Source of the DNA: Candidatus Latescibacterota bacterium
Lineage (GTDB): Bacteria; Latescibacterota; CBDEFO01
Length of the DNA stretch: 64,000 nucleotides
Assembly: GCA_965248755.1 (NCBI GenBank)
Contig: OZ252149.1
Coordinates: forward strand, 4,096,001-4,160,000
Direction of reading: 5' to 3'
In this document: in pieces, positions 1 to 64,000 of the stretch
Layout of the letters: each line of letters starts with the position of its first letter
Numbering within the stretch: the first letter of the stretch is position 1
Notes under the pieces: generated by a model
Told to the model about the DNA's origin: nothing
The model's database searches: none
The model's input: only the letters and a program-made list of their open reading frames with translations
Position numbers and translations under genes: made by a program

Positions 1-366
1 TTCAGTTTGCTCTAAGAAATCACCCAGTAGCTCGGCCGCAACGAGAGACCGCAAGTCAAAGAGAAAACCGCCTTCGAAGTCACGCAGTGCGGCTTCGACC
101 ACGCCTAAGCATTCAGGAAAATGGTAGCTGTTGGTGGCGGATTCCTTTGATTCAGCAAGACGCCTCAATTCTTGATAATGGTCGCTGTCCTTGCCGCAGG
201 CTCGTGCTATAAGGTTCAACGCTTCTGTCCGAAAACGCAGATAATCCTCGTGTTTGGGGAAAGAACTCTTAAACTGGTGGCCATTCCAGCCGAGTGACAA
301 GAGGATATTACGGCCCTCCTCCACCAATTGTCTGAACTTCTCTAGAATCTTGTCTTCTGTGCTCAA
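1..366 (-). CDS. Hypothetical protein, probable N-terminal part of a HEPN/DUF4145-like protein (runs off window edge)
   Basis: Not in ORF track. Hand translation from TTG at 366 (GAGGAG RBS): MSTEDKILEKFRQLVEEG...LFDLRSLVAAELLGDFLEQTE, open to base 1. Family call is from recalled motif similarity only. Confidence 0.6.
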   Translation of the reverse strand, partial: MSTEDKILEKFRQLVEEGRNILLSLGWNGHQFKSSFPKHEDYLRFRTEALNLIARACGKDSDHYQELRRLAESKESATNSYHFPECLGVVEAALRDFEGGFLFDLRSLVAAELLGDFLEQTE

Positions 367-458
367 GCATTTCTCCTCATGAATGTGCCTAACTCATTCA
401 TCTCCAACCAAAGTTCGGGAATCTCTCCTCTTGGGCGGATTATCCGAAAAGTCCGATC

Positions 459-1325
459 CTACGACAACGCCTCAGCGCCTCCCACGATGTCGGCTAACTC
501 CATCGTGATGGACGTTTGTCTGACCTTATTCCTGGAGAGCGTGAGTTCATCTATCAGTTCACCGGCGTTCTTGGTGGCGCTCTCCATCGCGGTCATCCTT
601 GCCGCCTGCTCCGCCGCGTTGGATTCCAGGAGCACCTGCCACATCTGGACGTTGAGATGCAGCGGCAGTAAACTTTCGAGAATTTCGTCTTTGGACGGCT
701 CGTATAGATAGTCTGTGAAAAGCTCGTCGCCTACAGGTTCTTCGGGAACTATGGGCAGATATTGTTGGGCGACTATGTTCTGCTGTATGACGGATTTGAA
801 CTCGTTGTAGACGATATCTATTCTGTCGTATTGGGACTCGGAGTAGAGGGGAATTACCTCTTCGACTACAGCCTCTGCGTGTGAAAATTCGAGGTTGTTG
901 AAGATGTTGACGTGCTCTCCTATGATTTCGTAGTCCCTTCTTGTGAAATAGTCTCTTCCCTTTCTCCCCACGCAGATGAGGCTCACCTTCGCAGCGCCGT
1001 ATTCTTCTATCTGAGTTGCAGCTCGTCTTATCAAATTGCTGTTGAAGCTTCCGCAGAGCCCCCTGTCGGCCGTGACCACGACAAGGCATATCCTTTCGGG
1101 CCTTTCGGGAGGGCGCTCTACCAAAAGAGGATGCTTGGATGTCTCGACTCTGGATATCAGGTGTCTAAGGAGCGTATCTATCTTGCCGGAGTACGGGCGC
1201 GCTGCAAACATCCTCTCCTGCGCCCTTCTCATCCTGGCGGCGGCGACCATCCTCATCGCATTTGTGACCTGCTGGATGTTCTGTACGCTCGTTATGCGTC
1301 TCCTTATGGCGCGAAGGTTGGGCAT
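459..1325 (-). CDS. atpG: F1 ATP synthase gamma subunit
   Basis: MPNLRAIRRRI..AMRMVAAA, DRGLCGSFN, EQAARMTAM, RQTSITMEL motifs. Confidence 0.98.
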   Translation of the reverse strand: MPNLRAIRRRITSVQNIQQVTNAMRMVAAARMRRAQERMFAARPYSGKIDTLLRHLISRVETSKHPLLVERPPERPERICLVVVTADRGLCGSFNSNLIRRAATQIEEYGAAKVSLICVGRKGRDYFTRRDYEIIGEHVNIFNNLEFSHAEAVVEEVIPLYSESQYDRIDIVYNEFKSVIQQNIVAQQYLPIVPEEPVGDELFTDYLYEPSKDEILESLLPLHLNVQMWQVLLESNAAEQAARMTAMESATKNAGELIDELTLSRNKVRQTSITMELADIVGGAEALS

Positions 1326-1349
1326 TTTGACCTCTCCAGAAGATACGGA

Positions 1350-2882
1350 TTAAGCTGGATGCACTCGGAACTTCCCTTTAAACTCCTCAATGGCTGCTCT
1401 CAGCTTTTCCTCGTTTTCGTCCGTGATCTCTTTCTTTTCGACTATTTCGTCTAATATGTCGCGCTTGTTTTCGTCCATAAATTGGAGGAATTCGGCCTCA
1501 AAACGCTTGACCTCTTCGAGCGGTATGTCGTCCAGATAGCCCTGGTTTCCGGCGAAGACTGCTACGACCTGGTTTTCTACAGGCATGGGGACGTACTGAT
1601 CTTGCTTGAGGATTTCAACGAGCTTCTGTCCTCTGTTTAACTGCGCCTGTGTGGCGCTGTCCAGATCTGAGCCGAACTGGGAGAATGCTTCTACCTCTCT
1701 GAATCTGGCAAGGTCGAGCCGCAGCCTTCCAGCTACCTGTCTGAAGGCTTTTATCTGGGCGTTGCCCCCCACTCGGGAGACTGAAATGCCGACGTTTATG
1801 GCGGGCCTGACGCCCGAGTAGAAGAGGTCAGGCTCCAGATATATCTGCCCGTCCGTAATCGAGATAACGTTGGTAGGGATATACGTGGAAACATCTCCCT
1901 CCTGCGTCTCGATCACAGGCAGGGCCGTCAGTGATCCGCCTTGCAGATCGTCGCTGAGTTTGGCTGCCCTTTCCAAAAGCCGCGAGTGGAGATAGAAGAC
2001 GTCTCCTGGATACGCTTCCCTTCCGGGAGGTCTCCGCAGAAGCAGAGACATCTGGCGATAGGCCCAGGCGTGTTTTGTAAGGTCATCGTAAGCTACAAGG
2101 GCGTGCCTTCCGCTGTCCCTGAAGTATTCTCCCATCGTGGCACCCGAATAGGGAGCTAAGAACTGCAAAGGTGCGGGCTGATTAGCCGACGCTGAGATGA
2201 TTATGGTATAGTCCATCGCACCGTGATCATCCAGCGTCTTTGCGACCTTTGCAACCGAAGATGCCTTCTGTCCGATGGCGACATATATGCAGAATACATC
2301 TTCGCCTTTTTGGTTTATGATAGTGTCAATTATTATGGCGGTCTTTCCCGTCTGTCTATCGCCGATTATAAGTTCCCTTTGACCCCTTCCTATCGGAGTC
2401 ATACTGTCTATAGCTTTAAGCCCTGTCTGGACAGGCTGGACCACCGGCTGGCGTTGGACGACTCCAAGGGCTTTGCGCTCGACAGGTAAATAGTCCTTAG
2501 CCTCAATCGCGCCTTTCCCGTCTATAGGCTCTCCCAGGGGATTGACGACTCTTCCGAGCATCTCTTCGCCCACCGGGATCTGGACGATTCTGCCTGTTCG
2601 CTTTACAGTGTCGCCCTCCTTGATGTGTATATCCTCGCCGAAGATTACACAGCCGACATTATCCTCCTCTAAGTTGAGCACCATTCCCATAGTGCCGTCC
2701 GGGAACTCCACAAGTTCGCTTGCCATAACGTTGGCAAGTCCGTGCAGACGGGCGATGCCGTCTCCGACCTGAAGGACAGTCCCTGCATCGTAGACATCAA
2801 CTTCCTTATCGAACTCCAAAATATTCTTCTTTAATATATTGGAGACTTCGTCGGGTCTTACGTCCAGACTTCCTGTAGCCAC
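1350..2882 (-). CDS. atpA: F1 ATP synthase alpha subunit
   Basis: Walker [31 protein letters not shown]. Confidence 0.99.
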
Positions 2883-2904
2883 AGTTTACAGACCTCCTTA
2901 GGAA

Positions 2905-3013
2905 AGTAGACAGTAGTCAGTAGACAGCATACAGGGACACCGTCTCCCCTCTCTTCTACTATCCCTAAAGCGGGGATGGGAAGGGCTACCCTGTCTACCG
3001 TTTGCTGTCTACT
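2905..3013. repeat. Family B intergenic element: (AGTAGAC)n ... (GTCTACT)n inverted heptamer ends with an internal hairpin
   Basis: AGTAGACAGTAGTCAGTAGACAG...ATCCCTAAAGCGGGGAT...CTGTCTACCGTTTGCTGTCTACT; closely similar copy at 3564-3680. Confidence 0.9.
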
Positions 3014-3017
3014 TGTC

Positions 3018-3554
3018 TTATCCGATCATCTGCATTTTCATAAGTTCAAGTTGTTTTGCCAAACTTGCATCTATTACGGTGTCCTGCAGGTTGACTATGA
3101 ATCCTCCCTTTAAAGACGGTTCTACAGACACTTCGGCGCGCACCTCTTTGCCGGAGTAGATCGATAGCTTCTCTTCGAGGCGGACCTTCTGTTCATCCGT
3201 CAGGTGCACCGCGCTCTTAACTCCGGCGGCGATTATGCCCTCGCGCTCATCGAAAAGCCTCAGTGACTCCTGCAATATCTCCTTGAGTAAGCTCTCCCGG
3301 TCTTGATCAGCCAAGATGCACAAGAAATTGAGCGTGATCCGATTAAGCTTGTCTTCGAATAGCTCCTGAAAGGTCTGTCTTTTGAATCTTGTCTCTATAA
3401 TAGGATTCTTGAGGAAGCTTTGAAAGTCGTCTGAGTCCTCCAAAAGTTGCAGGAGTCCCTCTGCATCTGATCTGACCTCTTCAAGAATTCCTCTTTCCTC
3501 TGCCGCGTCTAAGAAAGCTTGGGCGTAGCGGCGCGCCACCTTCGTCATAGTCAC
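3018..3554 (-). CDS. atpH: ATP synthase delta subunit
   Basis: VARRYAQA N-terminus, LKGGFIV..DTVIDASL C-terminus, position between atpF and atpA. Confidence 0.96.
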   Translation of the reverse strand: MTMTKVARRYAQAFLDAAEERGILEEVRSDAEGLLQLLEDSDDFQSFLKNPIIETRFKRQTFQELFEDKLNRITLNFLCILADQDRESLLKEILQESLRLFDEREGIIAAGVKSAVHLTDEQKVRLEEKLSIYSGKEVRAEVSVEPSLKGGFIVNLQDTVIDASLAKQLELMKMQMIG

Positions 3555-3563
3555 CCCTCTTTT

Positions 3564-3680
3564 AGTAGACAGTAGTCAGTAGACAGCATACTGGTGCACC
3601 ATCTCCTCTCCCTTCTACTATCCCTAAAGTGGGGATGAGCAGGGTTACCCTGTCTACTGTCTACTGTTTGCTGTCTACTG
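3564..3680. repeat. Family B intergenic element (second full copy)
   Basis: Same organisation and high similarity to 2905-3013. Confidence 0.9.
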
Positions 3681-3682
3681 AT

Positions 3683-4195
3683 TTATTGTGAATTGTCTTC
3701 GGGTATGCCCTCTATAAGAGAGTCCAGCATCTTTTTGTGTCTATCTGCATCGAGTTCCTCGTCGAGAATTCTCTCAGCGGCGGTTATCGCAAGGTCCGCT
3801 ACGGTGCCTTTTATCTCCCGAAGAGCGGTATCCTTTTCCCGCTCTATCTCCCGTCGATTTCGCTCCAATTCACTTTCTGCTTTCTGGCGAGCCTCCTCTA
3901 TCATCTTATCCCTTTCGGACTCGGCGCTTTCTATTATCTCTTGCATTTTAGCTCTGGACTCTGCCTCCATGTCCTCCAGACGCTTTTGGACTTCGGATTG
4001 AAGCCTTTCCAACTCACTCTGGTCATCTTCCAGCTTGCGAGTCCTTTCTAGAACTTCGCTTCTGCGGTTTTGCAAAAGTTCGCCCACCTTCCCAAAGGCG
4101 TACTTCCACAGTATCAAGAAAACTATCAAAAAGCCCGCAGCTTGGATGATTATAGCTCTGGGATCTATTCCCAAGTTGTGAAATAAATCTTCCAC
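3683..4195 (-). CDS. atpF: ATP synthase F0 subunit b
   Basis: N-terminal TM (IQAAGFLIVFLILWKYAF) then charged coiled coil; probable GTG start at 4195 after GGAGG. Confidence 0.93.
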   Translation of the reverse strand: MEDLFHNLGIDPRAIIIQAAGFLIVFLILWKYAFGKVGELLQNRRSEVLERTRKLEDDQSELERLQSEVQKRLEDMEAESRAKMQEIIESAESERDKMIEEARQKAESELERNRREIEREKDTALREIKGTVADLAITAAERILDEELDADRHKKMLDSLIEGIPEDNSQ

Positions 4196-4282
4196 TAATT
4201 GCCCTCCCAGGGTTCGATGGGGCAAAACCTACAACTCTGCCCTATCACACCAGCTTCAACGTTGGCTCGGATGCCTTGCAGA

Positions 4283-4564
4283 TCATCCTCCTGCAGCCGT
4301 GGCTTTGATGATCTCTATAACCTGTTCGTAGCTCGGCAGTCGATCCTGCAGGAGGAAGAACATCAAAAGCGAGTAGATGACAAGTGACTCTATCAGAGCC
4401 AATCCGATGATCATCGCAAGCTGAATCCTCCCTGCCGCCTCAGGCTGTCGAGCTATCCCTTCCAACGCTGTCGAGGTGGCCCTTCCCTGGGCTGTTGACG
4501 CTGCAAGAACAGCTATCGGAAGTCCCAGTCCCACTGCGAACGCTAAGACTGCAAAGTAGAGCAT
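4283..4564 (-). CDS. atpE: ATP synthase F0 subunit c
   Basis: ARQPEA loop, IESLVIY carboxylate motif. Confidence 0.97.
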
Positions 4565-4672
4565 CTTTCCCTCCCTGATTTAAAAAGTTTGGTGGTGTAC
4601 ATTGGATTCCTACATATTTCATTACAAATGAGGTTCGAATTTCTCAAAGTTGGCTTTGAGTTACTATAATGT

Positions 4673-4693
4673 CCCCGATTGAATCTATCGGGG
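4673..4693 (+). repeat. Family A 21-bp palindrome CCCCGATTGAATCTATCGGGG
   Basis: Exact consensus. Further copies at 11476, 17508 (nested), 27260, 33958, 35164, 49404, 57202 (nested), 57383, 63302. Confidence 0.95.
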
Positions 4694-4728
4694 CATGCCT
4701 CCTTTCTATCCCTTTGTAATGAATGCTC

Positions 4729-5571
4729 TCAGTGTTCCTCGTGATGTTCGCTTATAAAGGTAGCAAGGTATATCGCTGTCAAAAGTGAAAAGACTAAAGC
4801 CTGGATTAGACTTGAGAAGAGTCCAAAAAGCATCATAGGAAGTTGGAAAGGCACAGGCAGATAGACAGGCAAAACAGTTATCGCAAGAGTTGCAAGGACG
4901 ATTATTATCGTGTCCTCACCAAAGATATTTCCGAATAGTCGGATGGAAAGGGACATAACTTTCGCAAGTTCTCCTATAAGGTGCAGAGGAAACATAAGGG
5001 GACCGAGCCATATAGGTTCTCCCAGAAAGTGCTTGATATATGGGATAAAACCGAGCTCCTTTATGGCTATGACCTGAACTCCTGAGATTGCGACCAGGGC
5101 CATGGCAAGTGTGGTGTTCAAGTCCGCTGTGGGAGATTGGAATCCTGGTATGAGCCCTAATATATTAAGACAGAGTATGAAGATGAAGAACGATCCCATA
5201 AAGGCCGTGTATTTTCTCCCGCGTTCACCTACTATGTCCGTGAAGAAATCCATAAGCCCGCCGACTACCATCTCCATAAAGTTCTGGAGCTTCCCTGCCG
5301 GAAGGGGCTTGAGGTTCCTCGTAGCCAATATAACGAAAATTCCGATCACCAAGATCATAAAATATGTGTTCGGTATGAGGTCGTGTTGTTCTTTCAGATT
5401 CTCTGATATTTCCGCTATAGGACCCCTGTTGAGCATATGGAGCCAGGAGTGATGGTGTTCGTGGCCTTCTTCCTCATGACGTCCTTCAGCTTCGGCAGCC
5501 CAAAGTGGGGTTGTCGCCGCCGCTACGGATAAAGCTATGAGGATAACAAACAGGATCTTCTTAATATTCAA
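4729..5571 (-). CDS. atpB: ATP synthase F0 subunit a with signal-like, His-rich N-terminal extension
   Basis: SLSIRLFGNI (essential Arg), IQALVFSLL; probable TTG start at 5571 overlapping atpI stop. Confidence 0.95.
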   Translation of the reverse strand: MNIKKILFVILIALSVAAATTPLWAAEAEGRHEEEGHEHHHSWLHMLNRGPIAEISENLKEQHDLIPNTYFMILVIGIFVILATRNLKPLPAGKLQNFMEMVVGGLMDFFTDIVGERGRKYTAFMGSFFIFILCLNILGLIPGFQSPTADLNTTLAMALVAISGVQVIAIKELGFIPYIKHFLGEPIWLGPLMFPLHLIGELAKVMSLSIRLFGNIFGEDTIIIVLATLAITVLPVYLPVPFQLPMMLFGLFSSLIQALVFSLLTAIYLATFISEHHEEH

Positions 5572-6017
5572 GGACGTTCCTCCCGATTCATCGATCTCGA
5601 ATTCACTGCGTTTACAAGTATTATCCCGAAGGCTTTGAGTATTATGATAGCCTGCACCAATCCCAATCCCACAACCAGAGCTGCTAAGCTCAGCCATTCT
5701 GATCTCATAAGGAAGTAGAAAAGCGTCACTATGAGAGGAAATTTAATCAACGCTGTAATGAGGATCATCGGTTTAGGCTTTTTCTTTTGAGGAGTTATGT
5801 ATTTTTTAATTGCGTATTCCAGAGCCCTTAGAAATATTAGACTGACAGCCGCACCTGTGCTGAAGCTTAAGGCTATTCCTCGTCCTAGGTAAGTCCATAT
5901 CCACAAAAAGGCAAATATCCCCACCCAAATTGACGTGCGATAGACCCTCAGAAGGAAGTTCTTATCTATTTCCAAGGGCTTGAAGTCCTTATGTCCCTTT
6001 ATCCTTATTCTGTGCAT
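5568..6017 (-). CDS. atpI: ATP synthase protein I-like membrane protein
   Basis: Four hydrophobic segments, immediately upstream of atpB; start uncertain. Confidence 0.7.
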   Translation of the reverse strand: MHRIRIKGHKDFKPLEIDKNFLLRVYRTSIWVGIFAFLWIWTYLGRGIALSFSTGAAVSLIFLRALEYAIKKYITPQKKKPKPMILITALIKFPLIVTLFYFLMRSEWLSLAALVVGLGLVQAIIILKAFGIILVNAVNSRSMNREERP

Positions 6018-6237
6018 CTAATTCTTCCAGGTATTTCTTAACCGTCTTGAACATCTGCATAAATCCTGCGGCGATCCCCAGGATCGCTCCGATAAATCCT
6101 CCCCAAGTTTTACTTCCCAAACTTTCGCCTATCCATGCGCCGAGGAAATATCCTATAGCTGTGGAGAGGACTAACGTCAGACCTATAGCACTAAGTTCAC
6201 CCGCTAATCTCCATCCTCCCTTTTGATCTATGTTCAT
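5989..6237 (-). CDS. AtpZ/AtpI (gene 1) family protein
   Basis: Two TMs with IGYFLG.WI..LG and GAILGIAAGF pattern at the head of the atp genes. Confidence 0.8.
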   Translation of the reverse strand: MNIDQKGGWRLAGELSAIGLTLVLSTAIGYFLGAWIGESLGSKTWGGFIGAILGIAAGFMQMFKTVKKYLEELDAQNKDKGT

Positions 6238-6246
6238 CCTTTCACC

Positions 6247-7704
6247 CTACATAATAGACAGGGCGGACTGTACGGCTAATTCCAAAAGCCACGAGGGCAT
6301 GATGCCGATTTCGATTACTCCGAGGGCACAAAGCGCAAGGGTCAATGACAAAAGGACTGGAGTAGAGGCTCCAACCGCTGTGGATGGAACTTCCTCAGGT
6401 TCACTCATATACATTACTACCACAACTCTCAGGTAGTAGTAAACTGAGATGACGCTATTTACAACAGCGACGATGACCAGTCCTGTAAATCCTGCCTTTA
6501 TTGCCGCTCTGAAGATATAGAACTTCCCTATAAATCCTGCTGTCGGAGGAAATCCCGCAAGCGACATCATAAAAAGGGTCATCAAAAGGGCGACCACGGG
6601 GCGTTTAAATCCGAGACCTGAATACGAGTCAAAGGTGAGGTTCTCTGCTCCTTCTCTTCCCATCATTATCAGGATTCCGAACGCCCCTATATTCATAAGC
6701 GTATAGACTAAAAGGTAGAAGATAAGACTTGAAACGCCCTCCTCTGCCGACGCCACGAGCGCTACCAAAGCATATCCTGCGTGGGCGATGCTCGAATAAG
6801 CCAACATCCTTTTTATATTGTTCTGCGATATGGCTATTACATTTCCCACGGTCATTGTCAATGCGGCGATGACCCACACTATCGCGATCCACTCACCTTG
6901 CATCGCCTCGAACGTAAGCACAAATACCCTCAAAAGGGCGGCGAATCCTGCGGCTTTAGGGCCTGCGGATATAAAAGCCGTGATCGCCGTGGGAGCGCCC
7001 TCATAGACATCCGGAACCCACATGTGAAACGGTACGAGGGCTATCTTAAACCCCAGACCGACGAGGATTAAAAAGCCTCCAACTAAAAGGAGCGGAGATT
7101 CTGCCGCCGTAGTGCTCGATATGTAATCGGTTATGCCCACAAGGTTTGTAGTCCCGCACCCGCCGTAGACGAGAGCCATTCCGTATAATAAGAATCCCGT
7201 GGCAAAGGCCCCCAAAAGAAAATATTTCAGTGCTGCCTCGTTGGAGGCAGGTTCGCGCCTCATGAACCCTGCTAGAATATACTGAGAAATGGACAAAAGT
7301 TCAAGCCCTAAAAAGATCATGATTAAATCCGTCCCCGCAGCTAACAACATCATCCCGACCGTTGCCAAAAGCAGAAGGATGTAATATTCAGCTTTGTCTA
7401 TCTTTTCCCTCTTGACGTAGGTGAGGGAAATCCCAATAGTAAGTGCCGTCCCGATGAGGAATATGATATTGAAGAAGATGGTGTAGTTGTCCAGAGCGAC
7501 CATATTGCTGAAGGATATGTCCTGACTCCCCCACAGTCTGATGGACTGAAAGATAGCCAACATAATCCCTACAAAGCTGAGCAGGGCCGCCTTGCTTCCC
7601 CTCGGAGAGATCATATCTGCGATCATCGCCACAAGAGCCGTGCCCGTAACTATTAGTGCGGGCGAGATGATCGTCCAGTTCATGTCCGGTATGGAGACGT
7701 CCAT
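6247..7704 (-). CDS. nuoN: NADH-quinone oxidoreductase subunit N
   Basis: EAALKYF, FKIALVPFHMWVPDVYEGAP, KRMLAYSSIAHAG. Start at 7704, or at 7746 reading through a heptamer repeat. Confidence 0.97.
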   Translation of the reverse strand: MDVSIPDMNWTIISPALIVTGTALVAMIADMISPRGSKAALLSFVGIMLAIFQSIRLWGSQDISFSNMVALDNYTIFFNIIFLIGTALTIGISLTYVKREKIDKAEYYILLLLATVGMMLLAAGTDLIMIFLGLELLSISQYILAGFMRREPASNEAALKYFLLGAFATGFLLYGMALVYGGCGTTNLVGITDYISSTTAAESPLLLVGGFLILVGLGFKIALVPFHMWVPDVYEGAPTAITAFISAGPKAAGFAALLRVFVLTFEAMQGEWIAIVWVIAALTMTVGNVIAISQNNIKRMLAYSSIAHAGYALVALVASAEEGVSSLIFYLLVYTLMNIGAFGILIMMGREGAENLTFDSYSGLGFKRPVVALLMTLFMMSLAGFPPTAGFIGKFYIFRAAIKAGFTGLVIVAVVNSVISVYYYLRVVVVMYMSEPEEVPSTAVGASTPVLLSLTLALCALGVIEIGIMPSWLLELAVQSALSIM

Positions 7705-7709
7705 AAGCA

Positions 7710-7739
7710 AGTAGACAGTAGACAGTAGACAGTAGACAG
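7710..7739. repeat. Tandem heptamer (AGTAGAC)x4, family B end
   Basis: AGTAGACAGTAGACAGTAGACAGTAGACAG directly upstream of nuoN. Confidence 0.95.
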
Positions 7740-7782
7740 GGCACATCCTTCCCCCTATCTACTACCTATTTGTTTGTTTCCC

Positions 7783-9228
7783 TTAGAAAAAGACGAATGT
7801 AACTACTACAAACAGGGGCATCAAAATCATAACGGAGTAGAGCATAAATCCGAAGAAGCTCGGCATCTTTATTCCGTTTTCCTCTGCGATGGATCTAACC
7901 ATAAAGTTCGGAGCGTTGCCAATATAAGTTGTTGCTCCCATAAAGACTGCACCCGCAGATATAGCTTTGAGGTATATCTCCTGCCGTTCAATGAGCAATT
8001 GCACAGCCTCAAGTTCAGGTATTCCAGGAAAGAAGTTTCCCAAAGCCGTATTCAAGAACGTCAGATAAGTGGGCGCATTATCCAGGAAGCTTGAAAGTAT
8101 CCCCGTAATCCAGAAGTAGTGCCACGGTTCTGTAACCGCCTGTATAAGAGACCCCAGTGCTCCCTCTGTCCCAGCCTTTAATATGGCAAGAGCGGGGATT
8201 ATGCACATAAATATGCCAGCAAATAGATACGCCACCTCTTTTATGGGGAACCACGTAAATCCATTGGCGACTCTGAGTTCTTTCGACGTGAACCTAAGAG
8301 ATAAAAGCCCCATAACTATCAGCGTTATGTCCCTTGCGATATTCTGGATTCCCACGTGGACTCCCGCCAGAGTCACAGCCCCGGGTCTCCACAGGCCACT
8401 CATCAAGACTCCACCTATCACTCCGAAAAGGAATATAAAGTTGTAAAGCCCTTCGATTCTCAGAGGTTTCTTCTCGACTTTTTCTTCTACTTCTATATCC
8501 GTAGGATTAGGTCTTTCGCGTGCATATAGAACACTGTCAATCATATAAAACAATATCAGAAGTAGGATACTGACGAACGCCATGTGCGGGAATAAGTTGA
8601 AAGTCCAGAAAAAGTCGACCCCGTGGAGAAATCCCAAGAATAGGGGTGGATCGCCCAGTGGAGTCAATGATCCTCCTATGTTGCTGACCAGGAATATGAA
8701 GAATACCACAATGTGCAACTTGCTCCTTCTGTGTTCGTTAGCCCTTATAATAGGTCTAATAAGGAGCATTGACGCCCCTGTAGTGCCTACCCAGGACGCT
8801 ATTATTGTGCCTATGAGCAGAATCGTCGTGTTGACGATGGGAGTCCCCTTTAGAGTGCCGCTCACAAGTATCCCGCTGGAGACCGTAAAGAGCGCCCATA
8901 AGAGTATAATAAAGGGTATGTAATCGATTATGTATATATGCAGTATTTCCTGCAGAGCTTCGCCTCCGTAAGCAGCCGTAAAGGGAATGGCAAATATCAA
9001 AGCCCACGCGGCGGAGATCTTTCCGAAATGATGATGCCAGAATATCGGAGCCGCAAGGGGAAAGATAGCGATAGAAAGCAGTAAGCCGACAAAGGGAATG
9101 AGAGACCACAGAGGCAAGACCTTTCCGAGTACAGCTCCAGTGTGATCTTGCCCCTGGCCACTGCTCGCCCCACACGCCACGGGGAGGATCAGAGCAAGTA
9201 CAGCAAGGAACAGAATAAGCCAGCCCAT
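7783..9228 (-). CDS. IT-superfamily ion transporter (putative Na+/H+ antiporter, NhaD/CitMHS-like)
   Basis: About 12 TMs, SNIGGSLTPLGDPPLFLG, SSFLDNAPTY, YIGNAPNF. Likely start 9228; the ORF extension to 9411 mostly reads through a repeat. Confidence 0.85.
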   Translation of the reverse strand: MGWLILFLAVLALILPVACGASSGQGQDHTGAVLGKVLPLWSLIPFVGLLLSIAIFPLAAPIFWHHHFGKISAAWALIFAIPFTAAYGGEALQEILHIYIIDYIPFIILLWALFTVSSGILVSGTLKGTPIVNTTILLIGTIIASWVGTTGASMLLIRPIIRANEHRRSKLHIVVFFIFLVSNIGGSLTPLGDPPLFLGFLHGVDFFWTFNLFPHMAFVSILLLILFYMIDSVLYARERPNPTDIEVEEKVEKKPLRIEGLYNFIFLFGVIGGVLMSGLWRPGAVTLAGVHVGIQNIARDITLIVMGLLSLRFTSKELRVANGFTWFPIKEVAYLFAGIFMCIIPALAILKAGTEGALGSLIQAVTEPWHYFWITGILSSFLDNAPTYLTFLNTALGNFFPGIPELEAVQLLIERQEIYLKAISAGAVFMGATTYIGNAPNFMVRSIAEENGIKMPSFFGFMLYSVMILMPLFVVVTFVFF

Positions 9229-9262
9229 TGGACGCCACCGCCCGTTCGCATGAGCCCTCTTA

Positions 9263-9390
9263 AGTAGACGGGGACATCTTATCTCTGTGCTTGAGATAGC
9301 TTCAGGGGATTTCACCTCCCTTGCAATTACAATGCCAGTCCTTTGGTCATTGTGAGCAGAAGGAAGCAATCTCCCTGTATGCTGTCTACT
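9263..9390. repeat. Composite B+C intergenic element
   Basis: AGTAGAC...GAGATAGCTTC...CTTGCAATTAC...GTCATTGTGAG...GAAGCAATCTC...CTGTCTACT. Confidence 0.8.
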
Positions 9391-9407
9391 ATTTTGGATC
9401 TCTGTAA

Positions 9408-10967
9408 TCATTTCGATTCGATACTTGAAACCGTGTCCTGGATCGGATCTCTATAGTCCGCATAGGCACTCTTTTCTATTCTGACCTGGTGTAGAACGTG
9501 CTCCACAGAGTGCTCCATTTTGCTCAAGAAGGGTCTGGGATAGACCCCTATGAATATGATCAAGAGGACTATGGGCGCAAGCACAAATATCTCTCTTATG
9601 TTGACGTCTTTCAATCTCCTGTTCTCCTCTTTTGTGATCCCTCCGAACATCACTCTCTGGAACATCCAGAGCATGTAGACAGCAGCGAAAATGAGCCCCG
9701 ACGTGGCGATTACGGCGTATACAATTGCTCCGTCGTTCGCTGAGACGAACGTTCCCAGGAGGATCAGGAACTCCCCGACAAAGCCGTTGAGTCCGGGAAG
9801 CCCTATCGAAGACAGCGTAAATATCAAAAAGAACGAGGCAAATATCGGCATCTGCCTTGAGAGTCCGCCGAACTCCGAGATCAGCCTGGTGTGTCTTCTA
9901 TCGTAGATCATGCCGACGATCAGAAATAGCGCACCTGTGCTCAAGCCGTGATTTATCATCTGAAGTATCCCGCCTGACATCCCCTCAGGCGTGAAGGCAA
10001 ATATCCCTAACATCACAAACCCCAGATGGCTGACGCTCGAATACGCAACTAACTTTTTGAGGTCCTTTTGCATCATCGCCACGAGTGCCCCATAGATTAT
10101 GCCGATGAGAGAAAGGACACATATCAACGGCGTAAAGTGAAAAGACGCTTCGGGAAAGAGGGGCAGGCAGAATCTTATGAATCCGTAAGTCCCCATCTTA
10201 AGCAGCACCCCGGCTAATATCACGCTTCCTGCAGTCGGAGCCTCCACATGGGCGTCAGGAAGCCATGTATGCAGAGGAAATAGGGGAACTTTGATGGCAA
10301 AAGCCAGTGCAAAGGCCAGAAAGAGCCAGTACTGGGTGTTCTTTGAAAGGGGCGTGGCGTAGAGACTCAAAAGGTCGAATGTGTATTGCCCTGTAGCCGT
10401 GTGATTTGCAAAATAGAGCGCAAGGATAGCGACCAACATTAGGGCGCTTCCGGCCATCGTGAAGAGCACGAACTTCATAGCCGCGTAGATTCTCCTTTCG
10501 TGTCCCCAGATCCCTATGATAAAGTACATAGGGATAAGCATCGCCTCCCAGAAGACGAAGAATAAGAACATGTCTAAGGCGCAAAAGACGCCGAGCATCC
10601 CCGCCTCTAAAAGCAGAAGTGAGGCGAAGAAGCCCCTTGTGCTCCTCTGTATAGCCGTCCACGATGCCAGAATGCATATAGGTGTGAGAAATGTAGTTAT
10701 AAGGACCAGAAAGAGACTTATTCCATCTATGCCGAGGTAATAGTTGATGCCGAGTTCTCCTATCCATTCGGACTTCTGGACGAACTGCATGAGGTGTGTG
10801 TCGGGATCGAATTTGAAGAACAGATACAGCGATCCGATAAACTCTACTGTTGAAAAGATGAGGGCGAGCAACCTTATGGCCCCTGCGTTTTCAGCCTTCA
10901 AAAGGGCTAATATAATAGCTCCTGCAAGGGGAAAGAATATGACGAATGTCAGTATCGGAAATTCCAT
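9408..10967 (-). CDS. nuoM: NADH-quinone oxidoreductase subunit M
   Basis: FWEAMLIPMY, KVPLFPLHTWLPDAHVEAP, LLKMGTYG, DLKKLVAYSSVSH. Confidence 0.98.
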   Translation of the reverse strand: MEFPILTFVIFFPLAGAIILALLKAENAGAIRLLALIFSTVEFIGSLYLFFKFDPDTHLMQFVQKSEWIGELGINYYLGIDGISLFLVLITTFLTPICILASWTAIQRSTRGFFASLLLLEAGMLGVFCALDMFLFFVFWEAMLIPMYFIIGIWGHERRIYAAMKFVLFTMAGSALMLVAILALYFANHTATGQYTFDLLSLYATPLSKNTQYWLFLAFALAFAIKVPLFPLHTWLPDAHVEAPTAGSVILAGVLLKMGTYGFIRFCLPLFPEASFHFTPLICVLSLIGIIYGALVAMMQKDLKKLVAYSSVSHLGFVMLGIFAFTPEGMSGGILQMINHGLSTGALFLIVGMIYDRRHTRLISEFGGLSRQMPIFASFFLIFTLSSIGLPGLNGFVGEFLILLGTFVSANDGAIVYAVIATSGLIFAAVYMLWMFQRVMFGGITKEENRRLKDVNIREIFVLAPIVLLIIFIGVYPRPFLSKMEHSVEHVLHQVRIEKSAYADYRDPIQDTVSSIESK

Positions 10968-10971
10968 TTAT

Positions 10972-11458
10972 CTATTCGCTGCCTTCTGATAACTTCCTTT
11001 CGAGGGCTTCTTCTCTATTGGCAACCTGTTTAATCTGTTCTCTAAGTAACTAAAATTGACCCCTAAACTCCTCTCTGAGATTCTCTTGAGATCTGGCTTC
11101 TTTGACGTTTCTGGAGATCTTAAAAGTTATAGCTAAAATAGCTACAAATAGGACAAGGACACCTAATCCTCCGAAAAGCCCCATCATAGTCGAACTAATA
11201 TCATCCACTCTTTTTTCAATCTCTGCTAATCCCCCTTGAAGGTTTGAGCTCCTCGATTCTAGGCTGACCATGCGTTCTTCCAGTGCGGTTAGACGCTCAT
11301 CATATACGTTTGTCCATACCCCTCAACTTCACCATCACGTCATTGAGCGTGTATTTGGATGATTCCTGTGCATAGACAGGAGCTATACACAAAAGACACG
11401 TTACTTAGGAAGATAGCAACTTTAATAGGAAGATAGCAACTTTTAGAGGTATTCTCAT
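10972..11458 (-). pseudogene. Disrupted signal-peptide / coiled-coil / TM protein
   Basis: MRIPLKVAIFL.. then VTCLLCIAPVYA-QESSKYTLNDVMVKL.. then YDERLTALEERMVSLE..GQF*LLREQIKQVANREEALERKLSEGSE*. Lesions: 20-bp tandem duplication at 11406-11443, frameshift near 11303, in-frame TAG at 11050. Confidence 0.7.
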
Positions 11459-11522
11459 TTCTCCCAACTTTCTGCCCCCGATTGAATCTATCGGGGGCTA
11501 CTGTATGCCTGTTATGCCCTAC

Positions 11523-13397
11523 CTATCTCAGAAAGTAGTATCCAAGTATTACGACTGTTCCCAGGACCATGGCGAGGGCGTAGTTTTGTATATAGCCCGA
11601 CTGCACTCGTTTCAGGACAGCGCTAAAGCCTCTTACAAAAAGTCCCACTCCGTTGACTATGCCGTCTATTATCCACATGTCAAACACGTTCGCAAGGAAG
11701 GTCGCAAATCCCCTGAAAGGGGCCAAGATGAGTGCATTGTATATTTCGTCCACGTAGTATTTGTTGGCCACAAGGATATACAGATCTCCCGCTCTATCGG
11801 CGATCTCCTCCGGCTTGATATAGCGTTTGATATAGATTATGTATGCCAGACCTATTCCCGCAAGTGCAAGGAGAACCGATATGGCAATAAGTGCCCCTTC
11901 AGAAAGCAGGGCAAACCCAGCACCCACTTCGGCTTGGGGTACTATTGCTCTCTCCAGAAAACTGTGTAACGGGCTGTGCTCTCCCATTCCGACCCAGCCA
12001 GCGATGACCGAAAATACAGCCAGAATGACCAGAGGGACGGTCATAATACGAGGCGACTCGTGGACGTGCGGTTCAACCTCAGGTTCTACTCTGGACTCTC
12101 CGAAGAAGGTCATAAATATTAGTCTGAACATGTAGAACGCTGTGAGAAACGCTGTAGCCGCACCCAGTGCCCATATCCCTATATTGCCTGAGGCGTACGC
12201 CTTTGATAGGATCTCGTCCTTGCTCCAGAATCCGCTCAAGGGAGGAATCCCCGAGATCGCAAGCGCTCCTATTATGAAAGTCCAGGCCGTAATCTTCATC
12301 TTTGAATAGAGGCCGCCCATCTTTCTCATGTCCAGTTCGTCCGACATAGCGTGCATCACGCTTCCTGCTGTCAGGAACATAAGCCCCTTGAAAAAGGCGT
12401 GCGTCATAAGGTGGAATATCCCGACGGAGTATGCTCCTATTCCCACAGCGATGAACATATATCCCAATTGGCTGACTGTGGAATAGGCCAGGACTCTCTT
12501 TATGTCGTTAGTTGTCAAAGCGATAGTCGCTGCGAATATCGCGGTGAAAGCGCCTATTAGAGCCACTACTTCCATTGAGAAGGGCGCAAGGTTATACAGG
12601 ACGTAAGAACGGGCGACCATGTAGACTCCCGCTGTGACCATCGTGGCGGCGTGTATGAGCGAACTTACGGGCGTTGGACCTTCCATCGCATCGGGCAGCC
12701 ATACGTAGAGAGGAAACTGAGCCGACTTGCCGACTGCGCCCATGAAGAGTAGCAGCGTTATGGCAGTGGCAACTCCTTGTGAGAGTTCCGTCGGAGCTGT
12801 GGAAAAGACGTCCACGAATTTCAGCGTTCCGAGGTGCATAAATATCAAAAAGAGCCCAAGAATAAAACCGAAGTCGCCGATCCTGTTGACTATAAATGCC
12901 TTTTTGCCCGCGTCGGAGGCGGACTTTTTCTCGTACCAAAATCCTATGAGCAGATACGAACAGAGTCCTACAGCCTCCCATCCGACGAACATCAAGAGGT
13001 AGTTGTTGGCAAGTACTAAAACGAGCATCGAAAAGACGAACAGATTCAGATATGTAAAGTATCTTGCGTATCCCCTGTCCCCGCGCATGTAGCCTATCGA
13101 ATAGATGTGTATGCATAGACTCACAGTAGTAACAACAAGGATCATCACTGCCGAAAGTTCGTCGAGCTTGAATCCGACTGTGGCTTCAAAACTTCCTGCC
13201 GCTATCCAACTATAAAGGTCGCCATCGAATACTTTTCCTTTTACCACGTCAAGAAAGGCTTTAATAGAGCAGAGCCAGGACAAGCCAATGGCTACGTTGG
13301 CAATATACGCGCTCTTTTCCCTGAGTTTACTCCCGAAGAGTCCGTTTATAAGAACTCCAGATAGGGGAAATAAGATTATCAATAGGATTAAGTTCAT
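11523..13397 (-). CDS. nuoL: NADH-quinone oxidoreductase subunit L
   Basis: GWEAVGLCSYLLIGFW, KSAQFPLYVWLPDAMEGPTPVS, FHLMTHAFFK. Confidence 0.98.
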   Translation of the reverse strand: MNLILLIILFPLSGVLINGLFGSKLREKSAYIANVAIGLSWLCSIKAFLDVVKGKVFDGDLYSWIAAGSFEATVGFKLDELSAVMILVVTTVSLCIHIYSIGYMRGDRGYARYFTYLNLFVFSMLVLVLANNYLLMFVGWEAVGLCSYLLIGFWYEKKSASDAGKKAFIVNRIGDFGFILGLFLIFMHLGTLKFVDVFSTAPTELSQGVATAITLLLFMGAVGKSAQFPLYVWLPDAMEGPTPVSSLIHAATMVTAGVYMVARSYVLYNLAPFSMEVVALIGAFTAIFAATIALTTNDIKRVLAYSTVSQLGYMFIAVGIGAYSVGIFHLMTHAFFKGLMFLTAGSVMHAMSDELDMRKMGGLYSKMKITAWTFIIGALAISGIPPLSGFWSKDEILSKAYASGNIGIWALGAATAFLTAFYMFRLIFMTFFGESRVEPEVEPHVHESPRIMTVPLVILAVFSVIAGWVGMGEHSPLHSFLERAIVPQAEVGAGFALLSEGALIAISVLLALAGIGLAYIIYIKRYIKPEEIADRAGDLYILVANKYYVDEIYNALILAPFRGFATFLANVFDMWIIDGIVNGVGLFVRGFSAVLKRVQSGYIQNYALAMVLGTVVILGYYFLR

Positions 13398-13463
13398 CTC
13401 AGGCTACCCTTAAATAGTAGACAGCGTACAGGGACGGGAGGAGGTGCCCCCTGTCTACTTGTC

Positions 13464-13766
13464 TTACCATTTCATCAGATTTATCTCATCCACGTTTATG
13501 GTCTCTTTATTTCTATATATAGCTATAATAATGGCGAGTCCGACGGCCACTTCTGCGGCTGCGACGGCCATTATAAAGAATACAAAGACCTGTCCAGAAG
13601 GTGAGTTCAGATATTTAGAAAACGCTATAAAGGCTAAATTTGCTGAGTTCAACATCAACTCCACACACATAAATATTACTATTGCGTTTCTTCTGGTTAG
13701 GACACCGATTACTCCAATTGAAAAGAGCACGCCGGAAAGGAGAAGATAATAGGAAAGCGGTATCAT
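13464..13766 (-). CDS. nuoK: NADH-quinone oxidoreductase subunit K
   Basis: [27 protein letters not shown]. Confidence 0.98.
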
Positions 13767-14509
13767 TTTACCTCCTTCCCCGATGGGCGCTCGCGCTTTG
13801 CAAGGACTACAGCTCCGATGAGTGCTACCAGCAGGATCATGGATGCCACCTCGAACGGCAGTAGATAGTCCGTAAAGAGGAGCTTGCCCATAGTTTCAGC
13901 CGTTCCGATTCCTGTTATCTCGATATAGTTTTCCCACCGTACAAATATCAGATTGTTGGCGTTGACGATCAGTTGAAGAGCACGCGCCCAGGGGAGATTC
14001 TCTATCTCTATCCCTATGGGAGTAGTACGAGCTTTAGGATCAGTGATTGGAATGCTTGCTACCTTCTCTATTATCGTAAGGGCCTCGTTGAAAGGAACAT
14101 CGGGGCTCAAAGACATGAGCTCTTGTCCGATCTCCGAAGGAGGAATCGTAGTCTGCAGATCTTCTAGGGGCGACGCCCATTGTGCGATGCTCCCAAATTC
14201 GGCTATTAAAAGGACGGCGAGTCCTATTCCGACCAAGGACCCGTATTTGAGCCTTTCTCTGCCTGCGTCTGGACGACCTAAATTGAGGAGCATGATCACA
14301 AAGAGAAAAAGAACCATTATCGCCCCGGCGTAGACCAGGACCTGCACAGCCGCTATTAGCTCTGCTCCTAAAAGAAGAAACAATCCCGCCATAAAAAAGA
14401 AGGTCACAACTAATGAAAGGGCGCTGTATAGGGGATTTCGGAATATTACGACGAAAAGGGCGGAGATGAGGGCAATCGTTGCGAAGATGAAAAAAAGTGT
14501 TTCCATCAC
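13763..14509 (-). CDS. nuoJ: NADH-quinone oxidoreductase subunit J with about 75 aa insertion
   Basis: [20 protein letters not shown] and [24 protein letters not shown]; 248 aa against the usual 160-200. Confidence 0.96.
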
Positions 14510-14511
14510 CT

Positions 14512-15528
14512 TTACGAGATCAACATTATGACGGTTCCCGTCACAAATATATTAAGCAGAGCCAGCGGAAGAAATACTTTCCATCCCAGGTTCATCAACT
14601 GGTCGTATCTAAATCTGGGCAGCGTCCACCGCACCCAGATAAACAGGAAAAGAAAGAATCCTGTTTTGATTACGAAGGACAAGAGCTTCAGAATGCTTGG
14701 CAGAAGTGATGTCGAGTCAGGGGATATGATCCAGGGCACGTTCCACCCTCCAAAGAAGAGCGTGACCATAAGGGCAGATGATGTGACCATATTTGCGTAT
14801 TCGGCCATATAGAACATTGTGAACTTCATGCTGCTGTACTCAGTGTGATATCCTGCCACGAGCTCCTGCTCCGCTTCAGCGAGGTCGAAGGGCAATCTAT
14901 TAGTCTCGGCGAACGCTGCGATCATAAAGAGCACAAAACCCAAAGGTTGTGTCAAGACGTTCCATTTCGGGATGAAGCCCCAATATCCCGATTGGAATTC
15001 CACCACGTCGTTGAGCCTCAAAGACCCTGTCATCATAAGGACACCAACTATAGAAAGCCCCAGGGCAAGCTCATAGCTTATCATCTGCGCAGAAGCACGC
15101 AGCCCGCCCAAAAGGGAATATTTGTTGTTGGACGCCCAACCCCCCAGGACAATCCCGTAGACCCCCAGTGAGGTAATAGCCAGTATATAGAGAATGCCTA
15201 CGTTTATATCGGCGATTTGAAGCTTTATGTCTCTTCCGAGCAGGGGGAGAGTATCCCCGAAAGGTATCACGGCAAATGTTATAAGAGCGGGGATCAAGAC
15301 CACCGCAGGAGCCATAACGTATATTACTCGGTCCACGTGATTCGGGATTATGTCCTCCTTAAAGAGGAACTTGAGTCCGTCGGCAACCGGCTGCAATAAT
15401 CCGAATGGACCCACTCTGTTGGGGCCGAGCCTGTCCTGTATGAAACCGCTTATCCTCCGTTCGGCAAGTGACAAATAAGCAACTGTGGTAAGCATAGCTC
15501 CCAGCACTACAACTATCTTGATTGTCAA
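14512..15528 (-). CDS. nuoH: NADH-quinone oxidoreductase subunit H
   Basis: ERRI..IQDRLGPNRVGP, AETNRLPFDLAEAEQELVAGYHTEYS, RFRYDQLM. Confidence 0.98.
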   Translation of the reverse strand: MTIKIVVVLGAMLTTVAYLSLAERRISGFIQDRLGPNRVGPFGLLQPVADGLKFLFKEDIIPNHVDRVIYVMAPAVVLIPALITFAVIPFGDTLPLLGRDIKLQIADINVGILYILAITSLGVYGIVLGGWASNNKYSLLGGLRASAQMISYELALGLSIVGVLMMTGSLRLNDVVEFQSGYWGFIPKWNVLTQPLGFVLFMIAAFAETNRLPFDLAEAEQELVAGYHTEYSSMKFTMFYMAEYANMVTSSALMVTLFFGGWNVPWIISPDSTSLLPSILKLLSFVIKTGFFLFLFIWVRWTLPRFRYDQLMNLGWKVFLPLALLNIFVTGTVIMLIS

Positions 15529-15536
15529 CTCTATTA

Positions 15537-16052
15537 TCAGGGTTCCATCTCCTCAATTTTCCTCAAGGCCTCGGGGACTTCATATAGAGAAGTGACCTTT
15601 GTCGTCGGCTCTGCTTCGGGGCCATCAGCGTCTATAGGGAACCGGTCGTTCCACCTGTGCAATATACATTTGATGCCGTATCGGTTGGCTCCCACGATGT
15701 CCGTATCCACCCTGTCTCCGATCATTACGACTTCGGACGGTTCTAATGTAAGGCGATCCAATGCGACTTGGAATATCCCGGGGTGGGGCTTGTCAGAACC
15801 TACGTCCACAGACGTTATCACGGCTTCAAACTTATCCTTCCAACCCATTATCTCAAGCGCTCTTTGTATATCGGGTTCACGAGATGTGATCGTGTTGCTA
15901 ACAAGGGCGAGTCTATATCTTCCTGACAGGTATTCGATAAGCTCGTCTGCGCCCTCTACCTTCAAGAAGACATCCTTTTGCCATATCGATAGGCCGCTGT
16001 CATCCTCGGCCATCAATGTATCTCCGAAGTCGAAAAATATTGCCTTGATCAT
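15537..16052 (-). CDS. HAD-superfamily hydrolase
   Basis: Motif I FFDFGDTL, VSNT, DKPHP, IGDRVDTD; likely start 16052. Confidence 0.9.
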   Translation of the reverse strand: MIKAIFFDFGDTLMAEDDSGLSIWQKDVFLKVEGADELIEYLSGRYRLALVSNTITSREPDIQRALEIMGWKDKFEAVITSVDVGSDKPHPGIFQVALDRLTLEPSEVVMIGDRVDTDIVGANRYGIKCILHRWNDRFPIDADGPEAEPTTKVTSLYEVPEALRKIEEMEP

Positions 16053-16073
16053 TTTGCCGAATGGGCAAACACC

Positions 16074-16143
16074 GCAGGGCGCTGGCCCGCGTGTGTGTCC
16101 TGAAATATGGATAAATCGGTCGAACACACAGGTTCGCCGCTAC
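16074..16143. repeat. Family D REP-like paired palindrome (GTAG type)
   Basis: ..CCCGCGTGTGTGTCCTG...GGTCGAACACACAGGTTCGCCGCTAC; related copies near 37700, 39612, 63708. Confidence 0.7.
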
Positions 16144-17448
16144 TTATTTAAAGGGGCATCTACCGAGCTTTACGTGCTCGTGGAACTCGTCTTTGAACTT
16201 GAGGACAAATCCAGCCGAAGGCCAGGCAAACGCCGCTCCGAAAGCGCAGACCGTTGTGAAGGGGAGCTTCATAAATCCGCATACGTTTTCCGCTACATCG
16301 ACTATTAAATCCATATCTTTCATCCGGCCATTTCCCTTTTCGATTCTCTCAGCTATGTTTCTTATCCAGGGCGCACCTTCTCTGCACGGAGTACACTGAC
16401 CGCACGACTCGTGAGCATAAAACTTCATAATGTTCAAAAGAGCGTCCACCATACAGACCGTCTCGTCCATCACTATAACTGCACCTGTCCCGATGTGGCT
16501 CATCACAGACCCACCACCCAGCGAAAAGGACTCCGGCGTCATCTCCACATCCAGATCATCGGGTCCCAGTGGCGGATAGGAAGATCCCCCAGGCAGGACA
16601 GCTTTCAGTTCATGCCCGTCCCTTGTACCGCCGGCGTAGCCGTAGATTATGTCCCTTAGAGGAGTGCCCATCTCAAGCTCGTATATCCCCGGTCTTTTTA
16701 CGTGCCCGCTTACGCAGAACACAGATGTCCCTGGCGTCTCTTGTGCACCGATACCCCTGAACCAATCTGCTCCGTTGTTGACTATTTGAGGTACATAGGC
16801 CAGAGTCATCACATTGTTCACCGTGGTGGGACATCCGAATATGCCCCTTTGGGCTGGAAATGGGGGTTTTATTCGTGGGTATGGCCTTTTTCCCTCTAAA
16901 GACTCCATAAGCCCCGTCTCCTCGCCGCAGATGTACGCCCCTGCTCCGAGATGGACGTACATATCCAAGCTGTAATCCGTGCCCAATATGTTTTTGCCCA
17001 GAAATCCCCTTTCGTAGGCCTCTTCTATGCACTTTTCTATCAGCTCTATCGTGTTGAACATCTCCCCGCGTATATAGTAGTAGCAGGTGCTGACCCTCAT
17101 AGCGTAGGATGCGATTATTGAGCCTTCGATAGTAAGGTGAGGATCGCCCTCCATAAGGACTCGGTCCTTGAACGACCCTGGTTCGCTCTCGTCCGCATTT
17201 ACACACAGATAGGAGGGGACCTTGGGCTCTTTGGGCATAAAATTCCATTTTAAGCCGGTCGCAAACCAGGCGCCGCCTCTCCCTTTGAGCTTAGATCTAT
17301 CCACGTCCTCTATGACCTGGTCGGGAGTCATCTTACTCAAAGCCTTTTCGAGGGCTTTGTATCCACCGTGCTCTATATAGACGTCTATATCCTGTATGTT
17401 GGGGACGTCAACATTTTTGAGAAGAATTCTCTTTTCTGGCATATGCAC
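16144..17448 (-). CDS. nuoF: NADH-quinone oxidoreductase subunit F
   Basis: NADESEPG, GAGAYICGEETGL, ESCGQCTPCREG. Confidence 0.97.
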   Translation of the reverse strand: MHMPEKRILLKNVDVPNIQDIDVYIEHGGYKALEKALSKMTPDQVIEDVDRSKLKGRGGAWFATGLKWNFMPKEPKVPSYLCVNADESEPGSFKDRVLMEGDPHLTIEGSIIASYAMRVSTCYYYIRGEMFNTIELIEKCIEEAYERGFLGKNILGTDYSLDMYVHLGAGAYICGEETGLMESLEGKRPYPRIKPPFPAQRGIFGCPTTVNNVMTLAYVPQIVNNGADWFRGIGAQETPGTSVFCVSGHVKRPGIYELEMGTPLRDIIYGYAGGTRDGHELKAVLPGGSSYPPLGPDDLDVEMTPESFSLGGGSVMSHIGTGAVIVMDETVCMVDALLNIMKFYAHESCGQCTPCREGAPWIRNIAERIEKGNGRMKDMDLIVDVAENVCGFMKLPFTTVCAFGAAFAWPSAGFVLKFKDEFHEHVKLGRCPFK

Positions 17449-17467
17449 TAATAGAGTAAATATTAAT

Positions 17468-17680
17468 CAGTAGGGAGGGCGCACTGCCTCTCTTCCCTTG
17501 AGATTGCCCTCGATTGAACCCCCGACAGATTCAATCGGGGGTCGGGGATTGCTTCGGGGGTCTGCTCATCGTAATGACAGAAGCCGAGAACAAAACAATG
17601 TCATTGCGATTCTCCTGAACTGCTATTCAGAGCAGACCAATCTCAGTCAGACTGCCTCTCGGCGTTTGCTGTCTATCTTT
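17468..17680. repeat. Composite B+C element containing a nested pair of family A palindromes
   Basis: GAGATTGC[A with inverted A inside]ATTGCTTCG...CGTAATGAC...TGTCATTGCGA...CAATCTC...GCTGTCTA. Confidence 0.85.
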
Positions 17681-17681
17681 C

Positions 17682-18167
17682 TCATTCCAATTTATCCAGA
17701 ATCCCGTCCACGTTCTCGTCCGTCAGATTCTGGTACAGGTCTTCGTTTACCAGCATCACAGGGGCCGTCCCGCAGGAGGCGAGGCATTCCACTTTTTCTA
17801 TCGAGAACCTCTTATCACCAGTCGTCTCCCCGATCTCCACTCTGAGTTTCTCTTTCAGATGTTGAACTAATGTCCTGGATCCTGTAAGCGCACAGCTTAA
17901 TGTGCTGCACACCCTTATATGATATTTCCCCACGGGCTTCGTTTTGAGCATAGGATAGAAGCTCACCACCGCGGCGACCCTCACAGGAGGTATCTCTAAA
18001 AGATCGGCGACGTACTTTTGAGCTTCTACGGTAAGGTAGCCCCCCATTTCATTTTGCACAACATGGAGGACGGGGATCATAGCGGCCTGTTTGTCGGGGT
18101 ATCTGGATATTATCCTTTGCAGATGTCCCTCAGTTTCCTTGGAGATATCCACTCTGTTCTGCATCAT
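17682..18167 (-). CDS. nuoE: NADH-quinone oxidoreductase subunit E
   Basis: CSTLSC...ECLASCGTAP 2Fe-2S ligands. Confidence 0.97.
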   Translation of the reverse strand: MMQNRVDISKETEGHLQRIISRYPDKQAAMIPVLHVVQNEMGGYLTVEAQKYVADLLEIPPVRVAAVVSFYPMLKTKPVGKYHIRVCSTLSCALTGSRTLVQHLKEKLRVEIGETTGDKRFSIEKVECLASCGTAPVMLVNEDLYQNLTDENVDGILDKLE

Positions 18168-19906
18168 CTATCGAGCTCTCCTGCGATGATGTTGAGACTC
18201 CCAAGGACAGCCACGATGTCTGAGTACATATGTCCTTTGATCATATGAGGGAAGGCTTGATAGTTGATAAAGGACGGGGGTCTTACTCTTACTCTGTAGG
18301 GGAATCCGCTTCCGTCGCTGACTATGTAGAACCCGAGTTCGCCGTTGGGGGATTCTGTGCTGGAGTAGATCTCAGCTTTGGGGGGCTCTATCCCGTGCCC
18401 TGTCATTATAAGTTTGAAGTGGTGAATGAGCGATTCCATCCTGTTATAGACCTCATCCTTTTCGGGGAGTATGACTTTCGCGTCCGGTACTTTGACTGGT
18501 CCGTCGGGTAGATTCTCCATAGCCTGTTTTACTATGTTGTTGCTCTGGATCATCTCCTCCATCCTGACAAGGTAACGGTCGTAGGCGTCGCCGTTGTCGC
18601 CTGTGGGGATCTCAAATTCAAATTCCTCGTAAGAAGAATAGGGTTCGGCTTTTCTTATATCCCATTCAACGCCTGATCCTCTGAGAATGGGTCCTGTAAG
18701 GCTGTAGGATATTGCGTCTTCGGCTGAGATTACGCCTATGCCCTTTGTCCTGTCGATCCATATTCTATTTTTGGTCAAAAGGTCATCTATATCTTTGAGT
18801 CTCTTCGGAAAGTGTCTTGTGAAGTCTTCGACCATCTCCTTGAAGTTCTCAGGGACGTCCTCAAATAGCCCTCCGACTCTCGTATAGCTTGTGGTCAGCC
18901 TCGTACCTGTAACGGCATCAAAGATATCGTAGAGCTTTTCTCTCTCTTTGAAGGCCCACAGAAAGGCCGTAAACGCCCCCAGATCCAGAGCCGCCGTTCC
19001 GAGCCATACTACGTGATCGGATATTCTGGAAAGTTCATAGAGGATGACTCTGATGTATTGGGCTCTTTTGGGCACCTCGATGTCCAAAAGCTTCTCCACA
19101 GCTATCGCATATCCGATGTTATTAGATAGGGGAGACATGTAGTTCATCCTGTCCGTCAAGGTGATGAACTGGTTGTAGTCGAGGTTTTCGCCGAGCTTTT
19201 CGAACCCCGTGTGGAGGTAGCCTATGTCGGGTATAACGTTGACCACCTTTTCTCCGTCCAGTTCGAGGACGAGCCTCAAAGTCCCATGGGTGGCCGGATG
19301 CTGCGGTCCGAAGTTCAACACCATCCTCTCACCGGAGAGCCTGTCGCCTTCGGTCTCCGATTTGCCTGCTATCTTTTCGACTGTGGACATTGAGATTTCA
19401 TCAAATCCGGGATCGGGATTGGCTATCCTGTCCCTTTCCCCCCTGCCTCTTAAGGGATAGTCCTTTCTTAGAGGATAGCCCTCAAAGTCTGAGGGCATCA
19501 GTATCCTTCTTAAGTCCGGATGTCCCTTGAACTTGATCCCGAACATGTCGTAGACTTCCCTTTCGGTCCAGATTGCCCCCATCCATATAGGCAAAACTGA
19601 GTCAAGAGTGGGGTCAGATTCTTCAACGGGAACTTTAACCCTGAGCCTCTGTCCTGTTTTGTAGGAGTAGAGATGATAGACCACGGAGAACCTTGGATGT
19701 CTGTCCATCGCGAGGTAGTCTACGCAGGAGAGGTCCACAAGATAGTCATACTGAAGGTCTGGGTCTTCCTTGAGGAATTTGAGGAGGTCGAAGGATCTCT
19801 GTTTGTTTATGTTTAAAGTGGTCTCATCCCTGAAATCTTCGACTTCAAGCAGAGCGCCGGAAAATCGGGAGTTTATCTTATCTATAGCTGATGTATCGTC
19901 GCCCAT
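18164..19906 (-). CDS. nuoCD: Fused NADH-quinone oxidoreductase subunit C/D
   Basis: C part EREVYDMFGI..HPDLRRILM..PLRKDYP; D part NFGPQHPATHG, GYLHTGFEK, IIAGELDR. Confidence 0.97.
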   Translation of the reverse strand: MGDDTSAIDKINSRFSGALLEVEDFRDETTLNINKQRSFDLLKFLKEDPDLQYDYLVDLSCVDYLAMDRHPRFSVVYHLYSYKTGQRLRVKVPVEESDPTLDSVLPIWMGAIWTEREVYDMFGIKFKGHPDLRRILMPSDFEGYPLRKDYPLRGRGERDRIANPDPGFDEISMSTVEKIAGKSETEGDRLSGERMVLNFGPQHPATHGTLRLVLELDGEKVVNVIPDIGYLHTGFEKLGENLDYNQFITLTDRMNYMSPLSNNIGYAIAVEKLLDIEVPKRAQYIRVILYELSRISDHVVWLGTAALDLGAFTAFLWAFKEREKLYDIFDAVTGTRLTTSYTRVGGLFEDVPENFKEMVEDFTRHFPKRLKDIDDLLTKNRIWIDRTKGIGVISAEDAISYSLTGPILRGSGVEWDIRKAEPYSSYEEFEFEIPTGDNGDAYDRYLVRMEEMIQSNNIVKQAMENLPDGPVKVPDAKVILPEKDEVYNRMESLIHHFKLIMTGHGIEPPKAEIYSSTESPNGELGFYIVSDGSGFPYRVRVRPPSFINYQAFPHMIKGHMYSDIVAVLGSLNIIAGELDR

Positions 19907-19934
19907 AGCATTTCTTGGACAGAACCCAGGAGAC

Positions 19935-20300
19935 CTAATCCCAGTCCAATCCACCTTTTCTCCATACGTACAAAAAGCCGATGAAGAGTACGCCGATAAA
20001 AGCCGCCATCTCTATAAATATAAATGATCCTAGAGGCAGCAGTTTTCTGAAAACTACCGCCCAGGGATATAGAAAGACCACTTCTATATCGAATATGATA
20101 AATATTATGGCGATAAAATAAAATTTCACCGAGAATCTGAGCCTTGCATCTCCAACAGGAGGGACTCCTGATTCGTAAGGTGAAAGCTTAATACTGTCGC
20201 TTTTTCTGGGTCCGAAAAGATAGCTGGTCAGCAGAATAGCAGCGGCAAGGCCGACAGCTATTATCAAAAGCAGAAGTATAGGAAGATAGTCACTTGGCAT
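19935..20300 (-). CDS. nuoA: NADH-quinone oxidoreductase subunit A
   Basis: KLSPYESG, FIIFDIEVVFLYPWA, KGGLDW. Confidence 0.98.
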   Translation of the reverse strand: MPSDYLPILLLLIIAVGLAAAILLTSYLFGPRKSDSIKLSPYESGVPPVGDARLRFSVKFYFIAIIFIIFDIEVVFLYPWAVVFRKLLPLGSFIFIEMAAFIGVLFIGFLYVWRKGGLDWD

Positions 20301-20379
20301 AAACTGTTATATATATTGGACTTACAGACGAGTTCATTTCCAAAGAGGATTCACTATACAATGTAGACTTAGAAATAAA

Positions 20380-20408
20380 AGTATATGATAATGCGAGCCA
20401 AAAGTCAA
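20380..20408 (-). promoter_or_regulatory. Sigma70-type promoter of the nuo-atp operon
   Basis: Minus strand TTGACT-N17-TATACT, about 80 bp upstream of nuoA. Confidence 0.75.
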
Positions 20409-20717
20409 GTGAAATAGGCGCAGATAGGCGAAAAATATCTGATTGATAGGGCAGGAATTGAGATCGCTTCGCTTGGCTCGCACTGACAATTTAGGGGACT
20501 CGCAATGACATTGCCCGGCTTGGGCTTTGGGTGATTGAGAGGGGCACTCCCCCAGGACTGCACCTGCAACTTTCGGCATGATCGCTTTTCACAGAATATG
20601 GCCTGCCACAGCCGATGCCTCTACAGCCGCTATAAGCCCCAAAGCCAGCACTTCAGAAGGAGGACTTGTCTTTGCATGATGAAGCTACTTTGTTTGTTGT
20701 GGGACAATGCGGCTTGC

Positions 20718-20780
20718 GATGTCTATAAGAAGATGTCTATAAGAAGATGTCTTTAAGAATCGAAGATGTCTTTAAGAATC
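20718..20780. repeat. Short tandem repeat GATGTCT(A/T)TAAGAA x4
   Basis: Units start at 20718, 20732, 20746, 20765. Confidence 0.9.
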
Positions 20781-21729
20781 AGAGTATCTCTACTCCTCTA
20801 TGTTGCTCTTTGGCCTTTCGATACGCCACCGATGCGGCGGCTACATCTTCTACGGCGATACCCTGCGATGCAAAGAGCGTGATTGCCTCCTCATCGGAGC
20901 GTCCCTTAATCTGGCCTGCCACGATCTGTCCCAATTCGTAGACCTGCTCCCAGCAGATGATGCCCTTGTTTATGGGAAATACAAGATCGCCCGATTCTAT
21001 TCTCGCCTGATCTTTCGAGTCCGCAACTAAGATATCACTCCTTCTCACTGCCTCATCGTCAATCTCGCGCTTTATGATAAAGTTAGATCCGGCGGCGTTT
21101 ATGTGGACTCCGGGTTCTACCAATTTTCCGTCGAAGAGCGGCTCTTGCGATGTGGTCATGGTCGTGATGATGTCAACATCTCCCACCACATCTTCAGGCG
21201 CCTTGACTGGCTTCATCTCCACTTTGAGTCTATCCTGCATCATGGAACAGAACTTCTTTCTGCGCTCTTCGTCTCTCCCGTAGATCTTCGCCAACTGAAT
21301 ATCTCTGACCTGGCATATAGCTTCAATCTGCGTCTGGGCCTGATATCCTGTTCCGAACATCCCAAGGGTCGTGGCATTTTCCCTTGCCATATATTTTGTG
21401 GCCACGCCTGATGCGGCTCCTGTCCTTAATTGCCCAAGTCTCCTTGCTTCCATGACTGCAAGGAGCCGTCCTGTCTCTATGTCGTGTAGCATAAAGAGAA
21501 ATTCTCCTCCGCTTTTGAATGTAGTATATGCCTTATATCCGATGTACCCGAACTTCTGGACTGACGCGGCCATGATGTGCAGCATTCCTCCCCGTCCGGT
21601 AGTCCTCCATCTGGGCGTATTGGCGACCTTGCCCTGTCCCTGCTCTTTGAAGACTTCCTCAACTGCGTCAATAGTCTCCTCCATAGTCAAAAGGTCATCG
21701 ACGTCGCTTTCAGTCAAAAAGAGAGGCAT
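20779..21729 (-). CDS. Ornithine cyclodeaminase / mu-crystallin family protein
   Basis: LRTGAASGVATKY, GMFGTGYQA, HINAAGSN, QGIAVEDVAAA. Confidence 0.93.
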   Translation of the reverse strand: MPLFLTESDVDDLLTMEETIDAVEEVFKEQGQGKVANTPRWRTTGRGGMLHIMAASVQKFGYIGYKAYTTFKSGGEFLFMLHDIETGRLLAVMEARRLGQLRTGAASGVATKYMARENATTLGMFGTGYQAQTQIEAICQVRDIQLAKIYGRDEERRKKFCSMMQDRLKVEMKPVKAPEDVVGDVDIITTMTTSQEPLFDGKLVEPGVHINAAGSNFIIKREIDDEAVRRSDILVADSKDQARIESGDLVFPINKGIICWEQVYELGQIVAGQIKGRSDEEAITLFASQGIAVEDVAAASVAYRKAKEQHRGVEIL

Positions 21730-21749
21730 GTACCTTCCCTTCTAAAGCT

Positions 21750-21925
21750 GTAGATAGAGGCACCTCTTCCTCTCCCATGAGATTGGTTCTGCTTCGCAAC
21801 TCCTGACGGGGTCGGGGTTTCACCCCTCGCAATGACTAAGGAAAAAGCAATCTCGGTCAGGGGAGAGCAGAGGGAATCCCTATATGCTGTCTAACTAGAC
21901 AGCATGTCTGTTCTACTGTCTACTC
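21750..21925. repeat. Composite B+C element
   Basis: GTAGATAG...GAGATTGGTTCTGCTTCGCAACTCC...CCTCGCAATGAC...GCAATCTC...CTACTGTCTACT; core closely matches 57290-57350. Confidence 0.85.
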
Positions 21926-21928
21926 TCT

Positions 21929-22957
21929 TTAAGGACATAGGATACTCTTGAGGCCTTTCTTCTCCTCCGTGTTCTTGAAGGCCTTTTCCCAATCCTCAAG
22001 GGGAACACCTGCTGTGATAAAGCGATTCATATCTATAGTTCCCTCTGACAGCATCTTTATAGTCTTTTCCCAGGTGCTCCACATCTGACCTATTGTGCCC
22101 TGCACCTTCAACTGTTTGTACGTGATCAGCCCGAAATCCACTTCCACAGGCTCATCTATTATTCCTATCTGAGTGTACCTTCCCTCAGGGGCCAAGCAGT
22201 CTAAACATTGATTCGCAGATGGCCCCACACCGGCGCACTCCAAAGCCACGTCAGCGCCGTATCCGTCAGTTATATCCAGTGTTAGCTCCTTCAGGTTCTG
22301 GGAGTTTACGTTTACGGTTACGTCTGCTCCGAACTTTTCGGCGAACTTCAGCCGCTCTTTGTCCTCGGACGTGCCGCAGACTATGGTCTTTGCCCCGGTT
22401 AATTTGACCAGAGTCAGGCAGATGAGACCTATGGGTCCCGGGCCAGATATTAAGACTATATTGAGGGGTGAAACCTGTGTAAACTCGGTCACAGCCTGAA
22501 CACAGCAGGCCAAAGGTTCGCACAAGGCTCCAGCTTCCCAAGGGACATTATGGGGAAGACGATAGATGAGATCCTGCTCGACAACACAGTACTCAGCAAA
22601 CCCTCCGTCGGTCTTGCTCCCTACGGAGGATCGCTTCGCACACATAAAGTAGTGCCCTTTTTGGCAGTATCTGCACTTTCCGCACGCTCCCATGGCGGAC
22701 GGATTTACCGTTACACGGTCGCCTATCTTGGCACGATCTACGTGCTTCCCCTTTTCGACCACTTCGCCGGAGAATTCATGTCCTAAAGTGACAGGGGGGT
22801 TAAAGCTGTAGCCTCCGTGGAAGATGTGTATATCCGTGCCGCAGACTCCTCCTGCCATAACTTTTATCACGACTTGAGAAGGGCCGCAGTCAGGCTCCGG
22901 GATGTCGCACAGGTCTACGTTTCCATATCCTGTAGATAATTTCCTTACTGCCTTCAT
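21929..22957 (-). CDS. Zn-dependent MDR alcohol/polyol dehydrogenase
   Basis: CGTD, GHE, CGKCRYC..C, GPGPIG. Confidence 0.95.
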   Translation of the reverse strand: MKAVRKLSTGYGNVDLCDIPEPDCGPSQVVIKVMAGGVCGTDIHIFHGGYSFNPPVTLGHEFSGEVVEKGKHVDRAKIGDRVTVNPSAMGACGKCRYCQKGHYFMCAKRSSVGSKTDGGFAEYCVVEQDLIYRLPHNVPWEAGALCEPLACCVQAVTEFTQVSPLNIVLISGPGPIGLICLTLVKLTGAKTIVCGTSEDKERLKFAEKFGADVTVNVNSQNLKELTLDITDGYGADVALECAGVGPSANQCLDCLAPEGRYTQIGIIDEPVEVDFGLITYKQLKVQGTIGQMWSTWEKTIKMLSEGTIDMNRFITAGVPLEDWEKAFKNTEEKKGLKSILCP

Positions 22958-24306
22958 TCTATTCTCGACTCGTTTGCAACTCCGTCGTAGAGTTCCACCC
23001 TGCTGATGTCCTCTTGGCAGGAGAGATATTTCTCCTTGGTAATGGGCGGTTTTGCTTTATCCAGTATCTCCTTTGCGTTCTCAGCGTTTCCCCAGAGGAG
23101 ATCAACAGCCGCCATGGCCAGGGACTTTGCAGGGGCGAGGTATCCCAGATCGTGATCTGCTATGTGCCACTCTGCGCTGTGAGAGGGGCCTTGTGCTCCG
23201 GCGATGAAGGGATGCAGGGCGGGCATGATATGGCTTATATCTCCCATATCGGTTGAGCCTGTGCGATGGCCGCCCTCAGTCACCTCGTCCTCTCCAAATA
23301 GAGAAGCTGCGTTGTCCACGAAGATATCTTTTATACTCTGATCGTTAACAAAGGGCATGAATCCCCCGAGGGTCCGTATCTCAACTTTAGCTCCCAAAGC
23401 CATCGCGCCTGCTCTTAAGGATCTGTCCACCTTTCTGTCTGCATCCGAGATCGCCTCGTTAGTTTTACCTCTGATGTACGTCTCGATCCTCACATCAGAA
23501 GGTATGATGCTGACAACGTCACCACCCCGCGTTACTATGGGATGCACTCGTACAGTGTCCTCGTCTTTAAACGTCTCCCTCTGTGCGTTGATGGCAGAGA
23601 GAGCTACATTGGCGGCGTAGAGGGCATTAATTCCCTGGTGTGGCGCTGCTCCCGCGTGGGCAGCTCGACCTGTGAACCTGACCAATTTGACTATAGCTCC
23701 GTTGAAGGAATCGACTACCGTGGCGAATTTGTCCTCGGGATTGCTGTTGGTGTGGATCATCATAGCCATATCTATGTCGTCGAATTCTCCCAAGCTCACC
23801 AACTCCGGCTTTCCGCACAAAAATGCAAGTTTTCCTTCACCTATCAGCCTGGCCCTGTACCCCACTTCCACGCATTCCTCGGCGGGAACGGCAAAGAAGA
23901 CCACATTTCCAGACAGGGAATCGGCGGCTTTGGCATCTGTCATTGCCATCAAAGCGCCCATGAGTCCCGCTATTTGAGCGTTGTGGCCGCAGGCGTGAGC
24001 GGCTCCCGTCTCTTTGTTCGATATAGGATGATCGGGGACTATGAGGGAATCTAATTCGCCTATTAAAGCCACAGTAGGTCCCGGTTTGCTGCCCTTTAAA
24101 ACCCCCTTGACGCCCGTAATAGCAAGACCGTCTCTGTGTGGAATTCCCAGACTTTCAAAGGTCCCGGATACGAGCTTCGCCGTCCGAAATTCCTTGAATC
24201 CAAGTTCGGGATTTCGCATTATATCTTCGCCGATGGAGATAATATCGTCTCTGTGTTTGTCAACGGATTCACATATTTTCTTCTTCAGTTCGTCTTTGTT
24301 TTGCAT
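22954..24306 (-). CDS. M20D family amidohydrolase
   Basis: NPELGFKE, ELDSL, HACGH, PAEE, GSTDMG. Confidence 0.93.
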   Translation of the reverse strand: MQNKDELKKKICESVDKHRDDIISIGEDIMRNPELGFKEFRTAKLVSGTFESLGIPHRDGLAITGVKGVLKGSKPGPTVALIGELDSLIVPDHPISNKETGAAHACGHNAQIAGLMGALMAMTDAKAADSLSGNVVFFAVPAEECVEVGYRARLIGEGKLAFLCGKPELVSLGEFDDIDMAMMIHTNSNPEDKFATVVDSFNGAIVKLVRFTGRAAHAGAAPHQGINALYAANVALSAINAQRETFKDEDTVRVHPIVTRGGDVVSIIPSDVRIETYIRGKTNEAISDADRKVDRSLRAGAMALGAKVEIRTLGGFMPFVNDQSIKDIFVDNAASLFGEDEVTEGGHRTGSTDMGDISHIMPALHPFIAGAQGPSHSAEWHIADHDLGYLAPAKSLAMAAVDLLWGNAENAKEILDKAKPPITKEKYLSCQEDISRVELYDGVANESRIE

Positions 24307-24392
24307 TCGTGTTCCCTTCTATTTTAATGTGTTTTCATACAAACTGTTACATTCAGCTACGTGCATACGACCGCTGGAACATCGCCGTGTAC

Positions 24393-26249
24393 TTATACGT
24401 CGCCGGTCAGTCGGACCCGTACCCCCTGAGCCTCCAATGCCGGGATCTGTTCATTGATAGCAGCATCGCTGAGAGGGTTGTTCCACAGAGACAGCTTTCT
24501 CAGTTCAGTCAGTCCAATGAATGGGGATAGATCGCTGATTTTGTTCTCGTCCAGACCCAACTCTCTCAGTTTTCTCAGTCCAGCCAAAGGAGACAGATCA
24601 CTGATTTGATTGTGTCCCAGCCACAGCACCGTAAGTTGCGTCAGTCCAGATAGCGGAGACAGATCGCTAATCTGGTTGTTATGCAGAGTCAGCCTTGTAA
24701 GTTGTGTTAGTTCAGACAACGGAGACAGATCGCTGATCTTATTCCCATCCATCATCAGCTTTTTGAGTTGTCTCAGTTCAGATAGAGAAGATAGATCACT
24801 AATCTGGTTGTTAAATAGTCGCAGATCTGTCAGTTGGGTCAACTGCCCGATACCTGTCAAGTCAGTACTCTGACCCCTTCCCACCTCCAACTTGGTTAGT
24901 CTTGTCACATCTTTCGGAGTCAGTACCCCCTCAGGTTTGCGCAAGGCCTTCCGTACTGCCGTCTCCAGGTTGGGGTCGGCAAAGGTTATAGCTATAGAAT
25001 ATGTCGCTGTTACGCCTCGAGCCTCCAATGCTGGAATGTGTTTGTTGATAGCGACATCACCGAGCGGGTTGTCCCTCAGACTCAGCCTTGTCAATTGAGT
25101 CATTCCGAGCAACGGAGATAGATTGCTGATCTGGTTGCCCCAGAGGCTCAGTTTTGTCATTTGTGTCATCCCTGCTATCGGGGATAGATCACTAATCTTA
25201 TTGGTACTGAGATCCAGGTGAGTCAGTTGCGTGAGTTCAGACAGCGGTGATATATCGCTAATCTGGTTTCTTCCCAGCCACAAGCCTGTCAATCGTATCA
25301 GTTCAGACAGTGGAGACATATCGGTGATCCGGTTATTTCCCAGAGTCAGCAATGTGAGTTGTGTCAGTCCTGACAGTGGAGACATATCGCTAATCCAGTT
25401 GTCTCCCAGAGTCAGAAATCTGAGTTGTGTCAGTCCTGATAGGGGAGATACATCCCTGATATGGTTGTGCAACACCTGTAGCTCTCTCAGTTCAGTTAGT
25501 CCAGCCAGTGGAGATAGATCACTAATCCCGTTGTTGAACATATACAGTTTTGTCAACTGTGTCAGTCCAGCAAGCGGAGATAGATTGCGGATCTCGTTGC
25601 CCCGGAGGCTCAGTTTTGTTAGTTGAGTCAGCCCTGCCAGCGGGGATAGATCACTAATCTGATTGCTACTCAGATCCAGGTGTGTAAGTTGTGTTAGTCC
25701 AGACAGCCGAGATATATCGCTGATTTGATTGCTATTGAGCAACAATTTTCTCAGTTGTCTCAGTTCAGATAGCGGCGCAAGGTTGCTGATCTCGTTGCCC
25801 TGTAGATCCAGATCTGTCAGTTGAGTCAGTTTGGATATCACGGAAAGATCACTAAGCTGGTTGCCCGCCAGAACCAGTCTTGACAGATGTGTTAGTTCGG
25901 ATACCAGAGAAAGGTCGTTAATCTGGTTGAACCCAAGATCCAGCTCTATTAGTTGTGTTAGACCAGATAGCGCAGATATATCGCTAATTTGGTTGCCCTT
26001 CAGATTCAGTTTCGACAGTCGAGTCAATTGCTCGATCCCAGTCAAGGCCGTAATCTTCTTTCCAGCCAAATCTAACCCTGTTAGGCCTACCAAGTCTTCT
26101 TGGGTGAGTTCTCCCTCGGCTTTATCCACAACCTCACGTACTGCAGCCTCCAGCCTGGGATCAGCAAAATCCTTTACCGGTTTCGGAGCGTTGTCGCCAC
26201 ATGCGATTAAGACCAGCAGAATTGGCCCGACTACAATCGTTCTATCCAT
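24393..26249 (-). CDS. Internalin-like leucine-rich-repeat lipoprotein with two LRR blocks
   Basis: Lipobox LIAC; two FADPxLExAVR caps; more than 20 repeats of 22 aa (NQISDLSPLSGLTQLTxLxL). Confidence 0.93.
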   Translation of the reverse strand: MDRTIVVGPILLVLIACGDNAPKPVKDFADPRLEAAVREVVDKAEGELTQEDLVGLTGLDLAGKKITALTGIEQLTRLSKLNLKGNQISDISALSGLTQLIELDLGFNQINDLSLVSELTHLSRLVLAGNQLSDLSVISKLTQLTDLDLQGNEISNLAPLSELRQLRKLLLNSNQISDISRLSGLTQLTHLDLSSNQISDLSPLAGLTQLTKLSLRGNEIRNLSPLAGLTQLTKLYMFNNGISDLSPLAGLTELRELQVLHNHIRDVSPLSGLTQLRFLTLGDNWISDMSPLSGLTQLTLLTLGNNRITDMSPLSELIRLTGLWLGRNQISDISPLSELTQLTHLDLSTNKISDLSPIAGMTQMTKLSLWGNQISNLSPLLGMTQLTRLSLRDNPLGDVAINKHIPALEARGVTATYSIAITFADPNLETAVRKALRKPEGVLTPKDVTRLTKLEVGRGQSTDLTGIGQLTQLTDLRLFNNQISDLSSLSELRQLKKLMMDGNKISDLSPLSELTQLTRLTLHNNQISDLSPLSGLTQLTVLWLGHNQISDLSPLAGLRKLRELGLDENKISDLSPFIGLTELRKLSLWNNPLSDAAINEQIPALEAQGVRVRLTGDV

Positions 26250-26745
26250 GCGATTCGTGCCTTTGGTGCTCGCCTGTTTCGCCTTTGATGAGTTCCACAG
26301 CGTGAGGGATCACGTCCTGGAGCCATTCTAAACACTCTCTTACGCCCTTGGGACTCCCCGGAAGGTTGATTATGAGCGTCTCTCCTCTGACCCCTGCGGT
26401 CATCCTGGAGAGCATAGCCCATGGAGTGATCTTCAGGCTCTTTGCCCTCAGAGTCTCGCCTATACCCGGGACCGCCTTTTCGATCACGTATTCTGTCGCC
26501 TCAGGGGTTACGTCTCTCTGTGCGACGCCCGTTCCGCCCGTGGTCAGAATAACGTCCATGCCGTCGTCGTCTGCCATTGTGGCTAAAGCCTCTGTTATCT
26601 CGTCAATTTCGTCCGGGACTATGCGATAGACCTCCACCTTTCCGCCGAACTCGGGCGCTATTTCTCTTATAGCTGCTCCGCCTTCATCCTCTCTTTCCCC
26701 CGCAGCGCTCTTGTCACTTACAGTCAGGACACCGACCTTTATCAT
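26242..26745 (-). CDS. mog: Molybdopterin adenylyltransferase (MogA/MoaB family)
   Basis: LTVSD, TTGGTG..RDVTPEAT, NLPGSP. Confidence 0.92.
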   Translation of the reverse strand: MIKVGVLTVSDKSAAGEREDEGGAAIREIAPEFGGKVEVYRIVPDEIDEITEALATMADDDGMDVILTTGGTGVAQRDVTPEATEYVIEKAVPGIGETLRAKSLKITPWAMLSRMTAGVRGETLIINLPGSPKGVRECLEWLQDVIPHAVELIKGETGEHQRHESHG

Positions 26746-26750
26746 CGCTT

Positions 26751-27224
26751 CTACACCTCCCTTACGAACGATCCGCTCTTTCCGCCCGATTTTTTTATCA
26801 GTTTTATGTCGGAGATGACCATCCTCTTATCCACAGCCTTACACATATCGTATATGGTCAAAAGAGCGACAGAAACGGCTGTAAGTGCCTCCATCTCAAC
26901 TCCTGTCCTTCCGGGGACGGATACCTGGGACTCGACTTTTATCCTATCTTCTTCCACTTTGAATCTCACATCCACGCCCGTTATCTCCAGAGGATGACAG
27001 AGCGGGATTAGGTCCCACGTCCTCTTTGCCGCCATGATCCCCGCTATCCGGGCCGTCTCTATGACGTTTCCTTTAGGGGCTTTTCCGCCCACTATCATCT
27101 CGATTATCTTTCGGGACATCAGAATCTCGCCTTGGGCGATGGCTTCTCTTTGGGTCACATCTTTATGGGTTACGTCCACCATTCGTGCGGCGCCGCTTTC
27201 ATCTATATGAGTTAGCTTATTCAC
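26751..27224 (-). CDS. moaC: Cyclic pyranopterin monophosphate synthase
   Basis: LTHID..ARMVDV, LIPLCHP, TGVEMEAL, YDMCKA, KSGGKSG. Confidence 0.98.
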   Translation of the reverse strand: MNKLTHIDESGAARMVDVTHKDVTQREAIAQGEILMSRKIIEMIVGGKAPKGNVIETARIAGIMAAKRTWDLIPLCHPLEITGVDVRFKVEEDRIKVESQVSVPGRTGVEMEALTAVSVALLTIYDMCKAVDKRMVISDIKLIKKSGGKSGSFVREV

Positions 27225-27339
27225 AGGCTATCTGCCTCCCTGCACAAGTAGACAGTAGCCCCCGATTGAAGCTATCGGGGGTAGATAGGGGCACCGCCTC
27301 CCATCCCTTTCTACTACAAAGGGTCAATGCTTCCACAAG

Positions 27340-27633
27340 CTATCCGCCTCCTCTCAAGAGCTTGAGCTTCAGGCCCTTCTCTATGTCCCTATTCATATAG
27401 GAAAGCTCCAGGGTCAGTTCAGATACAGGTTTAAAACGGGCTAAGAGATGGTCTTTAGCGTTCTTTTCCTCTACAATTGCGGTTTCCTCTCTTCCGTCTA
27501 TAAGGAGTTTCACAGTTGCGATTGAACCGTCCCGTTGGATCTCCAGAACTTCGGCGCCGTACCTTTCCAAAACTTCTTCTACGGCGTTCAAGCCGTCCTG
27601 GAGTTTGAAGGTGTAGAATGTGAGTTTATGCAT
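27340..27633 (-). CDS. Hypothetical protein
   Basis: 97-aa ORF between a promoter and moaC; protein-like composition. Confidence 0.6.
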   Translation of the reverse strand: MHKLTFYTFKLQDGLNAVEEVLERYGAEVLEIQRDGSIATVKLLIDGREETAIVEEKNAKDHLLARFKPVSELTLELSYMNRDIEKGLKLKLLRGGG

Positions 27634-27717
27634 GAAGGGTCCAAAGCAGTAGCCAGGGCACCCTCGCCCTTGATCTATCACTTTAAATTTTGTGGAGTAT
27701 TAGCTGATTCTATAATG

Positions 27718-27746
27718 ATTCTAAGCAGGTTAAACGTTATTGTCAA
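27718..27746 (-). promoter_or_regulatory. Sigma70-type promoter
   Basis: Minus strand TTGACA-N17-TAGAAT upstream of the hyp-moaC-mog-LRR unit. Confidence 0.75.
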
Positions 27747-27843
27747 TGTTCGTACCCGATTTCGTCCTCCTTTGGTGCGTAACGTTGCCAGGCACGCATA
27801 CCGCTCCCCTTGACAGAGCGACAAATATTTCGCAAATTGGGGT

Positions 27844-28173
27844 TTGAGAAGGGAGGTCAAGGTGTCGAGCCCCGAAGTGAAAGATGGTAAGCGCTGGACG
27901 GCGACCCGTAAGGGAGAGATTGTGTTGGCTCTTTTGAGAGGAGCAGATCTATCTGAGGTGTGTCGTAAGAATGGAATTAGCCAGTCGCAGGCGTATGCTT
28001 GGCGTGATAGTTTCTTAGAAGGGGGCCAGGAGAGTCTGAAGTCTCGGCGTGGTCGCAAGGATCCGAAGGAGCGAGAGGTTAGCCGGTTGGAGCGCAAGGT
28101 AGGGCAGTTGACGCTCCAGTTGGAGATACTCGAAGAGGTAGCCCGTCTAAAAAAAACGAAGCGGTTGCCTTGA
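27844..28173 (+). CDS. IS3 transposase OrfA (HTH)
   Basis: RWTATRKGEIVL..SEVCRKNGIS..YAW HTH plus zipper; start probably GTG 27862. Confidence 0.9.
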   Translation: MRREVKVSSPEVKDGKRWTATRKGEIVLALLRGADLSEVCRKNGISQSQAYAWRDSFLEGGQESLKSRRGRKDPKEREVSRLERKVGQLTLQLEILEEVARLKKTKRLP

Positions 28174-29033
28174 GTGGGCGGTTTTTGGGTCGAGGCTATT
28201 CCCGCAAGGTGGTAGCTTTGGCTTTGGGTTTGCATCGTTCGACTCTGTATAGGTTTAGGGATAGAGGTGTCAGTTCTTCTGTTAAAGAGCCTGTGATAGA
28301 TGAGGAGCTTGCTTTTCGTATTCGAGGGATACTGGACCAAGAAGAGGCATTTGGTCACAGGCGGGTTTGGGCGCATCTTCGTTTCAAGGAAGGGGAATGT
28401 GTCAACGTTAAGAAGGTTCATAGGATAATGAAGCTTAAGGGGTGGCAGTGTAAGCTGTGGAATCGTCCCGGGAGAAAGGGGCCACAGGTTGCCCAGAAGC
28501 GTTCTGTGGTGGATAGTCCCGACAGTTTGTGGTCGAGTGACTTGACAAAGATTTACTGTGGAAAAGATGGTTGGTGTCCTCTTATTGCGGTGGTGGACAA
28601 CGGAAGCCGGGAGGCTCCTGGGTATCGTTTTAGTCGAAAAGGGAGGGCACTGGAGGCCACAGATGCCCTGGATCGGGCCGTGATCTCTCGATACACTTCC
28701 AAGGAGGCTGTCCCCCAGGGTCTCACTTTGCGCTCTGACAATGGTTCCATCTTTTTGGCTCGGGCCTATTTGGCCAGTACCGAATATTGGGGAATTCGTC
28801 AGGAATACATACCAAGTGGTAAACCCGATTGGAACGGTGTTGTAGAGCGTTTTTTCAGGACCCTCAAGCAAGAGTGTGTTTGGCTTCACAAGTTTGAATC
28901 CTTTGAACAGGCTGAGAAGATCATATCTCAGTGGATCGATAATTACAACAAGAACAGGCTTCATTCATCCCTGGGATATAAGACCCCAAAAGAGTGGAGA
29001 AAACAATTTTATCTACTACCCCAGGTTGCTTAA
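28170..29033 (+). CDS. IS3 transposase OrfB (DDE), -1 frame via A8 run at 28149-28156
   Basis: WSSDLT, RSDNGS, NGVVERFFRTLKQE, RLHSSLGYKTP. Confidence 0.93.
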   Translation: MSGRFLGRGYSRKVVALALGLHRSTLYRFRDRGVSSSVKEPVIDEELAFRIRGILDQEEAFGHRRVWAHLRFKEGECVNVKKVHRIMKLKGWQCKLWNRPGRKGPQVAQKRSVVDSPDSLWSSDLTKIYCGKDGWCPLIAVVDNGSREAPGYRFSRKGRALEATDALDRAVISRYTSKEAVPQGLTLRSDNGSIFLARAYLASTEYWGIRQEYIPSGKPDWNGVVERFFRTLKQECVWLHKFESFEQAEKIISQWIDNYNKNRLHSSLGYKTPKEWRKQFYLLPQVA

Positions 29034-29102
29034 TTGGTGTCGCTTTCCTGGGAAGCAGTACACACGATGAATCTTTTGGGTCACTTAAGGGTATGGTTTT
29101 TC

Positions 29103-29876
29103 CTATATTTTCTTAGCTTCCTCCCAAAGAGCATCCATCTCCTCAATCGTGCTCTTATTTATGTCCTTGCCCTGCTTTTCCAACTCCGATTCGATATATT
29201 TGAAACGCTCCATAAACTTGTCTACAGTTTTTCTCAAAGCTTCTTCCGGACAAACCTTGAGGAATCTGGACACGTTCACAAGCGCAAATAGTATGTCTCC
29301 TAACTCCTCTTCTATCTTATCCCGCTCCTTATGGGCATATGCCTCTTTGAGTTCCGAAATTTCCTCCGCTAACTTATCGAGGGGCCCGTCCACGTTCTCC
29401 CAGTCGAATCCGACACCTGAGACCTTGTCCTGTATCCTTCTGGCCTTCAGAAGGGCGGGGAGTCCCGGTGGCACACCTTCCAGAACCGATGCTTTCCCCC
29501 TTTTCTTGTTCCTCTCGTTGCCCTTTATCCTCTCCCAGTTGGAGATCACCTCCTTTACTCCGTTCACCTTAAGGTCTCCAAACACGTGAGGATGGCGCCC
29601 GATTAGCTTGTCCACGTGATATTCTATCACGTCATCTATATCGAATCTGCCCCCCTCCCTGGCTATCTGGGCGTGGAAGACTACCTGCAAAAGTAAATCG
29701 CCTAACTCCTCCTTCAGCGCTTCATCGTCCTTTTTATCTATGGCTTCTATAAGCTCATAGGTCTCCTCAATAGCGTACGCCTTCAGCGTGTCGTGATCCT
29801 GTTCCCTGTCCCAGGGGCATCCATCCTCACCTCTCAAACGAGCCATGGTCTCTACCAAGCGGTCGAAATTAGACAT
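29103..29876 (-). CDS. mazG: Nucleoside triphosphate pyrophosphohydrolase MazG
   Basis: GCPWDREQ, IEETYE, EELGDLLLQVVFH, RHPHVF, second EELGD. Confidence 0.97.
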   Translation of the reverse strand: MSNFDRLVETMARLRGEDGCPWDREQDHDTLKAYAIEETYELIEAIDKKDDEALKEELGDLLLQVVFHAQIAREGGRFDIDDVIEYHVDKLIGRHPHVFGDLKVNGVKEVISNWERIKGNERNKKRGKASVLEGVPPGLPALLKARRIQDKVSGVGFDWENVDGPLDKLAEEISELKEAYAHKERDKIEEELGDILFALVNVSRFLKVCPEEALRKTVDKFMERFKYIESELEKQGKDINKSTIEEMDALWEEAKKI

Positions 29877-29945
29877 TATTGAATCTGTTTCTCCTATCTT
29901 ACTGAATGGGTGTCGAAATGCGAAGTCCGGAGCATTGCGATTTGT

Positions 29946-32369
29946 CTACTCCGCCAATAGCTCTTCCACATTTTGTTGGAAAATGAGCTTGTCCGATGGC
30001 ACACCTACATAGGCATAGCGCACGACCCCCTTTTTATCGATCACGAAGGTCGTCGGGATAGCCGAGATGTCTCCGTAGTCCTCTCGCACCTTCTTGTCCG
30101 CCATCAGGAGGGGATAGTTGATCTTGTTCTCGGTCGCAAAGGACCGCACCACATAAGGGTCTTTGTCGGTAGAGATACCGATCATCGTGAATGCCTCGGA
30201 GGCATATTGGGACTGGAGGGCGATGAAGCCAGGTATCTCCGCCCGGCAGGGTCCACACCAGGTAGCCCAGAAGTTCACGATCATCACTTTGCCTTCGAAA
30301 TCAGCCAGTTTTACCTCATTGTCGTCTGTGTCCTTCAGCACAAAATCAGGCGCCGGCTTGCCGACAAAGTCCGACTTGTCTCTACTGGGCATACCTCTGC
30401 TGGGTCCACCCGGACGCCCAAACTGTTCGACGAGCTTTGCCTCCTCAGGCGGAGTGAAGGTGAAAGTTTCCTCGGAGAATACAGGATCAATCTCTACAGC
30501 GGTATGGCGCTCCTTGAAGCCGATCTTCATCACTTCCATCCAAGACCACCTCTCCTTCGGCGTTCCCTCGGTCATCTGTCCAATATCCATCTTGAAGGCA
30601 ACCTGTCGGATCATGAAGTCCTTCTCCCCAATCCACAGCTGAACTTTGATTGGTTTATCCATTCCTGGGCCAGCGTTCTTCTGGTAGCTCCACAACATGC
30701 CGGTCCGAAGCAACCGAGGTGGTTTCGTCAGCTCGACGATGGTTGTGGGAATGCTAGCTAATTCTTCGTGTCCTACCTTCTCGACCTCCTCTACACCCTC
30801 CATCAGGGCTCTGAGTGGGTCATCGCTCATTATTATCTTCTGTACGAATATACTTCTAGTCTGTTCTGCCATAGTCAGGTCATCAGCCGTTAGCTTCTCC
30901 GGGGCATTCTTCTGCGTGTACTGATTCCACATTCGCTGGTAAGTCACCAGCATTTTCCCATCGCTAACTACCGCTATATCTCTCATCGGCATGCCTTTGA
31001 TTTCAAGTCGGATGTGGTTGGGACGCTGGAAGGAGAACGGCATCCGTGTAATCCTGCGCATGTCCATCCAAGGCTGCACAGTTTGTATCTCCAAGGTAGT
31101 CGTGTCTTGGTAGCTGAGGAGTGACTGGTACGCGGCCATAGATCGCTCCAGAATCTTGGGCAGCTTGATCGGAGTCACTTCAAAATCGGCATTAGTCTGC
31201 TGCCCCGGACGTACAGTGAGCCCTGCCACCTCCGAAGGCTCCATGCCCTGTCCGCCACGCACCCTCAAGGTGTACTCCCCGGGCATCAACATTATATGGT
31301 ACTGTCCTTCTGCGTCGGTATGGGCACTCCCCGCCGGCTGATCTCCTCGGTAGGCTTCGATCACCAATCCGGCATAGGGCTCCTCCTCCTTAGTAACCGT
31401 GCCTGCGATAGAGCTCAGATCGCCGTCAATTGGTAGCAGAACGAAGTCAGCAGCAAGATCAACGTTGCGCCAGACTTCGTGCATGGGGGGAAAATCATAC
31501 GACCCCTCGTAGGCCTCAGAGGTATCGTAATCCTTGAACAGAAACCCGACGTGTATAATCTTCCCTTCCTCTAGATCTACTATTGTGCTCGAATCAGGAC
31601 CGCCAGGACTCAGGAACTCCCATGGGGTTACCATAAACTCATAAGTATAAGTACCATGTCCTCCTGTTTCGCCTGTGCGTGTCCAGCCTGTCTTTAGATA
31701 ATCAGGAGCAAGGTCCCCTGTCCCGTCCGTCAGCCACCAGAAGGTGCCATCGTCCAGAAAGTACATAAAGCTGTAATAACCGTCTATAGGTGGTACAAGC
31801 ATGGTGTAGAGCTGGCCAGTCGTATAGAACAACTGCTCTTGCTCTTTTCGAGGTAAGTATCTCCAGTCATTCTCATGAGGTAAGTATTTCCAGTGATTCT
31901 CATCAGGTAAGTATTTCCAGTCATTCTTGAAGAGCTCTCCGCCGCTGTGGTCAGCATCGAGCACGAAGTTAATGTCGTCGTCCCAGTTATAATCTGAGGC
32001 ATTTTCACGTGCATTGTGCAGATAGTCATCCACTACTTCAGCCATAACGTAGATACGGTTTGTCTCCTTGTTCCAGCCTACGATGCACCTTACGTTGAAA
32101 TCGGCAAGATCGACATCTCGCCAGATAGGATGATAAGTATGCGATCCTGACGGTAGTACCTCGCTCCTTTTGAAATCGTTCTCCAGAGTTATCCAGAACT
32201 TCTCTGGGACCATATCCCAATCGCTCAAGTCGCCGTCTATCTGCGGCAAGGCGTTATCGGGAAACTGGAAGGCGGGAAAGATCCCACCAGGTGGCTTGTG
32301 CGCTGAAACAACAGCCGACACAGCAAATATAATGCTGAGCGCAAAGAAACCTCTGATTAGTGTCTTCAT
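29946..32369 (-). CDS. Secreted multidomain protein: CBM9/DOMON-like + beta-sandwich + LolA/DUF2092-like + TlpA thioredoxin
   Basis: Signal peptide; PQIDGDLSDW; TDAEGQY..PGEYTL; FQRPNHIRLE..VSDGK..FTFTPPEEAK; NFWATWCGPC. Confidence 0.8.
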   Translation of the reverse strand: MKTLIRGFFALSIIFAVSAVVSAHKPPGGIFPAFQFPDNALPQIDGDLSDWDMVPEKFWITLENDFKRSEVLPSGSHTYHPIWRDVDLADFNVRCIVGWNKETNRIYVMAEVVDDYLHNARENASDYNWDDDINFVLDADHSGGELFKNDWKYLPDENHWKYLPHENDWRYLPRKEQEQLFYTTGQLYTMLVPPIDGYYSFMYFLDDGTFWWLTDGTGDLAPDYLKTGWTRTGETGGHGTYTYEFMVTPWEFLSPGGPDSSTIVDLEEGKIIHVGFLFKDYDTSEAYEGSYDFPPMHEVWRNVDLAADFVLLPIDGDLSSIAGTVTKEEEPYAGLVIEAYRGDQPAGSAHTDAEGQYHIMLMPGEYTLRVRGGQGMEPSEVAGLTVRPGQQTNADFEVTPIKLPKILERSMAAYQSLLSYQDTTTLEIQTVQPWMDMRRITRMPFSFQRPNHIRLEIKGMPMRDIAVVSDGKMLVTYQRMWNQYTQKNAPEKLTADDLTMAEQTRSIFVQKIIMSDDPLRALMEGVEEVEKVGHEELASIPTTIVELTKPPRLLRTGMLWSYQKNAGPGMDKPIKVQLWIGEKDFMIRQVAFKMDIGQMTEGTPKERWSWMEVMKIGFKERHTAVEIDPVFSEETFTFTPPEEAKLVEQFGRPGGPSRGMPSRDKSDFVGKPAPDFVLKDTDDNEVKLADFEGKVMIVNFWATWCGPCRAEIPGFIALQSQYASEAFTMIGISTDKDPYVVRSFATENKINYPLLMADKKVREDYGDISAIPTTFVIDKKGVVRYAYVGVPSDKLIFQQNVEELLAE

Positions 32370-32478
32370 ATACTACCGCTTCCTTTTCGGAACGACAAAA
32401 GGTTGACTATACTAAAGCCCGACAATTTAAATTATCTCCCGCAAATTCCTTCGATTCTCCCCGACGCCAGATAAACCC

Positions 32479-32649
32479 TTATCGCCTCCACTCTGAGACT
32501 TCTGGGGTGGGGAATCCGCGGGCTGCACCTGTAGTAGTTATGCCCTCGTCCGTTTTGACTTTGACAAATAGCCATTTTCTCCCGCCGACTTCCGGTTTAG
32601 GGGACCTAGAAGCGTCAACAAGAAATGTCTTGACATCTATTATCTTCAC
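32479..32649 (-). pseudogene. N-terminal fragment of a mandelate racemase / galactonate dehydratase family gene
   Basis: Hand translation MKIIDVKTFLVD...RKWLFVKVKTDEGIT, then divergence and stop at 56 aa. Confidence 0.75.
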
Positions 32650-32666
32650 GTTTTAGAGTGTACTGT

Positions 32667-33866
32667 CTAATCTTGTGAGCGCTTCGAATCGGTTAATACT
32701 ACGGCTCCCTCTCTACTGCTTTTAACTCCAATCATGTCGGCTGCCATCTCTGCGGTTCGTATGGAAGCCCCAGGACCGCCTAATTTATCTTTAACTTCGC
32801 TCAAGTCTCTACGCACTTTTTCATATCTTTTGCTATCTTTGAGGTTACTGATAGATTCGGAGGCTATTCTTTGGCTATCGGCGGCCCTTTGAATAAACTC
32901 CGGGACTATCTCTTTGCCAGCGATTATGTTCGGCAATCCCACATGCGGAATTTTCACAAGTAACTTTGCAACAATATAGGATATATAAGACATGCTGTAA
33001 ATTATAATCATAGGTGTTCCCAGAATAGCTGCCTCAAGCGTCGCCGTTCCGGATGCCACAAGGAGCAGATCAGAATGTCTCATCAGATCGTACGTCCTGC
33101 CCTTTAGCAACTTGACCTGTACTTCTTCCTTTGCGGCAATATCCTCGTAGAGGGAGGGTTCTATCTCATCAACGCATCCTACAAGAGCACACATATTCGG
33201 GAGGTTTTTACCCATACTTTTCAACGCCTCCAGCATAATCGGGAATATGCGCTCGATCTCATGTCTTCTGCTTCCGGGAAGGACGCCGATTATGATGGTG
33301 CAACCACTCCGTGTGGAGGCTCCGATGTCGTAGAGAAATTGTGCCTTTGTGGATTCGCACTTTACTACTTCTAACAGGGGATGTCCGACAAATTCTGCGT
33401 CGCCTCCACGCTCGTTGAAGATTTCCGGCTCAAAGGGAAAAACCGCCGCTATTTTGGAAGTAGCTTGTACTATCTTAGGGATTCTCCATTCTCCCCAGGC
33501 CCAGACTTTGGGAAGGATGTAGTACAACACAGGGATCCCTTTGTTGCGCGCTATACTGGCCAGTTTCAGGTTAAATCCGGCATAGTCTATGAGTATCAGA
33601 AGATCGGGCTTTTTATCCTCCAAGAGTCTTCGCATATCTGATAGAGCTTTCAGGACAAAGGGAATATGGCGTATTACTTCTACCAATCCCATAAACGCCA
33701 TGTCCTCCGAGCGATAGTGTAATTTCACACCTTCAGCCTCCATCCTGGGTCCGCCTATGCCGAAAATCTCTATATCCGGGGATATTCTCTTAAGTTCGCC
33801 CACAAGGCCGCTCCCGTGAAGGTCACCTGACGCCTCGCCTGCTACAATCATAACCCTACTTTTCAA
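32667..33866 (-). CDS. lpxB: Lipid-A-disaccharide synthase
   Basis: VAGEASGDLHG, IDYAGFN, FVGHPL, LPGSR, SGTATLE. Confidence 0.97.
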   Translation of the reverse strand: MKSRVMIVAGEASGDLHGSGLVGELKRISPDIEIFGIGGPRMEAEGVKLHYRSEDMAFMGLVEVIRHIPFVLKALSDMRRLLEDKKPDLLILIDYAGFNLKLASIARNKGIPVLYYILPKVWAWGEWRIPKIVQATSKIAAVFPFEPEIFNERGGDAEFVGHPLLEVVKCESTKAQFLYDIGASTRSGCTIIIGVLPGSRRHEIERIFPIMLEALKSMGKNLPNMCALVGCVDEIEPSLYEDIAAKEEVQVKLLKGRTYDLMRHSDLLLVASGTATLEAAILGTPMIIIYSMSYISYIVAKLLVKIPHVGLPNIIAGKEIVPEFIQRAADSQRIASESISNLKDSKRYEKVRRDLSEVKDKLGGPGASIRTAEMAADMIGVKSSREGAVVLTDSKRSQD

Positions 33867-33911
33867 GTTTTTTCCTTTTGGAAACTTACCTCAATAGACG
33901 ATTCCATAAAG

Positions 33912-34140
33912 AAGCAGGCAGGAGACAGGAATACCGTCTTCCCTGTCTTGAGATTGTCCTCGATTGAATCTATCGGGGATTGCTTCGGGTTTTTTCCCCT
34001 AGCGATGACCGAAGACAAGGGCAAGAAATGAGTACAGGGCGAAGCCAGCGCAGCGTGATAAAACCAAGCTTAATCGTCATTGGGGCCCCCTGATTAAGCG
34101 GGGGTAGCGAAGCAATCTCTATTAGACTGCCTTTCTCTCT
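33912..34140. repeat. Composite C element with a family A palindrome at 33958
   Basis: GAGATTG[A]ATTGCTTCG...GCGATGAC...CGTCATTG...GCGAAGCAATCTC. Confidence 0.85.
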
Positions 34141-34152
34141 GTATAGTGCCTA

Positions 34153-34902
34153 CTATATGCTGTCTACTGTCTTCCACAGATCGGGCAGAATCTCTCCAGC
34201 TTTGCCAATTAGAACGTCGTCTGCTATTTTGCTGAACCCCGTCGGCTCCAAGTTTATCTCTACGGTGTAAGCTCCTACTCGGCGTGCCTCTTCCGCAAGG
34301 ATGTGAGGTGTGGCTACATATCCTGAAGTCCCGATGACTAATGTCACGTCCACGCCCCCTTTGATAAAATCATAGGTTTCGTGGAACTCCCGGCCGTACT
34401 CCTCTCCGAAGAACACTACATCCGGTCTCGCAAGTGCTCCGCATCTTGGGCACACGGGCGGAATATGAGGAATTGGCGTATTCCGGTCCTCCCATGTATC
34501 TTCTTCGTCCACTGTGCACCGCATCCTCCAGATGCTTCCGTGAATCCCGATCACGTTCTTGCTCTCTGCTGCTTCGTGCAGATCGTCTATGTTCTGGGTG
34601 CTGATCAGAAAACGCGGATAGGCCCGCTCCATTTTTGCCAATATGATATGTGCAGGATTCGGCTTGCAGTGTACTATGCTCCTCCGGCGCATGTCGTACC
34701 ATTCCCAGGCGCGCGCAGGATCGCGAAAAAATCCTTCGGGTGTGGCGAGTTCTTCAGGATCGTACTTCGTCCACAGGCCATCCGCGTCTCTGAAGGTGGG
34801 GACTCCGCTTTCTGCCGATATTCCGGCACCTGTGATGATTAGAACGTTGGAGGCGGATTTAAGGCTTTCTACTGTGGTCGTATCTATGTCTGAGGATGGC
34901 AA
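34153..34902 (-). CDS. cobB: NAD-dependent protein deacylase (sirtuin, class III-like)
   Basis: TGAGISAESGVPTFRD, WYDMRR (YxxR), TQNIDDLH, HGS, GTSG; start uncertain (TTG 34902). Confidence 0.9.
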   Translation of the reverse strand: MPSSDIDTTTVESLKSASNVLIITGAGISAESGVPTFRDADGLWTKYDPEELATPEGFFRDPARAWEWYDMRRRSIVHCKPNPAHIILAKMERAYPRFLISTQNIDDLHEAAESKNVIGIHGSIWRMRCTVDEEDTWEDRNTPIPHIPPVCPRCGALARPDVVFFGEEYGREFHETYDFIKGGVDVTLVIGTSGYVATPHILAEEARRVGAYTVEINLEPTGFSKIADDVLIGKAGEILPDLWKTVDSI

Positions 34903-35039
34903 TTTCCCATTGCTCTTAATGTAAGGACGAGGCGACGTGGGACACTGCGCGGGTTGTTGCCACTCCTCTTTGCAGGAGGTACGAAGTGCCAGCAAAGCAC
35001 ACAGTGGCTAAGTACATTTGCCCCTAAATTTTCGGTGTC

Positions 35040-35282
35040 AGCCTTTCCCTATCACTGACTACTGTCCGCTCGTCTATGAGATTGCTTTGGGGAGATTGCT
35101 TGGGGACCAAATCCCTCGCAATGACGTTGCTTATTTTCATTTTCTGTCATTGCGACCCCTCTCCCCCGATTGAATCTATCGGGGGTAAATCGGGGGGAGC
35201 GAACTAATCTAGAGGGATGGGCGGCAGCCCCTGGTTACTGTCTACCGCCTGCTTTCTACTTGTGTATGCTCTCTGCTGTCTT
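35040..35282. repeat. Composite B+C element with a family A palindrome at 35164
   Basis: GAGATTGCTT twice, CCTCGCAATGAC, TGTCATTGCGA, CTGTCTAC. Confidence 0.85.
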
Positions 35283-36122
35283 TCAGAATTCCCATAGGCT
35301 CATTGCAGTCGCGCCCAATATATGTTCCTTATCTTCGTCCGACAGGAATGCAAGTTCCCTTCTTATGAAGTTGAGATTCCTGATGTAGCCGCACTTGACA
35401 AGGACGTGCGGGAAATCTGTCCCCCAGAGCATCCTTTTGGCGCCGAATTCATCCCGCACAACCTTTATAATCTCGTGTGTATCGCCGTAGGGATACCGCT
35501 GCTTGGAATACCATCCGAAACCCGATGTTTTGATATATACGTTGGGAAGATCTGAAAGGCTCAGAAGCTTTTGGAAGCGCTTCCCTGATGTTTTCTCTTC
35601 TACGTTCGGATAGGCCATGTGATCCAGAACCAATCTTACGCCCTCAAATCGTACGGCCATTTCCTCCACTATATCCAGAGGGTGGGGACCCAAGAGCACG
35701 CATACTGGCACGTTCAACTTTTGTGCCCTTTCCCACAGTGGATATGTGTCCTTGTGATTAAACCATACTTTTTCCTCCGGCACTGCTGGTCGGAGTCGTA
35801 TCCCCCTTATGTTGTTCTCCTCGACCCAGTATTCTAATCGATCTGGGGCGTCTCTGTCCCAGGGATGAACGACGCATACACCTGCGAATTTTCCCGGAAA
35901 TCGCTTCAACACTGAAGATAGGTAAGTATTATCGGAGCCGTAGTACACAGGCTGAACAAGCACCGCCTTGTCGACATCCGCTTCGTCCATGTAGTCTAGA
36001 AGAAGTTCGGGGGAGGCCTCAGAGTGCACGCAGAACTGACCGGGGAAAGAGGATAGAGCCGGTCTGCCCGCTGATGCGAACTCGTCCCATACGTGAAGGT
36101 GAGCGTCAACTACTATGGACAT
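35283..36122 (-). CDS. Amidohydrolase_2 family (lactonase-like)
   Basis: DAHLH, LDHM, WGTDFP. Confidence 0.9.
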   Translation of the reverse strand: MSIVVDAHLHVWDEFASAGRPALSSFPGQFCVHSEASPELLLDYMDEADVDKAVLVQPVYYGSDNTYLSSVLKRFPGKFAGVCVVHPWDRDAPDRLEYWVEENNIRGIRLRPAVPEEKVWFNHKDTYPLWERAQKLNVPVCVLLGPHPLDIVEEMAVRFEGVRLVLDHMAYPNVEEKTSGKRFQKLLSLSDLPNVYIKTSGFGWYSKQRYPYGDTHEIIKVVRDEFGAKRMLWGTDFPHVLVKCGYIRNLNFIRRELAFLSDEDKEHILGATAMSLWEF

Positions 36123-36253
36123 ATTGTTAGTCTCCCTTTTGCCCGAAATGTTCTTCGTGCGCTTCGCGCTTTGTTATCGTTTGCTCCTCGAATACCACCG
36201 GAAAGGGCTGGTCGCAATACACGCAGTGCTAACGCCGCATTATTGGGGTCACC

Positions 36254-37348
36254 TTAAAATTCCAACGCAACTCTGATAGCCCTGCCATCGTCTGCAAATT
36301 GAAACGCTTCGTTGATCTGGTCAAATCTGAACTTATGGGAGATGATCTTATGGAAGGGGTACTTATCCTTTGTCCTGACGAGAAAATCCAAGGCTCTCGG
36401 CATCACCCACTTTTCGTACGCTGTGATGCCCTTTATGGTCCTGTTCGGCCTGACTACCAGCGCCGGATCTAAGTTTGTCTTGAAGCCGACGTTTATGTTG
36501 CCTATCCAGAGATACCTTCCCCCGAATCTGAGCAGTTTAAGCCCCTCGTCTATTACCTGTGGGACCCCTGTGAACTCCGCGACAACGTCGGCACCGGCTC
36601 CTCTTGTCAGATCGTGTACCAATTCCATCCTCTGCTCCCTATTAGTTTCTATTACATTTACAACCCTGTCCGCGCCGAACTCTTTTGCCAAGTTCAATCT
36701 GTCCTCTAACCTGTCCAGAACGATAACCTGTCCTGCGCCCATCTCCTTGGCTATAGAGGAGGCGTAGAGTCCCAGGCCGCCGGCACCCTGTATCACTACT
36801 GTATCCTCCAGGGTGATCCCTATTTGATTCATACCGTATATCGACTCGCAAAGAGCGCAGTTCAGGGGCGAGACCACTTGATCGGGAAGTTCGTCGGGCA
36901 CCTTGAAGACCCAATGTCCCGGCTCCATATAGTAATATTCCCCGTATGCGCCGTTGAAGTGCGGAAACTCGTCTGCTGGGACCCCTATCCAATCCCTGTA
37001 TCTGTTGGGACACGCCGGTCCTCCGGTAAGACATACGGGACATTGTCCGCAGGGCCTGAAATAGGAATAGACGATCCTGTCTCCCTCCTTGAGGGGTTGT
37101 CCCAGATCGTCAGTCTTCACATTTTTCCCCAGGGCGTAAATTGTGCCGACCATTTCATGGCCTAAGATCTGATTTATGCCCTGGGGTATGCCAGGTCCGC
37201 GCCCCTTCCAGAAGTGAAGATCCGAACCGCAGATGTTTGACATCGAAAGTACCACTACTATAGCGTCGGCTCCTACGTCCGGCACGGGATATTCTCTTAT
37301 TTCGAAGGGCGCGCGCGCCCTTGTGAATATAGCTGCCTTGCCGTTCAT
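36254..37348 (-). CDS. Zn-dependent MDR alcohol dehydrogenase
   Basis: CGSDLH, GHE, CGQCPVC..C, QGAGGLG. Confidence 0.94.
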   Translation of the reverse strand: MNGKAAIFTRARAPFEIREYPVPDVGADAIVVVLSMSNICGSDLHFWKGRGPGIPQGINQILGHEMVGTIYALGKNVKTDDLGQPLKEGDRIVYSYFRPCGQCPVCLTGGPACPNRYRDWIGVPADEFPHFNGAYGEYYYMEPGHWVFKVPDELPDQVVSPLNCALCESIYGMNQIGITLEDTVVIQGAGGLGLYASSIAKEMGAGQVIVLDRLEDRLNLAKEFGADRVVNVIETNREQRMELVHDLTRGAGADVVAEFTGVPQVIDEGLKLLRFGGRYLWIGNINVGFKTNLDPALVVRPNRTIKGITAYEKWVMPRALDFLVRTKDKYPFHKIISHKFRFDQINEAFQFADDGRAIRVALEF

Positions 37349-37368
37349 TATTAATCTTCCTTTCTGCT

Positions 37369-37617
37369 CTACTGCTTTGAAAACCACATAATAAGATCAA
37401 ACAGACCTCCGCCTATAAGAGCGATGGCTACGGCAATGGCAAGGATTATCAACCACTCGTATTTATGCCTTTTGAGTTTGGGATGCTGTCTCAGCTTGTC
37501 TTGGTCTCCGAACATTATTGTCTCCGGGTAAGTAAAACGTTGATAACGCATTATACTCCACAGGTCATACATTGTCAATATAAATACAAAAGCGCATAAA
37601 AGTAGCGGCGAACCCAT
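37369..37617 (-). CDS. Small two-TM hypothetical protein
   Basis: 82-aa ORF with two hydrophobic segments, co-oriented with neighbours. Confidence 0.45.
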   Translation of the reverse strand: MGSPLLLCAFVFILTMYDLWSIMRYQRFTYPETIMFGDQDKLRQHPKLKRHKYEWLIILAIAVAIALIGGGLFDLIMWFSKQ

Positions 37618-37762
37618 GGGCAGTGCACGGGAGATGTGGAAACAAGCCAGCCAGTGGTTGTCCCGACATCCGTATTTTCATGCTTGACACGTTGGTCAGA
37701 GCAGACGCATGGGTCTGCCCTGACTGTTCGCTCTTACCTTTCTTGCTTTGCTATCTGCAGGT

Positions 37763-39346
37763 CTATAAGCCACTGTGCTCATACGGACCAAGATCCGGAT
37801 CCTGGCCTCGATGAAAGTTCTTGCCCATCAGATACTTGATTTCCATTTCCACATCGCGAATATATATCTGAGGTGTCACCTCTGGATCCCGCTTTAAGAG
37901 TGTCACCTTAAGGGTGTTAGTTCCCTTTAGAGGCCAGTGCTCCCGATCCAGCTTATAGACAAACCAGTAGTCTGAGCCAGTGCGATACCGCGGCGCATGC
38001 ATCCTGTACATCTGGTTGATCTTGCGCAGAAGTCTATCGGGAAATTCTACTCCGTTGAGCTCGAAGCGCAAGTGGTCGATCTCAGTGGTGTTCATAATCC
38101 GCATGCGCAGGAGTACTTCATGCACGCGACCGACCTTGTCCCAGCGCTCCAGGTCATCGCTGATTTGTATATCTATCTCAACAGGTTTATTCTCCTCCAG
38201 GTTGCGGGGGAGCTGTCTGGTTGTCCCCGGTTCTCCAGCTGGTTGTGGGTTTCTACCCGTTTCGGTGAGGACGTAATAGTGTTTATCCTTGACGCCCATG
38301 ACATCAGGATGGGGCAGCTCACGTAGTTTTTCATAGAAGGACGCCCCGTACGGCCAGTTGTTGAACCAATGCGCCAGGTATAGTCCGTCGATGCCCTGAT
38401 CCCAGTAATTGCATGCAGCGGCGCGGATCATCTCGATAGTCGCATCGCCCAGACGATCGGAGTCCACATGGCTTTGGATGGCGGCGTGAATACGGCACTT
38501 TGTACCTTTTGCTGCTTCCACTAAAGGGGTGAAATTGGTCAGTTGATCGAGCAGTTCCGGGCCTGAAAAGGTCTGACCGATCAGGACGTCTACAATACCT
38601 TCTTTGATCCAGTCGCGCACGTCAAGACCGACCGATAAACATCCCTCGATGCTAACTGGGGTGCGGATCGCCAGCTCACGTTCGGAGCCGCTCTTTTTCA
38701 ACGCCTCATAGACGCGCCCGATCCATTCTGTCATGATCTTACAGCCTGCTTCTACCTCTTTCGGATGAAAGTAATAGGGTTGGTAGTTGAGCTGTAATTC
38801 GAAGCCGTCAACAGGATAGTTAGTCAGTGTCTCCTGAATCAGTGCAAAGCGCTCTTCCTGCACCTCCTTATGCTTGAAATCCAGGCAGTCCAATCCGGGA
38901 AGATTAGGATCGAGGTCGCCTTTCGCGCCGATCTCCAGGTGTTTATTGTCAAAGCGAAAGTCCGATCCGCGCGTATCCTGACCGCGCTGGCCGCTGCCCT
39001 GTTGCACCAGGAGCGTAGGGTAGATCAGCATACCCTTTTGATGAGCGCGGTCGCAGACGATGCGCAGTGGATCGTAGCCTGCTTCGATCAAGTCTACAGC
39101 GTTTCGGTGGGCTCGTTGGAAGATCAGATGTGACCATTTATCCACATTATGGCCCCATAGCTCACCCACCTTAGTATCGTGGAGTACGGTGCGTCCATCT
39201 CCTAAACAGAACATGATCGCCTCTATCGGCGTGCCGACTAATTCATTGACAGCGGCCTCGCACTCCTCTTTCTGAATCGGCGGTTCGTACATATAGATCA
39301 GAGAGTGACGTGCGTCGTGATAGAACATCATGCGTGGTTGTGGCAT
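37763..39346 (-). CDS. Glycoside-hydrolase-like TIM-barrel protein (GHL10/DUF187-like)
   Basis: FYHDARH, LDFKHKEVQ..NYPVDGFEL, GIDGLYL; GGAG RBS. Confidence 0.7.
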   Translation of the reverse strand: MPQPRMMFYHDARHSLIYMYEPPIQKEECEAAVNELVGTPIEAIMFCLGDGRTVLHDTKVGELWGHNVDKWSHLIFQRAHRNAVDLIEAGYDPLRIVCDRAHQKGMLIYPTLLVQQGSGQRGQDTRGSDFRFDNKHLEIGAKGDLDPNLPGLDCLDFKHKEVQEERFALIQETLTNYPVDGFELQLNYQPYYFHPKEVEAGCKIMTEWIGRVYEALKKSGSERELAIRTPVSIEGCLSVGLDVRDWIKEGIVDVLIGQTFSGPELLDQLTNFTPLVEAAKGTKCRIHAAIQSHVDSDRLGDATIEMIRAAACNYWDQGIDGLYLAHWFNNWPYGASFYEKLRELPHPDVMGVKDKHYYVLTETGRNPQPAGEPGTTRQLPRNLEENKPVEIDIQISDDLERWDKVGRVHEVLLRMRIMNTTEIDHLRFELNGVEFPDRLLRKINQMYRMHAPRYRTGSDYWFVYKLDREHWPLKGTNTLKVTLLKRDPEVTPQIYIRDVEMEIKYLMGKNFHRGQDPDLGPYEHSGL

Positions 39347-39416
39347 GCTCCGCTCCTTTGATTTTACCTGTGAAACTGGGTTGAGTGTGATGTTTTGTCA
39401 GTTGTTTGTTACCTCC

Positions 39417-39445
39417 AAGGTACTCGATTTTGTCTCTCTTGTCAA
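39417..39445 (-). promoter_or_regulatory. Sigma70-type promoter
   Basis: Minus strand TTGACA-N17-TACCTT upstream of 39346. Confidence 0.6.
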
Positions 39446-39699
39446 ATAAAGTTGACGGTCCATTACCTTAGCGGAGCTTCCTGCAGATACATCTTGACAT
39501 CTGATCGATTATTCTCCATTTCGTGAACACTATAACTCTTATGTATGTGTAATATTGAACTGTTGTGGAAGCATACGCGCAAAACAAATGGATAGCAAAG
39601 AGCAGTATCAGCCCCGCGTGTCTGCCCTGACTGGGAGAACTCATGTGTTCGCCCCTACCTACTGCTGTCACTAAAATAGGTAGTCTTGGGAAAACCATA

Positions 39700-39726
39700 G
39701 AAAAAGCCCGCCAGTCTGGGGGGCTG
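39700..39726 (-). terminator. Probable intrinsic terminator
   Basis: Minus strand AGCCCCCCAGACTGGCGGGCT hairpin followed by TTTT, downstream of the CTD remnant. Confidence 0.55.
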
Positions 39727-39773
39727 TGTGTTCGAGACTCCTTTAGCTTTTGGGCAAAAGGGACTCAAGGAGC

Positions 39774-39900
39774 TTATCTCGTCAAGTGCAGCTTCCTTGT
39801 CTGCACAAATCCGATCCATTTCTAACCGATACAGATAGACCCTGCTGGTGAGGCTTTCTCCGTTGTCATCTTTGCCATCTCAGACTAAAGAATGACTGCC
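39774..39900 (-). pseudogene. Degenerate FlgD-Ig/T9SS-type C-terminal domain remnant
   Basis: GSHSLV*DGKDDNGESLTSRVYLYRLEMD / GFVQTRKLHLTR*, matching the C-terminus of 59943..63692 (GSHSVFWDGKDDSGESLASGLYLYRLKMD..FVKIRKLVLVR). Confidence 0.85.
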
Positions 39901-39955
39901 ACTGCCGAAGGGCTTTCAAAGGATAGCGCGCCATCTAAGCCCCCTGTTAGGCCTT

Positions 39956-41419
39956 TTATGGGTAAGTTTCTGTTATCTCAATAATATTTCCATCAAGGTT
40001 AACCTTGGCCTTTACCCAGTTTACCACAACTCCTCCAAAGGCATTCTTGCCTCTGTAAGTCGTTCTAACCACGAGGTAATCCCCCATATCCCAATAGACC
40101 GTCTCAACATGGTCATAACTGTCAGGATCATTCATCTCCTTCTTAATGAGGCGATCAAGATTTCTATGGGAACCATCCCATGCGCTAAATTAACGTTCTA
40201 TTTTCTCTTTCCGTTTAGCGGCAAGTCGCTGCTCCTCCTTTTCTTCTGCCGCCTTGGTCTTGTCATAAAGTAGTTTTGACTTATATTTTTCATTATCTGG
40301 ATGTAACGCAAGCTCGACCTTGCGTACCCGGTGATTGAACGTATCCGCGATATAGATAACCCCCGATCCATGCACGAATACGCCATTAAGCTCCTTCAAG
40401 CTCGCACTGGTAGCTGGACCGCCATCACCGGAAAATCCACCGGCATCATAACCGGTACCCCCGCTTCCCGCCACAGTGGAGATGATGCCAGACGTATCCA
40501 CCTTACGTATCCGGTGATTGAGATGATCCGCGATATAGATAACTCCTGATCCACCCATGAATACGCCACGAGGATTATTTAAGCTCGCACTGGTTGCTGG
40601 TCCTCCATCACCTAAAGCACCGGTGCCACCTCCCGCGACGGTGGAGATGATGCCCGACGTATCCACCTTACGTATCCGGTGATTGTGCTGATCCGCAATA
40701 TAGATATTGCCCAATTCATCCACGAATACGTCATAAGGAAAATTCAAACCCGCACTGGTAGCTGGACCACCATCACCGGAAAATGCTTCAGTGCCATTTC
40801 CTGCCACGGTGGAGATAATGCCCGACGTATCCACCTTCCGTATCCGGTTATTGCGGATATCCGCAACATAAATATTGCCTGATCCATCCACGAATACGCT
40901 ATGTGGAAAATTCAAACTCGCACTGGTTGCCGGACCTCCATCACCGGAGAATCCAGCAGTACCATTTCCTGCCACGGTGGAGATGATGCCCGACGTATCT
41001 ACCTTGCGTATCCGGCAATTCCACGTATCCGCGATATAGATAACCCCCGATCTGTCAACGAATACACCATAAGGCCAACTCAAGCTCGCACTGGTAGCTG
41101 GGCGCCCATCACCGGAGAATGCATGCGTGCCGTTTCCTGCCACGGTGGAGATGATGCCCGAAGCATCCACCTTACGTATCTTGTCATTCCACGGATCCGC
41201 GATATAGAGAACGCCCGATACATCCACGAATACGCCAGAAGGAAAATCCAATCTCGCACTGGTTGCCGGACCCCCATCACCGGAAAATCCAGCAGTACCA
41301 TTTCCTGCCACGGTGGCGATCACGCCTGGTTCAGCAGAAACTGAAGGGGCAAATGCAAAGATCCAGGAATACAAAACCAAAATACTAATCACAACATCTT
41401 TACAGAGATCCTTTCTCAT
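39956..41419 (-). pseudogene. Secreted NHL-repeat protein fused to an unrelated domain, interrupted by in-frame TAA at 40190
   Basis: Six repeats TVAGNG..GFSGDGGPATSA.L..P..VFVD..G.IYIAD..N.RIRKVD; frame continues 77 aa beyond the TAA (FSAWDGSHRN...RGKNAFGGVV...). Confidence 0.8.
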
Positions 41420-41506
41420 ATTGTGCACCTCCATCATTTTCGGATGACGGCCCAGCTAACCTCTCGCCTTCCAACGTTTCCATTATTCCTGTCTCCTACC
41501 AACTGT

Positions 41507-42319
41507 CTACTTGCCCATTGACTCAAGGATCTGTCCGTGAATGTTCCCGTTTGTCCCTAAAAGGTTCATTCGCAGATTGGAGTACGTCTTCGGCTCTCCC
41601 TTAAGAGGAAACACAGGTTCGCCTGAAAGATATGTGAATTAGCCTCCCGCCTCCTGGAGGATCAGGCCCGAGGCCGCTATGTCCCACGCCTTGATGTCCA
41701 TATCTATATACCCGTCGAATACCCCTTCTGCTGTGTAGCACAGGCTCAAAGCGGCGCAGCCTATGGACCTGCACTTTGAGACGTTTGAGAATATCCTCTG
41801 CATATACTTCACCGTTCCAGGCAGCAGTTCATTTTCCACTATGGCCGTGGAGACGGCAAAAAGAGAGAGGGGTGTCAACTTCGGAGTATCGCTTACCTGA
41901 ATCAAATCTTCATTGAGATATGCTCCGTCGCCCTCAGATGCGTAAAACATTTTGTCCCTTAGTGGATCGTACACAGCGCCCACTACTGGTACGCCGTTCT
42001 TCAGGAGTCCTATGGATACATCGAAGATCGGAAATCCGCGGGCGTAGTTGAACGTGGCGTCCAAAGGGTCAATCAGCCAGCAGTACTCCGAATTTAGGTT
42101 AAATCCGCTCCCCTCTTCTCCGACTATACCGTGATCGGGTAATGCCTTTTTGATAGCTTCAACTACGAAGGACTCCGAGTCTCTATCGGCCTCGGTTACC
42201 AGATCTCCGACGCCTTTCTCCTCTACATGCTCAATGTTCCCCAGATAGTCTATGAGCAGTCCTCCGGCTTTTCGGGCTGTTTCTATTGCCAAATTCAAGA
42301 ATTCTTCTTTATCGTTCAT
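41507..42319 (-). pseudogene. Inositol monophosphatase family protein with premature TAA at 41639
   Basis: LVTEAD, GEE, WLIDPLDAT, WDIAA..EAGG*FTYLSGEP...LLGTNGNIHGQIL; frame continues 43 aa with the typical IMPase tail. Confidence 0.85.
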
Positions 42320-42506
42320 CTTTGTATCTTTCTATATAGGAGAAAAATAGAGGAAAGAGAGGCAGTCTGACGGAGATAGGTTCCGCTTCGCGTCTCCTTC
42401 GGGGTTGGAAGTCCTCACACAGTCGCTTTCGCTGGCGATGGAAGTTTAGGGAATCCGGCGGACTCCCTTTTTACTGCCTGCGTCCGCTTGAATCTGCAGG
42501 GGACTA

Positions 42507-42893
42507 TCAGGGGCTACTGTCCACTTGTTTGGGTGAGGCGACGCAGAAAAACCCTAAGGGCTCATCGCCGATGCTCTCAATCTGGTGTGGCTCGTTGGGG
42601 CCAATATAGATTACATCTCCGAATCCGACCTCTTTTTTTTCTCCGCCTACGAGGATCCTCGCTTTTCCTTGAACTATAAGCACTCCGTGGTCGTGCGAAT
42701 GTCGGTCGAAGGAAGTCCGCCCGCCGGGTTCTACTTCGTAATATCGGAAGGTAAAATTATGAGCCCCCTCTTGCGGGCCTATGAAGGAGAGCTTAGTACC
42801 TCCAACTGCGCCGTCTCCTGTGTAAGGCTCACGATGAACGTCCTCCCAGTCGAACTTTCCGCTTTCGCCTTTGAATCTGTGGATTACTCCCAT
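42507..42893 (-). CDS. Cupin domain protein
   Basis: HSHDH...GDVIYIGPNEPHQ. Confidence 0.9.
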   Translation of the reverse strand: MGVIHRFKGESGKFDWEDVHREPYTGDGAVGGTKLSFIGPQEGAHNFTFRYYEVEPGGRTSFDRHSHDHGVLIVQGKARILVGGEKKEVGFGDVIYIGPNEPHQIESIGDEPLGFFCVASPKQVDSSP

Positions 42894-42999
42894 GGTCTCA
42901 TCCTTGTGTCCCTTAAATATAGGGCGACGTGACGTTTACCGATACAAAAACGCGGGGTAAGACCGCCGTGTCATGTTAACGGTATTATTGCTATAACCG

Positions 43000-44022
43000 C
43001 TACAATAAAATAAGCGTCTTGAGAGAATCCCTGGCCTCGGAGGTCTTCCTGTAAGCTTCTTGTGTCTGTTCGATAGGATAGCGGTGGGTGATGAGCTTCT
43101 GGGTGGGGACTATGCCTTTCTCTATCATGTGGAGGGCAGATCTTGTATCGTGGGGTCCGCAGGAGTAACTGCATATAAGGTTTATCTCGTTGAAATAGAG
43201 ATGGTACGGTTCGATATGGAGAATCTCTCCTTCCGGCGTCGGGGTGAAAAGGACAACCGTGCTCCCAAAGCCTGCGCATTCGATCCCTGATTCTATAGCC
43301 GAGATACTCCCAGGCCCGACTATGACCACGTCTGCCATTATCCCATCTGTGTATTCTTGCATTTTGTCTTTGAGGTTGTCTTTGGATACGTCAACGGCGT
43401 GGTCGGCTCCGAACTGGACTGCGCTTTCGAGTCTGAAGGGGACTAAATCGGCGGCGATAACTCTATCTGCTCCGTAGTATCTTGAGAGGATGACGTTCAA
43501 CTGACCCATAAAACCCAGGCCTATAACCAGGACGATATCGCCCTTTTGCACCTTGGCTCTTTTTAAGGCTTTGACAGAGCAGGCTGTGGGTTCTATCAGT
43601 GCTCCATCTTCAAAGGAGAGGCTATCTGGCAGCTTAATTGTATCATTTTGAAGATTTAGCTCGGGGACTTTGACATATTCTGCAATCCCGCCTGGGACTA
43701 TATGGGATCTTCTCCACGTTCTGCACATAGAGAAGTTGCCCCGCATACAGTGCCTGCAATTAAAACAGGGGGCGTGATGATGGATGAAGACCCTATCCCC
43801 CTCCTTGAAGTTCTGGACGTGCTCCCCAACTTCGTCTATGACGCCTGCAGGTTCGTGTCCCAGGACTACAGGAGCCTTGCGGTTGATGTACCATGGCGTC
43901 ACATCGCCGCTGCATATCCCGCAGGTTTTCATCTTTACGAGTGCATCCCCAGGACCGATTTTGGGTATGTCTATTTCCTCTATCCTTACGTCACTGAAGC
44001 TGTGGACTACGGCTGCTTTCAT
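43000..44022 (-). CDS. Zn-dependent MDR dehydrogenase
   Basis: CGICSGD, GHE, CFNCRHC..C, GLGFMG. Confidence 0.94.
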   Translation of the reverse strand: MKAAVVHSFSDVRIEEIDIPKIGPGDALVKMKTCGICSGDVTPWYINRKAPVVLGHEPAGVIDEVGEHVQNFKEGDRVFIHHHAPCFNCRHCMRGNFSMCRTWRRSHIVPGGIAEYVKVPELNLQNDTIKLPDSLSFEDGALIEPTACSVKALKRAKVQKGDIVLVIGLGFMGQLNVILSRYYGADRVIAADLVPFRLESAVQFGADHAVDVSKDNLKDKMQEYTDGIMADVVIVGPGSISAIESGIECAGFGSTVVLFTPTPEGEILHIEPYHLYFNEINLICSYSCGPHDTRSALHMIEKGIVPTQKLITHRYPIEQTQEAYRKTSEARDSLKTLILL

Positions 44023-44131
44023 CTATGAGATATTTAACTATAGTCAGGGATGGCAAGCGATGCACTGTCTGGCCTCAATTGAGTCCACAATAGATGTAAT
44101 TGGGGATCGAGGGCTACTGTTTGCTCTCTAC

Positions 44132-45160
44132 TTATAAGGTGGTCAGGGCGAATTTAACAGATTCGCCCTCCATCAAAAGCTGAAATGCCTTATTCAACTC
44201 TGTAAAAGGTAGTTCGTCCGTGATGAGTTTCTGGACGTCGAGTCTCTTCTCCACTAAATACCCGGCGGCCTTCTTAACAGCAACTCTTGTATAGTGAAAG
44301 GCGCCCTTGAGGGTGATCTGATCGTAGTGGAGTCTGGTTGTATCGAAGGAGACTGTTGTTCCTTTGGGACATCCTCCGAAGAGGACTACTGTGCCGCCCT
44401 TTGAGACCATGTGAATAGACTCTTCCCACACTGAAAGTTGTCCTGTACATTCAAAGACGAGCTCGGCTCCCATTTTACCTGTAAGTTCCATCACCCTTTT
44501 GACAGGATTTTCCACTGCGGCGTCTATGACTTCGTCCGCTCCGAGTTCCTTTGCAAGCTTAAGACGGAGATTCCTCCTGCCTGAGACTATTATCCTCTTT
44601 GCACCCAGGATCTTTGACACCATAATGTGCATCAGTCCGATGGCGCCTGCACCTATGATAAGAACTGTATCGTCGCTGTTTATTTCAACCTGGTCTATGC
44701 CGTTGACGACGCAAGCGAGGGGTTCTACCATAGCTGATTCAGCATATGAGAGATGGTCAGGCTTTTCAAACATTGTGTGCTTTACAATGCGCTCCGGAAC
44801 TTTTATGTACTCTGCATAGGCTCCCAAGGCTTTGGTCGTCATTATCGTCTCGCAGAGGTTTTCCAATCCAATCTTGCAGTAGTGGCACTCTAAACAGGGA
44901 GCCGAATGAACTGCCATTATCTGATCTCCCACCTTGAAGCCGTTTACTCCGTTCCCCGCTTCATAGATGTCGCCTGAAAATTCGTGTCCAAAGAGCGTGG
45001 GCATAGGCATCTTGGGATGGCCTCTTTTAAAGGCTTTAAGGTCTGTCCCACAGGTCAGAGCGGATTTTATCTTCACCACGACTTCTCCGAAGCCCGGCTT
45101 GGGTGTCTCCACTTCTCTTAGTTCTATGTGACCTGGCTTTACGAGTATATTTGCTAACAA
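44132..45160 (-). CDS. Zn-dependent MDR dehydrogenase
   Basis: TCGTD, GHE, CLECHYC..C, GAGAIG. Confidence 0.94.
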   Translation of the reverse strand: MLANILVKPGHIELREVETPKPGFGEVVVKIKSALTCGTDLKAFKRGHPKMPMPTLFGHEFSGDIYEAGNGVNGFKVGDQIMAVHSAPCLECHYCKIGLENLCETIMTTKALGAYAEYIKVPERIVKHTMFEKPDHLSYAESAMVEPLACVVNGIDQVEINSDDTVLIIGAGAIGLMHIMVSKILGAKRIIVSGRRNLRLKLAKELGADEVIDAAVENPVKRVMELTGKMGAELVFECTGQLSVWEESIHMVSKGGTVVLFGGCPKGTTVSFDTTRLHYDQITLKGAFHYTRVAVKKAAGYLVEKRLDVQKLITDELPFTELNKAFQLLMEGESVKFALTTL

Positions 45161-45238
45161 ATCTTAATCCCTTTCTTTTTTCCCCAAAAAGTTCTTCGCT
45201 TTTGGGGGGGGTCCTACCTTCGCGCTGCTGATTTGAGA

Positions 45239-45673
45239 CTATGTCGGCTGCTTTAGAACCTCTCTAACTCTATTGAAAGTTGAAGTGATGTCCTCCAGGT
45301 TATATGACGAGCCCAATGTCGGATCCGAGATGATGCTACCGTTTAAGATGGCAGCGGGAACAGGAAAGATCATAAAGATAGTCTTTAATGCGTCTCTTAG
45401 GGGGGGGCTGAATTTCAGAACGTCCCTGAGGAGCTTGGGCATAAGGTATAGCTGGTTCCTGGGGTCTACATATGTAATATCTAGATGATCTATGCCGATG
45501 TCTTCTTTGATTTTCATGTAGAGATCTCCCATAATCTCCTGTCCCTTTCTGCTGTCTTCAAACACGCAGTTTCCCCTCTGCCATACCGTGTCACCTTCCA
45601 ATTTGCCGCAGCATCCGCTCCCCGTCAACTGTTCAGGAATTTCGCGTATTAAGATTAAAGAGGATTTTGACAT
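45239..45673 (-). CDS. Conserved hypothetical protein with SGCCG motif
   Basis: 144-aa ORF just downstream of a promoter; GSGCCGKLEGD and VDPRNQ motifs. Confidence 0.7.
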   Translation of the reverse strand: MSKSSLILIREIPEQLTGSGCCGKLEGDTVWQRGNCVFEDSRKGQEIMGDLYMKIKEDIGIDHLDITYVDPRNQLYLMPKLLRDVLKFSPPLRDALKTIFMIFPVPAAILNGSIISDPTLGSSYNLEDITSTFNRVREVLKQPT

Positions 45674-45709
45674 TGTCTTATTGGTCTGTTTAGGGACCGT
45701 TGTAAATTT

Positions 45710-45794
45710 AATTTAGATCAAAAGTGTTGCTTTGTCAAGGATAAAGCCAAAACTTGGGATTGCGCTTGACGTTGGGACTGTGGAATAGTAGATT
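45710..45794. promoter_or_regulatory. Divergent sigma70-type promoter pair
   Basis: Minus: TTGACA-N17-TAAATT (45710-45738). Plus: TTGACG-N17-TAGATT (45766-45794). Confidence 0.7.
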
Positions 45795-45875
45795 CATGGG
45801 GTGTACTGTTGAAGGTTCGCGGTAGGGATGGGTAGGGCCGCCCTGTCTACAGTTTGATGGCTACTGATCTAAGAG

Positions 45876-46946
45876 GTGATACTATTGTCCAGGGGACAGC
45901 TTCTGCGTATAGATGGATCGTACGGGGAGGGCGGAGGGCAGATCCTGAGGACTGCCTTTGCTCTTTCGGCTATATTGGGGCGACCAGTTGAGGTCACAAA
46001 GATAAGAGCCGGCCGAAAAAAGCCGGGGCTTATGGCTCAGCATCTTACGGGAGTGCGCGCTGTAGCTCGTGTATGCAATGGGAAACTAGAGGGGGCGGAG
46101 TTGTTCTCCCAGAGGGTCTGTCTGTTCCCGGGTGATACTGAAGCCGGAAGGTATGAGTTTGATGTGTCAGAAGTAAGAGAAAGCGCAGGCTCGACGGGCA
46201 TGATATTTCAATCTTTAGCTCCGATCTTGGCTCATGCGGACGCCTCTTCGCACATCGTCTTGAAAGGGGGTACTCACACAAGGTGGGCACCTCCGATTGA
46301 CTACATAAGGGATGTCTTTCTGCCTTCGGCGGAGCGGATGGGGTTCAAAGCAAAAATAGCGATAGCAAGGTGGGGGTGGTATCCGCAGGGAGGCGGCATA
46401 GTCGAGTGCGACATCCAGCCTGCGGACTCCCTGAGAGCGATAGATTTTATGGATAGGGGTAACCTTATGCGAATAAGGGGAATATCTGCCGTCTCGAATC
46501 TTCCTATGAATATAGCGCATCGTCAAAAGGAGCAGGTCGGAAGGAGGTTGAACGATAAGGGCTTAGACGCGGAAATGAATGCTATGGAGGTGCCGTCTGT
46601 GGGGAAAGGGACTTTCGTTAAGGTGATAGCGGAGTTTGAAGGTGCTGTGTGCGGCTTCAGTTCACTGGGCGAAAGAGGAAAGCGGGCTGAACAGGTGGCT
46701 GATGAGGCGATAGATCAATTCTTACAGCACTACGACACAGGTGAAGCTTTAGACCCTCATCTTTCGGATCAACTCATCCCCTGGATAGCTCTTGCAAAGG
46801 GCTGTTCCAAGTTTACTACGTCGAAGCTTACACGGCATCTGTTAACCAACATCTGGGTTGTGGAACAGTTTCTGCCTGTGCAGTTCAGAGTAGATGGAGA
46901 ATTGGGGAGTCCCGGAGGAATTGAGGTGCAGGGGGTTGGGTTATAG
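45876..46946 (+). CDS. rtcA: RNA 3'-terminal phosphate cyclase
   Basis: IDGSYGEGGGQILR, PGLMAQHL, GGTH, GWYPQGGG, HLSDQL, HLLTN. Confidence 0.97.
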   Translation: MILLSRGQLLRIDGSYGEGGGQILRTAFALSAILGRPVEVTKIRAGRKKPGLMAQHLTGVRAVARVCNGKLEGAELFSQRVCLFPGDTEAGRYEFDVSEVRESAGSTGMIFQSLAPILAHADASSHIVLKGGTHTRWAPPIDYIRDVFLPSAERMGFKAKIAIARWGWYPQGGGIVECDIQPADSLRAIDFMDRGNLMRIRGISAVSNLPMNIAHRQKEQVGRRLNDKGLDAEMNAMEVPSVGKGTFVKVIAEFEGAVCGFSSLGERGKRAEQVADEAIDQFLQHYDTGEALDPHLSDQLIPWIALAKGCSKFTTSKLTRHLLTNIWVVEQFLPVQFRVDGELGSPGGIEVQGVGL

Positions 46947-46960
46947 GTTAAAGCGGGGGA

Positions 46961-47203
46961 TTATGCTACTTCCTTGATAGTCAATTCGATACCATCGATC
47001 ACAGGTAGGGATAGATTTCTATAAACCCGAAATAGAATACACTCTTCGAGCACTTCTTCGAGTTCTTCCCGACAGTCTTCGAGATTGCCGGAAGTGGCAT
47101 ACACGCCGTTACATTCTGGAATCTCCCCGTAGTACTTGCCTTCATCTGGTAGAATCTCGTAATGGGCGTGCTGCATAGCTGTCTTTATATATCTCGTTAG
47201 CAT
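46961..47203 (-). CDS. HicB-like antitoxin
   Basis: MLTRYI..AM..AHYE...YYGEIPECNGVYA....EDCREEL.EVLE. Confidence 0.85.
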   Translation of the reverse strand: MLTRYIKTAMQHAHYEILPDEGKYYGEIPECNGVYATSGNLEDCREELEEVLEECILFRVYRNLSLPVIDGIELTIKEVA

Positions 47204-47253
47204 AGTTATCTTCCCCTACAAAAACGATAAGGGTGTCTTGGTCATGAAATCGG

Positions 47254-47412
47254 CTACACTTCTTCTGACATCATCGAATGATAGGCATCTTTGATATGTT
47301 CTTCAAGTTCATCTATTGTTTCCCCCTGGCTAAATACGCCCGGCACTTCCTTAAGCTTACCGACGTACCAGCCATCATCTGTCCAATATTCAAGTGTGAA
47401 GTGTCTTAACAT
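47254..47412 (-). CDS. Short or truncated HicB-like antitoxin (52 aa)
   Basis: Not in ORF track: MLRHFTLEYWTDDGWYVGKLKEVPGVFSQGETIDELEEHIKDAY.. Confidence 0.75.
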   Translation of the reverse strand: MLRHFTLEYWTDDGWYVGKLKEVPGVFSQGETIDELEEHIKDAYHSMMSEEV

Positions 47413-47503
47413 AGTCGGTGCATCTCCGACTGGTTTTCAACCTATGGACAACATGGCTAACGAGTGAGTTCAAAGGGTGCATAGCGTTCCGATGCAGCCC
47501 GGC

Positions 47504-48388
47504 TCACATACCGATTGCCCCTTCCCTCATATAAAAATCCAGAGTCACCGCTATTGATACGTTGCCGTGGATCTCAGAGGGTGTAAGCGCGGCGTAGGAT
47601 AGTCTCATCTCTTTAGGCTGTGTTTGCCTCAGGTAGTCGAAAAACTCGCTTGCCTGATCGTAGCTCCCACTAGCCCACAGTCTCTGTTCGAGTTTAGGAA
47701 CGTAACTCTGTGGGGATATTCTTTTCTCTTCGCCAGTGAAGTTCAGACCTATCTCTGCGCCCTTTTTCTGAATCGCCTTGTCCAGGGATACGAAACCGGC
47801 CACTGTCAAAGAGCGATCTTCCGAATATCTTTCCGGTTCGGGTATCAAAGATGCGGACCCCCAGATCGAGAAGTTCAAAGCACCCCTTTGCGTCCCCTTT
47901 GGCATCGACATCTGTGCACTGTGCTTAGGGAGTCCTTTTTTCAAGGACGCCAGGAGTTCTTTTGCATTCTTAGGTGCCGGGGAAGATCCCTGGATAAAGT
48001 AATCTCCTGTGTAATTAACAGTTACCGAATTAATCTGAACGAGCGGGAACACCATCGCCCCCTTGACCTGCACAAGAACCTCCAGACATACGTCTTTCCC
48101 TCCGAAAAGTTCTTGGATGGCGAGTATCTTCTCCTTTTCTGCAGGCGGTACTCCCTCTTTGGAAGTCTCTGGGATTGCCGCTGTCAGTTGTTCTGTTGCT
48201 GATTTCTTCTCAAATATCCCTTTGGCGGTCGCGGCTATCATGCGTATCTCACCCTTAAGCTTTGACCTGAAAAAATAACCTCCGCTGCCTACTGCCGCTA
48301 CTACCACAACTGCTGTGATTAAGAGGATCCAGCTTTTGCCTCCGCCCGTCTTTGGAGGCTTCTTTTGAAGAAGGTTTATCCTAATCAT
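47504..48388 (-). CDS. PilN-like protein with a PilO-like C-terminal domain
   Basis: MIRINLL PilM-binding motif, single TM, later ASGSYDQASEFFDYL; ATGA overlap with pilM. Confidence 0.65.
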   Translation of the reverse strand: MIRINLLQKKPPKTGGGKSWILLITAVVVVAAVGSGGYFFRSKLKGEIRMIAATAKGIFEKKSATEQLTAAIPETSKEGVPPAEKEKILAIQELFGGKDVCLEVLVQVKGAMVFPLVQINSVTVNYTGDYFIQGSSPAPKNAKELLASLKKGLPKHSAQMSMPKGTQRGALNFSIWGSASLIPEPERYSEDRSLTVAGFVSLDKAIQKKGAEIGLNFTGEEKRISPQSYVPKLEQRLWASGSYDQASEFFDYLRQTQPKEMRLSYAALTPSEIHGNVSIAVTLDFYMREGAIGM

Positions 48389-49332
48389 TTTTCCTGGAGC
48401 CCCCTGTACGCTAATCCAGCGCAAATACAAAAGACCTCGCCTCTGTCCAAGAGGTATTGATCATTCTCGGGGAGGGACGACACGTCTAATCCCCCGAATG
48501 GGTCTAAGATCTGTGGTGTGACTCCCAAATGCGCTTCCACAGCTTGAATTAATCTGTCTTCCTTGCCTTTATCTCCTCCTAATGCTACTTCGTCAATATG
48601 CGGCCTCTGCGGCTGCCCCTCTTCATCGTAGATATAGGAGGACGTAACGGCTCTTTTGATCCTCCTCGCTAGAAAGTTTTCCGGTTCTGTCTGACCTTCG
48701 CCGTTTTTCCCCTTCATATCTATTATCCCTGCTGATACAGGATTGCCGTTCTTAAACGCCGCAAAGCTTGCCACTTTCGATTCAACGGAGATCACAACTC
48801 CTAACTTATCCTCGTTAAAGAGGGTTATCACTTCTGCCAGGTTGAATAGGGCAAACGGATCTATATCCACCGCTTTTAGCTTGACGCCGGCCTTGGAACA
48901 TAAGTCCATATACGTATCTATCACTTCTGTTCTGGCTCCGACAAGGAAACCATCTGCACCTGCGTCGTAGAAGTCTATTATATAATCTTCTACGCCCGAA
49001 GTCAACGACTGCTCCATCTCCCATCTCACCTGCTCCTCCAGATGTTTGCCTTTCCCTTCAAGCGGAGCCTTCTTCAACGTTATGAAGCTCCCATCTATTG
49101 AAACCACACACCTGGATGTATCTATGTGATGCGTCTCGGACATCGAAGCTATAGCTTCTGCTATCTGTGTCTTTATTCTATCGTCCAGCATATCCGGTGG
49201 CTTAAAGTCCGATGGCAATTGAGAATATCCCAGCCCCATCAAGACTGTTGCCTCCTTTTGCTTCTGTATCTCCATCATTCTGAGCGTCCCGCCGCAGATA
49301 TGAATTCCGGTTGCTCCTTTAGCCTTAGCCAC
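48385..49332 (-). CDS. pilM: PilM-like actin-fold pilus assembly protein
   Basis: EQVRWEMEQ..DYIIDF, AGVKLKAVDIDPFAL.N, AGLAYRG. Confidence 0.8.
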   Translation of the reverse strand: MAKAKGATGIHICGGTLRMMEIQKQKEATVLMGLGYSQLPSDFKPPDMLDDRIKTQIAEAIASMSETHHIDTSRCVVSIDGSFITLKKAPLEGKGKHLEEQVRWEMEQSLTSGVEDYIIDFYDAGADGFLVGARTEVIDTYMDLCSKAGVKLKAVDIDPFALFNLAEVITLFNEDKLGVVISVESKVASFAAFKNGNPVSAGIIDMKGKNGEGQTEPENFLARRIKRAVTSSYIYDEEGQPQRPHIDEVALGGDKGKEDRLIQAVEAHLGVTPQILDPFGGLDVSSLPENDQYLLDRGEVFCICAGLAYRGLQEK

Positions 49333-49374
49333 AGTTTTGTCTCCTTAACTTTGGCTTGTAATGCCATGGTCTAC

Positions 49375-49570
49375 GAGATTCCTTCGTCCACTTCGTGGCA
49401 AGCCCTCGATTGAATCTTTCGGGGGCAAGCTGCCTCCCCAGCAAAGCGGCCACGCCGCCTCGCAATGACATTGTCTGGCTGCGATCTTAGTCATTGCTAA
49501 GGGTGAAACACGGAAGGAATCCCCTATCTATTGGGCGTGGTAACCTCGCCCCTGCCTACTATCTGCTGAC
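49375..49570. repeat. Composite C element with a family A palindrome at 49404
   Basis: GAGATTCCTTCG..GCAAGC[A]GCAAGC..CCTCGCAATGACA..GTCATTGC. Confidence 0.8.
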
Positions 49571-49571
49571 T

Positions 49572-52500
49572 TTAGTCGAATCTTATCTCCGCCCAGAATC
49601 CTAGCTCTCTGATCTTCCGAGTCCTTTTACTGATATTATTAAACGTGTTTCCGACTTCTATCTTGGATCCCCCAGTCAGCTTTCGACTGAACTTGTAACT
49701 GGAATTGAACACAAGCGTCCAGCTGTTCTGATCCCTCCTTGGAACAGACCCCCTACGAATAGACCCCTCCGATAAAGGCAATTTGTTTTCCTCCTTAGTC
49801 CGACTCTTTGTGAACTTGAGCGTCATATCCACATCGCTTTTTAATTTTACCTTTTTCCCAAAGAAGGGTATTCCCCTGGAGGTACTGATCGAATAGTCCA
49901 AAGAAAAGTCCAGCGAATTTTTGGTAGTCTCTGTGCTACCCCTTTCCCTCCCGCCGGTAAAGTCCGTCCTAAAAGACCGGCTATTTGTGCTTTTGAGCGT
50001 CGTTCTAAGCTTATTTTTCCACCTTGTAGTCCACGCAAAGAGAGGAGAAAAGTCAGAAGTTGCTGTCTTCCCTCTCAGTTTAGCTATATCCAGACCTCCG
50101 TCTCCGTTCCATGAATTAACCCTTTTATACTTAAAATCCAAATTGGAGCTTGTGGCAACACGCTTTAAAAGGGGCATCTTTGCTAAACCGTTCCACCTGC
50201 TGCTTAAAGAGGGAAAGGTCACCTTCTTGGTGTGTCTCGGCTCTCTGTTGGCTATGTCCGATACGCTCCTGTCGTATCCGTAGTCTGTCTTTACGCTTAT
50301 TCCTGAGAAGAGTTTAATTCCGCTGTTGGCGTTTATTCTGTCCGAAATCGTCTTGGAGTCACTCTGAGATACTCCGGAAAGATTTGCGCCCTCTACTTTC
50401 GGATCCTCTGTGAATCCCAACTGATAGGACAAGCTGGGGCGTTCTTCGAGACCGAACTTTCTAAAGCTTCTCTTTTTAGTGTAACTGCCGCTTACGGGAC
50501 TCAATCTTCCTCCTAAAGCGGCTATAAGATCCAAAAGAGATGTCCCATTTCCCTCAGAAGCTCTTTCGATGCTTGCTGGGGATACCTTTCCTTTTTTATC
50601 TTCTTCTTTTGAGAGGGTGCCTTTTCCTTTATCTTTGGATTTCTTTTTGATATTGCCTATCGCTTTAAAAAAGGAAGGAAGCTGGAGTGTGAACTTTCCG
50701 GAGATGGAATTTTCGTTGTTTATGTCCCTTCCGGACTGCCCTGCACGCCTTGTCTTAGGATCGTTATTTTCCTTGTATCTGGCGTTGTAGCCGTAGTTCT
50801 GGCCGAGCCACTTTATCCAGTTCAGCTTCAGGTCAACGCGCACGTTTTGAGATCTTCCTATCTCATCTCCGAACTTGAATTTCCCTATATCCAGATTCCC
50901 CTCAAGGTCCTTTTTACGGTTTAGGGAATAATCGGACGACAGGCTCTTAAATGGATCGAACTTGGCTCTGTAATCTTCTACCATGATGAAGTTATCGTCC
51001 TTTGTCTCTCTTCTGTTTCTACGGTTTTGATCAACAGTTGACCTGAACCGCTTGTTTTTATTTGTCTTATTTGAGTAGGAGAATGACGATGGAAAGTAGC
51101 GAAACTTGCTTTCCGAGAAGAAATCGGGCAGAAACGCCGATGTCCATCCCAAAAGTTTTATTGCACTGTCGCTCCTTGGGGATAGATCGTACTTAAACGA
51201 CCCGGAAAGGGATTCATTTAAAGTAGAGTCTCTGGGCGATATTCCGTCCTCGATTGTGCTGTTGAACGTAGCCGATGCGCGATCTATTGTGTACTTGATG
51301 AACGGATTTTTGGACTCCTTTTTGCGGAAGGATATATTGATGTTCTTGCGTGTCCTTTCCGTCCGTTCATCCATCTTTTCCTCGATTCTTAATATTACAT
51401 CAGATCCGGGCTTCAATCTCGGAAGCGAAAGACTGTTGTTCCACGATACTCGAAGTGGCAGCGATACTCCCCAGTTGTTCGGAAAGAACCTGTCCAGGTT
51501 CGCGTCGCCTCTGAGATTGATATTCCTCCGAGTGCTACCTGATCCCCGTTCGCTTCGCAGCGTCCTGAAGTTGTCCTCCTGCCAGCTAAGACTTGTGCTT
51601 ATGTCCATAAAATCTGCAAATCCTGCGTTTATCTGAAGCCGCGCTGCTGTTCCCTTTTCGCGTCTGACATCATCCAGACGCAGTTCATCAACCCATACCT
51701 CGCCTGTTATATCCTCTGTCCCTCTGTTGATCAGGCCTACAGTCAAAAGCTTTATGTTCGAGAGTGCGGGATTTCCCCTGACTCTGTGCATCTTCCCGTC
51801 CACCGTGGTATCTATGTATGTTGGTACATGCTGGCTATCTGCGCGAGCAGCTGCCTGCGCATCCAGGAGGTCTCCTTTCAGTCCGGACATAAGCTTAAGG
51901 TCTATGTCTACCTCGTTCCTTGTGTCCCATACGTCACCGGAGAATACCTTCGTCCTGTATTCGTAATAGTTTGTCGTATCGGCTCCAAACCTGATGAAAA
52001 GTTCAACAGTGCTCGTATCGGGTCGGAAACTATGCCCCTGTCCGTTGACGAACATCTTCAGTCTACCGTACTCAGTATAACTTTCCTTTCTGAAGAGGAC
52101 CTTGTTTGCTGATACCTCTTGGCCTGGCTCGATATTTTCAAACTTCAACACCAGGGATTGTTCCCTTTCTCGGACGCCGCTTGTCCTATCGACCTGCCTT
52201 GATTCCTTCTCAACCGGAGAGATGTAGTCCTTGTTTTGATCTGTACTCTTGATAGAGACGTCGAGCTTTTGATCGCCAAGCAGCTCCTGGCTCTCTAACC
52301 ATTCGTTTCCGGCTATCTCTATGGATGCAATAGAGATCTCTGTTCTACTGTCAACCCCTGTTACCCAAAGACGTACGTATTCTATACGCGTCGAATCGGG
52401 CGCGGCGTTTTGGGACCTTATTTGGGGCGAATCCCACAGCGGGACCCTGAAGAGTCTCCAGCCGTTGCTATATGTGTCTTCAACCAAAAATGGAATAGGA

Positions 52501-55500
52501 TCTGCTGTATTATCGGTGTAAAGCGGGATAGAATATTGATAGTACGCGTTCCTTTCATCCAAAAAGCTGTTGTTGTTTATATCTTCTGTATCGGGAATTA
52601 TCCCCCTGTCCGAATCGTTCTTGCTGTCTTCTGTTCCGTTGATCTGTTCGTAGTTGTCTCTGCTGTCCGTATCCGAATCGTAGTGCCAGTTATCCCCATT
52701 GGGATCGGGATTAAGGACGGGATCGTATCCTGGCTCAGCTTCATCGGCAAGCCCGTCTATTCCAACATCTTCACCCACGTCGAGGACGTTATTCCTGATC
52801 CCGGATACATTCCTGTCCTCAGTGTCCAGCATCCCTCGGTGCTCTTCTTCAAAGCCTTCATTTACACCCAGAAAGAAAATATCCTCAGATATATCTCCCA
52901 AATCTATGTTCAGTATCCCTTCATCTCCCTTTACCCACACCTCTATGAACTTAGACCGGGAAAAGTCATTGCCTCCTGAGGGGAGAGCCCGCATAACCCC
53001 TCCCCAGCGTTCGTCAATCGGTATTGTACCTGATACCTCCTCTTGATAGGTAGCTTTTCCCTCAGGATCGAAATCCAACACCAGGATATCTGTTTTGTTC
53101 TCCCTGCTTGAGACTTCCTTGTTGGGCCATATCTCCCTGGTGTCCACTCTATCGAAGGGATTATACCATATCAATCTTCCCTGAGTGGATTCGAAGCTCT
53201 TTGTCTCCTTTGATTCATCCACCGGTGGGCTGGCCTGGGTCCACACAGATCTGAATATCCCAAAGCTCGTCTTCCTACTGCTCCCCTCAAAGTCATCTAT
53301 GAACGCCTGACCCAGTGTGTTCGGGTTCGGAAGGCTTTGAGCAAATTCAGCGGATATGTGAAGCTTCGAAGACTGCGACGATTTTACAAGTGGAATGGCG
53401 TTCACAAAGCTTGTCATAAATTGGGGCTCGAACTGGAGCCTCAAATCTGTGTCCCAGATTATTGTTCTTGCAGGCTCTTGACCAACTCGCACTCTCTTGT
53501 CGATCGATCTTTCGTTATTGTAGAGGAAGGTGCTCCCAAGGGACGACTTGCCCATAAATTTGTACTCAGCTCTGGTCCCTATGAGTGTCTTTTGTTGAGC
53601 CGCAAACGCAAAGAGCGGGCTGTCTTCGAAATTGACCACTACCTCTGCTGTGGGGGAGAGCGCTTCGTCTGTTAAGAACGTAATATCCCCTGAAAAATAG
53701 TCTATATTGTAATCGGTTCTCCTTTGAAGTCTCCTTCCGTTGAGGATGACTTCCTCAGAGCCCTCAAGGATGCCAAAGGAGCTGATGCTGACCCTGCTGG
53801 ACTGTCTGTCCTGGACCTCCACCTCTATAAAGTACCTGCTGGCGTTTTGTCTGACTATCCGGTCTTGGCTTTCGTATATTTGGGGGATCGTCTCTTCAAG
53901 CGGCGGTATGTCAAGACCGTTATCCCTTGCCCAATCGGGGTTTAAGGGAGCAAAAGGCTGAAGGTCAGGTAATACCAATTCTCCTCTTTCAAGGTCTAGC
54001 GGGACGAAACGGAAGTTGCCTATCTGTATCTCCCCGAGATCTACAAGATTGTCAGATTGGGGGTTGTTATCTCTATCCTTATGGTCTAATCCTAAAATCT
54101 TTATGTAGGGGACGCCGTTTTGCGAATCGTCGGGATCGTCCCCGGGGAGATCCTTGAATATCCTGAGGTCGAATCCTTCGAGATTTATCCTCCTTGCTCC
54201 GAGGTTGTAGACATTTTTCCACTCGAGGTCCCAAGTTGTCTCCTGACCCGGGAACGGTCTCTGATTCTTGGCCTTTATCAGTTTTAAATTAAGTTCTGTG
54301 CCCAGCGTCGCGAGGCTGTCCACGTCTCCAAAGGAGTCTCCCCTCTTCGTCTCGTAGGTCACAGCTGCAACGTGGTAATCTCTTACGGGTCTGTTCAGAA
54401 TTATGTATCCCAACCTGGGGTCCAGGAAGTAGTCATTAGGGTCTATCTCGTGGAACTTGCCTCTGTGGAAATTCGTAGCAGTTTTTTGGAAATTGTCCGG
54501 GTTGAACTCCTGTCCTCCATCCCAATAGTAAGCGAGTCCATCTATAGCTCTGTCTTCGGCATCGTTTTGCTGATTCTGGTCATCTACGAAGACTCTCAAG
54601 TTGAGTATAGAGAACTGGGGTTTGTATTCTCGTTCCTTGAACCTGTCTCTATATCCAATATCCAGAAAGAAGTACTTATTCCTTATGTACTGGAAATCCT
54701 TTATCCTTCTGGGTTTGTTCTGCTGTGCTCCGCCTCTGAAGGTCTTCTTCTTTCCCGAAGATTTCTCTTGACTCACAATAGTCGTTATATCGACAGAGCC
54801 TACCTTGCTTTTGACCCTGATTCCGAAGAGCCCTTTACTTTGAGCGCTGAAGCCCACAAACTGCGTTCCGGGGAGAGACAAAGTAGTGTTTCCTGCCTCT
54901 ATCTCCTGAATTATTCCGTCCTCTATCCCGTCGTATCTGAGTTTTATAGCGTTGTCCGTTCTCCCTCTGCTGTCCTGGTCCACTTGAACGTGAATTCTCT
55001 CTCCGATGATCCCCTCTACGGTGAACCTGGACTCCTGCTTCATGTTGAGAGACGGGAACTTAGATGGCCTGGATGTAGCAGTAACGATTTGCCCATCTGT
55101 CCACTCGCTCCTGCCCGAAAAGTTGATCTTCCGCCTCCCTGACACCTTGACTCGGCTCCCTTCACCTATGATACTCCTTAGAGCCTTTGGTATCTTCACT
55201 GGAATATTGATGCTCAGTCCACCGTCCTTCTTTCTGTCCTTTTTATTCTCTCTTACGGCATCCCTGTCGAACCATAATTTCCCCCTGTCCATGTCTGTGC
55301 TCAGTTGGACAAAGTCATCGACACCTAACGTAACAGGCCACCCATATCGGGACTTCCCAAACATCTTCACAAACTTCACCCTATTCAGTCCCGGATACAC
55401 TTCCAGCTCGTCCTGGATCATCTTGACGTTGCTTTCAAGAAGAGCTGGAGAATCGTTAGATAGCGATATCCTCCCTGATCTCCCGTTCCCGCCTTTGTTC

Positions 55501-55613
55501 CAGAATGTGCTGTAGTTATCCGGAATCTTAAGCCCCAGTTTTGACTGTGCTCTATTGGGCAACAACAGGAAGAGAGCGCAGACTAATATTGTGAAAACTT
55601 TCCTATTTCCCAT
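49572..55613 (-). CDS. sprA: T9SS outer-membrane translocon SprA/Sov homologue
   Basis: About 2000 aa; IKLRYDG.EDGIIQEIEAGN, GLFGI, WDLEWKNVY, IDDFEG, LIWYNP, VWVDELR; C-terminal beta strands. Confidence 0.92.
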   Translation of the reverse strand: MGNRKVFTILVCALFLLLPNRAQSKLGLKIPDNYSTFWNKGGNGRSGRISLSNDSPALLESNVKMIQDELEVYPGLNRVKFVKMFGKSRYGWPVTLGVDDFVQLSTDMDRGKLWFDRDAVRENKKDRKKDGGLSINIPVKIPKALRSIIGEGSRVKVSGRRKINFSGRSEWTDGQIVTATSRPSKFPSLNMKQESRFTVEGIIGERIHVQVDQDSRGRTDNAIKLRYDGIEDGIIQEIEAGNTTLSLPGTQFVGFSAQSKGLFGIRVKSKVGSVDITTIVSQEKSSGKKKTFRGGAQQNKPRRIKDFQYIRNKYFFLDIGYRDRFKEREYKPQFSILNLRVFVDDQNQQNDAEDRAIDGLAYYWDGGQEFNPDNFQKTATNFHRGKFHEIDPNDYFLDPRLGYIILNRPVRDYHVAAVTYETKRGDSFGDVDSLATLGTELNLKLIKAKNQRPFPGQETTWDLEWKNVYNLGARRINLEGFDLRIFKDLPGDDPDDSQNGVPYIKILGLDHKDRDNNPQSDNLVDLGEIQIGNFRFVPLDLERGELVLPDLQPFAPLNPDWARDNGLDIPPLEETIPQIYESQDRIVRQNASRYFIEVEVQDRQSSRVSISSFGILEGSEEVILNGRRLQRRTDYNIDYFSGDITFLTDEALSPTAEVVVNFEDSPLFAFAAQQKTLIGTRAEYKFMGKSSLGSTFLYNNERSIDKRVRVGQEPARTIIWDTDLRLQFEPQFMTSFVNAIPLVKSSQSSKLHISAEFAQSLPNPNTLGQAFIDDFEGSSRKTSFGIFRSVWTQASPPVDESKETKSFESTQGRLIWYNPFDRVDTREIWPNKEVSSRENKTDILVLDFDPEGKATYQEEVSGTIPIDERWGGVMRALPSGGNDFSRSKFIEVWVKGDEGILNIDLGDISEDIFFLGVNEGFEEEHRGMLDTEDRNVSGIRNNVLDVGEDVGIDGLADEAEPGYDPVLNPDPNGDNWHYDSDTDSRDNYEQINGTEDSKNDSDRGIIPDTEDINNNSFLDERNAYYQYSIPLYTDNTADPIPFLVEDTYSNGWRLFRVPLWDSPQIRSQNAAPDSTRIEYVRLWVTGVDSRTEISIASIEIAGNEWLESQELLGDQKLDVSIKSTDQNKDYISPVEKESRQVDRTSGVREREQSLVLKFENIEPGQEVSANKVLFRKESYTEYGRLKMFVNGQGHSFRPDTSTVELFIRFGADTTNYYEYRTKVFSGDVWDTRNEVDIDLKLMSGLKGDLLDAQAAARADSQHVPTYIDTTVDGKMHRVRGNPALSNIKLLTVGLINRGTEDITGEVWVDELRLDDVRREKGTAARLQINAGFADFMDISTSLSWQEDNFRTLRSERGSGSTRRNINLRGDANLDRFFPNNWGVSLPLRVSWNNSLSLPRLKPGSDVILRIEEKMDERTERTRKNINISFRKKESKNPFIKYTIDRASATFNSTIEDGISPRDSTLNESLSGSFKYDLSPRSDSAIKLLGWTSAFLPDFFSESKFRYFPSSFSYSNKTNKNKRFRSTVDQNRRNRRETKDDNFIMVEDYRAKFDPFKSLSSDYSLNRKKDLEGNLDIGKFKFGDEIGRSQNVRVDLKLNWIKWLGQNYGYNARYKENNDPKTRRAGQSGRDINNENSISGKFTLQLPSFFKAIGNIKKKSKDKGKGTLSKEEDKKGKVSPASIERASEGNGTSLLDLIAALGGRLSPVSGSYTKKRSFRKFGLEERPSLSYQLGFTEDPKVEGANLSGVSQSDSKTISDRINANSGIKLFSGISVKTDYGYDRSVSDIANREPRHTKKVTFPSLSSRWNGLAKMPLLKRVATSSNLDFKYKRVNSWNGDGGLDIAKLRGKTATSDFSPLFAWTTRWKNKLRTTLKSTNSRSFRTDFTGGRERGSTETTKNSLDFSLDYSISTSRGIPFFGKKVKLKSDVDMTLKFTKSRTKEENKLPLSEGSIRRGSVPRRDQNSWTLVFNSSYKFSRKLTGGSKIEVGNTFNNISKRTRKIRELGFWAEIRFD

Positions 55614-55654
55614 GACGGTTTGAGCTCTAACATAGTAAAAGCACAGTGCATTGG

Positions 55655-55683
55655 ATAATACCACAATAGTGCCTAAAGATCAA
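55655..55683 (-). promoter_or_regulatory. Sigma70-type promoter for sprA
   Basis: Minus strand TTGATC-N17-TATTAT with TGn extension. Confidence 0.6.
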
Positions 55684-55852
55684 GTTAAATTTTGGCCGGC
55701 CGCAGAAATGCTTTTGTTTTAAGTCTGAAATATTTTATATTGTAGGATAGAGTCCACATAGATACAGTAGACAGTAAACAGTAGACAGGGCACCGCTCCT
55801 CATCACCACCTGTTTCCACCACCTCCTTCCCCTCAATGGGGCCAATAGACCT

Positions 55853-57235
55853 ATGAGCATACTGCACCGCTATGTATTGAAAGAACATATAGCTCCTTTC
55901 TTCCTAAGTCTATCAGTCATCATCTTCATACTGATAATAAACAGGATCCTTTTCTTTGCAAATATGCTCCTAGGAAAGGGGGTAGGGTTACAGGTCATCG
56001 CTGAGTTCTTCTTCTTGAGCCTTGCATGGATGATCGCTTTGGCTATTCCAATGTCTGTTCTGGCCTCAACTTTGATGGCATTTGGAAGACTCTCCTCTGA
56101 CAACGAAATAACCGCCATAAGGGCAAGTGGGGTAAGCATCTACTACCTGATGGCTCCTGTTCTGCTGGCCGCCTCTCTGCTTTCGGTCGGTTTGGTTCTA
56201 TTCAACGACAGGATACTGCCCGATTTCAACCTCAGAGCCAAAAACCTCCTCTACGACATCCGCCGCAAGAAGCCCGCGTTGGAATTGAAGGACATGGAGG
56301 GCATCTTTATAAACGACTTTTCGGGATATAACGTCCTCTTTGAGAAGATAGATGAAGACGAGTCCAAGATGTATAATGTGACTATCTATCAGCAACAAGA
56401 GGGGAAGTACCCTGTCTCGATCCGCGCCAAATGGGGAGATCTTAAGTTCTCAGAGGAGACAGATAACTTAATTTTAAGCCTCTACGATGGGGAAATACAT
56501 CAGCTAGATCCTGAAGACAGCGACAGATACGTCCGCACCACTTTCAAAAGACATTTGATAAACATACCGGATGTTGGCCAAACCTTCAAAAGGACCAGCT
56601 CTCTCGGCCGCGGAGACAGAGAAATGAGCGTCCGGATGATGCTCGACGAAATCAAGTCGCTCCAAAATCAGAAAAAAGTACATAGAGACAATATAGATAC
56701 TATCACGGAACAGTACATAATACGCTATCTTCCTGTATGGGAGGCAAGTTCGACGCACATCGCTTCAGTGGATTCTCTTGTCGACCGTTTTTCAAACGGT
56801 TCCCATGACTTAGCACGAGACACCCGAAAGACCCTCATCCAGGTCCGCAGGGAAACTGCCAATATGGCCAGGAAGAACCGCAAAACAAACCAGTATCTTG
56901 TAGAGATCCATAAGAAGTTCTCCATCCCCACTGCCTGCATCGTATTTGTGCTTGTAGGGGTACCTTTGGGAATTATGGCAGGCAAGAGGGGTCAGGCTAT
57001 TGCTGTCATAAGCATCGGCTTTTTTGCCCTTTACTGGGCCTTCTTAAGGGGTGGTGAGATCCTGGCGGACAGAGAAGTAATACCGCCATATCTTTCCATG
57101 TGGGCTCCGAACATAGTCATCGGAGCCTGCGGGCTCTACCTCACCTTCAGGTCAGTCAAAAAACACGCCCTAGCCGAACACCGAAAGCAAGCAGACAGTA
57201 ACCCCGATCACCCCGATAGGTTCAATCGGGAGTAG
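55853..57235 (+). CDS. lptF: LPS export ABC permease (LptF/YjgP family)
   Basis: ILHRYVLKE, FGRLSSDNEITAIRASG, VEIHKKFSIP, MWAPN. Confidence 0.9.
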   Translation: MSILHRYVLKEHIAPFFLSLSVIIFILIINRILFFANMLLGKGVGLQVIAEFFFLSLAWMIALAIPMSVLASTLMAFGRLSSDNEITAIRASGVSIYYLMAPVLLAASLLSVGLVLFNDRILPDFNLRAKNLLYDIRRKKPALELKDMEGIFINDFSGYNVLFEKIDEDESKMYNVTIYQQQEGKYPVSIRAKWGDLKFSEETDNLILSLYDGEIHQLDPEDSDRYVRTTFKRHLINIPDVGQTFKRTSSLGRGDREMSVRMMLDEIKSLQNQKKVHRDNIDTITEQYIIRYLPVWEASSTHIASVDSLVDRFSNGSHDLARDTRKTLIQVRRETANMARKNRKTNQYLVEIHKKFSIPTACIVFVLVGVPLGIMAGKRGQAIAVISIGFFALYWAFLRGGEILADREVIPPYLSMWAPNIVIGACGLYLTFRSVKKHALAEHRKQADSNPDHPDRFNRE

Positions 57236-57456
57236 ACTCAATCGGGGATTGAATGGGGTGTAGACAGGGGGTACCACCACGCACCCCTTGAGATTGGTTC
57301 TGCTTCGCAACTCCTTCGGGGTCGGGGCTTTTCGCCCCTTGCAATGACATTGAGGATCCGTGCCTACAAATGTCAAGGCGATCCCCGATTGAATCTATCG
57401 GGGAAGCGAAGAAATCTCACTTAGACTGCTTCCTATGCGTGCGTGCTGTTTACTGT
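57190..57456. repeat. Composite B+C element with several family A copies, overlapping the lptF 3' end
   Basis: GCAGACAGTA[nested A]GTAGACAG..GAGATTGGTTCTGCTTCGC..CTTGCAATGAC..TGTC[A]AAGCGAAGAAATCTC..CTGTTTACTG. Confidence 0.85.
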
Positions 57457-57522
57457 TCAAACGAAAGTTGCAGTGTTTCCCACAACTATGACCAAATTGA
57501 GACTCTATTAGTTGCAAAAATT

Positions 57523-58596
57523 ATGCGAATCCTGAGCCGCTACATCGCCCGAGAATTCATAGGATGGCTTTTTGTAGGCCTTACTGCCTTCGTGCTTATA
57601 TTCATAGTAGTCGATTCGGTAGATCACCTCAACAGATTCATGGACAGTGACTTCACAGCGATTAGGGTGGCTAAGTACTATCTGTACTACATCCCCTACA
57701 TTGTGCTCCTGATGCTTCCTATGGTAATGCTCCTTTCGTCGTTATTCTGTTTAGGTGGTATGGCAAGGCAGAACGAACTTGTGGCGATGAAGGCCTCCGG
57801 GATGAGCTTGTATCGCATCTTATCCCCTGTCTTCTTCATAGGCATAATTGCCAGTCTGATCTCTTTAGTCTTTGCCGAAGTCGTAGTCCCGAGGACCAAT
57901 CAGCGGAGGATGGAAATAAGACACGGGACAAGCCGCAGCGACAAATCCAGGACGATCAGAAAGGATGTCTTTCTCTCCGATGGAGACAACCGCCTGGTCT
58001 TTGCCAAGGTCTATGACCCTGTGAATGAGACCGCGGATGATGTCTCCATAGAAGAATACGACGGTTCATCTTTGATAAGGAGAATTACGGGGAAGAAGAT
58101 GTTCTGGAGGGATAACGGATGGGAGGTCACGGAGGGGATAATAAGAGAATTTAGCGGCGAAGAAGAGAATATAACTCAGTTTGAAAGCAGGATCTTAGAG
58201 AACGTTTTGCTTGCCCCTATGGATTTTATAAGGGAATACAAAAAGCCTGAGGAGATGAACTACTTCGAGCTCAAACGATATATAGAAAGAGCCACGAACA
58301 GCGGAAAAGAGGCCGGAAAATGGCTGGTGGACCTCCATCTGAAAATATCGTATCCTCTGACCAATTTCATAATGGTCCTCCTCGGAGCCCCTATGGCTTC
58401 CTCTGTAGGAAGGAGGACTGGAAAGGCTGCAAGTTTCGGGATAACGATCCTGATCTCGTTTGTCTTTTACGGCTTCGTAAAGAGCGCGCAGGCGTTGGGA
58501 CACAACGGCTATCTGCAACCCCTTTTAGCGGCCTGGATAGGGAACATCGTCTTTATAACTATCGGGATTCTATTGTTGGTTAAGACGAGGAAATAG
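57523..58596 (+). CDS. lptG: LPS export ABC permease (LptG/YjgQ family)
   Basis: MRILSRYI, NELVAMKASG, HLKISYP, LAAWIGN. Confidence 0.9.
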   Translation: MRILSRYIAREFIGWLFVGLTAFVLIFIVVDSVDHLNRFMDSDFTAIRVAKYYLYYIPYIVLLMLPMVMLLSSLFCLGGMARQNELVAMKASGMSLYRILSPVFFIGIIASLISLVFAEVVVPRTNQRRMEIRHGTSRSDKSRTIRKDVFLSDGDNRLVFAKVYDPVNETADDVSIEEYDGSSLIRRITGKKMFWRDNGWEVTEGIIREFSGEEENITQFESRILENVLLAPMDFIREYKKPEEMNYFELKRYIERATNSGKEAGKWLVDLHLKISYPLTNFIMVLLGAPMASSVGRRTGKAASFGITILISFVFYGFVKSAQALGHNGYLQPLLAAWIGNIVFITIGILLLVKTRK

Positions 58597-58609
58597 GCAT
58601 CGTTTTTGC

Positions 58610-58639
58610 TTGACATTTTGTGTTATGTTTCCTTATCTT
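58610..58639 (+). promoter_or_regulatory. Possible sigma70-type promoter
   Basis: TTGACA-N18-TATCTT upstream of 58780. Confidence 0.45.
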
Positions 58640-58779
58640 GTGAGTCGTATAACATTACAGATGCCAAAGTTGAATTCTTCTCTGGCATAGCGCTATGTGG
58701 TAGGAAGGTTCAGAATTACAAAACTACATTCGGCTCTCCAACACCTAAATTAACCCTAACACAAAAGGAGGAACTAACC

Positions 58780-59871
58780 GTGAGAACTCTAACAACATTA
58801 ATCGTGCTTTCGGCCGCTGTGCTCTGTATGGGTAATGCCTACGGGGCCATATTCGTGGCTGACAATAACTTGAATGCACCGACAGGGAATAACGTGTTCT
58901 CATCACTGCAGTCGGCTCTTAACGCGGCCCAGGTGGGGGATACAGTGCAGGTGACACCGAGTCCAACTGTTTACGGGAACATAACGATTGACAGAAGATT
59001 GACGGTTTACGGTGGAGGACTTAATCCGGATAAAGATCGTTATCTCCGGTCAGTAGTGGGCACTATCACCTTTAGCAGTAACACGTTATTTCAAACTAAT
59101 GCTTCTGGTACGGTAATATCTGGCCTGCAAGCAGGGGCAGCGACATTTAGCGGCGGGGCACTCAGCAACATAGTCATTGAGAGATGTTGGTTTTATACTG
59201 GGGGGAGGATAAGTAGAAGCTCCGGTTCTTCTGTTGATAGCTTACGAATCAGGAATTGTATTATTGATATTAATAGGGAGACTCCTCTGCTAAATCTTAC
59301 AGGTGGAGCATCAAATTTGGTAATAAGCAACAGTATTTTTTACGACTTTTACAGCGCCGGCTATGGCGGTATAAGTGCAGACAATAATACAGTGATCAGC
59401 AATAATATCTTCATCGCGACAGTGAACACGGACAGACGAGCGTTCGAGAACATTACTGATTGCATAGTTGCGAATAACATCTTCTACGGTGTAAAGCCAA
59501 CCGCTAGGGTTTCAGCTCTGAGAAATGTATTCAATAATAATCTAACCTTCGGAACGAACGCAAATGGCTTACCTCCTGGTGGTGCTACAGGACAGGACAA
59601 TATTGTAAATACCGATCCTTCATTTGAGAATTTTCCTCAGAGTGGGTCTAACAGTTTCTCCTTTGGCTGGGATTTCAACCTGAAAGCCGGTTCTCCGGCG
59701 ATAAGTGCAGGCACTGACGGCACGGATATCGGTATGTTTGGGGGTAGTAATCCTCTTGATTCGTGGCCGCACGTCCTTCCGTCCATTCCGCTCATTCAGG
59801 TGTTCAACGCTTCAAGTGTAGTAAGACAGGGCGGTAATCTAAACGTGAAGGTAAAGGCAAGATCTAATTGA
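58780..59871 (+). CDS. Secreted right-handed beta-helix protein
   Basis: AAGGAGG RBS and GTG; signal peptide; SLQSALNAA..GDTV, ISNNIF repeats, DFNLKAGSPA..AGTDGTDIG.FGG. Confidence 0.85.
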   Translation: MRTLTTLIVLSAAVLCMGNAYGAIFVADNNLNAPTGNNVFSSLQSALNAAQVGDTVQVTPSPTVYGNITIDRRLTVYGGGLNPDKDRYLRSVVGTITFSSNTLFQTNASGTVISGLQAGAATFSGGALSNIVIERCWFYTGGRISRSSGSSVDSLRIRNCIIDINRETPLLNLTGGASNLVISNSIFYDFYSAGYGGISADNNTVISNNIFIATVNTDRRAFENITDCIVANNIFYGVKPTARVSALRNVFNNNLTFGTNANGLPPGGATGQDNIVNTDPSFENFPQSGSNSFSFGWDFNLKAGSPAISAGTDGTDIGMFGGSNPLDSWPHVLPSIPLIQVFNASSVVRQGGNLNVKVKARSN

Positions 59872-59942
59872 TCTGCGGGTTCCACAGAAGTCTTTGGCAT
59901 GTTCATCTTCTTCAAGATTACTACAATTTCAAGATTACTACA

Positions 59943-62900
59943 ATGGACAAATTTAGATTGAAACTGATGCTTGCAGCAGTTATTCTGCTCCTGTGCCAGG
60001 GTCATCTGCACGCGCAGACACCTGATCTTGTGGCGGCAGAATACTTTATTGATGTCGATCCGGGACACGGATTGGGCACTGCTATATCTGTGTCATCTCC
60101 GGATACATCGGTCACGTTCTCAATATCCACAACCGGGTTGAGTACGGGCCTTCATACTCTGCATGTACGGTTTAAGGATGCTAATAACAATTGGAGTATG
60201 ACCGAAGCACGACCGTTTTACATCTACGAAGCTCCCGCAGTGCAGGTAGCTTCGATAGAGGCGGTGGAATATTTTCTGGACGATGATCCTGGTCACGGTC
60301 AGGGGAGTGGATTTACTGTTGGTGTGGGCGATACTGTCGATATTACGGAGCAGATCAGTGCGGCCGGTCTTGCCACCGGTCTTCATACGTTGCACGTGCG
60401 CGCCCGCAGCCAGGATGGCAGGTGGAGTATGACCGAATCGCGGCCGTTTTACATCTACGAAGATCCTACAGTGCAAGTAGCTTCGATAGAGGCGGTGGAA
60501 TATTTTCTGGACGATGATCCTGGTCACGGTCAGGGGAGTGGATTTACTGTAAGTGTGGGCGATACAGTGGATATTACAGAGCAGATCAGTACGGCGAGTC
60601 TTGGAAGCGGTCTTCATACTCTGCATGTGCGCGCCCGCAGTCAAGATGGAATGTGGAGTGTGACTGAATCGCGTCCGTTTTACATCTATGCAGAGGCAGG
60701 AGTGCAGGTAGCTTCGATGGAGGTGGTGGAATATTTCATAGACGATGATCCCGGTCACGGTCTTGCGAGTGGATTTACTGTAGATGTGGGTGATACTGTC
60801 GATATTATGGAGCAGATCAGTGCGGCCGGTCTTGGCACTGGTCTTCATACTCTGCACGTGCGCGGTCGCAATCAAGATGGAATTTGGAGTGTGACCGAAG
60901 CACGGCCGTTCTATATATACTCCCCGCTTGATGTAACCGCGCCGTCACCACTTGTAAGGCTGGAATATTTCTTCAACACCGATCCCGGATTAGGGGCAGG
61001 TGTTGAAATACCTATTTCGCAGGCAGAGTCCGTCAATGTAGGCGTGGGACTTCCTACTGCGGGACTTCCGCTGGATAGTCATACCGTCACTGTGCGGTCG
61101 CAGAATGCGGCTGGGACATGGAGTCAGAGGGAAACTAGATCTTTTAGCATTGCTGCAGGATCGAACGATACGCCGGTGGTGAAGAACACTATCCCTGACC
61201 AAAACATTGACCTGGATGCGGGAGACCCACCATTTGCCCGAGACCTGGTCTCCCCGGATTCCGTGTTTACTGATTCCAACGGTGATGTGCTGGTCTATCA
61301 GGCCAGCAGTTCTGACTCCTCGGTGGTCGTGCCGGGTATTTCAGGGAGCATCCTTACGGTCACGGCCCTGTCGGCGGGCAGCGACACGATCACCGTCGAG
61401 GCAAACGACGGCAACGGCGGGACAGCGCAGACCGCGTTTACGCTCACAGTTACCGGAACGATCGCCTATCCGGTTGTGACATCTATCAATCCCACTTCTG
61501 GCTCAGAATCGGGCGGGACGCATGTAACGATAAGAGGGAGCAATTTCCGGAGCGGAGTGACTGTGACTTTTGGTGATAGCACAGCCACAGGTGTGGTCGT
61601 CGTGTCGCCCGATACCATTACGGCTATAACTCCCGCTCACGCTGTCGGTACTTTGGATTTGATAATCACAAATCCCAGTGGTCTGGCAGACACACTTTTT
61701 GACGGATTTGAGTTTGTTCATTCCCTTTACATAAGCGATCTAAGTGGGATTAATGGCTTGGCCAGTGATGGGATGGACTTTTGGGTTACTGGTAATCTGT
61801 CAGCATCATCTACTCAGAAGCTCTATAAAGTACGTGCCAGCGATCGGGAGCTGGTTACATCTGTAAACATACCCTATTCAGTAGGTGTCGAGCAGCTATC
61901 GGGGGTTGCACACTATAGTGGATATATCTATGTCAGAATTCATCCAAGTGGACTGATCTATCAGTATGATCCCAGCACAGGAACTGTAGACGCTACTTCA
62001 TACACCACACGTACATGGAGTAACGATATGGCCTTTCTGGGATCTGAATTGTGGCAAACACGCGATAATAGCATAGGTGGAGAATTTGAGGTTTACGATC
62101 AAAGTGGACATGAGTTCTTGGGGGAGATAGTCAGGCGTAAGTCTATTGCAAGTGACAGCACATACCTGTACATAGGAGATTATGGAAACCGTAGGCTCTG
62201 GAAGACTACAGGAGATGGGACAGTCGTGTCAGTGGATACAGTAGTATCTCCTTCTGGTTCTCTCCCTCAGTTCCTGACCTATCATAACGGTGGTCTATGG
62301 ACTAATTCAAGTGGTCCGTCTATTGTTGAATTAACATTTGATCTTGTCTCGGTCAGCCTCCCGGACACATCTGTCTTTATCGACCATACTATAGTTTCAG
62401 TTCCCGTCGTTATCGAAGAGGATGTGACAGGGCTTGGAGTCATCTCAGCCCAGATGAATATCAGCTACGATTCAAATGTAATAGAGACAATAGATGTGAC
62501 ATCGGAAGGGACACTGACCCAAGGCTGGACGACGGCTGGCACAGTTGCAACAGGCATCGGAACATCTGTAGACACCGTCAGGATTGCAATGGCAACTGCG
62601 AGAGGCAACGCATTATCGGGGTCGGGCAATCTTGTGCTTATCAAGTTTGCACTTTCCGATTCAGCAGTAATCAGTGATTCCACGGCATTGGTATTTGAGG
62701 AATTCTTCTTCAACGAGGGAGATCCACCGGCAATCACACAGGATGGGTCTGTGCGAATTATCGAAAGGTTGTTAGGGGATGTCACCGGCAACAGACAGGT
62801 AACGGCATTTGATGCCGCTTTGGTGCTTGAACACACAGTCGGTCTCTTTGTAATCTCTGACACCCTGATAGCAGATGTCAGTGGAGACGGCACTATAAGT

Positions 62901-63692
62901 TCCTTTGATGCCTCTTTGATACTCAGGTTCGTCGTCGGGATAATAACTGAGTTTCCCGCCGAAACGGGAGGCATCTCTAAGTCTATACTTGCCGAAAGGA
63001 TTATCAGTTTAGGTGATGTAGAGGCGTTGCCTGATGGACGCTTTGCCGTCGCTGTTCTCATAGACGAAATGGACGGTGTATTATCAGGTCAACTTGAACT
63101 ATCCTTCGATTCCACCAAGCTCAAAGTTTCAGAGGCTATGACATCAGACCTGACATCTGATTATCTTTTCGCCAACAATGCTCAAGATGGCAGGCTAAGG
63201 CTATCGTTTGCCGGGGTAGAATCAGTTGAAGGCAGCGGTAGGATTGCAGAGATTATGTTTGAGTCTATCGGTTCGCAGATTGAGGCTATTGGTGAAATTG
63301 ATCCCGTATTGAATCTATCGGGGATTGCTCTAACCTCTGCTCAATTGAACGAGGGCTTCTTCAGTGTGGTTATTCTCCAATCTGAAGAAGTTTCCGATGT
63401 TCCTGACAGCTATTCATTGCATCAGAACTTCCCCAATCCGTTTAACCCAGAGACGGTGATCCATTACGATCTTCCTGTCCAAAGCCACGTTGAGCTATCT
63501 GTCTATAATATGATAGGACAGAAGGTTGCAACATTGGTAAATGAGCAGATAGACGCAGGAAGCCACTCTGTATTCTGGGATGGCAAAGATGATAGTGGAG
63601 AGAGCCTTGCCAGCGGGCTCTATCTGTATCGCTTGAAAATGGATGGATCGGAAGAATTTGTGAAGATAAGGAAGTTGGTATTGGTGAGATAG
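59943..63692 (+). CDS. Large secreted modular protein: 5x EYFxDxDPG repeats, Ig-like, IPT/TIG, propeller-like, cohesin-dockerin-cohesin, FlgD-Ig/T9SS-type CTD
   Basis: Signal peptide; 231-bp near-identical repeats at 60240, 60471, 60702; GGTHVTIRGSNF; GDVTGN..FDA..ADVSGDG..FDA; QNFPNPFNPET..WDGKD..KLVLVR. Confidence 0.9.
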   Translation: MDKFRLKLMLAAVILLLCQGHLHAQTPDLVAAEYFIDVDPGHGLGTAISVSSPDTSVTFSISTTGLSTGLHTLHVRFKDANNNWSMTEARPFYIYEAPAVQVASIEAVEYFLDDDPGHGQGSGFTVGVGDTVDITEQISAAGLATGLHTLHVRARSQDGRWSMTESRPFYIYEDPTVQVASIEAVEYFLDDDPGHGQGSGFTVSVGDTVDITEQISTASLGSGLHTLHVRARSQDGMWSVTESRPFYIYAEAGVQVASMEVVEYFIDDDPGHGLASGFTVDVGDTVDIMEQISAAGLGTGLHTLHVRGRNQDGIWSVTEARPFYIYSPLDVTAPSPLVRLEYFFNTDPGLGAGVEIPISQAESVNVGVGLPTAGLPLDSHTVTVRSQNAAGTWSQRETRSFSIAAGSNDTPVVKNTIPDQNIDLDAGDPPFARDLVSPDSVFTDSNGDVLVYQASSSDSSVVVPGISGSILTVTALSAGSDTITVEANDGNGGTAQTAFTLTVTGTIAYPVVTSINPTSGSESGGTHVTIRGSNFRSGVTVTFGDSTATGVVVVSPDTITAITPAHAVGTLDLIITNPSGLADTLFDGFEFVHSLYISDLSGINGLASDGMDFWVTGNLSASSTQKLYKVRASDRELVTSVNIPYSVGVEQLSGVAHYSGYIYVRIHPSGLIYQYDPSTGTVDATSYTTRTWSNDMAFLGSELWQTRDNSIGGEFEVYDQSGHEFLGEIVRRKSIASDSTYLYIGDYGNRRLWKTTGDGTVVSVDTVVSPSGSLPQFLTYHNGGLWTNSSGPSIVELTFDLVSVSLPDTSVFIDHTIVSVPVVIEEDVTGLGVISAQMNISYDSNVIETIDVTSEGTLTQGWTTAGTVATGIGTSVDTVRIAMATARGNALSGSGNLVLIKFALSDSAVISDSTALVFEEFFFNEGDPPAITQDGSVRIIERLLGDVTGNRQVTAFDAALVLEHTVGLFVISDTLIADVSGDGTISSFDASLILRFVVGIITEFPAETGGISKSILAERIISLGDVEALPDGRFAVAVLIDEMDGVLSGQLELSFDSTKLKVSEAMTSDLTSDYLFANNAQDGRLRLSFAGVESVEGSGRIAEIMFESIGSQIEAIGEIDPVLNLSGIALTSAQLNEGFFSVVILQSEEVSDVPDSYSLHQNFPNPFNPETVIHYDLPVQSHVELSVYNMIGQKVATLVNEQIDAGSHSVFWDGKDDSGESLASGLYLYRLKMDGSEEFVKIRKLVLVR

Positions 63693-63707
63693 ACTTTGCC
63701 ACTATCT

Positions 63708-63776
63708 GTAGTGTCAGATCAGCGTGTCTGCCCTGATAATGCAGCAGAATCGGGCGAACACATCGGTTCGCCGTAC
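63708..63776. repeat. Family D REP-like paired palindrome (GTAG type)
   Basis: GTAGTGTCAGATCAGCGTGTCTGCCCTG...GGGCGAACACATCGGTTCGCCGTAC. Confidence 0.7.
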
Positions 63777-63790
63777 TTTCATTAGATTAG

Positions 63791-63834
63791 AAAAAAGCCG
63801 ACGCTCAGTTCTGAATGGGTTCGGCTTTCTTATT
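63791..63834 (+). terminator. Probable (bidirectional) intrinsic terminator
   Basis: AAAAAAGCCGA...TCGGCTTTCTTATT. Confidence 0.55.
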
Positions 63835-63871
63835 CTTGCCATGAAGTTTGAGATTCTCCCCACAATTCCTG

Positions 63872-63900
63872 TTGACAGTTAGCAGTTTCATCTGTATATT
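63872..63900 (+). promoter_or_regulatory. Sigma70-type promoter
   Basis: TTGACA-N17-TATATT upstream of ATG 63956. Confidence 0.75.
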
Positions 63901-63955
63901 CCCTCACAAAAGTTGCAAGCCAGGGAATATTTCACTGACGAAGGGAGGACCAACT

Positions 63956-64000
63956 ATGAGGTTAGAGCATAAGATTGCGCTGATTACGGGTGCCGGTTCG
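63956..64000 (+). CDS. SDR family oxidoreductase (5' end only)
   Basis: GGGAGG RBS; MRLEHKIALITGAGS. Confidence 0.8.
   Translation, partial: MRLEHKIALITGAGS

Follow-up and report, generated by a model that had tools for sequence, protein, structure and literature searches.

Gene-less mobile elements of the size considered here are already known from Nostoc, and the small dispersed repeats (SDR) of Nostocaceae are the closest known system to the hairpin described below. SDRs are reportedly 21–27 nt in size and associated with heptamer repeats. As described in three reports (PMC4390886, PMC5861425, PMC2884548), they resemble the hairpin in being about 20 bases long, gene-less, dispersed and mobile as judged from empty sites. 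SDR5, according to these descriptions, enters the short palindrome HIP1 at one constant point, and the hairpin favours C^G. Its insertion is presented as precise, whereas most events of the hairpin lose 3–4 bases; precise insertion was seen only for a tagged 27-base sibling and at perfect YC^GR targets. The Nostoc repeats belong to another phylum, and their sequence is apparently different. The relevant part of PMC5861425 records that SDR-like repeats were not found outside Nostocaceae among HIP1-rich cyanobacteria.

CGTC-type REPs, the NTS and Ssn-related motifs are known, as far as the excerpted descriptions go, by a tag, an 8-bp stem beginning with A-T and T-A pairs, a short tail and inverted pairs, all of which recur in a long form of the hairpin. 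Like Ssn-related motifs, this long form flanks Ssn-like genes (loci L216 and L360). In-frame copies of CGTC REPs in genes are known, and these repeats are said to lack a dedicated transposase (extract of PMC3733652); in the part of the Ssn paper used here, mobility is raised only as a hypothesis (PMC11893778). The hairpin analysed here shares their 8-bp stem, but it has neither the tag nor the short unpaired 3' tail, its loop counts 7–9 bases against 4–5, it moves as a single hairpin and it was not found beside an Ssn gene. Short hairpins are shared as well by GTAG REP/REPIN-RAYT systems and IS200/IS605 ends, which the tagged sibling further resembles in the four bases at its 5' foot and its clean insertion in one orientation (PMC6006769 and PMC3116915, in part). 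The hairpin differs from both in its tag (CCTG/CTTG or none), in the absence of Y1 genes from the two genomes compared here and in junctions that have mostly lost or doubled bases. Bacterial MITEs, following the definition excerpted from PMC3733652, have terminal inverted repeats and no gene, as has the hairpin, of which a minority of copies show 3–4 bp duplications; the hairpin differs in its 23 bases and in a duplication length that is not fixed. No account of this 23-base element was found in the literature, searched largely as open-access main texts.

The 23-bp unit and its copies

The window is the whole stretch of 64,000 nucleotides that was analysed; its genome is G000, and G001 is a second genome of the same genus. 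A sequence-only reading of the window had proposed a 21-bp palindrome at 10 loci. The 21-mer was indeed found at 10 loci with at most 2 mismatches, while 100 shuffles gave no match, but the unit measures 23 bp: Y-CCCCGAT-TGAATCT-ATCGGGG-R, palindromic and folding with a stem of 8 bp. Most of the positions given in that reading hold; at 17508 and 57202 it gives the outer copy of a nested pair, and 63302 should read 63303. The full 21-mers start at 4673, 11476, 17520, 27260, 33958, 35164, 49404, 57211, 57383 and 63303. The copies and one empty site are as follows.

4672..4694, plus strand: hairpin copy with an exact 21-mer (4673–4693), ends T and C; immediately downstream of atpB; filled in G001 too
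11475..11497, plus strand: 23-bp unit, C..G type; separates two complex I membrane-subunit genes; filled in G001
17507..17548, plus strand: outer hairpin copy, its loop bases TCTA replaced by an inner copy; TTG/TTG on its sides (17504–17506, 17549–17551); breaks into the end of a GAGATTGCTTC repeat; identical nesting in G001
17519..17541, minus strand: inner 23-bp unit, C..G type, antiparallel to the outer copy 17507..17548
27259..27281, plus strand: 23-bp unit, C..G type; within a (GTAGACA)n heptamer array; filled in G001
28463..28466, no strand: empty target site within the IS copy 27797–29062
33957..33979, plus strand: 23-bp unit, T..A type; TTG/TTG at its sides; within a GAGATTGCTTC repeat end
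35163..35185, plus strand: 23-bp unit, C..G type; inside a decayed outer copy (~35156–35196), itself inside a GTCATTGCGA repeat
49403..49425, plus strand: 23-bp unit, C..G type; 4-bp direct repeat CAAG (49399–49402, 49426–49429); filled in G001
57202..57248, minus strand: nested hairpin pair, inner copy 57210–57232; the outer copy provides the TAG stop (57233–57235) of an lptF/G-family gene (55853–57235)
57382..57404, plus strand: 23-bp unit, T..A type; empty in G001, which has four bases (GCGA) instead, net +19
63302..63324, plus strand: 23-bp unit, in frame within a 1274-codon gene (59868–63692)

The last of these copies adds a net 27 bases (9 codons) with a duplication of TTGA (TTGA/TTGC here, TTGA/TTGA in G001); among the paralogous segments of this site in G000, the 27 bases are absent from five and present in one. 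The direct repeats noted earlier are present, although every one of them takes in one end base of the 23-bp unit or both. With these removed, ATTGC/ATTGC and ATTG/ATTG (33953) become TTG, GCAAGC becomes CAAG, the repeat at 63297 becomes TTGA/TTGC, and GTAG becomes TAG inside the (GTAGACA)n array. Interruption of other repeats was confirmed: GAGATTGCTT occurs uninterrupted at 35078 and 35092, and the unit also lands in other repeats. No single larger element contains it as a fixed component.

G000 contains 105 exact copies and 530 copies at up to 3 mismatches, a threshold at which the genome read backwards gave no match. The end bases form a T..A pair in 230 and a C..G pair in 157 of 505 contexts, and are frequently unlike the bases of the target. 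Beyond position -2, no base is conserved over 431 copies, so the (C/T)GTC-A tag and the 3' tail are missing. An Rfam search of the window at gathering thresholds gave no match to a known structured RNA. The unit has no gene of its own and is mostly intergenic. Lineage-specific bursts have left many copies in 2 of the 168 genomes from this phylum; letter-for-letter copies also occur in distant phyla and unrelated assemblies, and the exact 23-mer had no match in viral contigs.

The unit prefers other repeats and itself, in either orientation. Another repeat family lies within 45 bases of 205 of 407 copies, compared with 241 of 2000 random non-ORF positions; 126 of these copies lie by GTCATTGCGA..GAAGCAATCT words, a repeat also present on both sides of an Ssn-like gene at L468. 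Self-nesting concerns 61 of the 407 copies. Orientation is unbiased relative to co-directional genes (118 vs 124), and 196 of 407 copies lie on the leading strand (p 0.49, with noisy skew). Inverted flanks showed only a weak excess.

Filled and empty sites

Orthologous sites of G000 were compared with 2.4 Mb of the ~4.6 Mb genome G001, and 68 distinct filled/empty pairs with a net change of 14–35 bases were scored. The net change was +19 in 23 pairs, +27 in 14, +20 in 12, +18 in 6, +26 in 3, +21 in 2 and another value in 8. Together with the empty paralogous sites in the IS and in genes, these pairs establish the hairpin as a real, mobile and discrete inserted unit. Within the IS of 27797–29062, the site equivalent to 28463–28466 carries the hairpin in 15 other genomic copies and is without it in 55. 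Filled sites probably represent gains, a direction that the majority of copies supports for the IS and the paralogous genes alone. Four contig-only sequencing runs gave no new empty allele among the matches listed. As a side observation, 46 pairs were filled in G001 only and 24 in G000 only, which would fit retention of an Ssn gene by G001; this tally was not used as evidence because part of its rows repeat a single event, as paralogues or in tandem.

Target duplication is neither the rule nor the main mode. Three junction classes were observed: replacement of 3–4 bases, duplication of 3–4 bp, and clean insertion of 27 bases with a CCTG/CTTG tag. Replacement of 4 or 3 target bases is the commonest (35 of 68 pairs). 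Duplications nevertheless exceed chance (64 of 505 copies, ~16 expected); the duplicated words are mainly TTGA/TCAA, TAG/CTA, TTG/CAA and CTTG, which are words of the element's own loop or tag. At least 7 of the 14 pairs with +27 are clean insertions, in which the extra four bases (CCTG/CAGG type) are not copied from the target. In around half of the 12 events with +20 the junction carries a donor-like extra G (6 of 13 mismatches at position -2). Outside the element, CG stands at the centre of the four replaced bases in 7 of 12 events, against 4.3% in their flanks; this pattern was spotted first and then tested. In a perfect YC^GR target the insertion reads as a clean 19 bases into C^G; many targets fit YCGR at one or two positions only.

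Tagged forms and candidate enzymes

That the hairpin lacks a REP tag is correct for the form in the window, but the same stem-loop occurs with CCTG/CTTG in G000 and with GTCA elsewhere. The sibling with the 5' CCTG/CTTG tag, inserted cleanly as 27 bases, accounts for 69 of 504 copies in G000, where ~10 were expected. Counting by eye gave G as the base preceding the tag at 25 of 32 loci, which come from other genomes and from viral contigs. In the long form, GTCAT-Y-CCCGA(A/G)TGnnTYTATCGGG-R-ATCY, the same stem-loop is combined with the GTCA tag, and the layout matches that of the NTS described in PMC11893778. This form was found in at least 124 metagenome stretches, mainly as inverted pairs, and has no copy in G000. 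Viral contigs hold 10 long and 2 tagged forms, and no Ssn relative was confirmed in them.

At L216 the long form follows an Ssn-like gene at a distance of 30 bases, and at L360 it flanks such a gene on both sides. An Ssn gene was present at 1 of 134 long-form loci in stretches searched by tblastn, and the long form at 1 of 30 Ssn loci; G221, the genome to which the latter locus belongs, has no tagged copy. Tagged hairpins with other Ssn-motif loops lie inside Ssn-related motifs at L083, L218, L227 and L361, and in the repeats surrounding an Ssn-like gene at L344. No Ssn gene stood beside the short forms at 32 tagged loci or at 80 exact-match loci (621–830 bases). On sequence grounds the GTCA-tagged stem-loop is assigned to the Ssn-related motifs (CGTC-type REP), and the 23-bp unit very probably descends from such a motif.

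The sequence-only reading saw no candidate enzyme in the window; Pfam on 45 window ORFs agreed in showing no nuclease or transposase family, with one IS copy (27797–29062) present all the same. No IS sharing the unit's ends was found in G000, the only multi-copy host being the IS that is interrupted internally. Inspected by eye, the 40 ORFs that have a copy to either side look like ordinary genes. Among the GIY-YIG, Y1 and four-helix-bundle genes examined, none has a short form on its flanks. A four-helix-bundle gene was rejected as the mover, the one in G000 being frameshifted and without flanking hairpin, with none in G001. Reverse transcriptase was rejected likewise, as neither of the two G000 genes, one of them cut by an IS copy carrying the hairpin, has its own hairpin beside it, and no link appeared.

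In G001 an intact Ssn-like gene stands between Ssn-related motifs, whose loop type differs from that of the 23-bp unit, and G000 retains six relics of the left end of this cassette. A short GIY-YIG gene was not found in G000, where only UvrC was detected and tblastn returned relics only, and no Ssn gene was found in five partial genomes carrying the short form. Twenty-four scored pairs are filled in G000 only, despite the lack of an intact Ssn gene there. According to part of PMC11893778, SsnA requires bases on both sides of the palindrome and cuts one orientation only, cutting rather than joining being what was demonstrated. This counts against Ssn, because the 23-mer has neither those flanking bases nor an orientation bias. 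Insertion points also fall within host hairpins instead of upstream, the side on which SsnA cuts. An Ssn GIY-YIG enzyme as the mover is thus a candidate lead, and a doubtful one.

Origin of the insertions and their meaning

Two trivial origins have very little in their favour. An assembly or adapter artefact, suggested by a short hairpin in very high copy number, is practically negligible: independently mutated copies are common to orthologous G001 sites, exact copies occur in unrelated assemblies, and a short-read contig of run X1, which may be the source sample itself, covers 54815–60275 with zero differences. A protein-binding site, uptake sequence or terminator arising in place by mutation and selection would suit a mainly intergenic palindrome with an 8-bp stem, yet whole units are present or absent at orthologous sites, enter an IS and, in frame, genes, nest in themselves and take no orientation to genes, which makes this origin highly improbable.

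Another mover of the same hairpin, an HUH (Y1) transposase or other small nuclease passing through these lineages, is a rather unlikely alternative. The tagged 27-base form follows the guide-sequence logic of IS200/IS605 and REPs, with a tetranucleotide at the 5' foot of the hairpin, an HUH signature according to an extract of PMC6006769, and clean one-way insertion (at least 7 of 14 pairs), mostly after G (25 of 32 loci); Y1 genes occur in 3 of 4 other tag-rich genomes searched. Against this, neither G000 nor G001 gave a match to Y1 transposase (PF01797), which with the absent 5' GTAG/GTGG guide sets GTAG REP/REPIN-RAYT aside, none of 12 Y1 loci has the hairpin, and the untagged main form loses or doubles bases in both orientations, unlike IS200/IS605-type insertion.

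About equally unlikely is that no dedicated enzyme is involved and that host repair uses a short copy of the hairpin, in DNA or RNA, as a patch. Where some nuclease has broken hairpin-rich DNA, the YC and GR ends of the copy would pair with a YCGR-like target and overwrite it. Gene conversion has been proposed for Nostoc SDRs, and the patch resembles that idea. It agrees with the CG-centred replaced bases (7 of 12), the donor-like G in about half of the 12 events with +20, the self-nesting (61 of 407), the loop and tag words in most duplications, and activity in a genome without an Ssn or Y1 gene. The homology would, however, amount to two bases per end, with many targets fitting YCGR at one or two positions; bursts in 2 of 168 genomes and identical copies in distant phyla suggest a travelling partner, and neither reverse transcriptase gene in G000 is accompanied by a hairpin of its own.

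Our preferred, still tentative explanation is that the unit is likely an Ssn-related (CGTC-type) repeat reduced to its stem-loop. The hairpin would be copied as single-stranded DNA, a presumed intermediate, and pasted into nicked DNA by a single-strand nuclease that presumably acts in trans and for which the Ssn GIY-YIG family is the likeliest source; host repair would complete the junctions. The junction could be set by two breaks about four bases apart, or by YC..GR ends pairing with a YCGR-like target.

On how repeats of less than 30 bases move, the G000/G001 pair offers dozens of filled and empty sites with a distinct junction signature, a biased choice of target and a candidate enzyme. 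Occurring about once every 9 kb, the element reshapes the ends of genes, loops of proteins and IS copies. If, as is likely, the hairpin is a shortened version of the repeats flanking small single-strand DNA nucleases, the Ssn enzymes become a testable candidate for moving it. A broader, rather speculative and improbable idea is that Ssn-related repeats spawned minimal mobile hairpins that have a stem-loop in common, are told apart solely by a four-base 5' tag (GTCA, CCTG/CTTG or none) and each follow their own junction rule, and that small GIY-YIG nucleases act as single-strand transposases. If true, this would be a new transposase chemistry, writing an oligonucleotide of 23–27 bases into DNA, and it would explain the spread of CGTC REPs and SDR-like repeats.

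The hairpin unit and its surroundings

The sequence-only reading had described a 21-bp palindrome at ten loci of the window, and a search with the 21-mer recovered all ten, with none in 100 shuffles. Genome-wide search of the source genome (4.54 Mb, one contig) gave 105 exact matches and 530 with at most three mismatches; the same genome read backwards gave none at that threshold. The copies represent 505 distinct contexts. While the repeat itself was upheld, its length was not: the bases on either side of the 21-mer pair as T..A in 230 and as C..G in 157 of the 505 contexts, and the unit is therefore one of 23 bases with an 8-bp stem (Y-CCCCGAT-TGAATCT-ATCGGGG-R). Outside it, preference is limited to purines at -2 and pyrimidines at +2, and the central base of the loop varies among copies. 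Of the ten copies in the window, those at 17520, 35164 and 57211 each sit within an older copy.

Another repeat family lies within 45 bases of 205 of 407 hairpin copies, compared with 241 of 2000 non-ORF positions drawn at random. Pieces of the hairpin itself adjoin 61 of the 407, and 61 lie well inside ORFs of at least 150 codons (naive calls, some spurious). No bias was found for replication strand (196/407, with noisy skew) or for orientation relative to gene direction.

At 55853-57235 of the window, a gene of the lptF/G family continues through a heptamer repeat and takes its stop codon from a nested hairpin pair; these bases differ in the same-genus relative G001. On the minus strand at 4694-4710, a purine-rich stretch and an ATG lead directly into the hairpin at 4673, forming a frame of three codons that lies some 130 bases ahead of the probable start of atpE. 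Within 33979-35163, two repeats that bear the hairpin enclose a sirtuin gene (34153-34995); alignments suggest that the interval between them is much shorter in G001, as by gain or loss of a gene.

Filled and empty sites

The source genome was compared in both directions with 2.4 Mb of the ~4.6 Mb of G001, with flanks about 95% identical. The 554 matches in the source genome comprised 298 with no counterpart in the compared DNA, 109 at sites filled in both genomes, 70 whose rearrangement prevented scoring, 24 that exceeded the counterpart by 14-35 bases, and a remainder with other differences in length. The corresponding numbers for 304 matches in G001 were 63 without counterpart, 87 filled in both, 62 too rearranged and 46 longer by 14-35 bases. 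The empty orthologous sites expected of a mobile unit were found: 70 scored rows gave 68 distinct filled/empty pairs, a few rows pairing paralogous repeats rather than true orthologues, in a two-genome comparison of unrooted direction. Net change was +19 in 23 pairs, +20 in 12, +27 in 14, +18 in 6, +26 in 3, +21 in 2 and other in 8. Of the window copies, G001 lacks the one at 57383 and has four bases there instead; the remaining nine are filled in both genomes.

Direction is given within the source genome, because the majority is empty both for one site of an insertion sequence (IS), where the window's own copy is empty, and for the paralogous segments of the in-frame copy 63303, which is absent as 27 bases from five of them.

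IS with variable hairpin site
27797-29062 (window): one of about 70 nearly identical IS copies in the genome, of which 55 are empty and 15 hold the hairpin

By reading of its ORFs, this IS is probably IS3-like. The hairpin travels with it as a passenger, and decayed relatives of the IS have a tagged 27-mer near one end. Repeat-rich secreted proteins are encoded at 59868-63692 (cohesin/dockerin/FlgD-Ig, many paralogous segments), 24393-26249 (leucine-rich repeats) and 40190-41437 (NHL repeats). The hairpin is real, and its mobility is close to certain.

In the +19 and +20 pairs, the 23-mer replaces four and three target bases, respectively. Eleven of the 23 +19 events lie inside another hairpin copy and, in almost every case, remove the same four bases of its loop. 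Among the remaining 12, the missing tetranucleotide has CG in the middle in 7 and G in third place in 10 (flank CG 4.3%), a pattern that was spotted first and tested afterwards. At a perfect YCGR target the event therefore looks like 19 bases added cleanly at C^G; in imperfect targets the end bases are overwritten. Six of 13 rows in the +20 class have a base at -2 unlike that of the empty site, usually G in place of A, and this suggests that a unit of 24 bases was exchanged for four.

Flanking direct repeats, as proposed in the earlier reading, exceed shuffled controls at three to four bases, yet they do not amount to a general rule: of the 505 copies, 20 have a true duplication of four bases (mean 3.2 and maximum 12 in shuffles) and 44 have one of three bases (mean 12.9, maximum 26). 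The duplicated words are mostly TCAA/TTGA, CTTG, TTG/CAA and TAG/CTA, the last often inside heptamer arrays, whose own periodicity would give a repeat anyway. Three of the 14 +27 pairs are true duplications. In ten of the 14 +27 rows the left side has CCTG or the right side has CAGG/CAAG/CAGC; two of these can also be read as one-mismatch duplications and two are a single tandem event. At least seven +27 rows are clean insertions of a tagged 27-mer. Tags adjoin 69 of 504 copies in the source genome, where about 10 would be expected, and 41 of 284 copies in the compared part of G001, some of these copies being duplications or host-repeat words. A core tagged group is set apart by a distinct loop start (position 7 is A or G), by a constant orientation and by GG preceding the tag (32/69).

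Related motifs and occurrence

With a looser pattern, many copies were found in only the source genome (229) and G001 (263) of 168 genomes of the phylum; two further ones had one match each. A scan of species genomes gave at least 80 loci, 68 of them in a Candidatus Latescibacterota record with the coordinates of G001; among the matches listed were also nine in Deltaproteobacteria, two in a Thermodesulfobacteriota record and one in a contig labelled Nanoarchaeia. Among 401 genomes of another phylum, that of G031, 6 contain the tagged form, as do two viral contigs.

The deltaproteobacterial loci carry the same stem-loop as GTCAT-Y-CCCGA(A/G)TGnnTYTATCGGG-R-ATCY. This long form has the layout of the NTS motif cut by SsnA, a member of the small GIY-YIG nucleases called Ssn, as presented in PMC11893778. 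Matches to its pattern were found in 10 viral stretches and in at least 124 from metagenomes, most of them forming inverted pairs. At one locus (L216) the long form stands 30 bases behind an Ssn-like gene, and at another (L360) it flanks such a gene on both sides. Four loci (L083, L218, L227, L361) show Ssn-related motifs into which tagged hairpins that have other Ssn-motif loops were inserted, and at L344 such hairpins lie in repeats flanking an Ssn-like gene on both sides. The commonest host repeat of the source genome (126/407) is of a type flanking an Ssn-like gene at L468. From these matches it was concluded that one stem-loop exists in three forms: GTCA-tagged with a tail, CCTG/CTTG-tagged, and bare. 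Judged by their likeness, the hairpin probably descends from an Ssn-related motif. Small GIY-YIG genes of another subfamily (L469, L476) are flanked by a different palindromic repeat.

In its working the hairpin is alike to the Nostoc SDRs, compared by behaviour (PMC4390886, PMC5861425 and PMC2884548). It differs from CGTC REPs (PMC3733652) in tag and tail, from GTAG REPs (PMC6006769) in tag and RAYT, and from MITEs in having no fixed duplication. No published description was found in the literature searched, of which coverage was incomplete.

Candidate movers

An intact 107-codon Ssn-like ORF lies in G001 between Ssn-related motifs of another loop type. In the source genome, the only GIY-YIG protein is UvrC, and six relics of the left end of a G001-type Ssn cassette were found, one of which adjoins tagged hairpins. 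This left end has been carried to several places without the rest of the cassette.

Ssn cassette relics (G000:C1, source genome), each with left motif and first gene codons
1272066
1852182
2714256
2979151
3031499
3547848

Two reverse transcriptases and a four-helix-bundle gene of the source genome were rejected as partners, having no link to the hairpin, and 40 ORFs with a copy on both sides appear to be ordinary genes. The former, outside the window, are a putative retron-like reverse transcriptase that has a partner gene upstream and is interrupted by an IS copy (G000:C1:3731483-3733370), and a second, putative RT-domain gene (3677786-3679310). The four-helix-bundle gene (PF05635, frameshifted; 2579250-2580050), also outside the window, lies between GTAGACA heptamer repeats and is lacking at the matching place of G001, suggesting that gene and heptamers form a small mobile cassette.

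As the mover itself, Ssn is doubtful. The pairing of its gene with the long form was seen just once among 134 long-form loci and once among 30 Ssn loci, no Ssn gene was found in five partial carrier genomes, and two of five tag-carrying genomes have an Ssn-like gene, flanked by other motifs. Moreover, according to PMC11893778, SsnA is directional, requires bases outside the palindrome and has cutting as its only demonstrated activity. An enzyme of HUH type would suit the tagged form; no Y1 transposase was found in the source genome or G001, and we consider such a mover unlikely. The CG-centred replacement, as well as activity in a genome without Ssn, would suit a patch made without any enzyme and guided by two bases of homology per end, an explanation that also seems improbable to us. 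Our preferred reading, put forward tentatively and at somewhat less than even confidence, is that a single-stranded copy of the hairpin would be inserted at nicks in hairpin-rich DNA through the joint work of a visiting single-strand nuclease, with Ssn as the first candidate, and host repair.

What the first reader, a model, noticed from the sequence alone, without database searches (positions are those of the whole stretch)
13910..14122. NuoJ carries an inserted secretin-N0/STN-like periplasmic domain
Seen: about 70-75 extra residues between TM4 and the conserved TM5 region: [69 protein letters not shown]. Recognised from memory: the pattern (.PF..AL..I / IGI.IEN.PW..AL..I...NNL.....NYI.I) matches the STN/N0 domain at the N-terminus of PilQ/GspD secretins and TonB-dependent transducers, a protein-docking module. 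This loop faces the periplasm in complex I. Inference: complex I may be physically tethered to a trans-envelope machine or signalling partner (PilP/GspC/FecR/TonB-like). I know of no description of this fusion.
Basis: partly seen in the sequence, partly recalled or inferred. Interest (0 to 1): 0.85.

Follow-up and report, generated by a model that had tools for sequence, protein, structure and literature searches.

The report
Pilus-pore domain copied into complex I
In one bacterial genus, a whole docking domain was copied from the cell's own pilus outer-membrane pore gene into an outward-facing loop of a core subunit of the respiratory proton pump; it is a real, recent, clean case of domain shuffling, most likely carried as a folded passenger, because a sister genome has lost the pilus genes yet keeps the insert.

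Summary
Confirmed and traced to its source. nuoJ (13763-14509, minus) carries a 74-codon in-frame insertion (14128-13907) between TM4 and TM5. It is 86% identical in DNA, without gaps, to the N0 domain of this genome's own type IVa pilus secretin pilQ, with 4- and 5-base microhomologies at the ends. Removing it gives the orthologue loop length (84 vs 83-85). It folds as PilQ-type N0 and occurs in a sister genome and independent assemblies. No other NuoJ-N0 fusion was found among 168 phylum genomes. A model supports binding to the genome's PilP-like domain (0.65 vs 0.00 controls), but this is a textbook pair. Against a tether: the sister genome has deleted pilQ and the PilP-like gene but keeps the insert unchanged, no FecR was found, and this loop takes unrelated large inserts elsewhere (13 of 131). 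Constraint on the insert is only suggestive. A second pilQ fragment sits in unrelated genes of the sister genome. The scan noted a NuoJ insertion in another genome, not this fusion.

The parts
13763..14509 (-). nuoJ, 248 aa, five transmembrane helices, carrying the insert
   Evidence: PF00499 145.4 bits; helices 2-21, 25-45, 49-74, 87-110, 215-238
13907..14128 (-). 74-codon in-frame insert (NuoJ aa 128-201): copy of the N0 domain of this genome's pilQ (donor G000:C1:1134527-1134751, gene 1133671-1134864)
14126..14131 (-). 5' junction: host ATCGGA; CGGA is shared with the donor
13904..13909 (-). 3' junction: second ATCGGA, 222 nt after the first; ATCGG is shared with the donor end
13464..13766 (-). 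nuoK, overlapping the nuoJ stop codon
14512..15528 (-). nuoH, directly upstream of nuoJ
6247..20300 (-). host cluster nuoA, CD, E, F, HAD hydrolase, H, J, K, L, M, CitMHS_2-family transporter, N; followed by atp genes (459-6237)

Best explanation
Origin (shown in outline): in the ancestor of this genus, 222 bases encoding the complete N0 domain of the resident type IVa pilus secretin were copied in frame into the TM4-TM5 loop of nuoJ, with no loss of host sequence. The join used 4-5 bases of microhomology at each end. The molecular route, an illegitimate template switch or SPDIR-like single-strand capture, is inferred. Function (inferred): the domain is a tolerated, self-folding passenger on the periplasmic face of complex I. 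It survives because this loop accepts large inserts, because only an in-frame, compact domain leaves TM5 intact, and because once embedded in a core subunit it is lost only by a precise in-frame deletion. Any selection on it is for staying folded, not for a needed partner. It probably still has a PilP-binding face, which is idle in the lineage that has lost the pilus genes.
For: 86% gap-free DNA identity to the only secretin of the genome. Insert and donor are sisters at 100/97 among 89 N0 rows. Insert-donor pS is 0.256 against 0.092 between G000 and G001 over 20 window genes, so capture predates their split. Exact loop-length restoration and junction microhomology. Permissive loop: 13 of 131 measurable top NuoJ representatives have YAG-PFE distances of 147 or more (up to 384; median 87); among 30 mostly long NuoJ homologues scanned, none had an STN match. 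G001 has a 27.8-kb deletion that fuses pilC codon 113 to a dehydrogenase remnant and removes pilQ and the PilP-like gene, yet its insert is unchanged in protein. In G000 a multi-copy IS interrupts the Ig-repeat gene upstream of the pilQ genes, and the donor N0 has lost an Ala present in 81 of 81 outgroups, so the pilus system looks to be decaying while the insert persists.
Against: The insert has changed no faster in protein than the donor (branches 0.15 vs 0.19) and fits the family profile slightly better (84.9 vs 82.0 bits). Pairwise omega is 0.36-0.46 (p 0.007-0.031 against both copies neutral). The predicted PilP-facing surface is 13 of 16 residues identical to the donor. These fit a selected role as well as selection for folding. 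The G001 deletion may be too recent for decay to show. The insert ends coincide with the domain limits, which could reflect positive selection. No RNA or protein data were available.
Confidence: 0.62

Rival explanations
1. Docking or decoy: the N0 on NuoJ binds the PilP-like C-terminal domain of the 315-aa PilO-like protein encoded just upstream of pilQ. This either parks complex I at pilus assembly sites or titrates PilP away from the secretin and dampens piliation, which could have relaxed selection on the pilus genes.
For: complex prediction score 0.65, best of 3 controls 0.00 (mark reached by 116 of 157 solved complexes and 2 of 215 mismatched pairs; counts hold only roughly because my own alignments were used; runs agree in at least 97% of contacts, partner pLDDT at least 88). 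The interface is insert residues 4-12, 16-17, 20, 23-24, 42, 45, i.e. first strand and first helix, the same face that PilP uses on Neisseria PilQ N0 (PMC3441751, passages). The partner domain resembles PilP by Atlas features (3 clusters with PF04351, score 0.90).
Against: PilP-N0 and GspC-GspD are solved pairs and the alignments were native secretin rows, so the pass shows likeness, not that this copy binds. The partner had no Pfam or PDB sequence match to PilP. G001 lacks the partner and keeps the insert. Differences from the donor are not depleted at the interface (3 of 16 vs 13 of 58). Type IV pili are driven by ATPases (PilB, PilT present), so no need for local proton motive force is evident (established knowledge).
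Confidence: 0.18
2. Exaptation for complex I itself: the domain has become a built-in periplasmic cap that stabilises the NuoJ/K/A/N face or binds another periplasmic or respiratory partner, like an accessory subunit.
For: No amino-acid change in the insert across G000, G001, P0001 and P0003, while the flanks carry 3 replacements and a one-codon indel. K+R falls from 9 to 5 relative to the donor. Other lineages also add large outward domains at this site.
Against: Too few differences for a test (1 synonymous, 0 replacement in 74 codons; the 3' flank also has 0). No partner identified. 'Insert neutral, donor constrained' is not rejected by the pooled counts (P 0.08-0.55), and the branch-level test is borderline (P 0.04-0.10).
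Confidence: 0.17
3. Assembly chimera or artefact joining pilQ reads into nuoJ.
For: In runs X1 and X6 the assembly breaks at 14084-14106, inside a stretch identical between donor and insert.
Against: 31 nucleotide differences from the donor in 222 nt. The fusion is in G001, which lacks the donor. A contig from another study spans both junctions, and no joint skipping the insert was listed.
Confidence: 0.01

Closest known systems
N0 domain of the type IVa pilus secretin PilQ (Neisseria meningitidis, PDB 4AR0/4AV2; PMC3441751)
   Same: Same fold (Foldseek top hit E 4.4e-4, TM 0.74, rmsd 2.2); profile match E 7.2e-6; same predicted PilP face; direct copy of the resident pilQ N0.
   Different: Detached from the secretin ring, one copy per complex I, closed at both ends inside an inner-membrane protein, and kept in a genome without any secretin.
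NuoJ/ND6/Nqo10 of complex I (E. coli 3RKO, 7NYH; T. thermophilus 4HE8)
   Same: PF00499, five TM helices, YAGA and LLPFE motifs, operon context, strong constraint (omega 0.07 between G000 and G001); Foldseek hits are NuoJ/NdhG/ND6 chains.
   Different: TM4-TM5 loop lengthened by 74 residues with a donor-traceable domain; none of the other NuoJ of 168 phylum genomes listed shows it.
[quoted passage not shown]
   Same: Intragenomic heterologous donor, microhomology at both ends; ComEC is present in both genomes.
   Different: The paper gives indels of three to about 100 bp (passages); this insert is 222 bp, and the mechanism cannot be read from sequence.
STN signalling domain of TonB-dependent transducers (FecA, FpvA, PupA/B)
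   Same: Same fold class (Z 8.0-9.0); weak Pfam STN match.
   Different: Ancestry is pilQ, not a transducer; FecR (PF04773) not found in G000 or G001.

Membership tests
NuoJ (complex I subunit J) | PF00499 above the gathering score | tested here: met
   145.4 bits vs 33.2, two stretches
NuoJ (complex I subunit J) | NCBIfam NuoJ equivalog cut-off | tested here: inconclusive
   best 140.8 bits vs 154, match split by the insert
NuoJ (complex I subunit J) | five TM helices, between nuoH/I and nuoK in a nuo cluster | tested here: met
   nuoB, nuoI and nuoG-like genes lie elsewhere in the genome
NuoJ (complex I subunit J) | assembles into an active complex I | not testable with these tools
   only indirect: open frame and omega 0.07
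PilQ-type secretin N0 domain | sequence homology to secretin N0 | tested here: met
   77% aa to own pilQ; family profile hits PilQ chains at E 4.7e-6 to 1.7e-3
PilQ-type secretin N0 domain | N0/STN alpha-beta fold | tested here: met
   isolated insert with family alignment: pLDDT 92.9; 4AR0 top hit. In the whole-protein model the insert was low-confidence and not N0-like (its alignment rows were poorly placed), so folding in context is not shown
PilQ-type secretin N0 domain | binds PilP through first strand and helix | tested here: inconclusive
   model passes (0.65 vs 0.00) at that face, but textbook pair
Secretin (PF00263) | secretin core domain in the same chain | tested here: not met
   no secretin-core match in the NuoJ ORF
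Pfam STN (PF07660) | score above gathering threshold 28.4 | tested here: not met
   17 bits, E 0.0053; 35 of 80 family members match at E up to 0.05
TonB-dependent transducer signalling (STN-FecR) | FecR-type partner in the genome | tested here: not met
   PF04773 found in 0 of 2 genomes, 98% and 96% complete
SPDIR-type microindel | microhomology at both joints to an ectopic donor | tested here: met
   CGGA and ATCGG
SPDIR-type microindel | size three to about 100 bp | tested here: not met
   222 bp vs passage
SPDIR-type microindel | single-strand integration at replication forks, RecA-suppressed | not testable with these tools
   historical event

The most novel reading that the evidence does not exclude
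Complex I in this genus displays a still-active PilP-binding N0 domain on the periplasmic face of the inner membrane. It docks the respiratory pump onto the type IV pilus alignment complex, or acts as a built-in decoy that silenced the pilus and led to its decay (IS insertion in G000, deletion in G001). In addition, pilQ is a recurrent donor of structural modules in this lineage: a second piece of it sits in frame in two unrelated secreted-protein genes of G001.
Probability: 0.15. Interest if true: 0.8.

Novelty: new variant of a known kind. Interest (0 to 1): 0.5.

Why it matters
Domain insertion is usually inferred from ancient, saturated sequences. Here donor, recipient, empty-site length and both junctions are all still readable, in one of the most conserved respiratory subunits. 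It shows that a core complex I subunit can gain a complete protein-docking module in one step, and marks the NuoJ TM4-TM5 loop as a natural site for periplasmic display or tagging. If the domain still binds its PilP-like partner, it would be a first physical link between complex I and a pilus machine, or an endogenous anti-pilus decoy; the pair G000 (partner present) and G001 (partner deleted) makes that directly testable.

Tried and rejected
1. Wider spread of the fusion: not found. A region search of 5.8 billion proteins gave 2 hits among 35 candidates, the fusion and the donor. An N0 profile against longer proteins gave 56 hits among 8000 scored candidates: 54 secretins, 1 fragment without Pfam, 1 this fusion. 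168 phylum genomes gave 27 loci: 24 secretins, 2 fusions, 1 cut at a contig end. 2. A general fragment-capture process: among 3568 called G000 ORFs, the nuoJ-pilQ pair was, by inspection of the printed lists, the only internal, in-frame match between different families. In 132 kb of G001, 11 gaps of 30 nt or more were listed and none traced to a new donor; two of them are the second pilQ piece, split by the aligner. 3. Selective sweep around the insert: 1 difference in 13735-14154, but similarly quiet 400-bp bins occur elsewhere; not claimed. 4. Substitutions avoiding conserved columns: P = 0.13, not significant. 5. Whole-protein model: TM core fine, insert poorly modelled (pLDDT under 50 at 186-197), uninformative on folding in context. 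6. PilP identity of the partner by Pfam or PDB sequence: no match. 7. Polarising synonymous changes: no close DNA outgroup (named secretins are 34-44% identical), so the split of changes between insert and donor rests on branch lengths only. 8. Expression: no RNA holder listed. 9. Relatives of the second recipient gene: 0 of 80 metagenome loci matched outside the pilQ-like piece, so gain in G001 versus loss in G000 is open. 10. Literature: no paper on a NuoJ-secretin fusion or NuoJ loop domains turned up in searches (open-licence PMC and bioRxiv only; supplements not read).

Full report
OBSERVATION. The quoted residues are in the sequence, on the minus strand, inside a 248-aa ORF at 13763-14509. 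Pfam calls it NuoJ (PF00499, 145.4 bits, two stretches). Its neighbours are nuoA, fused nuoCD, nuoE, nuoF, a HAD hydrolase, nuoH, then nuoK, L, M, a CitMHS_2-family transporter, nuoN and the atp genes. nuoB (two copies), nuoI and nuoG-like genes lie elsewhere. A second, plain nuoJ is in a membrane-arm-only cluster near G000:C1:2107100; many genomes of the phylum also have two. The fused copy is therefore the one encoded with the NADH-input genes and beside the ATP synthase genes.

THE DONOR IS IN THE SAME GENOME. The insert matches one other place in G000 at 77% protein identity. In DNA, window 13905-14129 aligns with G000:C1:1134527-1134751 at 194/225 identities, no gaps, E 4e-71. That is the N-terminal domain of a 397-aa secretin (PF00263), the only secretin found in the genome. 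It is the last gene of a cluster with PilC-, PilB- and PilT-like genes (only PilT passes its curated cut-off). Relatives of this secretin from named FCB-group genomes are 34-44% identical and several are annotated PilQ. In a tree of 89 N0 rows, insert and donor are sisters at 100/97 (78 columns, many forks unresolved).

ANATOMY OF THE EVENT. The hexamer ATCGGA stands at both ends, 222 nt apart. The donor shares CGGA at the 5' joint and ATCGG at the 3' joint, and similarity stops sharply outside. The net gain is 74 codons (14128-13907, residues 128-201). The distance from the TM3 YAG motif to the TM5 PFE motif is 158; minus 74 it is 84, and 24 of 24 parsed orthologue-type proteins measure 83-85 (26 of 30 loci parsed, 2 being the second paralogue). 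So nothing of the host was lost. Microhomology at both ends to an ectopic intragenomic donor resembles SPDIR, but the passages I read give three to about 100 bp for SPDIR indels (10.1101/2023.11.22.568220). I therefore say 'works like', not 'is'. ComEC is present in both genomes.

IT IS REAL. G001 (same genus) has the fusion with one synonymous change in the insert. P0001 and P0003 carry it unchanged. Laid contigs: one X5 contig covers 13451-14800 with 30 different letters; X6 contigs bridge each junction; an X8 contig bridges the 5' junction and has no cover at 13823-13916; no joint skipping the insert was listed. X1 may be the source and is not counted.

FOLD AND SIDE. With an alignment of 80 N0 domains the insert models at pLDDT 92.9. 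The top Foldseek hit is the N0 domain of N. meningitidis PilQ (4AR0; E 4.4e-4, TM 0.74). The wide search returns EscC, a phage baseplate protein, anti-sigma STN domains, PilQ, GspD and FpvA at Z 9.0-9.8. The family profile hits only PilQ chains below E 0.002. Pfam STN stays under its cut-off (17 vs 28.4 bits). A whole-protein model gave five TM helices but a low-confidence, non-N0 insert, because the N0 rows aligned poorly; folding in context is therefore inferred. The insert has no hydrophobic segment (maximum 19-residue hydropathy 1.04), and the TM3-4 loop and C-tail are basic. E. coli NuoJ Glu142/Ser145 are described as linked to the periplasmic surface (PMC8357420, passages); matching them to the start of TM5 here rests on my recall of the E. 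coli motif. The loop is periplasmic by these signs.

DISTRIBUTION. An N0 profile over 168 phylum genomes hit 25; of 27 loci, 24 are secretins, 2 are the G000 and G001 fusions, 1 is cut by a contig end. PF00499 passes its cut-off in 94 of the 168, and among the listed matches only these two are split by an insert (one other is split by a stop, 50 weak matches unlisted). Protein searches found no other NuoJ-N0. The loop itself is permissive: of 131 measurable proteins among the best 150 NuoJ representatives, 13 have YAG-PFE distances of 147-384 against a median of 87, with unrelated inserts.

AGE AND SELECTION. Insert versus donor: 13.5 synonymous and 17.5 replacement differences, pS 0.256, omega 0.36-0.46 depending on the transition weighting, p 0.007-0.031 against both copies being neutral. 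G000 versus G001 over 20 window genes: pS 0.092, omega 0.22. The capture is thus older than their split. The 16 replaced residues are not all on the insert side. The insert keeps an Ala present in 81 of 81 outgroups where the donor has Thr, scores 84.9 against 82.0 bits on the outgroup profile, and has the shorter branch (0.15 vs 0.19). Against over-reading: pooled counts do not reject a neutral insert beside a constrained donor (P 0.08-0.55), the branch-level test is borderline (P 0.04-0.10), and differing sites are not significantly in variable columns (P 0.13). Constraint is suggestive only, and a passenger inside a core subunit would also be selected to fold.

PARTNER. PilP binds the first strand and helix of PilQ N0 (PMC3441751, abstract and passages). 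The gene upstream of pilQ encodes a PilO-like membrane protein (my label, by position and shape; no Pfam or NCBIfam match). Its C-terminal domain is conserved upstream of the secretin in 48 of 80 loci. It has no Pfam or PDB sequence match but resembles PilP clusters by Atlas features (0.90). The complex model of this domain with the insert scored 0.65 against 0.00 for the best of 3 controls (mark reached by 116 of 157 solved and 2 of 215 mismatched pairs; rough here, own alignments; at least 97% contact agreement, partner pLDDT at least 88), at the strand-1/helix-1 face. This is a textbook pair folded with native secretin rows, so it shows likeness only. Interface residues are 13 of 16 identical to the donor, no more conserved than the rest (45 of 58).

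THE NATURAL EXPERIMENT. G001 lacks about 27.8 kb (G000 1132070-1159850). The join fuses pilC codon 113 to the tail of a dehydrogenase gene, so this is a deletion in G001. No secretin and no PilP-like domain were found there (96% complete), and FecR was found in neither genome. The insert persists unchanged in protein. In G000 a multi-copy IS at 1145677-1147309 interrupts the Ig-repeat gene upstream of the pilQ genes. The pilus system is being lost while the insert stays, which argues against a needed tether, though the deletion may be recent.

A SECOND PIECE OF pilQ. Two G001 paralogues carry a different pilQ fragment in frame (secretin residues about 315-344; 80 nt at 85% and 89 nt at 80%), also present in P0214 and P0216. 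One of them is the orthologue of window gene 29946-32369, whose G000 copy lacks the 90-93 nt at window about 31385. From recall, this stretch is the secretin's amphipathic helical loop; one passage of PMC10653833 describes that loop but does not map it onto this sequence. Scans for other captures found none. Why pilQ donated twice is unexplained.

VERDICT. A real, recent, genus-restricted capture of a complete PilQ N0 domain into the permissive periplasmic loop of NuoJ. Origin is well supported (about 0.95). For function I put passenger at 0.62, docking or decoy at 0.18, cap or other partner at 0.17, artefact at 0.01. Searches (listings and abstract starts only) returned no description; subscription papers and supplements were not covered. 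Novelty: new variant of a known kind. Interest 0.5.

Noticed in passing
window 31382-31390 (gene 29946-32369, minus); L041:1589-1677 and L040:1591-1670 in G001: Two G001 paralogues of this secreted multi-domain gene carry a 30-31-codon in-frame piece of pilQ (80-85% nt identity) at a domain linker; the G000 copy lacks it, and G001 has lost pilQ itself. Direction (gain or loss) is open.
   Followed up: partly
G001:C3:20411-20419 (L126), equal to G000:C1:1132070/1159850: A 27.8-kb deletion of the type IVa pilus cluster leaves an in-frame chimera of the first 113 codons of pilC and the last 93 of a dehydrogenase.
   Followed up: yes
G000:C1:1145677-1147309 (L131): An IS present in dozens of copies at about 99.9% identity interrupts a large Ig-repeat (intimin/invasin-like domains) gene upstream of the pilQ genes.
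   Followed up: partly
L042:12866-13813 (G000:C1:1134865-1135812): The 315-aa PilO-like protein ends in a PilP-like domain conserved upstream of the secretin in 48 of 80 FCB-group loci, without Pfam match: an apparent PilO-PilP fusion.
   Followed up: partly
window 13406-13466: Short palindromic repeat between nuoK and nuoL with 24 genomic matches at E below 1e-3.
   Followed up: no
window 7783-9411 and 15537-16127: A CitMHS_2-family transporter gene sits between nuoM and nuoN, and a HAD hydrolase sits between nuoF and nuoH where nuoG would be; nuoB, G and I are absent from the cluster.
   Followed up: partly
L043:9525-17931 (G000:C1:2105.5-2114 kb): Second membrane-arm cluster nuoA-H-J-K-(ankyrin repeat gene)-L-M-N with a plain nuoJ.
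   Followed up: partly
proteins P0045, P0062, P0075, P0082, P0133 (446-469 aa), P0090 (410 aa), P0085, P0098, P0122: Other NuoJ homologues carry 130-300-residue inserts without Pfam match in the same TM4-TM5 loop; five of them look like one family.
   Followed up: no
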